Shown: positions 1 to 48,547 of the stretch, piece after piece
Position numbering within the stretch: the first letter of the stretch is position 1
How the letters are laid out: the number at the start of each line of letters is the position of its first letter
Source: Verrucomicrobiales bacterium
GTDB taxonomy: Bacteria; Verrucomicrobiota; Verrucomicrobiia; Methylacidiphilales; JAAUTS01
Direction of reading: 5' to 3'
Assembly (NCBI GenBank): GCA_031265365.1
Contig: JAISCS010000109.1
Span: 1-48,547, forward strand
DNA: 48,547 nucleotides
Notes under the pieces: model-generated
What the model was told of the DNA's origin: nothing
Seen by the model: only the letters and a program-made list of their open reading frames with translations
Database searches by the model: none
Program-made: the position numbers and the translations under genes

Positions 1-121
1 CGCTGAACTACCCCGTCCGCTCTGCGGCCACCCCTTCACGGAAGGGGAATTAGCTCACGCAGGGGCATGGGCGGTGGAGGGAGGCCGGCGTCAGCGCTGC
101 CACTGCTAACAGCGAGGAACC
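1..121. repeat. Family-A palindromic repeat: right core arm plus outer module M1 (left part cut off by the window edge)
   Basis: 1-51 cgctgaactaccccgtccgct..ccaccccttcacggaaggggaatt is the same arm seen in the copies at 14677-14917, 21570-21692, 30596-30821, 32672-32916, 34583-34754 and 47724-47846. The following ..ggccggcgtcagcgctgccactgctaacagcgaggaacc is the reverse complement of the left end of the copy at 30596. Confidence 0.85.
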
Positions 122-343
122 GCATTTCATTGCGACATTGGCAGGGTACTCCGTCATCCTGAGCGCAGCCCTGCAAGGGCGCGTCACCCTGAGCGAAGTC
201 GAAGGGCGAAGGAACGGTTAAGTACTGACTAACCGGCTGGCAGCTCTATTCCGCTGACTTTGACCCAACTGCTCCTTCGACTACGCACCTGCGGCGCTTC
301 GCTCAGGATGACGAACTAGTCTGCCAATGTTATGAGGAACTGC
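121..343. repeat. Family-B inverted-repeat element (gtcatcctgagcgcagc type), copy 1
   Basis: Left arm ..gacattggcagggtactccgtcatcctgagcgcagc.. and right arm ..gcgcttcgctcaggatgacgaactagtctgccaatgttatgaggaactgc are inverted. The same architecture and motifs recur at 46634-46845. Confidence 0.75.
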
Positions 344-362
344 GGACGGTCATGATTTGCGA

Positions 363-1334
363 TTAGGCCAACTTGAAACCGCACACTCGCGCCACGGCGC
401 GCCAGCCGCCGGTGAGCAACCAGCCGATGATGAACATGCCGCCCAAGGCGATGACAAATATCATGTAACCGGCAAACAGGTGATACATGCTGGGATGTTC
501 CTCCGTGCCGATGGCGAACTCGGAGCCGAACATTTGCGCGCCGAACGCGAGGAGCACGACGCGGCACACGTTGCCGGTCATCGCCAGCGGGATTGAGCAG
601 AAGAACAGCACCCAGCGTTGCCAAGGTTTGTCGAGCAGCAAATAACCGCCCAGCGCGGCCACCATCATCAGTGCGAACAGCGAACGCAAACCACTGCACG
701 CGGCGGCGACTTCCAGCGAGAACAATTGCCCCTGCGCGATACGCAGACCGTAGGCGAACTTGGGCGCGGAGATGATTTTGACGCCTTCTTGCAGACAGTC
801 CATGCCGGCGAAATTCAGTAGGTGCGCGGAAATTTTGGCGATAATCAGGCTGAGCTGGTTGGTGTTGATGAACGGCATCGGCCACGCGAACACGAGGAAT
901 GCCCACGGGAAGAAAATGGCGCGCATGAATTGCCGGCCAAAAAACCACAGGAGCAGCGCTCCCAGCGTGATTTGCAGCGAGAGGAAGCCGAGGATGGTGA
1001 AGTCAATTTTATAACCCAGCCAGTACACCACGCCGGCGAAAACCAACGCGGCCAGACCGTCAGCGGAGCCGGATCGCACCGGCGTGGTGGCCAGTTTTTG
1101 GCGGTCCAACCAGACGAAGAACAGCGTAACCAGCGGCACAAACGCACAGTGCCGCCACTCCCCCATTTCCGCGCCGAACCACATCAACCGCAGGTTCCTG
1201 AACACGGTGACCGGCTCCAGCCCGTAGCCCATGTTGTACGGGAACATGTTGTACAAGCCGGTGACGACCAGCGCACTGACGATGACCGCGATGATGACCG
1301 TGTTTCGATTCAGGGTTGGCGGATTGGTTTCCAT
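363..1334 (-). CDS. Exosortase (EpsH/Xrt family) polytopic membrane transpeptidase
   Basis: Multi-TM protein with the exosortase-type Cys region EVAAACSGLRSLFALMMVA and a downstream NVCRVVLL segment. Start set at ATG 1334 (METNPPTLNRN..), 1 nt after the stop of the upstream gene. The longer track ORF (to 1481) would overlap that gene. Confidence 0.85.
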   Translation of the reverse strand: METNPPTLNRNTVIIAVIVSALVVTGLYNMFPYNMGYGLEPVTVFRNLRLMWFGAEMGEWRHCAFVPLVTLFFVWLDRQKLATTPVRSGSADGLAALVFAGVVYWLGYKIDFTILGFLSLQITLGALLLWFFGRQFMRAIFFPWAFLVFAWPMPFINTNQLSLIIAKISAHLLNFAGMDCLQEGVKIISAPKFAYGLRIAQGQLFSLEVAAACSGLRSLFALMMVAALGGYLLLDKPWQRWVLFFCSIPLAMTGNVCRVVLLAFGAQMFGSEFAIGTEEHPSMYHLFAGYMIFVIALGGMFIIGWLLTGGWRAVARVCGFKLA

Positions 1335-1335
1335 G

Positions 1336-2340
1336 TTAGTAACGGTTGACGGTGGAGACACGGCCTTCCTTGCGCGCGGTGGTGAGTTCATCGTGAATCC
1401 AGCGGTAGGTTTTTCCCATGCCGTCGCGGAGTTTGATGTTTGGCTCCCAGTTGAAAATTTGCTTGATGAGGGTGTTGTCACTGTTGCGACCGTTCACGCC
1501 TTTCGGGGCGTTGAGGTTGTAGTTGCGCTTCAGCTTGACCCCGGCGATGTCCTCGACGATGTCAACCAGTTGGTTGATGGAGACGAGTTCGTTGCTGCCG
1601 ATGTTCAGCGGCTCGGCGAAGTCGCTGTTCATGAGCATTTGCGTGCCCTTGACGCAATCGTCAATGTACATGAAGCTGCGCGTCTGCTCGCCGCTGCCCC
1701 AGATTTCGATTTCGTGCCGGCCGGTTTGGAGGCATTCGATGACCTTGCGGCAAATGGCGGCGGGGGCTTTTTCGCGACCGCCGTCGTAGGTGCCGTGCGG
1801 GCCATAAACATTGTGATAACGGGAGACGCGGGTGATGATGCCGAAGTCCTCGCGGAAGTGCCGGCACATGCGCTCGCTGAAAAGTTTTTCCCAACCATAA
1901 CCGTCCTCCGGCAGCGCGGGGTAGGCGTCCTCTTCTTTCAACGCGGTCACATGAATGTCCCGCTGCTTGTCACCGTTATACACGCATGCTGACGATGAAT
2001 AGTAGAAACGCGGCACACCGTTCAACTTCGCGGCCATGAGCAAGTGCGTGTTGATGAGCACACTCAACATGCACAGCGCCTTGTTGTTCTCGATGAAGCC
2101 CATGCCGCCCATGTCCGCGGCGAGGTTGTAAATTTCGTCGTAGCCGCCCTTGGTCGCCTCCTCGCAAGCCTCTTTCAAGCTCAGGTCGAGCGTTTTGGAA
2201 TCAGCGTCAGCGTGCAGTTGGTACCAATGACCAAGCGGCTTTTTGTCCACCGCGCCGACTTGGTGCCCTTGTTTCAATAAATCGCCGACCAAGTGACCGC
2301 CGATGAAACCACCGGCCCCGCATACCAAGATTTTTTTCAT
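1336..2340 (-). CDS. NAD-dependent epimerase, GDP-mannose 3,5-epimerase (GME)-like
   Basis: N-terminal Rossmann motif VCGAGGFIGGHL. Long colinear similarity, as I recall it, to plant/bacterial GME: NLAADMGGMGFI, YSSSACVY, GGREKAPAAICRK, TRSFMYIDDCV, GVNGRNSDNTLI. Confidence 0.8.
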   Translation of the reverse strand: MKKILVCGAGGFIGGHLVGDLLKQGHQVGAVDKKPLGHWYQLHADADSKTLDLSLKEACEEATKGGYDEIYNLAADMGGMGFIENNKALCMLSVLINTHLLMAAKLNGVPRFYYSSSACVYNGDKQRDIHVTALKEEDAYPALPEDGYGWEKLFSERMCRHFREDFGIITRVSRYHNVYGPHGTYDGGREKAPAAICRKVIECLQTGRHEIEIWGSGEQTRSFMYIDDCVKGTQMLMNSDFAEPLNIGSNELVSINQLVDIVEDIAGVKLKRNYNLNAPKGVNGRNSDNTLIKQIFNWEPNIKLRDGMGKTYRWIHDELTTARKEGRVSTVNRY

Positions 2341-2354
2341 AATAATTTTATCTG

Positions 2355-3128
2355 TTACGCCGGATACTTTTTCAGTCCCAGCAATTGTCCGGTAATCCTA
2401 TACAAAAATCGCGGGTTGTTAAGCAAATAACGTTTCCATAATCGCCGCGGTTCGGAGCACAGCCGGTGGAGCCATTCCAAGCCGTGGCGTTGCATCCAGC
2501 GCGGCGCTTGCGAAACCTTGCCGGAATGAAAATCAAACGCCGCGCCGACGCCGAACATCAGCGTGGTGTCCAGCCGTGGCAAAAATTCCGCCATGAAGCG
2601 TTCCTGCTTCGGCGTGCTGAGGCCGACCCAGATGATGTCGGGCTTTAAGCCGCTGACGGTCACGACGAGTTCATCCGCCTCGGCGACCGTCAGCGGACGG
2701 AATGGCGGGCAGTACGTGCCGACGATGTTGCTGTCAGGAAACTTTTGCAACAAACACGCCTTGAGTTGTTCCGCGACACCGTCAACGCCGCCGTAAAAAA
2801 AGTGCGTGACCGGCTCATGCTCGGCGGCGGCGAACACCGCCAGCATCAAGTCCGGTCCGTAAACGCGGCTGATGTCACGGTCAGCGCGGTAATGCCGCGC
2901 CAGCCAGACCAGCGGCATCCCGTCGGTGGTGTTGAGAAACGCGCCATTGAGGATGCGGAGAAATTCCGGGTCATCCTGCGCCTCGATAATGCCATGCACG
3001 CCCGTGACGCACACGTAGCCCTTGCGCCGCCGCCGTACAGCGTCCAGCACCGCGTCAGTGGCAGCGGTCAAATTCATGGCGCTGACCGTGACTCCCAGAA
3101 CGTTGAAATTGGCTATTGGCGCGGTCAT
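2355..3128 (-). CDS. WecB/TagA/CpsF family glycosyltransferase
   Basis: Family-typical N-terminus FNVLGVTVSAMNLTAATDAVL..GYVCVTGVHGIIEAQDDPEF..LNTTDGMPLVW and GLSTPKQERF. Start moved to ATG 3128 (MTAPIANFN) because the track ORF N-terminus (to 3233) is read through the tRNA-Ala gene. Confidence 0.85.
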   Translation of the reverse strand: MTAPIANFNVLGVTVSAMNLTAATDAVLDAVRRRRKGYVCVTGVHGIIEAQDDPEFLRILNGAFLNTTDGMPLVWLARHYRADRDISRVYGPDLMLAVFAAAEHEPVTHFFYGGVDGVAEQLKACLLQKFPDSNIVGTYCPPFRPLTVAEADELVVTVSGLKPDIIWVGLSTPKQERFMAEFLPRLDTTLMFGVGAAFDFHSGKVSQAPRWMQRHGLEWLHRLCSEPRRLWKRYLLNNPRFLYRITGQLLGLKKYPA

Positions 3129-3145
3129 GTTGATGGTTTCGGCTG

Positions 3146-3218
3146 TGGAGGTTAGGGGAGTCGAACCCCTGACCTTCTCATTGCGAACGAGACGCTCTAC
3201 CAACTGAGCTAAACCCCC
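3146..3218 (-). tRNA. tRNA-Ala (anticodon CGC)
   Basis: Minus strand GGGGGTT-TA-GCTC-AGTTGGT-AGAGC-G-TCTCG-TTCGCAA-TGAGA-AGGTC-AGGGG-TTCGACT-CCCCT-AACCTCC-A. Clean cloverleaf with the G3:U70 alanine identity pair. CCA is not encoded. Confidence 0.95.
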
Positions 3219-3290
3219 TCCGATTGGCCTCACCGTCAGCGGGTGAAGCGCGGAGTGAATTATGCGGAGAAAACGGGGTTCGGCAAGCCT

Positions 3291-3575
3291 TTAATTCGCG
3301 GATTTTTTCCGCACGGCGTTTTTCTTGGCTTCCAGTTCCTCGGTCAACGCGGCGAGGTCGCGGCGGAGTTGGGCGCGGAATTGGTCAGCGTCAGCAGCGT
3401 CGCCCCTGGCCTCGGCTTCCTTGATTTTGCCGGCGAGGAAAGTTTTGCGCTCGGCGATTTTGGCCTCGTAGCGCGCGCCAAGGTCAGCGAGTTCTTGTTT
3501 CTGCGCGATGGTCAATTTAACGAAGGGTTCACGGTCAGCGAGGCGTTCCATAGCGAGTTCGTAAGCGGATTTCAC
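3291..3575 (-). CDS. Small conserved-looking hypothetical protein (charged, coiled-coil-like)
   Basis: ORF ..KSAYELAMERLADREPFVKLTIAQKQELADLGARYEAKIAERK.. with normal GC3-rich codon usage. The start is uncertain: GTG 3575, ATG 3551 or TTG 3593. Confidence 0.6.
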   Translation of the reverse strand: MKSAYELAMERLADREPFVKLTIAQKQELADLGARYEAKIAERKTFLAGKIKEAEARGDAADADQFRAQLRRDLAALTEELEAKKNAVRKKSAN

Positions 3576-3585
3576 GCGGATATTT

Positions 3586-3668
3586 AACCACAAATGAACG
3601 CGAATAGATACGAATTTTTTAGCAACAGGCGATAGTCCTTCGTGTCAATTTGCGTGCATTCGTGGTTC
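3586..3668. repeat. Imperfect hairpin repeat (aaccacRaatgMacgcRaat arms)
   Basis: aaccacaaatgaacgcgaat (3586-) pairs with atttgcgtgcattcgtggtt (-3668). It lies at the boundary between high-GC DNA and the low-GC island. Confidence 0.6.
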
Positions 3669-3778
3669 CTAATCATCGCGCAGGGTTTCTCACGTCACAT
3701 TCAGTGCGCTGAGACCAAAAAATATTGAAATGGTATGATTTGCTTGGATTTAGCTGGATGTACTTGTAAATGGCAGGG

Positions 3779-4392
3779 TTAGAACGAGGGTGGAGTGAGG
3801 GGCATTTCAATCTTTTTGTTGGCGCGGAGGCAGTGTGTCAAAAATATTGAAATGGGTTGTACTAATATTGGTGAAAAGAGTCTATATGGTATGTCCGCTA
3901 TCAGTTGGAAAGAAGCACGATTGGCGGCGGATACTTGGTCGACGCTGGGCATTAACTTTTTTAGTTTTGGCAATCGGCCGACAAACTGGTCGGAGCGCAA
4001 ACATCCCCGCGCATCCTGCACCGACATCGTGCACGCCACTTTCTTCCACGGTTCAGCGCCATCGGCGGCATTTTTGTCATACTTCAAAAATAGGTTAGGG
4101 CATGTTCTTCCAAAAACGTACGGAACCGGTCAGCATCCAGCGGCTCTATCAAGCCGACATCCTCGCTGACAGTGACCGCCATCGCCTCGCGCCGAAACAC
4201 ATTCGCCGCCGCACAAATTCCGCCCGCCCCACGCGCTAAGTCAGACAATCGTCGCCCAGCACGCATCAACTCAATCGTTGGCAACGCTCGCTCATCTTTC
4301 ACCTCACCGTCAGCGACCGACGGCTCCGGCGGCGGAACCGCAACCCCACGTTCACGCAAAACTTTGTTTACCGCATCAGACTGTTCGCTCAT
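3779..4392 (-). pseudogene. Two overlapping ORF fragments, probably one frameshifted gene of a degraded mobile element
   Basis: ORF 4084-4392 ends ..FRTFLEEHALTYF* and ORF 3779-4087 continues in another frame (..KYDKNAADGAEPWKKVAC..). They overlap at TTTTTGA. GC is lower than the surroundings, and they sit next to a tRNA fragment. No family is recognised with confidence. Confidence 0.4.
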
Positions 4393-4518
4393 AACAGCAC
4401 ACTCCTTAAGTTAAAACTCGCGTTACTCATCCATCAAAAAAAGCAAAGATGTAACGAAAAAGTGAACGAAAAATATTAACCAACTGGAAATTAGAGTCTT
4501 ACAGATGTAATTGCGATT

Positions 4519-4556
4519 AGTGTGAAGCAGACGCTCTACCGCTAAACTAAGGCTCC
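4519..4556 (-). pseudogene. Truncated tRNA-Val(CAC)-like 5' half
   Basis: Minus strand GGAGCCT-TA-GTTT-AGCGGTA-GAGC-G-TCTGC-TTCACAC, then TAATC instead of the expected GCAGA. The acceptor 5' strand, D-arm and anticodon stem 5' strand plus loop are present. There is no 3' half. Confidence 0.6.
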
Positions 4557-4821
4557 GATTTTTATTCCGAAATAAGAGTTATGTATTTACTAATTCAGCG
4601 TTCAAGTCAATAAAAATTTGAATTTATCATGATATTTTTACATAAATTAAAATTATTGATTTATATTTTGATGGCGCTAAATCAACTCATACATATATTT
4701 TTCAGTTTGTAACAGAATAAAGATGAATTGGTTATAAAAATTTACTCCCCCAATGGATATTTTCATGTTGCGAAAAGAATTTTCTATGATTTATTACCAA
4801 GGTTTTAATTAGTTAAACTCA

Positions 4822-4944
4822 ATGAAGGAAATAAATATAAAAATTCTATATAAATTGTTGCTTATCGTAATGATGATTTTGTTGTCCAATACTGTGAGTT
4901 GGGTGCAAACTTATCAAGTCAATAGCTTCTGCCACCAATTTTAA
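4822..4944 (+). CDS. Possible 40-aa hydrophobic peptide
   Basis: MKEINIKILYKLLLIVMMILLSNTVSWVQTYQVNSFCHQF. This is an open frame inside ~30% GC DNA, where stops are frequent, and it ends 16 nt before the RHH gene. No homology is claimed. Confidence 0.25.
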   Translation: MKEINIKILYKLLLIVMMILLSNTVSWVQTYQVNSFCHQF

Positions 4945-4960
4945 CATCGGAGACATAAAT

Positions 4961-5167
4961 ATGAAAAAAAGCACTAATACTAAAATCCTGCCTATCCGGC
5001 TGGAAGGCGAGTTGCTTACCCAACTCGAGGAATATCAAACCCAAACCGGCTTGAGCCGCAGCTACATCATTCGTCGCTGCACCGCTTACGCCCTAGGCAA
5101 AGCCCGCCGGCGTGAAATCAATCTCCTGACGATGGAAGATTGCCCGCAAGGCCCCGGCCAGAAGTGA
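4961..5167 (+). CDS. Ribbon-helix-helix (CopG/Arc/MetJ-like) DNA-binding protein
   Basis: ILPIRLEGELLTQLEEYQTQTGLSRSYIIRRC fits the beta-strand/helix/helix RHH pattern. It is a 68-aa ORF with an ATG start. Confidence 0.65.
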   Translation: MKKSTNTKILPIRLEGELLTQLEEYQTQTGLSRSYIIRRCTAYALGKARRREINLLTMEDCPQGPGQK

Positions 5168-5248
5168 GTGTTCGACCGGTCAACGCCATAATCCGCGAAA
5201 AAAATCCTTCGCGGCGTGGTGTCTTTGTGGTCGGAGTTTGGCATTTTC

Positions 5249-5818
5249 TCACTTGCGGTGGCGCAGGACTGCGTGCAACGCGGTACCGGTCAACAACAGC
5301 GCCCACGCGGACGGTTCGGGGATGGCGAGGTAAATTTTCCCGCTGAAACTGAAATCCAAAATGGCGTCGCTAATGCCGCTGAAGGTGAGCGTTTGGCCAA
5401 GTAACTCGCCCGTGTATGCGGCGAGCAAATAGGTGCCGCCGGACAAATTCAAATTAATGTTGCTGACGTTGAGGGTGCCACCGGTGACAGCGTGCCGGTC
5501 GGCGTCAGCACCTCGCTGGCACTGACGGTGGACGCTGCCAGAATTTCGCCCGTGTCAGCGATGGTGCCGCTGATGGTGACCGAGGCGGCTTTAAGTTGCG
5601 CGTCGTTCGTCAGCACCGTCAACGAACCAGCGGCGGCGGTGTAATTGTTGTCGCCGAGGTCGAAGGACACTTTTGCCACGGTTTTGTTCGCGCCGGTGAT
5701 GAGGATGGTGCCGTTGTTCGTCCAGTCCATGCTCACGGCCAGCGTCGCGTAATGTTGCGCGTCGTCGGTCGCGTCCACGTCGAGGCTGACGCTGATAGCG
5801 CCAAATATTGCCGTTGGC
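5249..5818 (-). pseudogene. PEP-CTERM protein remnant (N-terminally truncated and frameshifted)
   Basis: The C-terminus ..AIPEPSAWALLLTGTALHAVLRHRK is a PEP motif plus TM plus basic tail. The body (5449-5778, ..TILITGANKTVAKVSFDLGDNNYTAAAGSLTVLTND..) lies in a different frame. That upstream frame hits a TGA near 5820 and has no signal peptide. Confidence 0.7.
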
Positions 5819-5940
5819 CACGGTCAACGTCGCTGACAGCCTAACGCGAGCGTTAGCGAGCGATTATTGGAGAGCCACAGAGTTTTTGGTTAAAATAAAA
5901 TCCACGCCCTCCGCATCTCCGCAGTGAAAAATATTTTCGT

Positions 5941-6909
5941 TTATTCCCGCGCTAGATATGTTTTCACGTAATCGGCGACGCCTTCCTCGACGTTGGCGAA
6001 GGGGGCGGTGTAGCCGCCCACGGTTTTTAGCTTTTGCGCGTCAGCCTGGGTGAAGTATTGGTACTTGCCCTTGAGCGGCGCCGGCATTTCGATGAAACGA
6101 ATGTCAGGTTTTTGGCCCAGCGCGGCGAACAGGGCGCGCGCGAGGTCGAGCCAGGTACGCGCCTGGCCGGCGCCGCAGTTGAACAGGCCGCCGGCTTTGC
6201 TGTCGAGCGCGAAGTGCAGCGTTACTTTCGCCGCGTCGCGCACGTACACGAAGTCGCGCTTTTGCTCACCATCAGCGTACTCAGGGCGGTCGGATTTGAA
6301 CAATTCGATGTAGCCCTTGGCCTTGATTTGGTGGTACGCCTTGTGCACCAGCGAGCGCATGTCGCCTTTGTGGTCTTCGTAGGGGCCGTACACGTTGAAA
6401 TATTTCAGGCCGACGATTTGGTCGAGGAACCCGTTACGCAGCGCCCACAGGTCGAACATGTGTTTGGAATAACCGTACATGTTCAGCGGGCGCAGACGTC
6501 CCGTCACACTGTCAGCGTCGCTGTAGCCGAGGCTGCCGTCACCGTAGGTCGCGGCGCTGGAGGCATAGACGAAGCGCGTGTCGTTCCGCAACGCCCATTC
6601 GCACAGGCGTCGCGTGTAGCGGTAATTGTTTTCCAGCAAATAATCGGCGTTTTTCTCCGTGGTCGCGCTGCACGCGCCCTCGTGGATGATGGCGCGGATG
6701 TTGCCGAGTTTGTCGCCGAGGATGAGGTCGAGGAATTGTGGCGGCGGCAAAACATCCTCGTAGCGCAGGCCGACGAGGTTCCGCCATTTTTCATCATGGC
6801 CGAGGAAATCCACCAACAGCAGGTTGTCCAGTCCGCGTTCGTTAAGCATGGCGACGATGTTCCGGCCGATGAAGCCGGCGGCGCCGGTGATGATGATTAG
6901 GTCTTTCAT
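5941..6909 (-). CDS. hldD: ADP-L-glycero-D-manno-heptose 6-epimerase
   Basis: MKDLIIITGAAGFIGRNIVAMLNERG..LLVDFL.., YASSAATYG, YGYSK. The length (322 aa) and motifs are typical of HldD/RfaD. Confidence 0.9.
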   Translation of the reverse strand: MKDLIIITGAAGFIGRNIVAMLNERGLDNLLLVDFLGHDEKWRNLVGLRYEDVLPPPQFLDLILGDKLGNIRAIIHEGACSATTEKNADYLLENNYRYTRRLCEWALRNDTRFVYASSAATYGDGSLGYSDADSVTGRLRPLNMYGYSKHMFDLWALRNGFLDQIVGLKYFNVYGPYEDHKGDMRSLVHKAYHQIKAKGYIELFKSDRPEYADGEQKRDFVYVRDAAKVTLHFALDSKAGGLFNCGAGQARTWLDLARALFAALGQKPDIRFIEMPAPLKGKYQYFTQADAQKLKTVGGYTAPFANVEEGVADYVKTYLARE

Positions 6910-7403
6910 TTGTTTTCTCCTCCGTAAACTTGCAACACTTTCTCAATCGTGCCCGTGGTGGAGCGGCCCTCGACCATGTCGGCGAGGGCGACGCGGCCGC
7001 CGTGGGCCTCGACGACATCGCGCCCGCTGACGTAGTGCGCCCAGTCTTTGCCCTTGACCAGCACTTGCGGCAGGATTTGGGCAATCAAGTCGCGCGGCTC
7101 GTCCTCGTCGAAAATAACAACGGCGTCAACGGCGGCGAGCGAAGCCATGACGTAAGCGCGGTCTTCCTCGCTGTTGATGGGGCGGTTCGGGCCTTTGTTG
7201 CGCTTGACGGAGGCGTCGCTGTTGAGGCCGACGCACAGCGCGTCGCCCTCGTTGCGGGCGAAGGTCAGGTAGGTGACGTGCCCGCGGTGGAGGATGTCGA
7301 AGCAGCCGTTGGTGAACACGAGTTCCTTGCCTTCGGCGCGAAGTTGGTCACGGAAGGCGCGGGCTTGTTCGGCGGTCATGATTTTGTCGGATGGGTTGAG
7401 CAT
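6906..7403 (-). CDS. hldC: D-glycero-beta-D-manno-heptose 1-phosphate adenylyltransferase (RfaE domain II type cytidylyltransferase)
   Basis: VFTNGCFDILHRGHVTYL..GLNSDASVKRNKGPNRPI. Start set at ATG 7403 (MLNPSDK); the track ORF N-terminus overlaps the upstream gene. There is a 4-nt overlap with hldD. Confidence 0.9.
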   Translation of the reverse strand: MLNPSDKIMTAEQARAFRDQLRAEGKELVFTNGCFDILHRGHVTYLTFARNEGDALCVGLNSDASVKRNKGPNRPINSEEDRAYVMASLAAVDAVVIFDEDEPRDLIAQILPQVLVKGKDWAHYVSGRDVVEAHGGRVALADMVEGRSTTGTIEKVLQVYGGENK

Positions 7404-7435
7404 AGTTTTGTCTTTCTGGGTTGCATGGTTAAAGG

Positions 7436-9346
7436 TTACGCGCTCACCCCCAGCAAGGGCAAGATGCGTTTGTATTGCGAAAAGTCCGGCACCACAAGGT
7501 CGGCGCCGGCGCGGATGAGGCGCGCGCGCTTGGTCAGGTCGAGACCGTAGCGACATAATTCGTTGCTGGCGATGCCGAGGCAGAACGCGCCGCGCTTGCT
7601 GCCCTCGCGCAACTCCACCGGCCCGTCGCCGATGACGGCGAGGTCGTCGCCGGTGATGCCGCCGCTGTTGATGATGCGCTCCAGCACCACGCGCTTGGCC
7701 TCGACCTTGAGGTCGCCGACCGCGCCGCGAATGCCGCCGGTGAACAAATCGGCGTAACCCATCACGCGCGCCTCGGCCTGAACATCAGCCTCATCGGTGC
7801 CGCTGGCGAGGAACAATTTCACGCCCGCGCGGTGCAGCGATTCGAGGAATTGGCGCGCGCCTTTGATTTCAAAATCGTTCGGCGCGAGTTCGCCGCGCTC
7901 GATTTTGCGGATACGAACGCGAACCATCTCCAGCAGCGCCTCGTTGTAAATGGCCTTGTAGCCGTGCTCGTCGAGGATTTGACCCGCCGGCACGAAACCG
8001 TGCTCGCGCACCAGGCCGACCAAGCCCTTCATCTGCGCCAACGTTTGGATGCCGGTGGTTTTGTCAATGAACGTCTTCACCTCGGCGACGACTTTTTTGT
8101 ACACTTGGTCCGGCACGCGCGCCGCCTGGTCGCCGAGAATCGCTTGCAGCATCATCGGCTCCATGATTTTTTCCCAGCCTTGGCGCAACGTGGAAATGGT
8201 GCCGTCGTGGTCGAAGATGGCGTACTGGATGGAACCCTGGCGCGCTTTTTCACGGATGACTTCGATTTCCGTATCGGGCAAATATTTCGCCGCGCGCGGA
8301 CTGTCGGCGAGTTCCGGCTCGTAAATGTAATCCGGCGCCTCCGCCGCGAGCACTTCCGCGACGCTGACGGTGCCGGTGGCCTGCACTTTGCGAACCGTGA
8401 TGGCCGCCGCGAGGTTGGCGAACTTGGCCGCGACCGTCAGCGGGCTGCCGCCGCCGAGCGCCGCCGCGATGGCCGCGACGACCGTGTCGCCCGCGCCAAC
8501 CGGGTCGGTTTTGCCTAACAACTGGATGCCGGGCACGGCGAACACCGCGTCACCGTCGGCGGTCACCAAGCCATGCTCACCGCGCGTCAGCACGACGGGC
8601 CGGCCCATGCGCTTGCTCAGCGCCGTGGCGTAGCCGAACGCCTCCGCCTGCGAGACGACGGCGCCTGGGTGCGTCGGACTGCCCAGCACGCGCGCGGCCT
8701 CGCGGGTGTTGATTTTCAGCGCGACGCCGGCGAAGTGCTGCGCGTAGTCGCGTGAGTCCACGATGAACAAAACTTTCGGCAGACGCGCCGCCAGCGCGTT
8801 GATTTTTTTAATCAGCCGCTCGGTCACCATCAGCGCCGCGATTTGTTGGTTGATAACCACCACGTCGGACGCTTTCGCCGCCGTTTCCAAGTTGGCCATC
8901 AGCGCGTCCTCCAGCGCGGCGGGGAATTCATTGAACGCGCCGAAGTCGAGCCGGTTTAACTCCGCGCCGTCGGCGTAGGGTTTTGCGTAAACCAGTGTCT
9001 GCCATTTTTCAGGGCGCAGAAAACCACTGACGTTGACACCCGCCGCTGACAGTGACCGCAGCAATTCGTCGCCGAAAATGTCGCACCCCAGCACGCCAAC
9101 CGCGCGCACCTCGGCCACGCCCAGCGAACGCAGGTTCATCACCACATTGCCCGCCCCGCCGGGGCTGTAGGCGGCGCGCCGCACCTGGTGAATGGGCAGG
9201 CCTGTTTCGAGTGACAATTCTTTGGTGTTCTGGTCAATAAACCAGTAAGCATCCAGGCAGAAGTCCCCGCACACCGTGACCTTGGCGTTGGCACTGCGGG
9301 CGATAACCGCCGCGATTTCGGTTGAGAAAGATTTGGCATCAGTCAT
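7436..9346 (-). CDS. Fusion protein: PfkB-family heptose-7-phosphate kinase (RfaE domain I-like) plus C-terminal HAD-superfamily hydrolase domain
   Basis: N-terminal half: VTVCGDFCLDAYW..SPGGAGNVVMNL..DPVGAGDTVVAAIAAAL (PfkB/RfaE-I signatures). C-terminal half: YAIFDHDGTIST (DxDGT), LASGTDEADV, VIGDGPVELREG (HAD motifs I-IV). Confidence 0.85.
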   Translation of the reverse strand: MTDAKSFSTEIAAVIARSANAKVTVCGDFCLDAYWFIDQNTKELSLETGLPIHQVRRAAYSPGGAGNVVMNLRSLGVAEVRAVGVLGCDIFGDELLRSLSAAGVNVSGFLRPEKWQTLVYAKPYADGAELNRLDFGAFNEFPAALEDALMANLETAAKASDVVVINQQIAALMVTERLIKKINALAARLPKVLFIVDSRDYAQHFAGVALKINTREAARVLGSPTHPGAVVSQAEAFGYATALSKRMGRPVVLTRGEHGLVTADGDAVFAVPGIQLLGKTDPVGAGDTVVAAIAAALGGGSPLTVAAKFANLAAAITVRKVQATGTVSVAEVLAAEAPDYIYEPELADSPRAAKYLPDTEIEVIREKARQGSIQYAIFDHDGTISTLRQGWEKIMEPMMLQAILGDQAARVPDQVYKKVVAEVKTFIDKTTGIQTLAQMKGLVGLVREHGFVPAGQILDEHGYKAIYNEALLEMVRVRIRKIERGELAPNDFEIKGARQFLESLHRAGVKLFLASGTDEADVQAEARVMGYADLFTGGIRGAVGDLKVEAKRVVLERIINSGGITGDDLAVIGDGPVELREGSKRGAFCLGIASNELCRYGLDLTKRARLIRAGADLVVPDFSQYKRILPLLGVSA

Positions 9347-9409
9347 GGCCGCTGACGATGACAGGTTAAAAATTTTTTACAAAAAAGATATGACAAATTC
9401 GTTAAAAAC

Positions 9410-9421
9410 CTGTAATTACAG
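9410..9421. promoter_or_regulatory. Perfect 12-bp palindrome CTGTAATTACAG, candidate GntR-type operator
   Basis: Lies 4 nt upstream of the ATG of the GntR-HTH regulator, in the 79-bp AT-rich divergent intergenic region. It fits the generic GT-N-AC GntR operator form. ACAGGTT (9361-9367) and AACCTGT (9407-9413) form a second inverted pair. Confidence 0.35.
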
Positions 9422-9425
9422 ATTG

Positions 9426-10511
9426 ATGAATAAAACCACCATCAAACACCGCGAGATTTCCGCCGCTTTGAAAAACGCCATCGTCAGCGGCCGCCATCGG
9501 GCCGGCGACCGGCTGCCGAGCGAGGAAGCGTTGTGTCGCCGCTGGCAGGTGTCGCGCCCGACCGTGCGGCGCGCGCTGCGTGATTTGTTGCAGAGTGGCC
9601 TTGTGGACATCCGCGCCGGCTCCGGCTGCTACGTCAGCGCCGGACTGCGCGTCACGCGGCCCGTCATCGCGCTGCTCGCTGACGGCCTCGGCAAGACGGA
9701 AATTCTCGACCCAATTTGCGCCGAGATTTCCCGCGCCGCGCACGATGCCGGTTGCACTGTGCTAAACACCCCGCTGACGGTGGCCGGCGCTGACGGTGAC
9801 CTGGCCAAGACACTCGTTGCGCGCAACGTCAGCGGCGTCATCTTCGCGCCGCTGGAGCATGGTGCCGACCGTGAGCGGCGTAACCGCGACTTGCTGGACG
9901 CTTTCCGCCGGGCCGGCGCCGCCGTGGTGCTCGCTGACCGTGATACGGCGGAGTTTCCCGCGCGCAGCGATTGCGACGTGGTGGCGTTGGATAATTTTCA
10001 CGCCGGTTATTTGCTGGGCCGGCATCTCACCGTCAGCGGTGCGCGGCGTGTTGTGTTCGTGGCCAAACCCAATTATCCGTCGAGCACGGATTTGCGACTG
10101 GCCGGCTTGCAAAACGGTTTGTTGCGCCACGGCGGGCGCAAGCCGGAGTTCAAGGTCGGCGACCCGCGCGACGTCGCGTTTGTGAAAAGTCTTCGTGCCG
10201 CGCGGCAGGGCTTTGACGCCGTGGTGTGTTCCAACGACCTGACCGCCGCGCAATTCCTGCAAGCCGCGACCAACAGCGGCTGGCGGGTACCGGAGGATTT
10301 TTTGCTGGCCGGTTTTGATGATGTCAGCTACGCCTCGCTGCTCTCGACGCCGTTGACGACTATCCGCCAGCCTTGCGCCGACATCGGCAGCGTGTGTGTC
10401 CGCACATTGTTGGAGCGGCTGCGGCATCCGCAACTGCCGCCGCGCACCATTCTATTAACCGGCGAGCTTGTTGTCCGCGCCTCCACCACCCGCGTGGTGT
10501 TGCGCGTGTAA
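9426..10511 (+). CDS. AraR-type regulator: GntR-family winged HTH fused to a LacI/PBP1-like sugar-binding domain
   Basis: N-terminus MNKTTIKHREISAALKNAIVSG..GDRLPSEEALCRRWQVSRPTVRRALRDL (GntR HTH). The C-terminal part ..VSGVIFAP..VVALDN..GHRRVVFV..AVVCSNDLTAAQFLQA..VPEDFLLAGFDD.. is LacI-type. Start at ATG 9426. Confidence 0.85.
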   Translation: MNKTTIKHREISAALKNAIVSGRHRAGDRLPSEEALCRRWQVSRPTVRRALRDLLQSGLVDIRAGSGCYVSAGLRVTRPVIALLADGLGKTEILDPICAEISRAAHDAGCTVLNTPLTVAGADGDLAKTLVARNVSGVIFAPLEHGADRERRNRDLLDAFRRAGAAVVLADRDTAEFPARSDCDVVALDNFHAGYLLGRHLTVSGARRVVFVAKPNYPSSTDLRLAGLQNGLLRHGGRKPEFKVGDPRDVAFVKSLRAARQGFDAVVCSNDLTAAQFLQAATNSGWRVPEDFLLAGFDDVSYASLLSTPLTTIRQPCADIGSVCVRTLLERLRHPQLPPRTILLTGELVVRASTTRVVLRV

Positions 10512-10695
10512 CGCCTAATTTCAGGCCGCCCCGCGTTCACGCTCACGCTGACCGCGCAGGACCGCCAATCCGCCGAGGTCGCCGATGACGGGCAGCGGGC
10601 GCGGCTGGGTGCGCTCGCGTCTGCCGGTACGCCGCCGGTAACGTTCAAGTTGTTTTCTGGGTTGCTTTTTGAGAAAAGCGGCTAACGTAAAGAAT

Positions 10696-13173
10696 ATGGT
10701 TGGCATGGTTCTGGTTTCTCATTGCCGCCCGCTGGCGGAGGCGACGCTGACGTTGACTCGGGCGATGGCGGGGGAGGAGGTGCGGATTGCGGTGGCGGCG
10801 GGAGCGGGGGCCGGTCATGTGGAGTTGGGAACGGATGCGATGGAGATTGCGCAGGCGATTCAGTCGGTCGCTGACGGTGACGGGGTGGTGGTGTTGATGG
10901 ATATGGGGAGCGCGGTGTTGAGCGCGGAGATGGCGTTGGATTTTTTGGATGAACCGACCCGGGGGCAGGTTCGATTGTGCGCGGCGGCGTTTGTGGAGGG
11001 GACGGTGGCGGCGGGGGTGGCGGCGAAGGTCGGCGGGTCGCTGGCGGAGGTGGCGCGGGAGGCGTCGCTGGCGCTGACACAGAAGATGGGGCATCTTACG
11101 GCGGCGCCGGACGCTGACGCTGACAGCGCGCCGGTGTTGCGGAACGCGCGGACGACGCGGGTGACGGTGCCGAATCCGGCGGGGTTGCACGCGCGGCCGG
11201 TGGCGCGGTTGATTCAGGAGGCGGGCAAGTTCCAGAGTGAAATCCAAGCGCGTAATTTGACCAATGGCAAAGGGCCGGTGTCCATTCGCAGCATGACGGG
11301 AATGGTGGCGCTGGAGGCGTTGCGGGGGCATGAGGTGGAGTTGCTGGCGGCGGGGGCGGATGAGGAACAGGCGCTGACGGTTTTGCGGGCGGCAATTGCG
11401 GGCGGGTTGGGCGATGTGTTGCAAGCGCCGCCGCAAGGGGACGCTGACGGTGACCGCGCGGCGCCGGGGCCGGGGGCGGCGGACGCCAAACCCATCGGCG
11501 TGTGCAAGGGCGTGGCGATTGGCCCGGTGTATTATCCGCAGGCGGCGGTGTTTGAAGTGCCGACGTCACCGTCGGCGGACGCCGGGCGTGAATCCGGGTT
11601 ATTGCGGGCGGCGTTGGAAAAGACGCGGTCCGTGTTGCGGGAACAGGCGCGGGAAGTGGGCCGGGTGATGGGCGGCGAGCGCGGGGAGATTTTCAACGCG
11701 CAGGCGATGGTGTTGAACGACCCGGCGTTGCTGGCGCAGGCGGAGCGTTACATCCGGCGGGACCGGCGGCAGGCGGCGCACGCCTGGTGGCTGGCGGTGG
11801 AGGAAGCCATCAAGACCTACCAAAACCTGAGCGACGATAATTTGCGCCAGCGCGCGGAAGATTTGCGGGATGTGGCGCGGCTGGTGCTGGGGCAACTCGG
11901 CGTCAACGTGCCGGACGGGCTGGTCATGCCGAGGCCGGGCATCCTGGTGGTGAACGAATTGACGCCGGGACAGGCGGCGGCGCTGGACAAGGGCCGGGTG
12001 CTGGGGGTGGTGTGCCTGGAGGGCGGCCGGACGTCGCATAGTTCGATTTTGCTGCGGTCGCGAGGTATTCCGGCGATTGTGCAGGCGCGGCATTTCGCGG
12101 CGTCATTGTCAGCGTTGACGCCGCCGGCGGTGCTGGCGATGGACGGGGACACGGGGGAGTTGTGGCTGAACCCGGAAATCAAGGAGTTGAAGAAAATCCA
12201 CGAGCGGCAAATTCGCTGGGCGGAGCAGGTGACGTTGGAGAAGCGCGACAGCGCGCGCCCAGCGGTGACGCTCGACGGGCGGAGTTTCGAGATTTGCGCC
12301 AACGTCGGCAATGTGGAGGACGCGGAGACCGCCGCCGGCAATGGCGCGGACGGCATCGGCCTGCTGCGGACGGAGTTCATGTTTTTGCACCGCGACGAGG
12401 CGCCGGACGAGGAAGAGCAGGTCGCGGCGCTGCGGATGATTTTGCGACCGATGGCGGGCAAGCCGGCGGTTATCCGCACGCTGGACGCCGGCGGTGACAA
12501 GGAACTGCCGTACCTGCACATGCCCAGGGAGGCGAACCCGTACCTCGGCGTGCGCGCCATCCGGCTGTGTTTGCGGAACCGCGCGTTGTTCCAGCAACAG
12601 TTGCGGGCGATTTTGCGGGCGGGCGCGGATTATGACGTGCGGGTGATGTTCCCGATGATTGCGACGTTGCAGGAGTTGCAAGAAGCGAAGGCGGAACTGG
12701 CGCGGGCGCACGAGTCACTCGCAGCGGCAGGGACGGCGCACCTTTGGCCGGTGCCGACGGGGATGATGATGGAGGTGCCGGCGGCGGCGATTATCGCGCA
12801 TTATTTCGTGCCGGAGGTGGATTTTGTCAGCATCGGCACGAACGACCTGACGCAATACACGCTGGCCGCCGACCGCGGGAACCCGGAGTTGCAGGGCTTG
12901 CTGAGCAAGGAGTTGAACCCGGCGGTGCTGGCGCAAATCAACCGCGTGGTGTTGTCGTGCCAAGGGAAAATCCCGGTGTCCGTGTGCGGCGAGGCGGCGG
13001 CGCACCCGGAATCGGCGGCGGTGTTTCTGGGGCTGGGCGTGCGCGAGCTGAGCATGAGCGGGCGCAGCATCCCGGCGATGAAGCATTGGGTGCGGGGGCA
13101 GTCACTCTCCGCGATGGAGCAATCGGCGCGGGAGTTGCTCACGGTGCGGCTGTCGCACATGGCGGGCCGCTGA
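10696..13173 (+). CDS. dhaM: PTS multiphosphoryl transfer protein DhaM (EIIA-Man-like domain + HPr domain + Enzyme I domain)
   Basis: MVGMVLVSH..LGTD..VVVLMDMGSAVLS (DhaM/EIIA-Man). VTVPNPAGLHARPVARL (HPr His region). GGRTSHSSILLRSRGIPAIV, GIGLLRTEFMFL, IGTNDLTQYTLAADRGN (Enzyme I). ATG 10696 is preferred over the TTG at 10669. Confidence 0.9.
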   Translation: MVGMVLVSHCRPLAEATLTLTRAMAGEEVRIAVAAGAGAGHVELGTDAMEIAQAIQSVADGDGVVVLMDMGSAVLSAEMALDFLDEPTRGQVRLCAAAFVEGTVAAGVAAKVGGSLAEVAREASLALTQKMGHLTAAPDADADSAPVLRNARTTRVTVPNPAGLHARPVARLIQEAGKFQSEIQARNLTNGKGPVSIRSMTGMVALEALRGHEVELLAAGADEEQALTVLRAAIAGGLGDVLQAPPQGDADGDRAAPGPGAADAKPIGVCKGVAIGPVYYPQAAVFEVPTSPSADAGRESGLLRAALEKTRSVLREQAREVGRVMGGERGEIFNAQAMVLNDPALLAQAERYIRRDRRQAAHAWWLAVEEAIKTYQNLSDDNLRQRAEDLRDVARLVLGQLGVNVPDGLVMPRPGILVVNELTPGQAAALDKGRVLGVVCLEGGRTSHSSILLRSRGIPAIVQARHFAASLSALTPPAVLAMDGDTGELWLNPEIKELKKIHERQIRWAEQVTLEKRDSARPAVTLDGRSFEICANVGNVEDAETAAGNGADGIGLLRTEFMFLHRDEAPDEEEQVAALRMILRPMAGKPAVIRTLDAGGDKELPYLHMPREANPYLGVRAIRLCLRNRALFQQQLRAILRAGADYDVRVMFPMIATLQELQEAKAELARAHESLAAAGTAHLWPVPTGMMMEVPAAAIIAHYFVPEVDFVSIGTNDLTQYTLAADRGNPELQGLLSKELNPAVLAQINRVVLSCQGKIPVSVCGEAAAHPESAAVFLGLGVRELSMSGRSIPAMKHWVRGQSLSAMEQSARELLTVRLSHMAGR

Positions 13174-13182
13174 CGACCCGCG

Positions 13183-13761
13183 TCAGGGCGTGAGGGTCAG
13201 CCGGGCCGTGGCGTTGATTTCGGGGTAATTGGCCAGGATGACCTTGACCTCGTAGACCCCGGGCCGCGCGGCGGTGGTGAGTTTTTCCAACGGGATGTTT
13301 TCCGTCCATGCCAGCGTCTCGCCTGGGTTGAGGAAGCTGGAGCCGATTTTTTGCTCGAACAACTTGTCCGCCGACCAAAGGTAAATCATGTCCTCCTTGC
13401 CGCTGCTGATGGCGATGTCGTAACGCTGCGAATCGGGGAACGACAGCGTGTAGCCTTTCTTGGCCGAGGTGTTTTTGACGCGAAATGTCACCTTCAGCGT
13501 GGTGGGGGCGTTGGTCTGGTCAACCGTCGGCGCGGTCACGGAGACCGCGGGCGGGGCGATGACCAGCGTGGCCGTGAAATCCTTCAGGTTAACCTCGTTC
13601 GCGCGCTGCACCCGCTCCGGGTCGCCGGAGAAAATCGAAAAACGTTTCCCCGGCGGGTTGATAAATTGGATGGGCACGGTGTTTTTGGTCGGATTGATGT
13701 CTTGGCACAGGCCGCTGCCGGCACTGACCGTGACCACGAGTAACGAGTACAACCATTTCAT
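13183..13761 (-). CDS. Secreted hypothetical protein, possibly a BsuPI-like (Ig-fold protease-inhibitor) domain
   Basis: Signal peptide MKWLYSLLVVTVSAGSG. The C-terminal pattern SFPDSQRYDIAISS..IYLWSADKLFEQ..LNPGETLAWTE resembles the BsuPI family. That assignment is from memory only. Confidence 0.6.
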   Translation of the reverse strand: MKWLYSLLVVTVSAGSGLCQDINPTKNTVPIQFINPPGKRFSIFSGDPERVQRANEVNLKDFTATLVIAPPAVSVTAPTVDQTNAPTTLKVTFRVKNTSAKKGYTLSFPDSQRYDIAISSGKEDMIYLWSADKLFEQKIGSSFLNPGETLAWTENIPLEKLTTAARPGVYEVKVILANYPEINATARLTLTP

Positions 13762-13803
13762 AGGCCGAACAACATAGCCGGTGTGCCGGGATGTTTAAAG
13801 CGA

Positions 13804-13875
13804 AAAGCTGAAAACAGAAAGCTGAAAGCAGAAATAATTTCCACTTTCAGCTTTCCATTTTCAGCTTTCTGCTGT
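13804..13875. repeat. Family-C hairpin repeat (gaaagctgaaag / ctttcagctttc), copy 1
   Basis: aaagctgaaaacagaaagctgaaagcagaaataatttccactttcagctttccattttcagctttctgc. Related copies lie at 20419-20482 and 24879-24930. This one sits just 3' of the ThuA gene. Confidence 0.7.
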
Positions 13876-13886
13876 TCGTCCCGCGC

Positions 13887-14630
13887 TTATTTCCGGCCCA
13901 ACGGCTCCGGCGCCACCTTGGCGTGCGGCGCGTTCAGCGCCCCCGGCCACCGGCCCTGCGGCGCGGCCCACGCGACGGCGTTGGCGATGACCCGCTGGAT
14001 GTTCGCGTCATGATAAATCGGATACGTCTCATGTCCCGGCTGGAAGTAGAAAATCTTCCCGTTCCCGCGATGCCAGCAGCAGCCGCTGCGGAGCACCTCG
14101 CCGCCCTCGAACCACGAGACGAACACCTGCTCCTCCGGCGTCGGGATGCCGAACGGCTCGCCGTACATCTCTTCCTCCGGCAGCGTGAACGAAGCGTCCA
14201 GCCCCGCCGCGATGGGGTGGCCCGGATTGCACACCCACAGCCGCTCCTTCTCATTCGCCTCGCGCCATTGCAAGCCGCAGCCGGTGCCCATCAACCGTCG
14301 GAAAATCTTCGAGTAATGCCCGGAATGCAGCACAATCAGCCCCATTCCCTGCAACACCCGCGCCTGCACCCGGTCCACCACCGCGTCGGCCACCTTGTCA
14401 TGCGCGCCGTGGCCCCACCAGAGCAACACCTCGGTCTGGTCGAGCCGCTCCTGCGTCAACCCATGCTCCGGCTCCGCCAGCGTCGCCGTGGACACCGCGT
14501 AATCGGGGTGGAATTTCTGGATGGCGTCGGCCAGCGTCCGATGAATCCCCTGGGGATAAATGGCGGCGACTTTTTCGTTCGTGGTTTCGTGGACATATTC
14601 ATTCCACACGACAACATTGAGAGTCTTCAT
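13887..14630 (-). CDS. ThuA-domain (trehalose-utilisation-like, class I glutamine amidotransferase fold) protein
   Basis: [58 protein letters not shown] are typical ThuA features. Start at ATG 14630. Confidence 0.85.
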
Positions 14631-14676
14631 GCGCGCGTCATGTTGCGGCAAATGGCGCGAATGTCAAAACAAAAGA

Positions 14677-14917
14677 GGTTCTATCCCGTGGACAGTGGCC
14701 TTACCGTGGCGCGTGGTCGGCGTTAATAATTCCCCTTCCGTGAAGGGGTGGCGCGGAGCGACGGGTTAGTTCAGCGTTTGGAGCGAGGTCCCTGTAAACG
14801 CTGAACTACCCCGTCCGCTCCGCGGCCACCCCTTCACGGAAGGGGAATTTGCTGGCGCAGGAGGCTGGAGCGGTGAGGGGGGCCGGTGTCAACGCTGCCG
14901 CTGCTAACAGCGAGGAA
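14677..14917. repeat. Family-A MITE-like element, full length, M2-core-M1 orientation
   Basis: M2 ggttctatcccgtggacagtgg.. is followed by the core arms aattccccttccgtgaaggggtggcgcggagcgacgggttagttcagcgtt / aacgctgaactaccccgtccgctccgcggccaccccttcacggaaggggaatt, then M1 ..gtcaacgctgccgctgctaacagcgaggaa. Confidence 0.9.
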
Positions 14918-14982
14918 TCACAAAAGAACCAATTCAACGTTCGGGGTTTTTCCCAACACGTCGGGACCTCCCTCTGCAACGA

Positions 14983-15167
14983 TTTTCCCGACCTCCCGAC
15001 ATCGGGAACCCTACTTTGCAATTGTTTTCCCGACCTCCCGACGTCGGGAACCCTACTTTGCAATTGTTTTCCCGACCTCCCGACATCGGGAACCCCACTT
15101 TGCAATTGTTTTCCCGACCTCCCGACGTCGGGAACCCCACTTTGCAATTGTTTTCCCGACCTCCCGA
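14983..15167. repeat. 42-bp tandem repeat, 4 full units plus a partial unit (a degenerate unit precedes from about 14945)
   Basis: Unit ttttcccgacctcccgacRtcgggaaccccYactttgcaattg starts at 14983, 15025, 15067, 15109 and 15151. Each unit carries the palindrome TCCCGAC(G/A)TCGGGA. Confidence 0.95.
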
Positions 15168-15211
15168 AAAATAGTTCCGCCTTCCGCTTGCCACTTTCCG
15201 CTTGCGCCATT

Positions 15212-15385
15212 TCACAACACCACCGCCGCCACCGCCCAGATACTCAGAAACGCCACCAACCCCATGACTATCGTCGCCGTCGAAAGCGGCCCCGATTTCT
15301 CAATCGCCGAGCCGAACACCTTGTTCAACCCGCCAAACCCCGCGCGCCCCAGCAGCGGCAGCGCCAGCACCGCGCCGGCCAGCAA
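15212..15385 (-). CDS. Possible small two-TM membrane protein (57 aa from TTG, or longer if a frameshift is corrected)
   Basis: LLAGAVLALPLLGRAGFGGLNKVFGSAIEKSGPLSTATIVMGLVAFLSIWAVAAVVL has GC3-rich codons. An ATG at 15438, 10 nt after the ptsN stop, opens MNAVTLTGLVTASN.. in another frame that closes early. Confidence 0.3.
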   Translation of the reverse strand: MLAGAVLALPLLGRAGFGGLNKVFGSAIEKSGPLSTATIVMGLVAFLSIWAVAAVVL

Positions 15386-15448
15386 TGCGATGACCGGTTG
15401 CTGGCGGTGACCAGGCCGGTGAGCGTGACGGCGTTCATGTCGGCGCGC

Positions 15449-15916
15449 TTAAAGTTTCCCCTCCGCCTCGGCCAGATAAAACACAAACTCCTCGCCGGTC
15501 TTCGCGCTGAGCAGCTTGTTCCGCAACGCTTCTTCCTTCAACAACCGCGCCAGCGCCCCCACCGCCGCCAAATATTCCGTCACCATCCGCTGCGGCGTGC
15601 CGATGACGAAAATCAAATGCTCCGTCTGGTTCCCCGCCCGCGCGTTGAGCACCCCCGCCACGCTGCAACCCGCCGCCAGCACCATGCCCTTCAGCGCGTC
15701 CGTCCGCGCGTGCGGGAACGCGATGCCGTTGCCCAGGCACGTGCTCTCCAGCTCCTCCCGCGCTCGCAACGCCGCGCTAAACCCGTCGAAATCCGTCAGC
15801 GCCGCGTCACCCCGCAACAGTTCCGCAATCTCCGCCACCGCCCCGTCATGCGCGGCGGATTGCAAACGCAGGTTTACCAGCCACGGTTTCAGTTTCGTTG
15901 AAATTAGCTTCGCCAT
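15449..15916 (-). CDS. ptsN: PTS EIIA, nitrogen-regulatory/fructose-mannitol type
   Basis: 155 aa, ..STCLGNGIAFPHARTDA.. (active-site His context), ..HLIFVIGTP.. and the usual PtsN length. Confidence 0.85.
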   Translation of the reverse strand: MAKLISTKLKPWLVNLRLQSAAHDGAVAEIAELLRGDAALTDFDGFSAALRAREELESTCLGNGIAFPHARTDALKGMVLAAGCSVAGVLNARAGNQTEHLIFVIGTPQRMVTEYLAAVGALARLLKEEALRNKLLSAKTGEEFVFYLAEAEGKL

Positions 15917-15933
15917 AAGGCGGGAATGTTACG

Positions 15934-16812
15934 CTAAATGTTGCTGCCGCTCCACCTTAATTTTTCGCGCAACACTGCGTAAAACCCCGCCCCCGGCAAC
16001 CCCGCCAGCCGCGCCGCCCGCCGCGCGCGCCGGAACTCCAGCCGGTCCCCTGCGCGCAACTTCACGCACCCGATGCCGTCCGTCTCCAGCGCCAGCGGGG
16101 CGTTGCGCGGCGGGAGGTGGACGCTGATGGTCTGGTCGGCCTCCACGATGAGCGGGCGGTTGGTCAGCGTGTGCGCGCACAACGGGTTCAACACCAGCGC
16201 GTTCGCCGTCGGGCTGACCACCGGCCCGCCCGCGGACAAGGAGTACGCCGTCGAGCCGGTCGGCGTGGCGATAATCAACCCGTCGCACAAAAAATCCGTC
16301 AGGTATTCGCCGCCGACGCGCACCTCCAGCCGCACCACGTGGGAGTGGTCGTTGCGCGCGACGACGCCCTCGTTCAGCGCCCAGCCCTGGTACAACACCT
16401 TGCCGCCGCGCACCACCCGGACCGTCAGCGCCAGCCGCTCGCTAATCACATACTCCCCGCGCAACACCCGCGGCACCGCGCGCCCCATCTGCTCTGCCGT
16501 CACCGACGTCAGGAAGCCGAGCTTCCCCGCGTTAATCCCCAGCAACGGCAGCGCCAACCCCTGCGTCCGCCGCGCCGCCCGCAACAACGTCCCGTCGCCG
16601 CCCACCACCATCGCCAAATCCGCCCGCGCCGCCCGCAAATCGCCCAAGCTGCCGCCCACCGTGCCCTCGGCCACGGTGTACTCCTGCTCCAGCCAAGTCG
16701 CGGCCACCCGCTGTTGTTTCAGGATGCGGGCCAACTCCGCCGCCACCGCCGCCGCGTCGTCCTTGTCCTTGCTGACCAGCGCCAGCACCCGCCTGATTTT
16801 TTTATGTGTCAT
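15934..16812 (-). CDS. nadK: NAD(+) kinase
   Basis: DLAMVVGGDGTLLRAAR, LLGINAGKLGFLT, NEGVV, PTGSTAYSLSAGGP. Start at ATG 16812 (MTHKKIRR..); the track N-terminal extension runs through an intergenic repeat. Confidence 0.9.
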   Translation of the reverse strand: MTHKKIRRVLALVSKDKDDAAAVAAELARILKQQRVAATWLEQEYTVAEGTVGGSLGDLRAARADLAMVVGGDGTLLRAARRTQGLALPLLGINAGKLGFLTSVTAEQMGRAVPRVLRGEYVISERLALTVRVVRGGKVLYQGWALNEGVVARNDHSHVVRLEVRVGGEYLTDFLCDGLIIATPTGSTAYSLSAGGPVVSPTANALVLNPLCAHTLTNRPLIVEADQTISVHLPPRNAPLALETDGIGCVKLRAGDRLEFRRARRAARLAGLPGAGFYAVLREKLRWSGSNI

Positions 16813-16860
16813 GGGAAGACTTTTGCACCCCACCGGCCAACTGCAAAGCAAAATATGATG

Positions 16861-16925
16861 TTCGCGCAGAGCCGCGGAGCCGCAGAGTTTTTTTGTTAAT
16901 AAATTCTCCGCGTCTCTGCGCGAAC
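16861..16925. repeat. Family-D short GC-rich motif arranged as a hairpin (ttcgcgcagag.cgcggag / ctccgcgtctctgcgcgaa)
   Basis: 16861-16879 is the reverse complement, with one mismatch, of 16906-16924. The same 20-mer ctccgcgtctctgcgcgaac recurs at 21860-21879. Variants lie near 5903, 42543 and 45738. Confidence 0.7.
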
Positions 16926-16941
16926 CTTGTTTTTGCAATCC

Positions 16942-17586
16942 CTACACCCCCCGCTGCTGCCGGGGCCAGATATATTTGTGCAACTGCAACTGCATCCGCA
17001 CCGGCAGACGGTCGGCGAGCAGCCACTCCGCCAGTTGACGCGGGTCAAGCCGCCCGCTGACCGTGGAAAACAACACCGCGCGCGCCTTGCCGGCCAAATC
17101 ATGCCGCCGCACCTGCTCCCGCGCCCACTCATAATCAGCGCGCGAGGCGAGCACGCATTTGACCTCGTCGCTGGCGGTCAGGCTGGCGAGGTTCGCCCAG
17201 CGATTCCGCCCGCACATCCCGCTGTCGGGACATTTCAAATCCACGATGCGTATCACGCGCGGGTCAACGCCGGCGATGTCACAGTGCCCGCCGGTCTCCA
17301 GCAACACCTCATAACCCCGCTCCACCAACGCCGTCAACAACAGCGGCGTGCCGGCCTGCAACAACGGCTCGCCGCCGGTCACCTCGACCAGCGGGCAATC
17401 ATACCGCGCCACCGCCGCGAGGATTTCCCCCACCGACAGCGGCGCGCCCTCATGATAAGCGTAAGCCGTGTCGCACCACACGCAGCGCAAATCGCAACCG
17501 GTGAGCCGGACAAACACGCAAGGCCGCCCCGCGAAGGTACTTTCGCCCTGGATACTATGGAAAATTTCATTAACCGTCAGCGTCAT
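16942..17586 (-). CDS. queE: 7-carboxy-7-deazaguanine synthase (radical SAM)
   Basis: MTLTVNEIFHSIQGESTFAGRPCVFVRLTGCDLRCVWCDTAYAY is the canonical QueE N-terminus with the CxxxCxxC-type cluster. Confidence 0.9.
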   Translation of the reverse strand: MTLTVNEIFHSIQGESTFAGRPCVFVRLTGCDLRCVWCDTAYAYHEGAPLSVGEILAAVARYDCPLVEVTGGEPLLQAGTPLLLTALVERGYEVLLETGGHCDIAGVDPRVIRIVDLKCPDSGMCGRNRWANLASLTASDEVKCVLASRADYEWAREQVRRHDLAGKARAVLFSTVSGRLDPRQLAEWLLADRLPVRMQLQLHKYIWPRQQRGV

Positions 17587-17593
17587 GGCCTAA

Positions 17594-17676
17594 GAATCTC
17601 GCGCAAAGCCGCCAAGCCGCAAAGAAAATTAACTTAAAAAACAAACTTGGCGTCTTGGCGTCTTTGCGCGAGATTC
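17594..17676. terminator. Long imperfect hairpin 3' of exbD (candidate terminator; related to family-D motifs)
   Basis: gaatctcgcgcaaagccgccaagccgcaaag ... ctttgcgcgagattc (right arm within cttggcgtcttggcgtctttgcgcgagattc). The right arm overlaps the exbD stop codon at 17675-17677. Confidence 0.55.
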
Positions 17677-18094
17677 AAGGCTCTGATTTCTCCGTGCGAA
17701 TGATGAGCCGCTCAATCCCCAGCGCCCGCGCCGCGTCCAACACCTCGACCACCTTGCCAAAATCACAACCGTAATCGCCCTGCAAAATGACCCGCCCCTC
17801 CGGCGCCGCCTGCCGCCACTCCGCCAACCGCGCCTTGAGCTGCCCCAGCGACACCGGCGCGCGGCCCTCGAAGATTTGCCCGTCGCGATTGACGCTGACA
17901 GTCAGCTCCTCCGGCTGCGCGTCCACGCCGCTGGCCGTGCCCATCTTCGGCAACTTCACCTCAACGCCGGCGTTGTGGAGCATCGTCAGCGACACCATCA
18001 TGAACGTTGCCAGCAGGAAAAACATCACGTCAATGAACGGGATGATTTCCAGCCGCGGCCTGACCCGCGCCCAAGGTGTTGGCAAGCGCGCCAT
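17675..18094 (-). CDS. exbD: ExbD/TolR family biopolymer transport protein
   Basis: ..EIIPFIDVMFFLLATFMMVS..VEVKLPK.. has a single N-terminal TM plus a periplasmic domain. It lies immediately downstream of exbB. Confidence 0.85.
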   Translation of the reverse strand: MARLPTPWARVRPRLEIIPFIDVMFFLLATFMMVSLTMLHNAGVEVKLPKMGTASGVDAQPEELTVSVNRDGQIFEGRAPVSLGQLKARLAEWRQAAPEGRVILQGDYGCDFGKVVEVLDAARALGIERLIIRTEKSEP

Positions 18095-18095
18095 G

Positions 18096-18698
18096 TCACG
18101 CCCCCGCCTTCACCAGCGTTTCCAGCCGCGTCATCGCCGACTCCAGCCGGCGGCGGATTTTCTCCAGCCGCGAGCTGAGCCAATTCAGCGGCACGATGGC
18201 GATAATGGCCACCGCCAGCCCGAAACACACGGCAATCAAACACTCCGAAATACTGCCGGTGATGGCCAGCTCATTGTCAGCGATGGCGCCGCCGCCGACT
18301 ACGTTGAACGCGCGAATCATGCCGATGACCGTGCCGAGCAACCCCAGCAGCGGGCCGAGCGTGACGGCGGTGTCGAGCACGACCAGGCCGCGATTATTGC
18401 GGTCAAGCTCGGCACTGGCGGCCTCCAGCATGGTCTCCGTCAGCGAGGTCTCGCGGTGTTTCAACCCCTCGACCAGCACGCGCGCCACCAAGTCAGCGGA
18501 GCGTTCCCCCGCGCGAATGGCGGCGGCGATGTCGTGTTGTTCCGCGAGGTGGAAGATATTTTGCACCGCCGTGTTATCGCGCCGCGCCGACTGCGCCAGC
18601 ATAAAAATCCCGCGCTCGATAATCACGCCGACGGTCACGATGGACAGCGCCAAGATTGGCCACATAATCGGCCCGCCCTTGAGAAATAGTTCAATCAT
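18096..18698 (-). CDS. exbB: MotA/TolQ/ExbB proton-channel protein
   Basis: MIELFLKGGPIMWPILALSIVTVGVIIER.. and ..LGPLLGLLGTVIGMIRAF... Start at ATG 18698. Confidence 0.85.
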   Translation of the reverse strand: MIELFLKGGPIMWPILALSIVTVGVIIERGIFMLAQSARRDNTAVQNIFHLAEQHDIAAAIRAGERSADLVARVLVEGLKHRETSLTETMLEAASAELDRNNRGLVVLDTAVTLGPLLGLLGTVIGMIRAFNVVGGGAIADNELAITGSISECLIAVCFGLAVAIIAIVPLNWLSSRLEKIRRRLESAMTRLETLVKAGA

Positions 18699-18728
18699 GC
18701 GGCGGGGATTTAAGCAGTTCCAACGCAA

Positions 18729-18857
18729 AACTCAAATCTCAAATCGCAAAACCACAACGCAAAAGGCAAAACTCGCTGGCGCTATTTGGCGAAGTGCCAT
18801 CCCGCGCCAGCGAGTTTTGAATTAGCCGTTGTGGTTTTGCGCCTTGAGTTTTGAGTT
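18729..18857. repeat. Imperfect inverted repeat of about 130 bp (about 54-nt arms, 21-nt centre)
   Basis: Left arm aactcaaatctcaaatcgcaaaaccacaacgcaaaaggcaaaactcgctggcgc. Right arm gcgccagcgagttttgaattagccgttgtggttttgcgccttgagttttgagtt. The centre and right arm cover the last ~25 codons of fur. Confidence 0.8.
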
Positions 18858-19222
18858 AAACACCCCCAGCACGCCCCGTACAACGTAATCTCATGCCCGT
18901 CCATGACGAAGCCCTTCGGCACCATCCGGCGGATGGAACCCGCGCAAGCGTGTACCTCAAACACCTTCCGGCACCGGCGGCACACGAAATGATGATGATG
19001 CCGCTTCCCCGCCAGTTCATAACGCGGCGCCTCCCCCGGCAGCGCCACCAGCCGCAACACCTTTTCCCGCGCCAGCGCGTTCAACGTCCGGTACACCGTC
19101 GCCAGGCTCAGCGACCGCGCACGGCGGCGCGCCAGCCGCAACACCTCCGCCGGCAGCAGCGGCGCCTCGTGCCGCTCAAACACCAGCCGGATGGCCTCCC
19201 GTTGCTTGGTCTCGCGTTGCAT
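18782..19222 (-). CDS. fur: Fur-family metalloregulator
   Basis: ..LSLATVYRTLNALAREKVL.., HHHHFVCRRCRKVFEV, ..LYGACWGC (two CxxC pairs). Located upstream of exbB-exbD. The C-terminal ~25 aa are encoded by the inverted repeat. Confidence 0.85.
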   Translation of the reverse strand: MQRETKQREAIRLVFERHEAPLLPAEVLRLARRRARSLSLATVYRTLNALAREKVLRLVALPGEAPRYELAGKRHHHHFVCRRCRKVFEVHACAGSIRRMVPKGFVMDGHEITLYGACWGCLTQNSRRKTTTANSKLAGAGWHFAK

Positions 19223-19298
19223 GACGACAACCTAGCAAAAACGACCGGCGATTCCAGCTTGAAAAAGCGCACGAAGACCCTACAGTGTTCCGCCAAGC

Positions 19299-19754
19299 AT
19301 GATTGCCAAGAAAAAAGCCCCGCGCCGCCGCCCGCGTCGCCGCATTCCGCCGACCAAGGACATTTCCGTCATGGCGTGGATTGAAGACCCTTACGGCCAG
19401 GTGCTCATGGTCAAGCAAGCCTGCGGCAAAAAACTTTGGGCCATGCCCGGCGGCAAAGTCAAGCGCAGCGAGTCGCTCCTCGTCGCGCTCAAACGCGAAA
19501 TCTTGGAGGAAACCGGCCATCGCGTCGCCCACGCCACGCTGATTGATTTGTTTGACCGGCCCGCCAAGGGCCAGTTCGCCCTGCTCTACCGCGTCCTACT
19601 CCGCCGCGAAAACATCCGCCCGCCCCGCCGCGACGAAATCAGCGCCCTCGCCTACTACGGCAAAGCGCCGCGCAACTCCACCCCGTCCGCCAAATTTTTC
19701 TGGAAACGCGCGCTGGCCAGTTTTGAGCCACTGAGCATCATCAAAAAAATATGA
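19299..19754 (+). CDS. NUDIX hydrolase
   Basis: Nudix box GGKVKRSESLLVALKREILEETG. It has a basic N-terminal tail. ATG start at 19299. Confidence 0.85.
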   Translation: MIAKKKAPRRRPRRRIPPTKDISVMAWIEDPYGQVLMVKQACGKKLWAMPGGKVKRSESLLVALKREILEETGHRVAHATLIDLFDRPAKGQFALLYRVLLRRENIRPPRRDEISALAYYGKAPRNSTPSAKFFWKRALASFEPLSIIKKI

Positions 19755-20413
19755 ACAAATCCGCCTTCACCATGATTGAACTGCTGGTCGTCGTCGCCAT
19801 CATGGGCATCCTCACCGCCATTGCCATCCCGTCCCTGCGCGGCTGGCGCGGGAGCCAGACCGTCAACTCGGCCGTCATCACCATCAGCGGCATCCTGAAC
19901 AACGCGCGACAGGAAGCCATCACCAAAAACACATACGTGTACGTCGCCCTCGGCAACACCCGCGACAACGCTGGCCGTGACATCCTCTGGCTCGTCACCT
20001 TCAGCCCCGACGACGTCACCCAGTGCCTCGATTGGCAACCCGAGCCGGCCCTCAATCTCCCCGTCAGCGGCTGGCAACTCACCACCGCCCCGCGCTCTTT
20101 CCCCAACCTTTTGCTGAAAAACAGCGGTGAACTCACCCCCGCCAGCCTGTCCGACGCTGCCGTTGACAACCCCAACATCAACTCCCTCGCCGAAGCCGCC
20201 ATCACTGTCAGCGTCGGCGCCAGGCGCACTGGCGTGACGCTCAGCCGCCTGTTCGTCTTCACCCCCGGCGGCCAAGCCATGTCGGAAGCGGAGTTGAATC
20301 AATACCTGGAATTTGGCCTCGTCAGCGCGCAAGACAAAACCAGCCCGCCCAAAGACCCCGCCGTCTTCCGCATCAGCGGCAACCTCGGCATCATCACCGT
20401 CTATCGCAACTGA
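19751..20413 (+). CDS. Prepilin-type N-terminal cleavage/methylation domain protein (GspH/FimT-like pseudopilin)
   Basis: MNKSAFTMIELLVVVAIMGILTAIAIPSL is the class III signal/methylation motif. ATGA overlap with the NUDIX gene stop. Confidence 0.85.
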   Translation: MNKSAFTMIELLVVVAIMGILTAIAIPSLRGWRGSQTVNSAVITISGILNNARQEAITKNTYVYVALGNTRDNAGRDILWLVTFSPDDVTQCLDWQPEPALNLPVSGWQLTTAPRSFPNLLLKNSGELTPASLSDAAVDNPNINSLAEAAITVSVGARRTGVTLSRLFVFTPGGQAMSEAELNQYLEFGLVSAQDKTSPPKDPAVFRISGNLGIITVYRN

Positions 20414-20418
20414 CTGCT

Positions 20419-20482
20419 GGGAAAGCGGAAAACAGAAAGTTAAAATATTTCAACTTTCAAATTTCAGCTTTCTGCTTTTGGC
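20419..20482. repeat. Family-C hairpin repeat, copy 2 (between convergent genes; candidate bidirectional terminator)
   Basis: ggaaagcggaaaacagaaagttaaaatatttcaactttcaaatttcagctttctgcttttgg. It overlaps the last codons of the VanZ gene. Confidence 0.65.
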
Positions 20483-20869
20483 CAATAACGAACGAACCAT
20501 CGTCAGCACCCCGACGCCCGCCATCCCGCTGACGGTGTCAATCACCCAATCCCGCACCGCCGGGTCACGACCGGGCGTGAACGATTGGTGCCATTCATCC
20601 GTCGCCCCGTAAAACGACACCGCCACGACGCTGACCATGATGATTTTTTTCCAACTCCATTGCGTGCTGAACCGCAAGCCCAGCGCCAGAATCGCCGCCC
20701 CTGAACTGTAGGCCGCGAAATGCCCCAGCTTGTGCAACACAAACGTCGGCAAGTACGGCTCCATCTCCTCGTCGGTCATTGACGAGGCGTAAAACACCGC
20801 CCCCAGCCAAGTGACAAACAGCGTCCACCACAACCACCGGCGGCGCAACATATACCACAGCGTTCTCAT
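20450..20869 (-). CDS. VanZ-like family membrane protein
   Basis: ..HKLGHFAAYS..YGATDEWHQSFTPGRDPAVRDWVIDT.. is the typical VanZ core. It has 4 predicted TM segments. Confidence 0.8.
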   Translation of the reverse strand: MRTLWYMLRRRWLWWTLFVTWLGAVFYASSMTDEEMEPYLPTFVLHKLGHFAAYSSGAAILALGLRFSTQWSWKKIIMVSVVAVSFYGATDEWHQSFTPGRDPAVRDWVIDTVSGMAGVGVLTMVRSLLAKSRKLKFES

Positions 20870-20872
20870 ACC

Positions 20873-21517
20873 TTAAAACGAAAACTCCACCGCCCGCAAA
20901 AACGCCCGCGTGATGAGCGTCTCCCCGACCACATTCGGATGCACCCGGTCCAGCGCGATTTCCATCGGATGCAAATGCCGCAACAATTCGTCAAACTCCG
21001 CCTGCAAATCCACGAAAATCGCGTCATGCTTCGCCGCCAACTCGCGCACCGCCGCGCCGTATCCGTCCATCATCTTGCGCATTGGCTCGTCCTTGTTCGG
21101 GTCGACGAAATACGGCGCCAGCAACACCAGCCCCCGCAAGCGCGGGCGCGTCACCATCAACAACTCGTCATAAATCGCGCGGAACTCCGCCAGCGGCACA
21201 TGCGTCTCCGGCTGCAAGGGCCGCTCAATCTGCCGCCACACATCGTTAATGCCGATGAGCACACCCAGCCAGTCCGGTTGCAAATCCAGCACATCCGTCT
21301 GCCAGCGCGCCTGCAAATCCCGCACCGTATCGCCGCTACACCCCATATTAATCACGCGAATACGCCGTTCCGGGCACCGCGCGCCGAGCCAGCCGAAAAC
21401 ATTGGACGGATAAATCGTCCCCACGCCACCCGCCCCATCGCCCACCGGCCGCGCCCGTCCGCCATCCGTGATGGAATCGCCGATCAACACCAACTTGGAA
21501 TTTTCCGCAATTTTCAT
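20873..21517 (-). CDS. SGNH/GDSL-family hydrolase
   Basis: Block I LVLIGDSITDGG, then ..GCSGDT.., ..IGINDV.. and the C-terminal ..DRVHPN.. (D-x-x-H). Confidence 0.85.
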   Translation of the reverse strand: MKIAENSKLVLIGDSITDGGRARPVGDGAGGVGTIYPSNVFGWLGARCPERRIRVINMGCSGDTVRDLQARWQTDVLDLQPDWLGVLIGINDVWRQIERPLQPETHVPLAEFRAIYDELLMVTRPRLRGLVLLAPYFVDPNKDEPMRKMMDGYGAAVRELAAKHDAIFVDLQAEFDELLRHLHPMEIALDRVHPNVVGETLITRAFLRAVEFSF

Positions 21518-21569
21518 GAAGAGCCAAGGTAGCGGAACCCCGGCGTTTGGAAATGGGAAAATGGATATT

Positions 21570-21692
21570 AATTCCCCTTCCGTGAAGGGGTGGCGCGGAG
21601 CGACAGGGTAGTTCAGCGTTCTGCGCTCTTTCCCTTGAAACGCTGAACTACCCCGTCCGCTTGCGCGGCCACCCCTTCACGGAAGGGGAATT
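21570..21692. repeat. Family-A element, core only
   Basis: aattccccttccgtgaaggggtggcgcggagcgacagggtagttcagcgtt - 22-nt centre - aacgctgaactaccccgtccgcttgcgcggccaccccttcacggaaggggaatt. Confidence 0.9.
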
Positions 21693-21895
21693 AGCGACGC
21701 CGCGCGCAAAGGGCATACTCGCGGGTCTCCAACCCGCGCTCCCCAGCTTGCACCTCGCGCCAAGCGGTCGCCGAGGACCAAGTCGGCGGTCGTTGATTAG
21801 CACTAATCAGTCGCTGCCGACCAAGCCATTAACCGTTAATTAACACTAATCGTAAAAAACTCCGCGTCTCTGCGCGAACACTCTATTTCTAGCGG

Positions 21896-23212
21896 TCAAC
21901 CGCGGTGGATATAAGTATTCAGCAGGTTCTCCAAGTACTCCTGCCTGCCGCTGCGGAGCTTGGGTTCGCCGAGCTTGAAGGCGATTTGCTCCAGTTCCTT
22001 GAAACTCGTCTTGCCCTGCTCGATGGCCCGGCCAAACCCGCTGTCGAAGGTCGCATACCGGTCGGCGACGAATTGCTCGAACTTGCCCTCGGCGAGGATT
22101 TGCCGCGCGAGCTTGAACGCCAGCGCGTAGGCGTCCATGCCGCCGATGTGCGCGTGGAACAAGTCCTCGATGTCCACGGATGGCCGGCGCAGCTTGGCGT
22201 CGAAGTTGAAACCGCCGCTGCCGAGGCCGCCGGCGCGCAAGATGGAGACCATCGCCAGGGTCAACTCCTTGACGTCGGTGTTGAACTGGTCGGTGTCCCA
22301 GCCGATGAGCGTGTCGCCCGTGTTCGCGTCAATCGAGCCGAGCAATCCGACCGCCGCCGCCACCTCGATTTCGTGCTGGAAGGTGTGGCCGGCCAGCGTG
22401 GCGTGGTTGGTCTCGATGTTGAACTTGAAGTGTTGGTCCAACCCGAAGGTTTTGAGGAACGCGATGCCGCTGGCCACGTCGAAGTCATACTGATGCTTGG
22501 TCGGCTCCTTCGGCTTCGGCTCGATGAGGAACTGGCCCTTGAAGCCGATGGCCTTCGCGTAATCCACCGCCAAGTGCAGGAACGCGGCGAGGTGCGCCTG
22601 CTCGCGCTTGAGGTTGGTGTTCAGCAGCGTGTCGTAACCCTCGCGGCCGCCCCAGAAGACGTAGTTCTCGCCGCCGAGTTCCTTGGTGACTTCCAGCGCC
22701 TTCTTGACCTGGGCGGCGGCGTAGGCGAAGACGTGCGCGTCGGGGTTCGTCGCGGCGCCGTTCATGAAGCGCGGGTTGCCGAACAAATTGGCGGTGCCCC
22801 ACAACAACCTGACGCCGGTGGCCTGTTGCAACTGCTTGAAGTGGGCGACGATTTTGTCGAGGCGCTGGTTGGACTCGCGCAACGAGCGGCCCTCGGGCGC
22901 GATGTCGCGGTCATGGAAGCAGTAGAACGGCGCCTCGATTTTCTGGAAAAACTCGAACGCCACGTCGGCGCGTTTCTTGGCGACGCTGATGGCATCCTTG
23001 CCGGTCTCCCACGGGCGGACGATGGTGCCGGGGCCGAACGGGTCGCCGCCGGTGCCACGGAACGAGTGCCAGTAGGCGATGGAGAACCGCAGATGGTCCT
23101 TCAAGGTTTTGCCGTCAATCAGCTCGGCGGGATTGTAGTGTTTGAAGCTCAACGGGGTTTCGCTAGTCGGCCCCGCGTAGTTGATTTTGCCAATTTTGAG
23201 GAGGTTTTGCAT
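21896..23212 (-). CDS. xylA: Xylose isomerase
   Basis: 438 aa. ..[25 protein letters not shown].., [37 protein letters not shown] are canonical XylA blocks. Confidence 0.95.
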
Positions 23213-23342
23213 AGGGGCACAACGCTAACGCAAAGAGGCGGGGACGGCAAAGGTATTTTACATATTGGTAGTACGTTAGTTTGTGGAAATTAACGCAAAG
23301 GCGCAAAGGAGCAAAGACGCAAAGGATTGTGGAAGCAGATTG

Positions 23343-23558
23343 CCCCGCAGGGGCTGAACCATGAATAACCATGGGTGCAGCGAGGTCTGCCGAGCAGAAC
23401 CCACGGATAAATAAAGAGCACCGGCGTCCCCGCAGGGGGCGAACTAGGCGCGGTTCACCCCCTGCGGGGACGCCGTGGCTTACTATATCTGAGCCGTGGG
23501 TTCCGGGTCAGCAGACTGATCCTTCACCCACGGTTATTCATGGTTCAGCCCCTGCGGG
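23343..23558. repeat. Nested long hairpin element of about 216 bp (about 105-nt arms)
   Basis: Outer arms ccccgcaggggctgaaccatgaataaccatgggtg / cacccacggttattcatggttcagcccctgcggg. The inner perfect 17-bp stem is ggcgtccccgcaggggg (23424-23440) / ccccctgcggggacgcc (23457-23473). The arms are roughly three-quarters complementary overall. Confidence 0.85.
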
Positions 23559-23594
23559 ACAAAGGCCGCGCCCCGGCCAATGGGATGAAATATC

Positions 23595-24167
23595 TTAATA
23601 ATCCAACTCCACCCGGTGCCCGCGCGTGGGCAGGCTGCTGCTGCGCCGTTTGGTGGGGCTGGCGGAGTTGGCGGCGGGGGTCAGCGGCAGCGGGTCGGCG
23701 GGGCCGATGAGTTCAAAGCCCTTGAGCCGGAACACCTCGACGTATAAGTCATAGTTGGGGTCGTAGCCTTGTTCGGGTAGGAATTCGCCGTACAGCCGGT
23801 ATTCGTAATCATGGTCGCTCTTCAAGTCGTTGCCGAGGCGGCTGGGGATGGGGCAGCGACCGGGGGTTTCTTGCACGATGACCCAGCGGCCTTTGCGGTA
23901 ATCTTGCTTCTCTTTCCACACCCAGCCCCATTCGGTGTAGCGCTCGGTGACGAAGCGGTGGCCGATGTACACGGGGCCGGTGCGGTCGCCCCACGCGCGC
24001 GGGATGGATTTGGGCGCGGGCTTGGGCTTGGGCGCGGGCGGGGTGTCAACGGCGGCGGGCGCCGGCGGCTCGCGGTCAACGCCGGCGGCGGGGTCGGGTT
24101 CCTGCGCGGTGACGGTCAGCGCGCCGAGGATGAGCAGCAGCGGGAAGATGGGGCGCGGCGTTTTCAT
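23595..24167 (-). CDS. Secreted hypothetical protein (Pro-rich linker plus unknown domain)
   Basis: MKTPRPIFPLLLILGALTVTAQ signal peptide, then PAPAAVDTPPAPKPKPAPK, then ..YIGHRFVTERYTEWGWVWKEKQDYRKGRWVIVQE... The ATG at 24167 forms an ATGA overlap with the upstream gene stop. Confidence 0.7.
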   Translation of the reverse strand: MKTPRPIFPLLLILGALTVTAQEPDPAAGVDREPPAPAAVDTPPAPKPKPAPKSIPRAWGDRTGPVYIGHRFVTERYTEWGWVWKEKQDYRKGRWVIVQETPGRCPIPSRLGNDLKSDHDYEYRLYGEFLPEQGYDPNYDLYVEVFRLKGFELIGPADPLPLTPAANSASPTKRRSSSLPTRGHRVELDY

Positions 24168-24850
24168 TGGGACCATTTTCCGTTGGGGGAGGAGAGGAAG
24201 GGCAGGCCGCCGCGCGAGTAATCGGTCTTGCCGATGGCGCCAATCATGGGGATGCCGGTGCGCCTGTGCCATTCGGCGGAATACGATTCGCCGCTGTGGC
24301 AGCCCCAGCTTTTGGCGTAGGCGTCCTTGGTGAAGATGTCGGCGTCAATTTTTTTCAAATCGCCCTGGTGCAGGATGCTGCTGGCGAACGCGGCGCCGTC
24401 AAGGGCGTTGCTGTAGTCAAACATGAGGCAGAGCATGTTGGAGTGGCCGAAGTACTCGAAGCGGGCGACTTTGACTTGGTCGCGGTTCCGGCCTTTGTTG
24501 AGGTAGTTGAGGAGTTCCCGCTGGGTGTCGAACCAGAAGAGCCGGGCGCGGGCGCCGGCGGCCTTGGCCTGGATGGCGGCGAGGAGGTTGGCGTTCTCCG
24601 CGCGCCCGCGGTTGACGTAGGCGGGGCGGTACACCAGCCAGGTGAGTTGGTCGCCGGCGGGGAGGTTGAGCTGGCGCGCGCGGACCTCGGCGGCGTCGAT
24701 GAAGTTGCCCCAGTATTTGTCGTGCGGCTGGTTTTTGTATTTCTCGAAGTACATCAGGGCGCAGCCGCCGCTGACGAGGATGTGCTCGGCGGCGCCGGCC
24801 GTGGCCGCGCCCAGCAGGACGCCGGCGGTGAGGGTGAGGATGAAACGCAT
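24164..24850 (-). CDS. Secreted hypothetical protein, unknown family
   Basis: MRFILTLTAGVLLGAATAGAA signal peptide. The body includes HILVSGG, FEYFGHSN, SWGCHSGES and GAIGKTDYS. Start at ATG 24850; the track extension runs through a repeat. Confidence 0.7.
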   Translation of the reverse strand: MRFILTLTAGVLLGAATAGAAEHILVSGGCALMYFEKYKNQPHDKYWGNFIDAAEVRARQLNLPAGDQLTWLVYRPAYVNRGRAENANLLAAIQAKAAGARARLFWFDTQRELLNYLNKGRNRDQVKVARFEYFGHSNMLCLMFDYSNALDGAAFASSILHQGDLKKIDADIFTKDAYAKSWGCHSGESYSAEWHRRTGIPMIGAIGKTDYSRGGLPFLSSPNGKWSQ

Positions 24851-24878
24851 GGGGGGAAGATAGCAGGGGGGAGGGGAA

Positions 24879-24930
24879 GTGGAAAGCAGAAAGCTGAAAT
24901 TGGAAATGATTGCTGCTTTCAGCTTTCGTC
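24879..24930. repeat. Family-C hairpin repeat, copy 3 (in a divergent promoter region)
   Basis: gtggaaagcagaaagctgaaattggaaatgattgctgctttcagctttcgtc. Confidence 0.65.
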
Positions 24931-24945
24931 TGTATGGTGACGCAC

Positions 24946-26361
24946 ATGACCTTGCATAAAAGTTTCGGGGAGTTGGAGCAATTGTTGAACGAACGCATCG
25001 CGGTGATTGACGGCGCGATGGGGACGATGTTGCAGCGGCTGGGGTTGACGGAGGCGGATTATCGCGGCGCACGGTTTAAGGATTGGCCGCGCGAGTTGAA
25101 GGGGTTGCACGACTTGCTGAATGTGACCCGGCCGGAGGCGGTCGCCGAGGTTCACCGCCAGTATCTCGCGGCGGGCGCGGATATTATCGAGACTAACACG
25201 TTTAATTCGCAGGCGGTGTCGCTGGCGGATTACGGGCTGGTGGCGGCGGCGCGCGAGCTGGCGCGCGCGGGGGCGGCGGTGGCGCGCGGGGTCGCCGATG
25301 AGGTGATGCGCGCACGGGCGGGGCGCCAATGTTTCGTCGCCGGCGTGCTGGGGCCGACCTCGAAGACGGCCTCGATGGTGACGGATTTGAACGACCCGGC
25401 GGCGCGGGGCATCACCTTTGACGAGCTGGCGGCGGCGTACGCGGACGCGGCGCGCGGTTTGCTCGACGGCGGCGCGGACACGCTGTTGGTGGAGACGATT
25501 TTCGACACACTGAACGCGAAGGCGGCGTTTTTCGCCATCGAGCAGGTGTTTGAGGAACGCGGCGCGCGCGTGCCGCTGATGGCCAGCGTGACGTTCATCC
25601 AGGCGGGCGGCAACCGGGGCGCGTCGGGGCAGACGGTGGAGGCGTTCTGGAACTCCATCGCGCACGTGCCGCTGTTGAGCGTGGGGATGAATTGCGCGCT
25701 GGGGCCACGGGAAATGCGCCCGCTGATTGAGGAACTGGCGCGGCTGGCGCCGGCGCGGGTGTCGTGCCATCCGAACGCGGGGCTGCCGGACGCGACGCTG
25801 CCGTCGGGTTTCCCCGAAACGCCGGAGACGATGGCGCGCGAATTGGGGGAGTGGGCGCGGAACGGCTGGCTGAACCTGGTGGGCGGTTGTTGCGGGACGA
25901 CGCCGGAGCACATCCGCGCCATCGCCGCCGCCGTCAGCGGGGTGAAACCGCGTGCGCCGCTGACGGTCGCGCCGGCGTTGCGCCTGAGCGGGCTGGACGC
26001 GCTGACGGTGACCGGCGAGTGGCCGCGGGTCGCGCGGGTGACACTCGCCGGCGATGAGGAAGCGGCGGTGGAAAGCGCGCTGGACCAAGTGGACGACGGC
26101 GCGGAAATCATCGACGTGAGCGTCAGCGCGGGGCTGCCGGACGCGGCGCGGGCGGTCACGCGGCTGATGAATTTGCTGGCGTTCGAGCCGGCGCTGGCGC
26201 GGAAGCCGGTGTTGCTCAGCGGGCCGGAGTGGGCGGCGGTGGAGGCGGGGTTGAAATGTTTGCAAGGGCGCGGCGCGGTGACGGCGGGATGTCTTGGCGA
26301 AGGGGCCGAGCGGGCGCGGCGGGAGCAGTTGGCGCGGTGGTATGGCGCGGCGGTGGTGTAA
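24946..26361 (+). CDS. metH: Truncated methionine synthase-like protein: intact homocysteine S-methyltransferase domain plus a degenerate partial pterin-binding domain
   Basis: Hcy domain: IDGAMGTMLQ, ETNTFN, GMNCALGP, GGCCGTTPEHI (Zn-Cys positions kept). It is then colinear with MetH up to ..LKCLQGRGAV..ARWYGAAVV* and stops. Pterin-domain motifs as I recall them (GERTN, IDINMDEG, NSIS) are replaced. No B12 or activation domains follow. Confidence 0.8.
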   Translation: MTLHKSFGELEQLLNERIAVIDGAMGTMLQRLGLTEADYRGARFKDWPRELKGLHDLLNVTRPEAVAEVHRQYLAAGADIIETNTFNSQAVSLADYGLVAAARELARAGAAVARGVADEVMRARAGRQCFVAGVLGPTSKTASMVTDLNDPAARGITFDELAAAYADAARGLLDGGADTLLVETIFDTLNAKAAFFAIEQVFEERGARVPLMASVTFIQAGGNRGASGQTVEAFWNSIAHVPLLSVGMNCALGPREMRPLIEELARLAPARVSCHPNAGLPDATLPSGFPETPETMARELGEWARNGWLNLVGGCCGTTPEHIRAIAAAVSGVKPRAPLTVAPALRLSGLDALTVTGEWPRVARVTLAGDEEAAVESALDQVDDGAEIIDVSVSAGLPDAARAVTRLMNLLAFEPALARKPVLLSGPEWAAVEAGLKCLQGRGAVTAGCLGEGAERARREQLARWYGAAVV

Positions 26362-26436
26362 TCCGCAGATGACGCAGATTTTCACAGATTATTCTTTTAA
26401 GGATTTAATCGGCGTGAATCTGCGTCATCTGCGGAT
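26361..26436. terminator. Hairpin between convergent genes (atccgcagatgacgcagatt.. / ..aatctgcgtcatctgcggat)
   Basis: Arms of about 20 nt, near-perfect, with an AT-rich ~30-nt centre. It starts at the last base of the metH-like stop codon and ends 3 nt before the manC stop. Confidence 0.6.
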
Positions 26437-26439
26437 GGT

Positions 26440-27525
26440 TCACAATAAATCATTTGGCAGGCCGGGCAGCAGGTGCTTGATTTCCTGCGCGCGGTCTTTG
26501 TGGCAGACGAGCACGGTGTCACCGGTTTCCACCACCACCAAGTCGTTGACGCCGCATAGCGCGACGGGCTTGCCGCTGGCGCTCACGATGATGTTGCGCC
26601 GGGCGTCGTGCAGCACGGCGGCGCCGCGAATGATATTGTCGGCGGCGTCCGGCGGCAGGTGCGCGGCCAGCGCGGACCATGAGCCGGCGTCGTCCCAGTC
26701 GAAGGTGGATTGCGCGGCGATGACCGAGGCGGCTTGTTCCATGATGGCGTAGTCCACGGAGATTTTCGGCAGCGTCGGAAACTCCCGCTCAATGCACGCG
26801 GCCTGCCGGTCACGGTCAGCGGGGAAGTGTTCAATGAACGCCGCCAGCGCCGGCGCCGACCGCGCGGCCTCGCGGAGGAAAACATCGGCGCGCCAGGCGA
26901 ATATGCCGCCGTTCCAAGCGTACTGGCCGGAGGCGAGATACTCGGCGGCGGTGGCGGCGGGCGGTTTCTCCACGAAACGCTCGACGCGGCGGAAGCGCGT
27001 GCCGCCGCCGCTGAGCGCGGGCCGCGCGACATCAGCACCGAGTCGCAGGTAGCCGAACTCCGTCGCGGGCCGCGCGGGCGGGATGGCGATGGTCACGAGG
27101 GCGTCACCGTCAGCGGCCAAGCGCGCGGCGTCGCGCAGGTTTTGCTGAAAGGCGGCGGCGTGGTGGATGACGTGGTCGGCGGGGAGCAGCACGACGACCG
27201 CGCGGGGATTGCGCGCGTGCGCGACGGCGGTGGCGAGGGCGGCGGCGGGCGCGGTGTCGCGCTTGGCGGGTTCGGCGATGAGTTGCGCGGCGGGGAAGCG
27301 CGGCAGGGCCTGGAGCGTGGCGGCCCGCTGTTGGTGGTTGACGAGGATGAACAGATGGTCGCCGACCGTCAGCGGCGCTGCGCGGTCAAGCGTTTCCTCC
27401 AGCAAGGTTTTTTCCGAGAGCAGGCGCAACAAATGTTTCGGCGTGGCGCGGCGGCTCAACGGCCAGAAGCGTTCCCCGCTGCCGCCGGCGAGGATGAAGA
27501 CGAAGGTGTCAGGCTCTTGGTGCAT
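26440..27525 (-). CDS. manC: Mannose-1-phosphate guanylyltransferase
   Basis: FVFILAGGSGERFWPLSRRATPKHLL.. nucleotidyltransferase N-terminus, ..VLLPADHVI.., ..EKP.. and ..GGIFAWR.. are typical of ManC/CpsB-type enzymes. Confidence 0.85.
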   Translation of the reverse strand: MHQEPDTFVFILAGGSGERFWPLSRRATPKHLLRLLSEKTLLEETLDRAAPLTVGDHLFILVNHQQRAATLQALPRFPAAQLIAEPAKRDTAPAAALATAVAHARNPRAVVVLLPADHVIHHAAAFQQNLRDAARLAADGDALVTIAIPPARPATEFGYLRLGADVARPALSGGGTRFRRVERFVEKPPAATAAEYLASGQYAWNGGIFAWRADVFLREAARSAPALAAFIEHFPADRDRQAACIEREFPTLPKISVDYAIMEQAASVIAAQSTFDWDDAGSWSALAAHLPPDAADNIIRGAAVLHDARRNIIVSASGKPVALCGVNDLVVVETGDTVLVCHKDRAQEIKHLLPGLPNDLL

Positions 27526-27606
27526 GAATGAATGTACCCCGCCGCCGCCGCCGCTGGCGAGATTTTTCCGCCGCTGCTGGTTGGTAAATTCCCCTTCTCG
27601 GAAGGG

Positions 27607-28509
27607 CTACCCGGCAGGGCGGGGGACTTGCATGGCGGCGACATCGCGCCCCAGTTGCTCGCGCAACGCTGACAGTGACGGAAACGCTTGCTCCGCGCGG
27701 TGGAAGCGGCGCGGCGACATGCTGACGGTCGCGCCATACAAGTCACCGCTGAAGTTCAGCAAGTGCGCCTCGACGGTGACAACCGGCGGCGCGCCGAGGG
27801 TGGGCTTGACGCCGATGTTAATCGCGGCGGGATAACAGTTGCCGCTGACGTTGACTTCGCCGAAGTACACGCCGCGCGGGGGCAAGCATTGGTCGAACGT
27901 CGCCAGGTTCGCGGTGGGGAAGCCGAGTTGCCGGCCCAGTTGCCGCCCGCTGACGATGACCCCGTGCAACGAGTACGGTTTGCCCAGCAACTCCGCGGCC
28001 TCGGCGAGCCGGCCACCGGCGATGAGCGCGCGCACGCGGCTGCTGCTGACGGTCACGCCGCCGCGCGTCACGAACTCGCCCACCGTCAGCGCGAGACCGC
28101 GCGCGTCGCACCAGTGCCGGAGCAACGGGATATCCCCCGCGCGATTATGTCCGAAGCGCCAGTTCGGGCCGACGGCGACCCGCCGCAAGCGCGGCAACGC
28201 CCGCTCCAGTTCCCGCAAAAACTCCTCCGCCGTCGTCAGCGCCATCCGCGCGTCAAACGGCAGCAACACGACGTGCCGCACGCCCAGCGCGGCGAGGTCG
28301 TGCAACTTGTGCGGCAGGCCGGTGAGCAGCAGCGGCGCTTGGTCAGGAAACAAAAATGCCCGCGGGTGCGGGTCGAACGTCAGCACGCCGTCATGAGCGG
28401 CGTCCGCGATGACGCGCTGGTGCCCGCGATGCACGCCGTCGAAAAACCCCAGCGCCAGCGCGTGAAGGTCAGCGCCGGCGGCCTCGGCGAATGAACGGTA
28501 CAGCTTCAT
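27607..28509 (-). CDS. ribF: Bifunctional riboflavin kinase / FMN adenylyltransferase
   Basis: [15 protein letters not shown].., LTFDPHP.., and the C-terminal kinase ..[14 protein letters not shown].., ..PTLG..VEAHLL.F.GDLYG. Start at ATG 28509 (ATGA overlap with the truB stop). Confidence 0.9.
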
Positions 28510-29240
28510 TGCCGGCGGATGCGCGAGATGTCCGTGAGGCCGAGGATGCGCGGCAGCAAATCGGCGGCGCTGACGGTGGCCTCCAGCTCGGCGCGCGTCA
28601 CCGCGTGCTCCAGCGTGAAATTCCCCGACCGCGTCCGCCGCAGCGCCGCCAAGTGCCCGCCGCATCCCAACTCCTGCCCGAGGTCGTGGCAATACGTCCG
28701 CACGTAAAAGCCCTTGCTGCACCGGATGACAAAATCCACGGCGGGCGGCGCGATGTTCGTCAACTGGTACGAATACACATGCACCAGCCGCGGCTCCCGC
28801 TCCACCACCTTGCCTTGCCGCGCCAGCTTGTAAAGCGGCACGCCGTCCTTCTTCAACGCGCTGACCATCGGCGGCGTCTGGTAGAAATCCCCTTTAAACT
28901 TGTCGAACGCCGCCCTCAGCGCCTGCTCCGTCAGCGGCGGCACGGGCCGCGTCTCCGTCACCTCACCCTCGGCGTCCTGCGTGCTCGTGGCCGCGCCCAG
29001 CTTCAGCGTGCCCGCGTACTCCTTGTCTTCCGACATCAATAAATCCTGCACCTTCGTCGCCCGGCCGAGCACCAGCATTAGCAAGCCCGTCGCCATCGGG
29101 TCCAGCGTGCCGCAGTGGCCGACCTTCTTGAATTTAAAACGCCGGCGGACATAATCCACGACATCGTGCGAGGTGCAATTGGCGGGTTTGTCAACGAGCA
29201 GCAGCCCGTCGGGTTGTTGGGGAGTTCCGGTAAGCATCAT
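28506..29240 (-). CDS. truB: tRNA pseudouridine(55) synthase
   Basis: [43 protein letters not shown] with the catalytic Asp motif. Confidence 0.9.
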
Positions 29241-30499
29241 ACAAATTCCTTCCTGAGCCGCGCCAGCACGCGCTCGCGGGCGGCGGCGCCGTCGGTTTTG
29301 AACCCAATGCCCGCCGCGCCCGGGTGCCCGCCGCCGTCGAACTCCAGCGCGAGTTCGCTGACGTTCACCCGCCCCTTCGAGCGCAGGCTGACCTTCAGCC
29401 CGCCGTCGTCCTTCAGTTCAAACAACGCCGCCAACTCCGTCCCGCTGATGGCCAGCCCCGTCTCGACAATCCCCTCCGTGTCCTCCACCAGCGCGCCCGA
29501 CTCGGTGAAATCCGCCGGCGTCAACGTGGTGTGCGTCAGCGCGCCGCCGAACTCGAATTGCAAATTCGCCAGCGCCCGCTGTTGCAACTTGAAGCGCGCC
29601 ACGCTGATGTTCTGGTAACACTGCTTCGCCAACTCCGCCGGGTCCGCCCCCTTCGCCACCAACAGCGCCGCTTGGTCAAAGGTGTGCGGGCTGGTGCCGC
29701 GATAACGGAACGAGCCGGTGTCCGTCAGCAACCCCACATACAACGCCGTCGCCACCTCCGCCGTCAGCGGCCACCGCGCCTCGGCAATCAAATCCGTGAC
29801 CACGCCCGCCACCGCCGGCTGCGAGGGGTCAACAAACTGCCGCCGCCCGTACCCCGTGTTGCTCGCGTGATGGTCAATGTTCCAGTCCACGCTGACGCTG
29901 ACGGCGGGCCGGAGCGAGTCGCCGAGGCCGAGCCGCTCCTCCGTCGAAGTGTCCAGCGCGACTAGCAAATCCGCCTCCGGCAACCGCGCCGGCGTCCGCT
30001 CAATCAACTCCGCGCGCGGCAAAAAGCGGTAGAGCGAGTTCAACCCGTCGCGGTTGAAAATCCGCACCCGCTTGCCCAGCGCCAGCAAACTCAACCCCAG
30101 CCCCAGCGTGCTGCCGTAAGCGTCCCCGTCCGGCCGGATGTGGCTCAACAAGATGACCGACTCCGCCTGCGCCAGCGCCGTCACCAGTTCGCCATAATGC
30201 GGCGGCACGAACAACCCGCGCGGCGGCGACGCCTTCTTCACCGTCACCCCCAGCAACTCCTCGACCGTCCGGTACACCGTGGCCGGCGCGACCTCGCTGA
30301 CGGTGTCATACACGACCGTCGCCTCCGGCACCTCAAGCATCTGGAACAACGCCACCTCCCCCTCCGCGCCGCCCAGCTCCGCGTGCAACAACTGGCCGTC
30401 GCGCAAATGCATCGACCCGCGCCGCCCCTCGTGCACAAACCGGATGGTGCCGGAGCAACCGGACGACAAACACTGCTTCAATAACTTTTTCAACTTCAT
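29237..30499 (-). CDS. nrnA: DHH/DHHA1 phosphoesterase (NrnA-like) with an N-terminal DUF4388-like domain
   Basis: [14 protein letters not shown], ..DHHASN.., ..GGGHPGAAG (DHH/DHHA1). The N-terminal ~90 aa [40 protein letters not shown] fits the DUF4388 pattern. Start at ATG 30499. Confidence 0.8.
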
Positions 30500-30595
30500 A
30501 ACGAGCGGTAAAGCATCCCACAATCGGCGGCGCAGGTAAACCCAAAACTGCCACCCTCGCGCCAAGTCGCCAAGTTCATGGTTAAATAAAAAACT

Positions 30596-30821
30596 GGTTC
30601 CTCGCTGTTAGCAGTGGCAGCGCTGACGTCGGCCCTCCCCCACCGCCCCAGCCTCCTGCGCCAGCGCATTCCCCTTCCGTGAAGGGGTGGCCGCGCGAGC
30701 GGACGGGGTAGTTCAGCGTTAACAGGGACCTTGCCCCAAACGCTGAACTACCCCGTCGCTCCGCGCCACCCCTTCACGGAAGGGGAATTCACCGCCATTC
30801 CACTGTTCACGGGATAGAACC
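30596..30821. repeat. Family-A MITE-like element, full length, M1-core-M2 orientation
   Basis: M1 ggttcctcgctgttagcagtggcagcgctgacgtcggcc.., core arms around the centre aacagggaccttgccccaa, then M2 ..ccattccactgttcacgggatagaacc. Confidence 0.9.
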
Positions 30822-30925
30822 AAAAAAACTTCGCGGCTTGGCGCGAGAAATTGGCAGTTATTATTGACGCCCGCCCCGCGATATGGTTTCATTTCCGCCG
30901 CAAAATTTAATTGAAAGAAAAACAT

Positions 30926-32413
30926 ATGACCCACGCATTCAACAAACTCACCGCGGAAGAAGCCGCGGCCCTGATTAACCACAACGCCACCGTCGGCTTC
31001 AGCGCCTTCACCTCCACCGCCGCGCCGAAGACCATCAGCAAGGCCATCGCCGCCCGCGCCAGCGCCGAGCACGCCGCCGGCCGCCCCTTCCAAATCACCG
31101 TCCTCACCGGCGCCTCCACCGGCCCGTCCCTCGACGGCGCCCTGGTCGCCGCCGACGCCGTCCGCAAGCGCACCCCCTTCCAGTCCGACCCCGTCATGCG
31201 AAAAGGCATCAACGACGGCAAAGTGCAATTCGTGGACATGCACCTCTCCCGCACCGCCCCCGCCATCCGCGCCGGCCATTTCGGCAAGGTCAACTGGGCC
31301 ATCGTCGAGGCCTGCGCCATTGACCCCGACGGCACCATCGTCCTCACCACCTCCGCCGGCATCACCCCCACCATCGTCAACCAAGCCGAGCGCGTGCTCA
31401 TCGAACTCAACACCTACCACCCCGCCGCCCTGCGCGGCTGCCACGACCTGTTCGAGCCGGTCTACCCCCCACACCGCCAGCCCCTGCTCGTCAACACCCC
31501 CTCCGACCGCATCGGCTCCCCCGTCCTCCGCATCCCCCCGGCCAAAATCGCCGGCTACGTCGAATGCAGCCTGCCTGACGAAGTCGGCGGCTTCTCCGAA
31601 CCGGACGCCCTCACCCAACGCATCGGCCACAACGTCGCCGAATTCCTCGTCGCCGAAATCCACGCCGGTCGCATCCCGCGCGAGTTCCTGCCCATCCAAT
31701 CCGGCGTCGGCGACACCGCCAACGCCGTGCTCGGCGCCATGGGCCAGCACCCCGAAATCCCCGTCTTCGACATGTACACCGAAGTCGTGCAAGACTCCGC
31801 CGTCCAACTCATGCGAGCCGGCAAACTCCGCTTCGCCTCCACCGTCGCCCTGACTATCACCCCAGCCACCGCGCAAGAGATTTACCAAAACCTCGATGCC
31901 TACCGCGACCGCTTCCTCATCCGCCCCGAGGAAATCTCCAACAACCCCGAAATCGTCCGCCGCCTTGGCGTCATCTCCATGAACACCGCCATCGAGGCCG
32001 ACCTGTTCGGCAACGTCAACAGCACCCACTTCTTCGGGCGCACCCTGATGAACGGCATCGGCGGCAGCGGCGACTTCACCCGCAGCGCGTGGCTCTCCAT
32101 CTTCACCTGCCCCTCCACCCAAAAAGGCGGGAAAATCTCCACCATCGTCCCCGCCGTCAGCCACGTCGACCACGTCGAGCACGACGTGCAAATCATCGTC
32201 ACCGAGCAAGGCGTCGCCGACCTGCGCGGCAAATCTCCCAGCGAGCGCGCCGCCGAAGTCATCGAAAAATGCGCGCACCCCGACTACCAGGAATTGCTCC
32301 GCAACTACGTGACCCTCGGCAAAGGCGCGCACACCCCGCACACCCTAGACAAAATCTTCGCCTTCCACCAAGCCTTCCAAACCGAGGGCGACATGCGGAA
32401 AGCGCGCCTCTGA
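30926..32413 (+). CDS. Acetyl-CoA hydrolase/transferase family protein (succinyl-CoA:acetate CoA-transferase-like)
   Basis: ..AAALINHNATVGFSAFTS..VLTGASTGPSLDG..FQSDP..VQFVDMHLS..SGVGDTANAVL..EADLFGNVNS..GIGGSGDF.. is the typical Cat1/AarC/ScpC family layout. ATG 30926. Confidence 0.85.
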   Translation: MTHAFNKLTAEEAAALINHNATVGFSAFTSTAAPKTISKAIAARASAEHAAGRPFQITVLTGASTGPSLDGALVAADAVRKRTPFQSDPVMRKGINDGKVQFVDMHLSRTAPAIRAGHFGKVNWAIVEACAIDPDGTIVLTTSAGITPTIVNQAERVLIELNTYHPAALRGCHDLFEPVYPPHRQPLLVNTPSDRIGSPVLRIPPAKIAGYVECSLPDEVGGFSEPDALTQRIGHNVAEFLVAEIHAGRIPREFLPIQSGVGDTANAVLGAMGQHPEIPVFDMYTEVVQDSAVQLMRAGKLRFASTVALTITPATAQEIYQNLDAYRDRFLIRPEEISNNPEIVRRLGVISMNTAIEADLFGNVNSTHFFGRTLMNGIGGSGDFTRSAWLSIFTCPSTQKGGKISTIVPAVSHVDHVEHDVQIIVTEQGVADLRGKSPSERAAEVIEKCAHPDYQELLRNYVTLGKGAHTPHTLDKIFAFHQAFQTEGDMRKARL

Positions 32414-32671
32414 CCCCGCCCCGTGGAGCGCGGGCAAAAACACCCGCGCCTCCCACCGCCGCCGCCATTTTGCAACCGCTGCAAACCCTTCCCGCAAGTG
32501 CCGCCGCCATTTTGTAACCGTTACAGAAGGGGGGGTACGGCGTTATTGAGACCACACAACGACCGCAAAAACCTCAACAACCCATTGATTAATCAATTCT
32601 TACGTTAATTTTTACCCTCCAACCCGCTTTCAACCAGTCTCAACTTCATCCCCCACCTCCTTAAACGAATA

Positions 32672-32916
32672 GGTTCCTTGCTGCTAGCAGTGGCAGCACT
32701 GACGCCGGAATACCCTTCACCGCCCATGCTCCTGCGTGAGCAAATTCCCCTTCCGTGAAGGGGTGGCCGCGGAGCGGACGGGGTAGTTCAGCGTTAACAG
32801 GAACCTCGCCCCAAACGCTGAACTACCCCGTCGCTCCGCGCCACCCCTTCACGGAAGGGGAATTATGCTGCGCTTACCACCCGCCACTGCCATTCCACCG
32901 TTCACGGGATAGAACC
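32672..32916. repeat. Family-A MITE-like element, full length, M1-core-M2 orientation
   Basis: ggttccttgctgctagcagtggcagcactgacgcc.., the core arms, then ..ccattccaccgttcacgggatagaacc. Same order as the copy at 30596. Confidence 0.9.
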
Positions 32917-33034
32917 AACGAATATTACAAAAAAAACTTCGCGTCTTAGCGTCTTCGTGACCGGATATTTTTAATAAAATCAATATTGCCAAACGCCAAA
33001 AATCCGGCAACATCAACCCTCGCCCGTGCGAAAG

Positions 33035-33109
33035 GGCGGAGTAGCCAAGTGGTAAGGCAGGGCTCTGCAAAAGCCCCATTCACCGGTTCGATTCCGGTCT
33101 CCGCCTCCA
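33035..33109 (+). tRNA. tRNA-Cys (anticodon GCA), CCA encoded
   Basis: GGCGGAG-TA-GCC..GGC-A-GGGCT-CTGCAAA-AGCCC-CATTC-ACCGG-TTCGATT-CCGGT-CTCCGCC-T-CCA. All stems pair perfectly. Confidence 0.95.
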
Positions 33110-33121
33110 ATTTTCTTTTTT

Positions 33122-34552
33122 ATGAGCGACCATGATTTTAGTCTCGACTTGGAAAAGCTGTTCCAGCCCGCTTGGGCGCAAGGCTCCATTGAACAGGATT
33201 TGCTGAAAAAATTCGCCGGGCGCGATGACCGCCCCGAACGCCCGCCCCGCGACGGCGAGCGTCACGGCCAGCGGCCGCGCGGCGCCGACCGTGAACGTCA
33301 CGGCGACCGGCGCGGCGGGCGCGGCCCGCAGGGCGACCGCCGGCGCGACGGCGGCAGAGGCCGCGACCGTGACCGCGCCCAGCGTCACGGTCAGCGCCCC
33401 GAACCCCGCGAGGAACCCGCGCCGCTGCCCGATGTCGCCGTCGAGTTGCAACCCGCCGCGCCGAGCGTCGAGCACATCGCCCGCCAAATCATCCAGACCA
33501 GCCGCGCCTACCCGCTCTTCAACATCGCCCAGTTGATGCTCGACCAGCCCGGTGGTTACACGGTGCGCCTCACCGCGAAAAAGAGCCACCAATCGCTCTT
33601 CCTCTGCGCGCTGGACGACACCCCGTGGGCCAGGGAAAACGAGGCTGTGCTGCACGTCCTGCGTAATCATCTGGCGACCTTTTACCAAGTCGAGCGCGTG
33701 CCCGTCGAGCCGCCAAAGGGCGTGTACACCTTCGTCGCGCAACTCGGCGACGTGCTGCTCGGCCCGCCCAATTACCACGACTATCAAACCAAACTCCACG
33801 CCTTGCACGCCGAGCGCAGCCCGCAAACGCCGTTCGAGTTGTTCAAATCCCGCGTGAAAATCACCAAGGACGAGGCGCTGCTCAACCAATGGCGCGAGGA
33901 GCAAAGTTTTAAGACCGAATACGTCTGCCTGAACGTGCCTGAGCCGCTGCGCCTCACCACGTTCGACGAGGTGAACCGCCACTTCCGCGAGACGCACAAG
34001 GAACACATCATCAAGCGCGCGGACACCGTGACCGTCAGCGGCCCTGCCAGCCGCCGCCTGCCGTGCCCCGGCCTGCAACGCCTCATCCGCCGCGATTGGG
34101 AACAACTGCGCCGCCACCCGCTGCCCTTCGCCACCAAACTCAGCCAGCAACTGGCCAAGCACAACCTGCAATTCTTCAAGGCCGACAAAGTCATCACCCA
34201 CGTCAACGTCGCCCGCCCGAAGTACCTCGACCTCGCCGCCGCCCCCGTCTCCGACGGCATCCGCCGCGTTGTCGAATACCTTCGCGCCACCAAGAAAAGC
34301 AACCGCCGGAAACTCCTCGCCGCGTTGGCCGTGCCCGCGCCCGTCCCCGCCGTGGTGGACCCGCTCGCTGCTGTCGGCGAAGTCTCCGCCACCCTGGAAG
34401 CCCCCGCGCCGTCGCCGTCGGCCCCCCCGACTCCCGCCGAGCTTGAGCAAGCGCAACAAGTGATACTCGCCGATTTGCACTGGCTGGTCCACCAAGGCTA
34501 CGTCATCGAATACGCCACCGGCCGCCTCGAATCCGCCGGCAAACAACTTTGA
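33122..34552 (+). CDS. Hypothetical protein with an Arg/Asp/Gly-rich low-complexity N-terminal region
   Basis: 476 aa. Residues ~35-100 are RDDRPERPPRDGERHGQRPRGADRERHGDRRGGRGPQGDRRRDGGRGRDRDR. A globular-looking region follows (..SRAYPLFNIAQLMLDQPGGYTVRL.. to ..HWLVHQGYVIEYATGRLE). Codon usage matches the neighbours. No family recognised. Confidence 0.7.
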   Translation: MSDHDFSLDLEKLFQPAWAQGSIEQDLLKKFAGRDDRPERPPRDGERHGQRPRGADRERHGDRRGGRGPQGDRRRDGGRGRDRDRAQRHGQRPEPREEPAPLPDVAVELQPAAPSVEHIARQIIQTSRAYPLFNIAQLMLDQPGGYTVRLTAKKSHQSLFLCALDDTPWARENEAVLHVLRNHLATFYQVERVPVEPPKGVYTFVAQLGDVLLGPPNYHDYQTKLHALHAERSPQTPFELFKSRVKITKDEALLNQWREEQSFKTEYVCLNVPEPLRLTTFDEVNRHFRETHKEHIIKRADTVTVSGPASRRLPCPGLQRLIRRDWEQLRRHPLPFATKLSQQLAKHNLQFFKADKVITHVNVARPKYLDLAAAPVSDGIRRVVEYLRATKKSNRRKLLAALAVPAPVPAVVDPLAAVGEVSATLEAPAPSPSAPPTPAELEQAQQVILADLHWLVHQGYVIEYATGRLESAGKQL

Positions 34553-34582
34553 GAATTGCGGTGGTGTTGGTCAGCGCAGCAT

Positions 34583-34754
34583 AATTCCCCTTCCGTGAAG
34601 GGGTGGCGCGGAGCGACGGGGTAGTTCAGCGTTTGGTTTGGATAGTTTCCCTTAAACGCTGAACTACCCCGTCCGCTACGCGGCCACCCCTTCACGGAAG
34701 GGGAATTTGCTGACGCAGGGGGCCAAGGCGATGGAGGGGAGCGGCGTCAGCGCT
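34583..34754. repeat. Family-A element, core plus truncated M1, abutting the dhaL stop codon
   Basis: The core arms (34583-34707) are followed by gctgacgcagggggccaaggcgatggaggggagcggcgtcagcgct, which ends 1 nt before the dhaL stop codon (34755-34757). Confidence 0.85.
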
Positions 34755-35387
34755 TCATTTCGCGGCAACCCGCCACAGCGCGTCGAACAACAACGCGGTG
34801 GACTCGGCGCCGGGGTCGGGATGGCCGGCGCTGCGCTCGCCGAGATAACTGGCGCGGCCTTTCTTCGCCACCAACGGCACCGTCGCCTCCGCGCCGGCGC
34901 GGGCGGCTTGGCGGGCTTTATCCAAGGCCGCTGACAATGACCCGTCACCGGCGGCGGCTTGGTAGGCGCTGACGGCGGGGGTCAGGGCGTCAATCATGGT
35001 CTTGTCACCAACAGCGGCCTTGCCACGGGCAACGACACCTTTCAACCCCGCCTCCAACACCGCGCCGGTCTCCGTCACCGTCAGCGCGGTCTTGCCGCTG
35101 GCGCCGGCGGCGGCTTGCAGGAAGAATGTGCCGTACAACGGCCCGCTCGCGCCGCCGACGGTGGAGATGAGCGTCATGGCGGCGGTCTTGAAAATCGCGC
35201 CGATGTCCTGGTCTGTCAGCGGCGCGACTTTTTCCGCGACGGCGGCGAACCCGCGCGCCATGTTCACGCCGTGGTCAGCGTCGCCGATGGCGCGGTCGAG
35301 GTCGGTCAGGTAATCTTTTTTCTCGGTGTAGACTTGCGCTAGGGCTTTGAGCCAGTCAATGACCGCGGTGTTGGTTAGTTCGCGCAT
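34755..35387 (-). CDS. dhaL: Dihydroxyacetone kinase, ADP-binding subunit DhaL
   Basis: ..YLTDLDRAIGDADHGVNMARGF.. and ..GGASGPLYGTFF.. are canonical DhaL motifs. 210 aa. Confidence 0.9.
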   Translation of the reverse strand: MRELTNTAVIDWLKALAQVYTEKKDYLTDLDRAIGDADHGVNMARGFAAVAEKVAPLTDQDIGAIFKTAAMTLISTVGGASGPLYGTFFLQAAAGASGKTALTVTETGAVLEAGLKGVVARGKAAVGDKTMIDALTPAVSAYQAAAGDGSLSAALDKARQAARAGAEATVPLVAKKGRASYLGERSAGHPDPGAESTALLFDALWRVAAK

Positions 35388-35417
35388 GGTGCTCCGATAA
35401 GTTATCCGCGGCTTAAA

Positions 35418-36419
35418 TTAACACCCCCACCGCAACGCCGGCGTCTTCACCGGCGCGTCCCAGTATTTTTTCAGCGTGTCGTCCAGCTTCAGCAGCGTGA
35501 TGGACGCGCCCGCCATTTCGAGGCTGGTCATGTAGGAGCCGACCAGGTTGCGCGTGACCTTCAAGCCCGCCTGCCCGGCGAGTGCCAGCGCCTTGCGGTA
35601 GAGCACGTACAACTCCAGCGGCGGCGTGCCGCCCATGCCGTTGACGAACAGCAACACCTCGTCGCCCGCCTTGAACGGCAGGTCGCTGATGATGGGTTCC
35701 ATCATGCGTCCGGCGATTTGGTCGGCGGGTTCGAGTTTCAGCCGCGTGCGGCCCGGCTCGCCGTGGATGCCGATGCCCAGTTCGTACTCGTCATCCGGCA
35801 AGTCAAATGTCGGCTTGCCGGCGTGCGGCACCGTGCACGAGGTCAGCGCGATGCCCATGCTGCGGGCGCTGGCGTTGACCTTGCGGCACAGGTTGGCGAC
35901 TTCCTTCAATTTCAGACCGTCAGCGGCGGCGGCGCCGGTGATTTTTTCCGCCAGCACCGTGGCGCCCACGCCGCGCCGTCCGGCGGTGTACAGGCTGTCC
36001 TTCACCGCCACGTCGTCGTCAATCAGCGCGCTCTCCACCGCGACCCCGTCGGCGCGCAGCAAGTCCGCCGCCATCTCGAAGTTCAGCACGTCGCCCGTGT
36101 AATTCTTGACGATGAGCAGCACGCCCGCGCCGCCGTTCACGGCCTTGGCCGCCTCGTACATCTGGTCGGGCGTCGGGCTGGTGAACACCGCGCCCGGACA
36201 GGCCGCGTCGAGCATTCCCGCGCCGACATAGCCGCCGTGCATGGGTTCGTGCCCGCTGCCGCCGCCGCTGACGATGGCGACTTTGCCCCGCACGGGCGCG
36301 TCCGCGCGGGCGAGGTAATTCGGGTTAAAATGCGCTTTCACCAAGTCGGCGTGCGCCGCGACAAACCCCTCGGTTGATTCGACCACTAGTTTTTCGGGAG
36401 AATTGATTAGCTTTTTCAT
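35418..36419 (-). CDS. dhaK: Dihydroxyacetone kinase, DHA-binding subunit DhaK
   Basis: [48 protein letters not shown].. is canonical DhaK. 333 aa. Confidence 0.9.
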
Positions 36420-36496
36420 AATGACTCCTTGCCGGTTTGCGGCAATCCGCTGACGGTGGACGGGCTTTTCCCGCCCACCGTTAGCGTCGGTTTAAT

Positions 36497-37231
36497 TTAC
36501 AACGCCATGCGATAAATCAACACCGCCAGTATCGCGCCGATGAACGGACCGATGACCGGCACCCACGAGTAGCCCCAGTCGGAGCCGCCTTTGCCGGGAA
36601 TCGGCAACACCGCATGGGCGATGCGCGGCCCAAGGTCGCGCGCGGGGTTGATGGCGTAGCCGGTCGGACCGCCGAGGGAGAGACCGATGCTCCACACCAG
36701 CGCGCCGACCAAATACGGGGCGAGGCCGCCGGCGATGGTGGCGCCGGTTTCCGTGCCGATGCCGAAGATGCAACATACGCCGAGCACCAGCACGATGGTG
36801 CCGATGATTTCGGTCAACAGGTTGCAGCCCGGGCAGCGAACGGCGGGGCCGGTGCTGAAGACGCCGAGTTGCGTGGCCGGGTTTTCGGTGATTTTCCAGT
36901 GCGGCAGATACGCCAGCCACACCACCACCGCGCCGATGAACGCGCCGATGAGTTGCGCGGTAATCATGGGCGCGACGAATTGGTAGTCACCCGCAAGGAA
37001 CGCCTTGCCCAGCGTCACCGCCGGATTGATGTCCCCCTGTGAACTGCCGAATGCGCCGGCGACAAACACGCCGACCATGACCGCGAACGCCCAGCCTGTC
37101 GCGACGACACCCCAGCCGGCATTTTCCGATTTCGAGTTTTTCAACGCCACGCCCGCCACCACGCCGTCGCCCAACACTATCAGCGTCGCCGTGCCCATTA
37201 ACTCACCGATGAACGAATATCCACTTAACAT
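36497..37231 (-). CDS. glpF: Aquaglyceroporin (MIP family glycerol facilitator)
   Basis: Two NPA boxes in the expected context (DINPAVTLG and INPARDLGPR). Six TM segments. Confidence 0.9.
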   Translation of the reverse strand: MLSGYSFIGELMGTATLIVLGDGVVAGVALKNSKSENAGWGVVATGWAFAVMVGVFVAGAFGSSQGDINPAVTLGKAFLAGDYQFVAPMITAQLIGAFIGAVVVWLAYLPHWKITENPATQLGVFSTGPAVRCPGCNLLTEIIGTIVLVLGVCCIFGIGTETGATIAGGLAPYLVGALVWSIGLSLGGPTGYAINPARDLGPRIAHAVLPIPGKGGSDWGYSWVPVIGPFIGAILAVLIYRMAL

Positions 37232-37264
37232 ACGATTCCTTTCTTTTGATTTTGGTTTAACTGC

Positions 37265-38617
37265 TTAAAACCGCACCATCGTCCGCAAGCCGACAATCAG
37301 GATGTTGTCGCGACTGTCGGGTTGCACCCCGTAACCGACGGGGTTGACGATGTATTGCACGTCCGGCTGAATTGAGAGCCACGGCGCGGGATTGTACTGG
37401 TAGGACAATTCCAACGCGACTTGCGTGCCGGCGGTGCCGCCGCCGTTTCGTTTGCTGAACGAGCTGGCGGCGCTGCTGGCGTCGGCGACGATGACGCCGA
37501 GGCCGGCCTTGTCCTGCGGACGGCAGGCGAATGGGCCGTTGTACACCGCGCCAATCAAGCCCTCGAAGCGAATCGGGTTGCGGTCTTCCGGCGCGCCCAT
37601 GATTTGCACTAACAAGTCGAGGCCACGGTCAGCGTCCATCTTGCCGGTCTTGGGACAGACGGGGTGCCACACGGTTTTCTGCGCGGTGAGGTAGGCCACG
37701 AGGTCGCCCCTCTTGGCCTCGCCGGTCAACAGGTCGTTGTAACGGTTCATGTCGTTGAAGCTGGCGCCGATTTTGTAGACGCCGGCGTAGTCACCATTCT
37801 GGTTATAACCGACTTCAAAAGTTCCCGCCACGCCGTTATCGAAATCCTGCCCCCAATTCAAGCCGCTGGTGTCGGGCTTGTACGGGTCGGAACCGCGCCC
37901 CGTGAACGCGCCGACCTTGAGGTAAATGCCGTCGTCGACACCGGACGGGTCAATCGTCAGCACCACGCCGGGCTTGCCCGACGGGCTGAACGGTTGCAGC
38001 GGGTAGAAGTTGATGTTCGGACTGTAGCCGGTTTCATCGTTCATCAGGAACAACCCGGTCTGGCCGAAGTCATTGACCGCGGCGATTTGGCCGACCTTGA
38101 TACGCAGCTTGTGGTTGAACAACCCCTGCTCATACCAAGCCTCGTCGAGCCGGAAGCTGTTGTAGCCGGCGATGCTGCTTGGACTGGTGAAGGTGTTGAT
38201 TTCCGCGCCGAGGTTTTTGCCGAACTGCCACATGCCGGTCACGAAAAACTTGCCGTCAATGTCAGCGAGTTTTTCCAAGTCCACCGTCACCGAGCCGCGG
38301 ATGCGTCCGAAGTTCGTGAGGTGGTGCGTTTGGTTGCCGGTGAGGTCGGTTTGCAGGTCGTCAATGATGTTGAAGTCGAAGGTCACACCCTTGTCCTCCA
38401 ACTTCGTGCGCGCGCCGCCCCAGTCGCCGAACAAGTACGGTTGCGCCCAAATGCCCGTCGCCTTGTCGCACTTTTGTACACATTTCACCGTGTCCACTTC
38501 CTTGGCTTCCACCGGCGCGCCAACGCCCGCCATTACCCGCGCCGCGCCGGTCATTATCAGCGCCGCGCCCGTCAGCACGCCGACAGTGGCGCGCCATTTT
38601 ATCATGCTTCTTTTCAT
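37265..38617 (-). CDS. oprB: Carbohydrate-selective porin, OprB family
   Basis: Signal peptide MKRSMIKWRATVGVLTGAALIMTGAARVMA, ..LFGDWGGARTKLEDKGVTFDF.., and a beta-barrel-like alternating pattern ending in ..GLRTMVRF. Start at ATG 38617. Confidence 0.8.
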   Translation of the reverse strand: MKRSMIKWRATVGVLTGAALIMTGAARVMAGVGAPVEAKEVDTVKCVQKCDKATGIWAQPYLFGDWGGARTKLEDKGVTFDFNIIDDLQTDLTGNQTHHLTNFGRIRGSVTVDLEKLADIDGKFFVTGMWQFGKNLGAEINTFTSPSSIAGYNSFRLDEAWYEQGLFNHKLRIKVGQIAAVNDFGQTGLFLMNDETGYSPNINFYPLQPFSPSGKPGVVLTIDPSGVDDGIYLKVGAFTGRGSDPYKPDTSGLNWGQDFDNGVAGTFEVGYNQNGDYAGVYKIGASFNDMNRYNDLLTGEAKRGDLVAYLTAQKTVWHPVCPKTGKMDADRGLDLLVQIMGAPEDRNPIRFEGLIGAVYNGPFACRPQDKAGLGVIVADASSAASSFSKRNGGGTAGTQVALELSYQYNPAPWLSIQPDVQYIVNPVGYGVQPDSRDNILIVGLRTMVRF

Positions 38618-38654
38618 CTTGTTTTCCTCCGTTTTGGTTTTCACTAACAACAAA

Positions 38655-40211
38655 TTATGGTAGATACCCCTTTGCCAGTTCGACAAATTCCGCCGTCTGT
38701 TTTTGCGCCCAGGCGTCGTCCTTGCCCAGTTCCCCCGCCAGCAGCGCCGCGATTTTCGGCGCGACCTCGATGGCGGCGCGGGCGTCCAGCAACAGCGCGC
38801 GCGTGCGCCGCGCCAGCGCGTCGTCTAGCGTCCGCGTTTGCTCGGCGCGCGCCGACCAGACAATCTCGGCGTAAGTGTACGGCAGGTTCGGATGAATCTT
38901 TTCCGCCAGTTGACCGTCAGCGGCGGCGATTTTTTTAATCTCCGCCCAGTCGGTGCCGTACACGGTTTCGGGAATATCTTTCGTCACGCTGACGTTGAGA
39001 TAACCGTGCAGGGGCAGGTGTTTGGTCGGGCATGGTTTCGCCTTCAGCCCGCCGACCGTCAGCGCGCGGTCCACCGTTTGCTCCGCCATGCGCCGATACG
39101 TCGTCCACTTGCCGCCGGCGACGGTGACCAACCCCGCGTCGCTGACGATGATGCGGTGGTTCCGCGAAAGTTTTTTCGTCTGCTCCCCGTCACCGGCGGC
39201 GACCAGCGGGCGCAGACCGGCGAAAATTGCCAGCACATCCTTGCGCTCCAGTGGCTTGGTCAAATACTTGTTGGCGTGATGAACCAGAAACTCGATTTCC
39301 TCCTCCAACGGCCTCGGTTCAAGCTCGGCCTCGGGGCGCGGAATATCCGTCGTGCCGATGACCAGCCGGTCATGCCACGGAATCCCGAACAACACGCGCC
39401 CGTCCTCGGTCTTCGGAATCATGAACGCCGTCGTGCCCGGCAAATACGACCGGTCCACGACAATATGCACGCCCTGGCTGACGCTGAGCAAATGCGGCGC
39501 GTCCGGCTCGTCCATGTGGCGGATGGTGTCGGTGAAAATCCCTGTGGCGTTCACCACCACGCGGGCGCTGACGGTGAACTGCTCGCCGGTTTCCTCGTCG
39601 CGCGCCACCGCGCCGCTGACGCGCCCGCCGGTCTTCGTCAGCGCCGTGACCGCCGTGTAATTGAGCGGCACGCCGCCGAGGTCGCTGACGGTCAGCGCCA
39701 GCGTCAGCGCCAGCCGCGCGTCGTCGAATTGCCCGTCCATGTACAACACGCCGCCGTTCACCTCCTTGCGGATGGTCGGCAAATATTCGAGCGCCTTCGC
39801 GCGGCTCAAAATCTCGGAGCGGCCGAGGCTGGTGAAGCCGGACAGCGCGTCGTACACTTTCAAGCCGATGCCGTAGAATGGCAGTTCCCACCACTTGAAC
39901 GTCGGCACGACGTACCGCAGCGGATGCACAAGATGCGGCGCGTTCTTAATCATCAGTCCGCGCTCATGCAGCGCCTCGTACACCAGCGGGATGTCGCCCT
40001 GCTGAAGATATCGCACCCCGCCATGCGCGATTTTCGTGCTGCGGCTGGAGGTCGCCTTGGCGAAGTCGTGCCGCTCCAGCAACAGCGTCTTCAGCCCGCG
40101 CGCGGCGGCGTCCACCGCCACGCCCAGTCCCGTCGCGCCGCCGCCCACCACGAGCACGTCCCACTGTTTTTCCGCCCGCAAGGTTTCCAGTAATTTGGTC
40201 CGGTTCATCAT
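38655..40211 (-). CDS. glpD: FAD-dependent glycerol-3-phosphate dehydrogenase
   Basis: DVLVVGGGATGLGVAVDAAARG..TSSRSTKIAHGGVRYL.. and length are typical of GlpD. The start is ATG 40211 or 40208 (AAGGA upstream), or possibly ATG 40238. Confidence 0.9.
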   Translation of the reverse strand: MMNRTKLLETLRAEKQWDVLVVGGGATGLGVAVDAAARGLKTLLLERHDFAKATSSRSTKIAHGGVRYLQQGDIPLVYEALHERGLMIKNAPHLVHPLRYVVPTFKWWELPFYGIGLKVYDALSGFTSLGRSEILSRAKALEYLPTIRKEVNGGVLYMDGQFDDARLALTLALTVSDLGGVPLNYTAVTALTKTGGRVSGAVARDEETGEQFTVSARVVVNATGIFTDTIRHMDEPDAPHLLSVSQGVHIVVDRSYLPGTTAFMIPKTEDGRVLFGIPWHDRLVIGTTDIPRPEAELEPRPLEEEIEFLVHHANKYLTKPLERKDVLAIFAGLRPLVAAGDGEQTKKLSRNHRIIVSDAGLVTVAGGKWTTYRRMAEQTVDRALTVGGLKAKPCPTKHLPLHGYLNVSVTKDIPETVYGTDWAEIKKIAAADGQLAEKIHPNLPYTYAEIVWSARAEQTRTLDDALARRTRALLLDARAAIEVAPKIAALLAGELGKDDAWAQKQTAEFVELAKGYLP

Positions 40212-40240
40212 ATTCCTTTGTTTCAAGTCGCTGACCATGA

Positions 40241-41722
<1,482 letters not shown>

Positions 41723-42001
41723 ATTATTCCTTATTTTGGTTGTTGATTGGATGATAAAAATGCCGGCGTTCCCCTGGAAGCCAGCAAAAAGCCAGTGCAA
41801 GCAACATGGTAACATGCTGTTGGGCCATCATTGACGCCTGTTTTGTTATCCCAGTCATAAGATTTTACTTGACTAACAAAACCACCTACTTCGGAAAGTA
41901 ATATGGCGCCATTTCACGATTAAGCAAATAAAAAAAATCATTTTTTGGATTTACTGTAACAGAATCCGCCGGTTACTGTATGGATGACAGGGAGCGTGAT
42001 T

Positions 42002-42481
42002 ATGAAAAATAAATATTTACCGCTGATGCTGGTGGCGATTGGCGTCCTGTTTTTTTCAATTCCCGATGGTCGGGCGGCGACCCATGTGCGCGTCGGCGTC
42101 GGTGTCGGCATTGGCGCGGGGTACGGGCACGGGTACCGGCATGGTTATTATCCCTACCGTTACCGCCCGCATTGGCACGGCGGTTATTATCCTTACTATG
42201 TGGCGGCCTATTGGGGGCCGGCGGTGGTTTATTCCACGCCGGTTTACGTGACTGCCCCCGCCACGCAAACCACGACCACCACGGTTACCACCACTACCAG
42301 CGCCAGTCCCGCCGCCGCCGCGCCGCTGACGCTCAAGGCGACGCCCCCGCCGTACGGTATTCCGCAGGATAATGGTCAAGTCCAATCGCCGTTCAGCAAC
42401 TTCATCATCAGCGACCTCGGCATGAAGCCCGGCACAGTGGTTTACGATGTGTACACCGGCCAGCCGTTCCGCATTCCCTGA
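42002..42481 (+). CDS. Secreted Gly/Tyr/His-rich hypothetical protein
   Basis: MKNKYLPLMLVAIGVLFFS signal, then GVGVGIGAGYGHGYRHGYYPYRYRPHWHGGYYPYY, a Thr-rich linker, and the C-terminal ..GQVQSPFSNFIISDLGMKPGTVVYDVYTGQPFRIP. ATG 42002 has GGAG 8 nt upstream; the alternative is ATG 41984. Confidence 0.65.
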   Translation: MKNKYLPLMLVAIGVLFFSIPDGRAATHVRVGVGVGIGAGYGHGYRHGYYPYRYRPHWHGGYYPYYVAAYWGPAVVYSTPVYVTAPATQTTTTTVTTTTSASPAAAAPLTLKATPPPYGIPQDNGQVQSPFSNFIISDLGMKPGTVVYDVYTGQPFRIP

Positions 42482-42574
42482 ATTTTCACCATCAGCGGCG
42501 GCGTTCAAGCGCTCCCCCCCTTTTTCATTAGTGGTTAAAATCTCCGCGTCCTCCGCGGCTCTGCGGTGAATTTT

Positions 42575-43339
42575 TCACGCGCCGGCGCAATCCGCGAAAG
42601 CCCGCGCCAGCGCTGTCCCCGCATCAAGCCGCGGGATGAACTCGTGGCCGAGGTAACCCGTGTAACCCGTCGCGGCAATCGCCCGGTAAATCGCGGGATA
42701 ATTTAACTCCTGGTTTTCATCCGGCTGCCCGCGCCCCGGATTGCCCGCCGTGTGATAGTGGGCGAAATGCCGGTGCCGGGTTTGAATCGTGCGGATGACA
42801 TCGCCCTCCATGACTTGCATGTGGTAGATGTCATACAACAACTTGACCGCCGGCGAGTTGACCTGCTCGCATAACGCCACGCCCCACGCGGTGCGGTCGG
42901 CTTGGTAATCGCGATGGTCCACCTTGCTGTTCAACAACTCCACCGCCAGCGTCACGCCGGCGTCAGCGGCGGCGGGCGCGACGCGGGCCAGCGTCTCCGC
43001 GCAACGCTCCATGCCGTCACCGTCAGCGAGGCCCGCGCGGTTGCCGGAGAAACAAATCAACACCGGAATGTTCCACCGCGCCGCCTGTTGAATATTGGCG
43101 CGCAGCTCCGCCTCGATGCGCGTCGCGTGCTCCCGCCGGTTCAGGCCGTTCTCGATAGACTGGTGCCCGTTGGCGCTGACGATGCCCAGCCCGTGCCGTC
43201 GCGCCAGCGGCCACAGTGCCTCGTCAATCAACTCCACCCCGGCGTAGCCAATGCGCGCCGCCGCCCGCAGCAATTCCTCCGGCGCGAGGCCGCGATTGAC
43301 GAAGCACCACCACGAGAACGATTGTCTGAGTGCGGCCAT
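42575..43339 (-). CDS. Sugar phosphate isomerase/epimerase (xylose-isomerase-like TIM barrel, hydroxypyruvate isomerase-like)
   Basis: ..GYAGVEL.., ..VLICFSGN.., ..LAVELLN.., ..[14 protein letters not shown].., ..HYHTAG.PGR..P are typical of Hyi/AP-endonuclease-2 TIM family members. Confidence 0.8.
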
Positions 43340-44341
43340 TTATTTGCTCCACTCAAAGATAATGCCCATCGTGCTCGCGCGGGCGCGGTTGGCGATGTCG
43401 TAGGCTTCCGCGCATTGCTCCGGCGTGAAACGGTGCGAGTTCAGGCCCGCCAACGAAATGCGCCCCGCCGCGACCAGTTGGAAGAAGAACCGGTTGATGG
43501 TGGTGTTGTTCCACTCCGCGCTGTCGTGGCAGTCGTGCGCGCCGGTGATGACCAGCCCGCGTCGCATCACCTCGTGCGTCAGCGTTTGTTTCGACGGCTC
43601 GCCCGTGTCGCCCAGCAGCACGATGCGCCCGAAATCCCGCGCCAGCCGTTGCGTCTCGACAAACACCTTGTGGTTGCCCGTGGAATCCACCACCACGCGC
43701 GGCAACTGCCCGTCGCCGGCGGCCAGCACCGCCGCACGCGCCTCGCCGATGTTGCCCGCGAGCACCGCCGTCGCGCCGCCTGCCGTGGCCAGCGCCAGCC
43801 GGCTTGGCATGGCGTCGGCGACGATGAGTTTTTGCACGCCGCACGCCGCCGCCCAGCGGGTTTCCATTTGCCCGATGGGGCCGGCGCCGATAATCAGCGC
43901 GTGGTCGCCCAGCCGGTACCCGGCGCTGCGCGCGCCGATAAACGTGATTTTCGCCAGCGCGAACCACACCGCCTGCTCGAAGGGAATCCCCGCCGGAATC
44001 GGGTAACACTCCGCCGCGTCCACCACCGCGTGCGAGCGGTGTCCGAGGCGGTATGCCACGCGGTCGCCCGCCTGCAGCGTCGTCACCTCCGCGCCCACCG
44101 CCGCGACGGTGCCGACGGCGGCGTAGCCGGGATAAAACGGATACTTCACCCAGTCGTCCCAGCCCGTGCCGGCCTCGAACCAGCGATTGAAGACGATGTT
44201 TTCCGTGCCGGTGCTCATCAGCGAGACGGCGGTCTTGACCAGTACCGACCGCGCGCCGAGCGGCTCCGGTTCGTAATTTTCCAGTTGTACTTGTTGCTTG
44301 CCCGTGAATACCAAACGTTTTGCTGTCATAGAGGTGACCAT
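43340..44341 (-). CDS. Medium-chain (zinc-type) alcohol/polyol dehydrogenase family protein
   Basis: ..GYAAVGTVAAVGAEVTTLQAGDRV.. and the Rossmann motif LIIGAGPIGQ. 333 aa. Immediately upstream of the isomerase. Confidence 0.8.
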   Translation of the reverse strand: MVTSMTAKRLVFTGKQQVQLENYEPEPLGARSVLVKTAVSLMSTGTENIVFNRWFEAGTGWDDWVKYPFYPGYAAVGTVAAVGAEVTTLQAGDRVAYRLGHRSHAVVDAAECYPIPAGIPFEQAVWFALAKITFIGARSAGYRLGDHALIIGAGPIGQMETRWAAACGVQKLIVADAMPSRLALATAGGATAVLAGNIGEARAAVLAAGDGQLPRVVVDSTGNHKVFVETQRLARDFGRIVLLGDTGEPSKQTLTHEVMRRGLVITGAHDCHDSAEWNNTTINRFFFQLVAAGRISLAGLNSHRFTPEQCAEAYDIANRARASTMGIIFEWSK

Positions 44342-44447
44342 GAAAGCCGTCCGTCAGCGTCCCGCCCATTCAAATAAACGGCTATATTTTATGATTTTTG
44401 GTTATTTCCCTTTCGCGGCGACGAGGTTTTCATTATAACTGTCCGCC

Positions 44448-45233
44448 ATGCCGCGCCATGCCGAGTGTCCGTTGCAATTCCTCGCCGGGATGCGTGTGCC
44501 GCTGCGGGTCGGCGTGTGTTGCGAAGTGCACGCGCACGCGGGCATTGAGCTGGTCTATCACGCCACCGGCAGCGGGCGCACGCGGCTGCCCCGGCGCAAA
44601 CTGGAAGTGCCGTTCCAAGAGCAAAGCGTCATCATCTACCGCGCCAATGAGCCGCACGACCAGGTGATGAACAAGGCCGGCGAGGACTGGTGCGTGCAAA
44701 TCGCCGCGCCCGCCGGCCGTGAACTGTTCGCCGCCAGTCATCTCTACGTGCCGCCGCTGACCATGCCGGCGCTGATTGAGGACCTGCGCCTGTTGTCCCA
44801 CGGCTACCCGCGCCTGAGCGGCGCGGAGCGGGTGATTTTCAACCTGCGCGCCACCACGCTGCTGCTCACGTTGCTCAATCTGCACGCCCGCGCCTCCCGC
44901 CGCGAGGCCGCGCCGCCGCCGGAGCAATACGTCTTGAACGCCGAGCAATTCATTCGCGAGCATTGGTCCGGCCTGCAATCCGTGCCGCAAATCGCCGCCC
45001 GCGTCGGCATCAGCGACCATTATCTGCGGCACTTGTTCAAGGCGCGGCGCGGCAAGACTTTGGTGCGCTATTTGAACGAGACCCGCGTGGAACGCGCCAA
45101 GTCGCTGCTCGCGCACTCGCGGCTGCCGCTGAAACAAATCGCCACCCTCAGCGGGTTTAAGGACGAGTATTATTTCTCCGCTGTGTTCCGCGCTCTGGCC
45201 AAGTTGTCACCCGGCCAGTATCGCAGGAAATGA
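44448..45233 (+). CDS. AraC-family transcriptional regulator (cupin-like N-terminus, HTH C-terminus)
   Basis: ..IAARVGISDHYLRHLFKARRGKTLVRYLNETRVERAKSLL..IATLSGFKDEYYFSAVFRALAKLSPGQYR. Divergent from the dehydrogenase-isomerase pair. Confidence 0.9.
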   Translation: MPRHAECPLQFLAGMRVPLRVGVCCEVHAHAGIELVYHATGSGRTRLPRRKLEVPFQEQSVIIYRANEPHDQVMNKAGEDWCVQIAAPAGRELFAASHLYVPPLTMPALIEDLRLLSHGYPRLSGAERVIFNLRATTLLLTLLNLHARASRREAAPPPEQYVLNAEQFIREHWSGLQSVPQIAARVGISDHYLRHLFKARRGKTLVRYLNETRVERAKSLLAHSRLPLKQIATLSGFKDEYYFSAVFRALAKLSPGQYRRK

Positions 45234-45301
45234 GAAATTCTCCTCTCGCAGAGGGGAATATTTTCCTTGCTCCGCCCGCGCGAATGGTTAACATCCCCCG
45301 C

Positions 45302-45724
45302 ATGACCGTCACCCGCCTCGCCCACGCCTGTCTCTATTCCACCGACCTTGACCGCACCGAGCGCTTCTACTGCGGCATCCTCGGACTAACACTCAAATTC
45401 CCCTTCATGAAAGGTGAAACCCGCGTCGGCTTCTATTTGGAAATCAGCGACCGTCAGTTCATCGAAGTCTTCCACCGCGACACTGCCCCCAAAAACCTCG
45501 AACCCGCCATCGGCCACATCTGCCTCGAAACCGACGACATTCAGGCGCTGACGCTGAGGCTGCACGACCATCACATCCCCACCGCCACCCCCGCCCCCGT
45601 CCTCGGTGCCGACGACAGTTGGCAAATCTGGTGTCAGGACCCTGACGGCACCAGCATCGAGTTCCACCAATACACCCCCGCCAGCCGCCAGCACACCGGC
45701 CATCCCTGCCTCGTCAACTGGTAA
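45302..45724 (+). CDS. VOC (glyoxalase/bleomycin-resistance/dioxygenase) family protein
   Basis: ..LAHACLYSTDLDRTERFYCGILGL.. and ..IGHICLETDDIQAL..DPDGTSIEFHQ. Start at ATG 45302. Confidence 0.8.
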   Translation: MTVTRLAHACLYSTDLDRTERFYCGILGLTLKFPFMKGETRVGFYLEISDRQFIEVFHRDTAPKNLEPAIGHICLETDDIQALTLRLHDHHIPTATPAPVLGADDSWQIWCQDPDGTSIEFHQYTPASRQHTGHPCLVNW

Positions 45725-45813
45725 TCATTCTAAAAAAACTCCGCGTCCTCCGTGCCTCTGCGGTGAAAATAGTAAATATCGACATTCCTCTCGCCCGCGT
45801 TATAATCCGCCTC

Positions 45814-46227
45814 ATGGAAAACCGGACGATTTATCAAGCGGTCAAGTCATACTACACTGACATCTGGAATATTAAGGACAAAACCAAAATCCCCGTCCTC
45901 CTGCACCACGACTTTTCCTTCTGCGGCGCCCTCGGCCATCTCTGCGCCGGCCACGACGCCTTTGAAGCCTACGTGGACCGTATGCACGCCGCCCTCGACG
46001 ACTACGAGGCCGAGGTCATTGAACTGGTCGCCCAGGATGACAAAGCCTTCGCCCGTATGCACTATCACGGTTTCCACACTGGCGTTTTCTTCGGCTACCC
46101 GCCCACCGGCAAACTCGTCTCTTGGTCCGGCGCCGTCCTCTTTCATTTCCGCGACGACAAAATCGCCAGCCTCTGGGCCGTCGTGGACGAGCGCGGCCTG
46201 CTGAAATTGCTCGACGCGCAAGCCTGA
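45814..46227 (+). CDS. SnoaL-like / ester-cyclase family protein
   Basis: ..YYTDIWN..DDYEAEVIELVAQDDKAFARMHYHGFHTGVFFGYPPTGKLVSWSGAVLFHFRDDKIASLWAVVD fits the ester cyclase pattern. Start at ATG 45814. Confidence 0.75.
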   Translation: MENRTIYQAVKSYYTDIWNIKDKTKIPVLLHHDFSFCGALGHLCAGHDAFEAYVDRMHAALDDYEAEVIELVAQDDKAFARMHYHGFHTGVFFGYPPTGKLVSWSGAVLFHFRDDKIASLWAVVDERGLLKLLDAQA

Positions 46228-46247
46228 TTCTGTCATTGTCAGCGGCG

Positions 46248-46484
46248 ATGAAATTACTGGGCATTGTCCACCAACTCCACGACACCGACAACCGCGAGCT
46301 GCATTACGCGTACATTAACGCCAACCACATCGCCTACATGAGCAAATTCCATTCCGGCGACATCAAGACCTTGGTGGTCCTCACGACCGGTACCACCTTC
46401 TACTGCACCCAGGACGTGAACGAGCTACAGCGCGAGCTAAGCGTCAAAGGCGACAGCAGCACCTCCAGCCCCTTTTTAATCTAG
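46248..46484 (+). CDS. Small hypothetical protein (78 aa)
   Basis: MKLLGIVHQLHDTDNRELHYAYINANHIAYMSKFHSGDIKTLVVLTTGTTFYCTQDVNELQRELS... The ATG is 20 nt after the upstream stop. No family recognised. Confidence 0.5.
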   Translation: MKLLGIVHQLHDTDNRELHYAYINANHIAYMSKFHSGDIKTLVVLTTGTTFYCTQDVNELQRELSVKGDSSTSSPFLI

Positions 46485-46633
46485 AACTCCCCCTTTCGTG
46501 AAGGGGAAGTTAGTGAGCGGCACCGCCATCCACATCGATGGCGGCCACCAACAGCGGCCTCTCCGGCACGTGGAACATGAACGGCAGCGCCCTCATCAAC
46601 GACGAGGCCGACCTCGGCGCCAGCGGCGTGCAC

Positions 46634-46845
46634 CTATAGCATTGCATTACGCCATTGGCCGAGTACCCCGTCATCCTGAGCGCAGCGCCGTAGGTGCGTA
46701 GTCGAAGGAGCGGTTAGGTGAACATCAGCGGATTAGTCGTCATCAGTCTGTTGGTCCGTGCTGGGCCGCTCCTTCGACTGCACCCCTTCAGGGCTGCGCT
46801 CAGGATGATGGGGTACTCTGTCAATGTGATGAGGAACTGCTATAG
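46634..46845. repeat. Family-B inverted-repeat element, copy 2, bounded by CTATAG on both sides
   Basis: ctatagcattgcattacgccattggccgagtaccccgtcatcctgagcgcagc..gtcgaaggagcgg / ccgctccttcgac..gctgcgctcaggatgatggggtactctgtcaatgtgatgaggaactgctatag. The arms are about 80 nt. Confidence 0.8.
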
Positions 46846-46907
46846 TGGTGAGTGGGGAACTCGCGCACTCTCGAATTAATCCTTTCCCGTCGCGTTCCCG
46901 CGCTAGC

Positions 46908-46962
46908 GATTCCCCTGCCGTGAAGGGGTGGCGGCGCGAGCCGACGGGGTAGTTCAGCGTTA
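46908..46962. repeat. Family-A solo left arm (half element)
   Basis: gattcccctgccgtgaaggggtggcggcgcgagccgacggggtagttcagcgtta. No matching right arm follows. Confidence 0.75.
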
Positions 46963-47031
46963 TAGCGCTGTGGAACCTCCAAACTATTACTTGTCAATCA
47001 CCCCTCCCCTCGGTAAATTCCACTGCTAATC

Positions 47032-47544
47032 ATGTATAACCTTAAAAAATCAATCTTGGCGGGAGTGGTGTTTGGCTTGTTGATTGCCGTGTGGTTAATG
47101 TTGCTGCAACTGACTTGGGCACCGACAGGGTTGTTAACAACTGGCATAATCGCGGGAGTGGGCGGCGGGGTATTGTTTGGCGTGGGGATTTATTGGTTCG
47201 TAACCTCAAAAACCGTCAACCAGCAAACACAAATTCCCCTCGCTGATGGTGAGCCGGTCATCCATTCCGGCGGCGCCAACCATTTCCACAACGGCGAGGC
47301 GGTCGGTGGCAGATTATGGCTGTTGACCGACCGGTTGCAATTTCGCTCGCACCAATTTAATTTGCAAAATCACGAATTAGTAATTCCGCTGGCACAAATC
47401 AAGGAAGTGATTTTCAGCAACACCCTCGGCGTGGTGCCTAATGGGTTGCTAATCGTCGCCACTGCCGGCGCGCGCGAACGGTTTGTCGTGAGCGGACGGC
47501 GCTTGTGGAAAAGCAAGATTGAAGCCTTGCGGCCGTGCCGCTGA
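47032..47544 (+). CDS. Membrane protein with a C-terminal PH/GRAM-like domain
   Basis: Two N-terminal TM helices (ILAGVVFGLLIAVWLMLL, GIIAGVGGGVLFGVGIYWFV), then ..GRLWLLTDRLQFRSHQ..IPLAQIKEV..LLIVATAGARERFVV.. The domain call is from pattern only. GC is lower than in the neighbours. Confidence 0.65.
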   Translation: MYNLKKSILAGVVFGLLIAVWLMLLQLTWAPTGLLTTGIIAGVGGGVLFGVGIYWFVTSKTVNQQTQIPLADGEPVIHSGGANHFHNGEAVGGRLWLLTDRLQFRSHQFNLQNHELVIPLAQIKEVIFSNTLGVVPNGLLIVATAGARERFVVSGRRLWKSKIEALRPCR

Positions 47545-47550
47545 CCTTGG

Positions 47551-47579
47551 CGAACCGGTCAAAATTTTCGACCGGTTCG
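47551..47579 (+). terminator. Stem-loop 3' of the PH/GRAM-like gene
   Basis: cgaaccggtc-aaaattttc-gaccggttcg is a perfect 10-bp stem starting 7 nt after the stop. There is no clear T-tract. Confidence 0.45.
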
Positions 47580-47723
47580 GTCAAACGCAACTACAGTGGA
47601 TTATTTTTCAAAGCATGAAACGCTGACAGTGCGGCAAACGACGTGGTATGTACCTTGGTAGTAAAGACGCGGCATATCACGTCTCTACGGGTAGGAAATG
47701 GAACGTGGTCGTCCCTAACCACA

Positions 47724-47846
47724 AATTCCCCTTCCGTGAAGGGGTGGCGGCGCAAGCCGACGGGGTAGTTCAGCGTTAGGGGGGACTCAGCACAGAACGC
47801 TGAACTACCCCGGCGCTCCGCGCCACCCCTTCACGGAAGGGGAATT
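47724..47846. repeat. Family-A element, core only (short M1 vestige agcgaggaac follows)
   Basis: aattccccttccgtgaaggggtggcggcgcaagccgacggggtagttcagcgtt - centre - aacgctgaactaccccggcgctccgcgccaccccttcacggaaggggaatt. Confidence 0.9.
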
Positions 47847-47910
47847 AGTTATTAGCGAGGAACTAGTTTTGTGGTTTGTCAGATACTTGAAATTATGGCA
47901 CCATCGTGTC

Positions 47911-48547
47911 GTGAAAAAATTATCCCAAGCCAAAATCATCGCCGCGCTGACCGTGGCGTTGTTCACCCACCTCACCGTCAGCGGCGCGTCCGCGCAGAGC
48001 GCTTATGACGGGCGACCATACCAATCCGCTGTGCGTAACCAAAATCCATTCGGCATATGCTGGAGTTTCGCGACGACGGCGGTGATGGAGGCGTCGCTCC
48101 TCAAGCAGGGCATCACCAGCGACAAGGCGTGGCATTTTTCCACGTATGACACGGCTTATTGGGCCACGGTTTATTACCGGGAAGAGTCCCCGGATTTGAA
48201 CAACCCGAACGCGGATTCATGGGGCGGATTGAATAACAATGCCTATCGGTTGAGTTGGCGTGCCGGCGGTTTGGTTGCCGAGAGTGTCACGCCGTATCCG
48301 ACGGCCGGCCAGCGGCCACTGCCAGTGCCGGATGCAAACGCCACCCGCAGCGGGTTCACCGCCCATGATGTTTTTTACACCGACCTGAACGGCACGGCTG
48401 GTCTGCAAATCACCAAGGATTACATCCGGCAATATGGCGCGGTTAGTGTGGATTTTTTATGGAACGATGCCAGTTACGACAAGGACACCTATTCGTTCTA
48501 TGATGCCACCGGCATTGATGACGGCGGTCATGCCGTGACTTTGACCG
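47911..48547 (+). CDS. Secreted papain-like (C1 family) cysteine peptidase; the 3' end lies beyond the window
   Basis: My own translation from GTG 47911: (M)KKLSQAKIIAALTVALFTHLTVSGASAQS..VRNQNPFGICWSFATTAVMEASL (Q..G.CW.F catalytic Cys block) .. DDGGHAVTL (His block). The frame is open to the end of the window and is not in the supplied track because it has no stop. Confidence 0.75.
   Translation, partial: MKKLSQAKIIAALTVALFTHLTVSGASAQSAYDGRPYQSAVRNQNPFGICWSFATTAVMEASLLKQGITSDKAWHFSTYDTAYWATVYYREESPDLNNPNADSWGGLNNNAYRLSWRAGGLVAESVTPYPTAGQRPLPVPDANATRSGFTAHDVFYTDLNGTAGLQITKDYIRQYGAVSVDFLWNDASYDKDTYSFYDATGIDDGGHAVTLT

Follow-up and report, generated by a model that had tools for sequence, protein, structure and literature searches.

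The window analysed here, a whole contig of 48,547 nt, is densely marked with a short sequence word built on the heptamer CGCTGAC, and this enrichment is almost certainly a real, DNA-level watermark specific to a clade. The word is written into coding sequences wherever codons and protein function allow, and also into the spacers, and it shows the statistical traits that typify DNA-uptake tags in Neisseria and Haemophilus. We tentatively propose that it is a DNA uptake or self-recognition signal of the USS/DUS kind in an uncultured, Opitutaceae-related clade of Verrucomicrobiota.

The exact octamers CGCTGACG/CGTCAGCG occur 78 times in the contig, 36 on the + strand and 42 on the - strand, which is precisely the count given in an earlier note on this DNA, and all of the example sites listed there (2651, 2688, 9772, 9788, 11112, 39683, 39702, 9350 and 36448) are present. 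The heptamer core is found in 123 copies, so that each kb has on average 2.5 cores and 1.6 octamers; the GC content is 61.9%, slightly under the 62-65% estimated previously. Dinucleotide shuffling yields 4.1 +/- 2.1 octamers (maximum 9), and the frequency in Opitutaceae relatives (33 loci, 539 kb, 64% GC) predicts 3.3 per 48.5 kb, in line with the handful that had been expected. Within coding sequences, codon permutation leaves 4.9 +/- 2.2 octamers and synonymous-codon shuffling 12.5 +/- 3.2 (maximum 23), against 66 observed, and there are 41 full 12-mers of the form CGCTGAC-NN-TGA where 0.5 are expected. Relative to the Opitutaceae, with contigs only compared, the excess is 23-fold for the octamer and about 90-fold for the 12-mer. 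Coding sequences contain 85% of the octamers, 12 octamers and 26 heptamers lie outside called genes, and there is no enrichment of copies in the spacers or terminators of the contig. None of the three outcomes that the earlier note had set against a genuine signal was found: shuffling does not reproduce the count, the density, assessed on contigs only, exceeds that of relatives, and the copies are not confined to repeats.

The unit is longer than the octamer originally described, and is asymmetric, with the form CGCTGAC-NN-TGA(C) and a length of about 12 nt. The longer CGCTGACG is completed at 78 of the 123 heptamer cores, and CGCTGAC-NN-TGA at 41. The full form specifies ten bases (7 + 3) over 12 nt, and the word is not palindromic. 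There is a weak preference for G two bases 5' of the word, the flanks are random beyond about 6 nt from it, and near-cognate variants at positions 8 and 7 are enriched about two-fold. Only three or four copies lie within a repeated flank, and the octamers at 89, 30621 and 34745 are the only ones forming part of a longer repeat: the octamer at 89-96 (-) is in a conserved flank, tgttagcagtggcagCGCTGACG, adjoining a family-A element, and its sister copies are at 30621-30628 (+) and 34745-34752 (-). REP/MITE repeats were rejected as an identity for the word, given the random flanks and the predominance of copies in coding sequences; the separate family-A palindrome does fit the REP/MITE class.

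Within called genes the octamer is read as xCG-CTG-ACG (24 copies), as xxC-GCT-GAC-G (14 copies) and in antisense as xxC-GTC-AGC-G (28 copies), with zero copies in the other frames. The Leu-Thr, Ala-Asp and Val-Ser readings described previously are thus present, whereas the Ser-Ala and Arg-Gln readings are absent from called genes. The vacant frames are those that would require TCA or CGT, or that contain TGA, and the preferred-codon frames are occupied. The TGA(C) extension is seen in all three occupied frames and in the non-coding copies. The Ala codon GCT, rightly suspected to be uncommon, makes up 4.4% of all Ala codons and 36% of those preceding Asp. Peptide sites compatible with the word are written as the word in 66 of 120 instances (55%), and the encoded tripeptides are themselves enriched, [SPTA]LT by 2.1-fold (42 vs 20) and xVS[VADEG] by 3.1-fold (42 vs 13), at residues that are less well conserved (0.55 for word-encoded residues vs 0.66, p=0.002). 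Because the flanks are random, the extension persists in several frames and outside genes, GCT is recruited, tripeptides are enriched and the sites are poorly conserved, we attribute the word to a cause acting on DNA rather than on protein, as the earlier note had argued.

The heptamer cores are distributed as follows, with each coordinate giving the leftmost + strand base of the 7-mer and each sign the orientation of the motif. Between 0 and 6 kb they are at 90-, 252+, 1059-, 2206-, 2651+, 2689-, 2880-, 3080+, 3235-, 3384-, 3483-, 3534-, 4164+, 4309-, 5554- and 5831+; between 6 and 11 kb at 6511-, 7025+, 8362+, 8436-, 9044+, 9350+, 9483-, 9633-, 9677+, 9772+, 9788+, 9828-, 9932+, 10032-, 10546+, 10745+ and 10869+; between 11 and 18 kb at 11072+, 11112+, 11118+, 11372+, 11442+, 12108-, 13168+, 15795-, 16163-, 16424-, 17055+, 17576-, 17893+ and 17985-; and between 18 and 27 kb at 18276-, 18439-, 18492-, 20063-, 20207-, 20321-, 20527+, 20629+, 23680-, 24115-, 24769+, 25933-, 25958+, 26000+, 26122- and 26815-. 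In the right part of the contig they are at 27109-, 27368-, 27667+, 27843+, 27948+, 28085-, 28235-, 28468-, 28568+, 28859+, 28930-, 29356+, 29535-, 29763-, 29890+, 29896+, 30295+ and 30621+ (27-31 kb); 33390-, 34034-, 34570-, 34746-, 34929+, 34967+, 35080-, 35215-, 35274-, 35842-, 35919-, 36266+ and 36448+ (33-37 kb); 37628-, 38261-, 38916-, 38987+, 39058-, 39140+, 39566+, 39614+, 39637-, 39683+, 39691-, 39703-, 40229+, 40574- and 40730- (37-41 kb); and 41258-, 42324+, 42962-, 43022-, 43174+, 43578-, 44353-, 44755+, 45546+, 46238-, 47539+, 47621+, 47945+ and 47977- (41-48 kb).

Spacing is clumped, with a coefficient of variation of 1.3 and a variance/mean of 2.2-2.3 per 2 kb, and lacks the evenness of USS. 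The densest gene is dhaL (7.9 cores per kb), followed by a GntR-type regulator gene with 8 cores per 1.1 kb, three of them within 63 nt (9772-9834; 9772+ and 9788+ direct, 9828- inverted). The glpD cluster has 11 cores and nine octamers (38916-40235), including CGCTGACGGTCAGCG at 39683-39697. Copies overlap in tandem in a 6-nt register as CGCTGACGCTGAC in the PTS EI fusion gene (11112-11124, +) and again at 29890-29902, and the PfkB-HAD start codon is 4 nt from a full, non-coding 12-mer, CGCTGACGATGA (9350-9361, +). There are seven inverted pairs, most of them intragenic, e.g. the convergent pair CGCTGACGGTC ... GACCGTCAGCG at 2651-2695 in the WecG-family glycosyltransferase gene, where the earlier note had placed one. 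The glpF/dhaK spacer contains an intergenic hairpin formed by an inverted motif pair (36448-36486), with a left arm CGCTGACGGTGGACGGG (36448-36464), a ctttt loop and a right arm CCCGCCCACCGTTAGCG (36470-36486; reverse complement CGCTAACGGTGGGCGGG); the arms are complementary at 15 of 17 positions, and the hairpin has no T-run. The orthologous spacer of the relative L210 has a perfect inverted pair, GCCGCTAACGGC/aattcc/GCCGTTAGCGGC, and the hairpin is conserved between the two.

There are three motif deserts. The largest, of 3.05 kb (20636-23679), covers a GDSL lipase gene and xylA and has a family-A palindrome inside it (21580-21682); the second, of 2.8 kb (30628-33389), covers the CoA-transferase gene and is bracketed by family-A palindromes at 30677-30779 and 32753-32854; and the third, of 2.6 kb (13175-15794), covers the BsuPI and ThuA genes and likewise has a family-A palindrome (14738-14839). 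The analysis bears out the previously described gaps over xylA, over the CoA-transferase gene and at 45.6-47.9 kb. Copy-poor stretches could mark recently acquired DNA, as the earlier note suggested, but xylA also encodes a very conserved protein, and the low-GC island, although poor in exact octamers, is not poor in heptamers, having eight between 3235 and 5831.

Comparison with about 110 kb of contigs from the clade reveals that the closest relatives (71-86% protein identity) carry the word, several with CGCTAAC in its place, whereas the 33 Opitutaceae loci, of similar GC content and codon style, show no enrichment (0.07 octamers per kb). CGCTGAC is present in 27 and 22 copies in L081 and L083 (about 1.5 expected), and the CGCTAAC dialect is seen in L082, L210, L211 and L215, with 27 copies in L210 (1.8 expected). 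CGCTAAC ranks first among over-represented heptamers in L210 and L211, and second in L082, after a tandem-repeat word; its extended form is CGCTAAC-NN-YGA, with GA preferred before the core. A relative of 51% GC is also enriched for the word. Orthologous sites display G/A swaps between CGCTGAC and CGCTAAC, and the two forms are probably lineage-specific dialects like those described for DUS (PMC3630211), although a mutational origin may apply. Genomes of the same dialect have 30 of 94 sites in common (32%, a small sample), where background 7-mers give about 21%. Half (50%) of the sites of A-dialect genomes recur in G-dialect genomes, and in the reverse direction only 18% of the window sites are shared. 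Positions therefore turn over quickly between relatives while density is maintained, and the low site sharing fits a model of drive plus mutation (PMC1939737).

This pattern would require a sequence-specific process that continually favours word-bearing alleles, and the uptake bias of natural transformation is the best precedent for such accumulation. A surface receptor, typically a component of a type IV pilus or pseudopilus, would bind the word on extracellular double-stranded DNA, and word-bearing fragments would be preferentially imported and recombined; word-creating mutations would therefore spread by 'molecular drive' unless they damaged a protein, and altered receptor specificity would give rise to a new dialect. 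The H. influenzae USS is described as evenly spaced, and even spacing is the one testable statistical hallmark of USS/DUS that the word lacks; it displays all of the others, and the function is putative. The likeness to USS/DUS proposed earlier is thus upheld by the statistics, and is extended by the dialects, the doubled tripeptides and the poorly conserved sites, but not by the clumped spacing. In USS/DUS systems the encoded tripeptides are likewise about doubled, preferred-codon frames and poorly conserved residues are used, and some genes have no copies (PMC2817400); DUS dialects differ at the species level by single bases (PMC3630211); and drive plus mutation gradually enriches near-cognate forms of USS (PMC1939737). 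Other kinds of sequence-specific drive or selection, whatever their nature, would also produce these hallmarks if they acted over a long time. There are no competence genes within the window, just a generic pseudopilin-like gene (19751-20413) that falls under family cut-offs. We found no demonstration in the literature of natural competence in Verrucomicrobia, nor a report of uptake tags of the USS/DUS kind in the phylum, and a full-text search returned no description of the word, in agreement with the earlier note, whose author knew of no such signal for this kind of genome.

A rather unlikely alternative is that the word is a selected motif resembling the cyanobacterial HIP1, serving as the site of a nucleoid- or chromosome-organising protein or as a methylation target, its density being under selection and uptake playing no part. 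HIP1 (GCGATCGC) is 15- to 300-fold hyper-abundant in genes and spacers, has lineage-specific variants and is of unknown function (PMC5861425), and the word matches it in hyper-abundance in both compartments, the lack of strand skew and lineage-restricted variants. Clumping on the kilobase scale would be more natural for a structural element than for an uptake tag, and the literature searches for natural competence in Verrucomicrobia came back negative. However, the sites of HIP1 keep their positions across genomes (PMC5861425), whereas those of the word, in a small sample, are shared barely above background; the word is not palindromic and no protein partner is known. Nor is it obvious that a structural site would be kept out of well-conserved genes yet forced into rare codons elsewhere.

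It is less probable still that the word is made by a mutation or repair bias, in which a site-specific methyltransferase, together with repair of the very-short-patch type or some other biased correction of mismatches, would continually turn near-cognate sequences into the word, and CGCTAAC would be the deamination product (GTCAGCG to GTTAGCG) in lineages that lost the repair. The dialects do differ by a single G-to-A change, C-to-T on the other strand, which is the signature of cytosine deamination; the asymmetric site sharing fits a derived or decaying A-dialect, and the fast turnover of positions suits neutral replenishment. Known repair biases of the Vsr type shift word frequencies by less than about two-fold, a far smaller effect than the 20- to 90-fold excess of the word, and the process would have to recognise all ten specified bases and override amino-acid sequence. 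The A-dialect also has different flanks, and its core is the top-ranked heptamer in two genomes.

A Chi-like recombination hotspot, or another polar signal that RecBCD/AddAB or FtsK would recognise, is very improbable. The word is an asymmetric 7-8-mer that is over-represented in genes and varies between lineages as Chi does, and its reverse complement includes AGCGG, the B. subtilis Chi pentamer. Against this, the strands are balanced for octamers (36:42, p=0.57) and heptamers (56:67, p=0.37) on this 48.5 kb contig, despite about three quarters of the genes being on one strand. This lack of skew, and the argument drawn from it against a polar signal, had been put forward in the earlier note, as had a mild sense bias (about 40:30; here, 38 octamers are sense and 28 antisense). 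E. coli Chi, at about 0.2 per kb, is roughly ten times sparser, and inverted pairs are common here; Chi/KOPS was rejected, there being no strand skew on this contig. That codon usage, a frequent peptide, or repeat or paralogue copies produced the enrichment is scarcely credible: GCG-CTG-ACG uses preferred codons, and synonymous shuffling shows that a minor share of the copies comes 'free', but the observed coding count is far higher, copies occur in three frames, on both strands and outside genes, a rare codon is recruited, flanks are random, and relatives of the same GC and codon style lack the enrichment while one of 51% GC has it, such that codon usage and repeat families were rejected.

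Among known systems, the Neisseriaceae DUS is a 12-mer, AT-GCCGTCTGAA, with dialects and the ComP minor pilin as receptor. The word resembles it in being 10-12 nt long and asymmetric, in occurring at about one copy or more per kb on either strand, within genes as well as spacers, in forming hairpins where copies are inverted, and in having dialects with single-base differences (PMC3630211). It differs in its unrelated sequence, its phylum, its bipartite structure (7 + NN + 3) and its lack of concentration in terminators. As a curiosity, gcCG-CTGAc resembles GCCGTCTGAA, with a common CTG core. The Pasteurellaceae USS has the core AAGTGCGGT or ACAAGCGGT. Like the word, USS has a comparable density and two lineage-specific types, tolerant frames, doubled tripeptides, poorly conserved residues and some genes without copies (PMC2817400), and enriched near-cognate forms (PMC1939737); unlike USS, the word is GC-rich, has no AT-rich flanking segments and is clumped. 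DUS and USS proper were rejected as identities, as the sequence differs from GCCGTCTGAA/AAGTGCGGT and the host belongs to Verrucomicrobiota. The word shares with HIP1 its hyper-abundance in genes and spacers and its lineage variants, but is asymmetric with sites that turn over, whereas HIP1 is a palindromic octamer with conserved sites, and the identity was rejected on the grounds of asymmetry. With the polar octamers Chi and KOPS/AIMS it shares asymmetry and over-representation in core genes, and it differs from them in having no detected strand skew, about ten-fold higher density and common inverted pairs.

The octamer CGCTGACG/CGTCAGCG is present in 78 exact copies in the window, of which the + strand reads CGCTGACG in 36 and CGTCAGCG in 42; these are the numbers that the earlier note had estimated, and every example coordinate it gave is in the list of octamer sites. 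The window, an entire 48,547-bp metagenome contig (61.9% GC; present in NCBI, JGI, and Logan), contains a single octamer of higher frequency, the low-complexity CGCCGCCG. The abundance is not reproduced by shuffling, as the earlier note had allowed that it might be. Dinucleotide-preserving shuffles of the window contain 4.1 ± 2.1 copies (maximum 9), and for the 66 octamers inside the 41 genes that we called from GC3 and Pfam matches, a synonymous-codon shuffle within each gene, keeping protein and codon usage, gives 12.5 ± 3.2 copies (maximum 23) and codon permutation 4.9 ± 2.2. As an outside background we took 33 Opitutaceae loci, fetched via XylA (539 kb, 64% GC); their 0.069 octamers per kb predict 3.3 per window. 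This background was used in place of an order-5 Markov null fitted to the window itself, which was dropped as a test; its expectation of 62 octamers reflects overfitting and is no refutation, since with 48 kb of training sequence the model picks up the hexamers of the word itself. All inferences here are based on ~110 kb of clade DNA across nine contigs, on which the density is above Markov expectation. Aligned copies are random in sequence beyond ~6 nt on either side, and just three or four lie within conserved flank adjoining another repeat, so the enrichment is not confined to repeats or paralogues.

The octamer excess is thus real, but the octamer is not the constrained unit. The core is the heptamer CGCTGAC, with 123 copies against ~10 expected, and the eighth position is G in 78, C in 25, A in 18, and T in 2. 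Two free bases follow position 7, and then TGA(C); CGCTGAC-NN-TGA occurs 41 times, compared with 0.2–0.7 expected from Markov orders 1–3 and 0.5 from the relatives, and G is favored two bases upstream of the core. The TGA(C) extension is found in all frame classes and in copies outside genes, and is therefore part of a DNA word and not of a peptide. The form CGC-TGA-CGG-TGA, with two in-frame stops, suggested a hidden-stop ('ambush') role, which we rejected because 28 antisense copies expose no sense-strand stop.

The word has left an imprint on the proteins encoded in the window. The Leu-Thr and Ala-Asp sense readings and the Val-Ser antisense reading described in the earlier note are all seen, but just three frames are in use and the others it listed are empty: xCG-CTG-ACG in sense (Ala/Pro-Leu-Thr, 24 copies), xxC-GCT-GAC-G in sense (Ala-Asp-Gly, 14 copies), and xxC-GTC-AGC-G in antisense (Val-Ser-Gly/Ala, 28 copies). 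Within the 41 called genes there are no octamers in the TGA-containing frame or in frames that would call on TCA or CGT, both rare codons. The share of GCT among Ala codons rises from 4.4% overall to 36% ahead of Asp, and Asp follows half of the window's GCT codons. The octamer is realized at 66 of the 120 peptide sites able to encode it, and the tripeptides themselves are in excess over amino-acid shuffles, both [SPTA]LT (42 vs 20 ± 4) and xVS[VADEG] (42 vs 13 ± 4). When the PTS fusion protein and GlpD are aligned with homologues from word-less genomes, word-encoded residues lie in less conserved columns (0.55 vs 0.66, p=0.002) and agree less often with the outgroup consensus (0.44 vs 0.63). 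The same frame, tripeptide, and low-conservation patterns were described for USS and DUS by Findlay and Redfield (PMC2817400).

There is no strand skew (octamer 36:42, p=0.57; heptamer 56:67, p=0.37), and sense copies outnumber antisense ones only mildly (58:39, p=0.07), both as previously proposed. Spacing is clumped, with a coefficient of variation of 1.3 and a variance/mean of 2.2 per 2 kb; the densest genes are dhaL (7.9 copies per kb), a GntR-type regulator (7.2), glpD (6.9), and ribF (6.7). Long stretches without heptamer cores span the GDSL and xylA genes, the CoA-transferase gene, and the BsuPI and ThuA genes. None of 11 compatible peptide sites in these deserts, which may be foreign DNA, is realized, a test that is partly circular since deserts are defined by copy absence. 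A low-GC region also thought to be copy-poor has few octamers but does contain eight heptamers. This stretch, within 3.2–5.9 kb (40% GC at 4–5 kb), has no recognizable genes and looks like an island at the adjoining tRNA gene (3146–3218, − strand); because the 5′ extension of the WecG ORF runs into this tRNA gene, the WecG gene starts later than its longest ORF suggests.

Family-A palindromes adjoin the deserts at xylA, CoA-transferase, and ThuA. These intergenic elements of ~120 nt, with arms aaCGCTGAACTACCCCGTC..GCCACCCCTTCACGGAAGGGGAATT and a variable loop of 25–35 nt, are located at 14738–14839, 21580–21682, 30677–30779, 32753–32854, 34593–34697, and 47734–47836, with half copies at 1–50, where the window begins within an element, and 46918–46959. 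They fold as a single long hairpin (−66 kcal/mol, z = −13) and have no match in Rfam. The 23-nt core is also present on 45% GC JGI contigs (L084–L087), and the element thus crosses taxa like a MITE; a metagenome scan with this core for contigs of the same genome gave four matches, all of 45% GC and without the word. A second tRNA gene (33035–33106, + strand) is flanked by a family-A element on one side and, on the other, by an ORF of 476 aa that matches no family. A MetH-like gene (24910–26361, + strand) encodes a homocysteine S-methyltransferase domain and just part of a pterin-binding domain, stops ahead of a convergent gene, and is perhaps a methionine synthase that has been truncated or split. 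A pseudopilin-like protein (19751–20413, + strand) has an N-terminal methylation motif, and its gene contains three motif cores; the highest-scoring matches, to Verru_Chthon cassette protein D and GspH, both fall below cut-off. The order VanZ, pseudopilin-like, NUDIX, Fur, ExbB/D is common to the window and the related loci L081, L082, and L210.

Among relatives, the word is absent from the 33 Opitutaceae loci (XylA 73–83% identical to the window's; an exact look-up of the window XylA protein returned no record), from two loci with PTS proteins 58–59% identical (L208 and L209; GC 36–40%), and from one with GlpD 67% identical (L213). It is abundant in L081 (Verrucomicrobiales MAG GCA_031279715.1; PTS 78% identical), where 6.7 kb contain 27 CGCTGAC and 1.5 would be expected, and in L083 (PTS 71% identical, GC just 51%), with 22 in 15 kb against 1.4. 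Other genomes use a dialect with A at the fifth position. L082 (PTS 74% identical) has 15 CGCTAAC, against 1.3 expected, and one CGCTGAC; in L210 (part of the 509-kb contig Ga0466692_158668, protein MDR0533655.1; GlpD 86% identical) CGCTAAC is the top over-represented heptamer of the locus (27 vs 1.8 expected), and L211 and L215 have five and six copies. The consensus of the A form is ga-CGCTAAC-nn-YGA. In L210 the variant CGCTAAT is also enriched (17 sites, e.g. 2056, 3210, and 10640, vs 1.5 expected), and position 7 may be relaxed in this genome. A third dialect is not claimed for L214, where four CGCTCAC in 4.8 kb are too small a sample. L212 has no CGCTAAC in 6.8 kb, compared with the 15 in 12.5 kb of L082; their overlapping Dak2 ends make it probable that the two contigs are neighbors in one organism, and patchiness is thus real in relatives also. 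The glpK-dhaK operon on L212 may be a recent import. L082 ends in a perfect 10-nt tandem repeat, AGACGCGACT (12400–12478, 7.9 copies), where repetition may have broken the assembly.

The two dialects occupy some of the same positions. At columns 299, 407, and 787 of the PTS gene alignment, L082 has CGCTAAC/GTTAGCG exactly where L081 and L083 have CGCTGAC/GTCAGCG; four of seven sites shared by the window and L210 are G/A swaps, and in both genomes an inverted word pair forms a hairpin in the glpF-dhaK spacer, each in its own spelling. Most PTS gene sites are lineage-specific, with two of the window's eight kept in L081. In all syntenic DNA of same-dialect genome pairs, 30 of 94 sites (32%) are shared, against a background of ~21% for arbitrary 7-mers at roughly 75% nucleotide identity, and densities are 1.2–4 per kb in each lineage. 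From these alignments, site positions appear to decay almost neutrally while each lineage's density is held, which suggests continual re-creation, via drive or selection on density, and gives no pointer to a position-specific function.

The process behind the word is required to be long-acting, sequence-specific, clade-private, and able to shift specificity by one base. We rank first, tentatively and by analogy, a USS/DUS-like uptake or self-recognition signal, because uptake bias is, of the processes that have precisely such effects, the best documented; in natural transformation it acts as a molecular drive (PMC1939737, PMC2817400, PMC3630211). A receptor would bind the word, and word-bearing DNA would be preferentially imported and then recombined. 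The window's pilus-related content is just the one generic pseudopilin-like gene, and for Verrucomicrobia our literature searches yielded no account of natural competence. It is rather unlikely that the word is a structural or methylation motif of the HIP1 kind, as HIP1 sites are conserved between genomes (PMC5861425), whereas those of the word turn over. We think improbable a methylation or repair bias under which CGCTAAC would arise by deamination of GTCAGCG, its complement in the G dialect: half of the A-dialect sites are shared with G-dialect genomes and the reverse is not so, as this would predict, but an excess of 20- to 90-fold, a span of 12 nt, and flank preferences that have changed all speak against it. 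The density of the word and the absence of skew make a Chi-like polar signal very improbable, and a codon, peptide, or repeat-family artefact is excluded by the synonymous shuffles, the peptide-site and GCT codon counts, and the random flanks. A viral-contig scan with CGCTGACGGTGACG gave, among the 120 loci listed, a background of 0.38 CGCTGAC per kb and no contig with more than its seeded extended copy.

Returning to the uptake signal, it is possible, if conjectural, that the word marks a third, independently evolved uptake or self-recognition system, the first outside Proteobacteria, in an uncultured Opitutaceae-related Verrucomicrobiota clade; the two dialects, G and A, would then hinder recombination between the sister lineages. 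The paired lineages are a natural experiment towards the protein that reads the word. A watermark of this kind would lead one to expect that Verrucomicrobia undergo natural transformation or some other sequence-specific process acting genome-wide, and would be of use in binning these metagenomes and in detecting recent gene transfer. In the studies that we found, uptake-sequence-type watermarks have been treated as a trait of two proteobacterial families (e.g. bioRxiv 10.1101/2025.10.24.684340), and a new case in another phylum would show that they arise repeatedly. Nothing relevant came up in full-text searches, either for the word or for uptake sequences in Verrucomicrobia, and we class the word as a hyper-abundant genomic watermark, asymmetric, bipartite, and with dialects, from a phylum new to such watermarks. 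To our knowledge, cyanobacterial HIP1, the function of which is still unknown, is the sole other comparably abundant word. By sequence and host the word belongs to none of DUS, USS, and HIP1, but it behaves as DUS and USS do.
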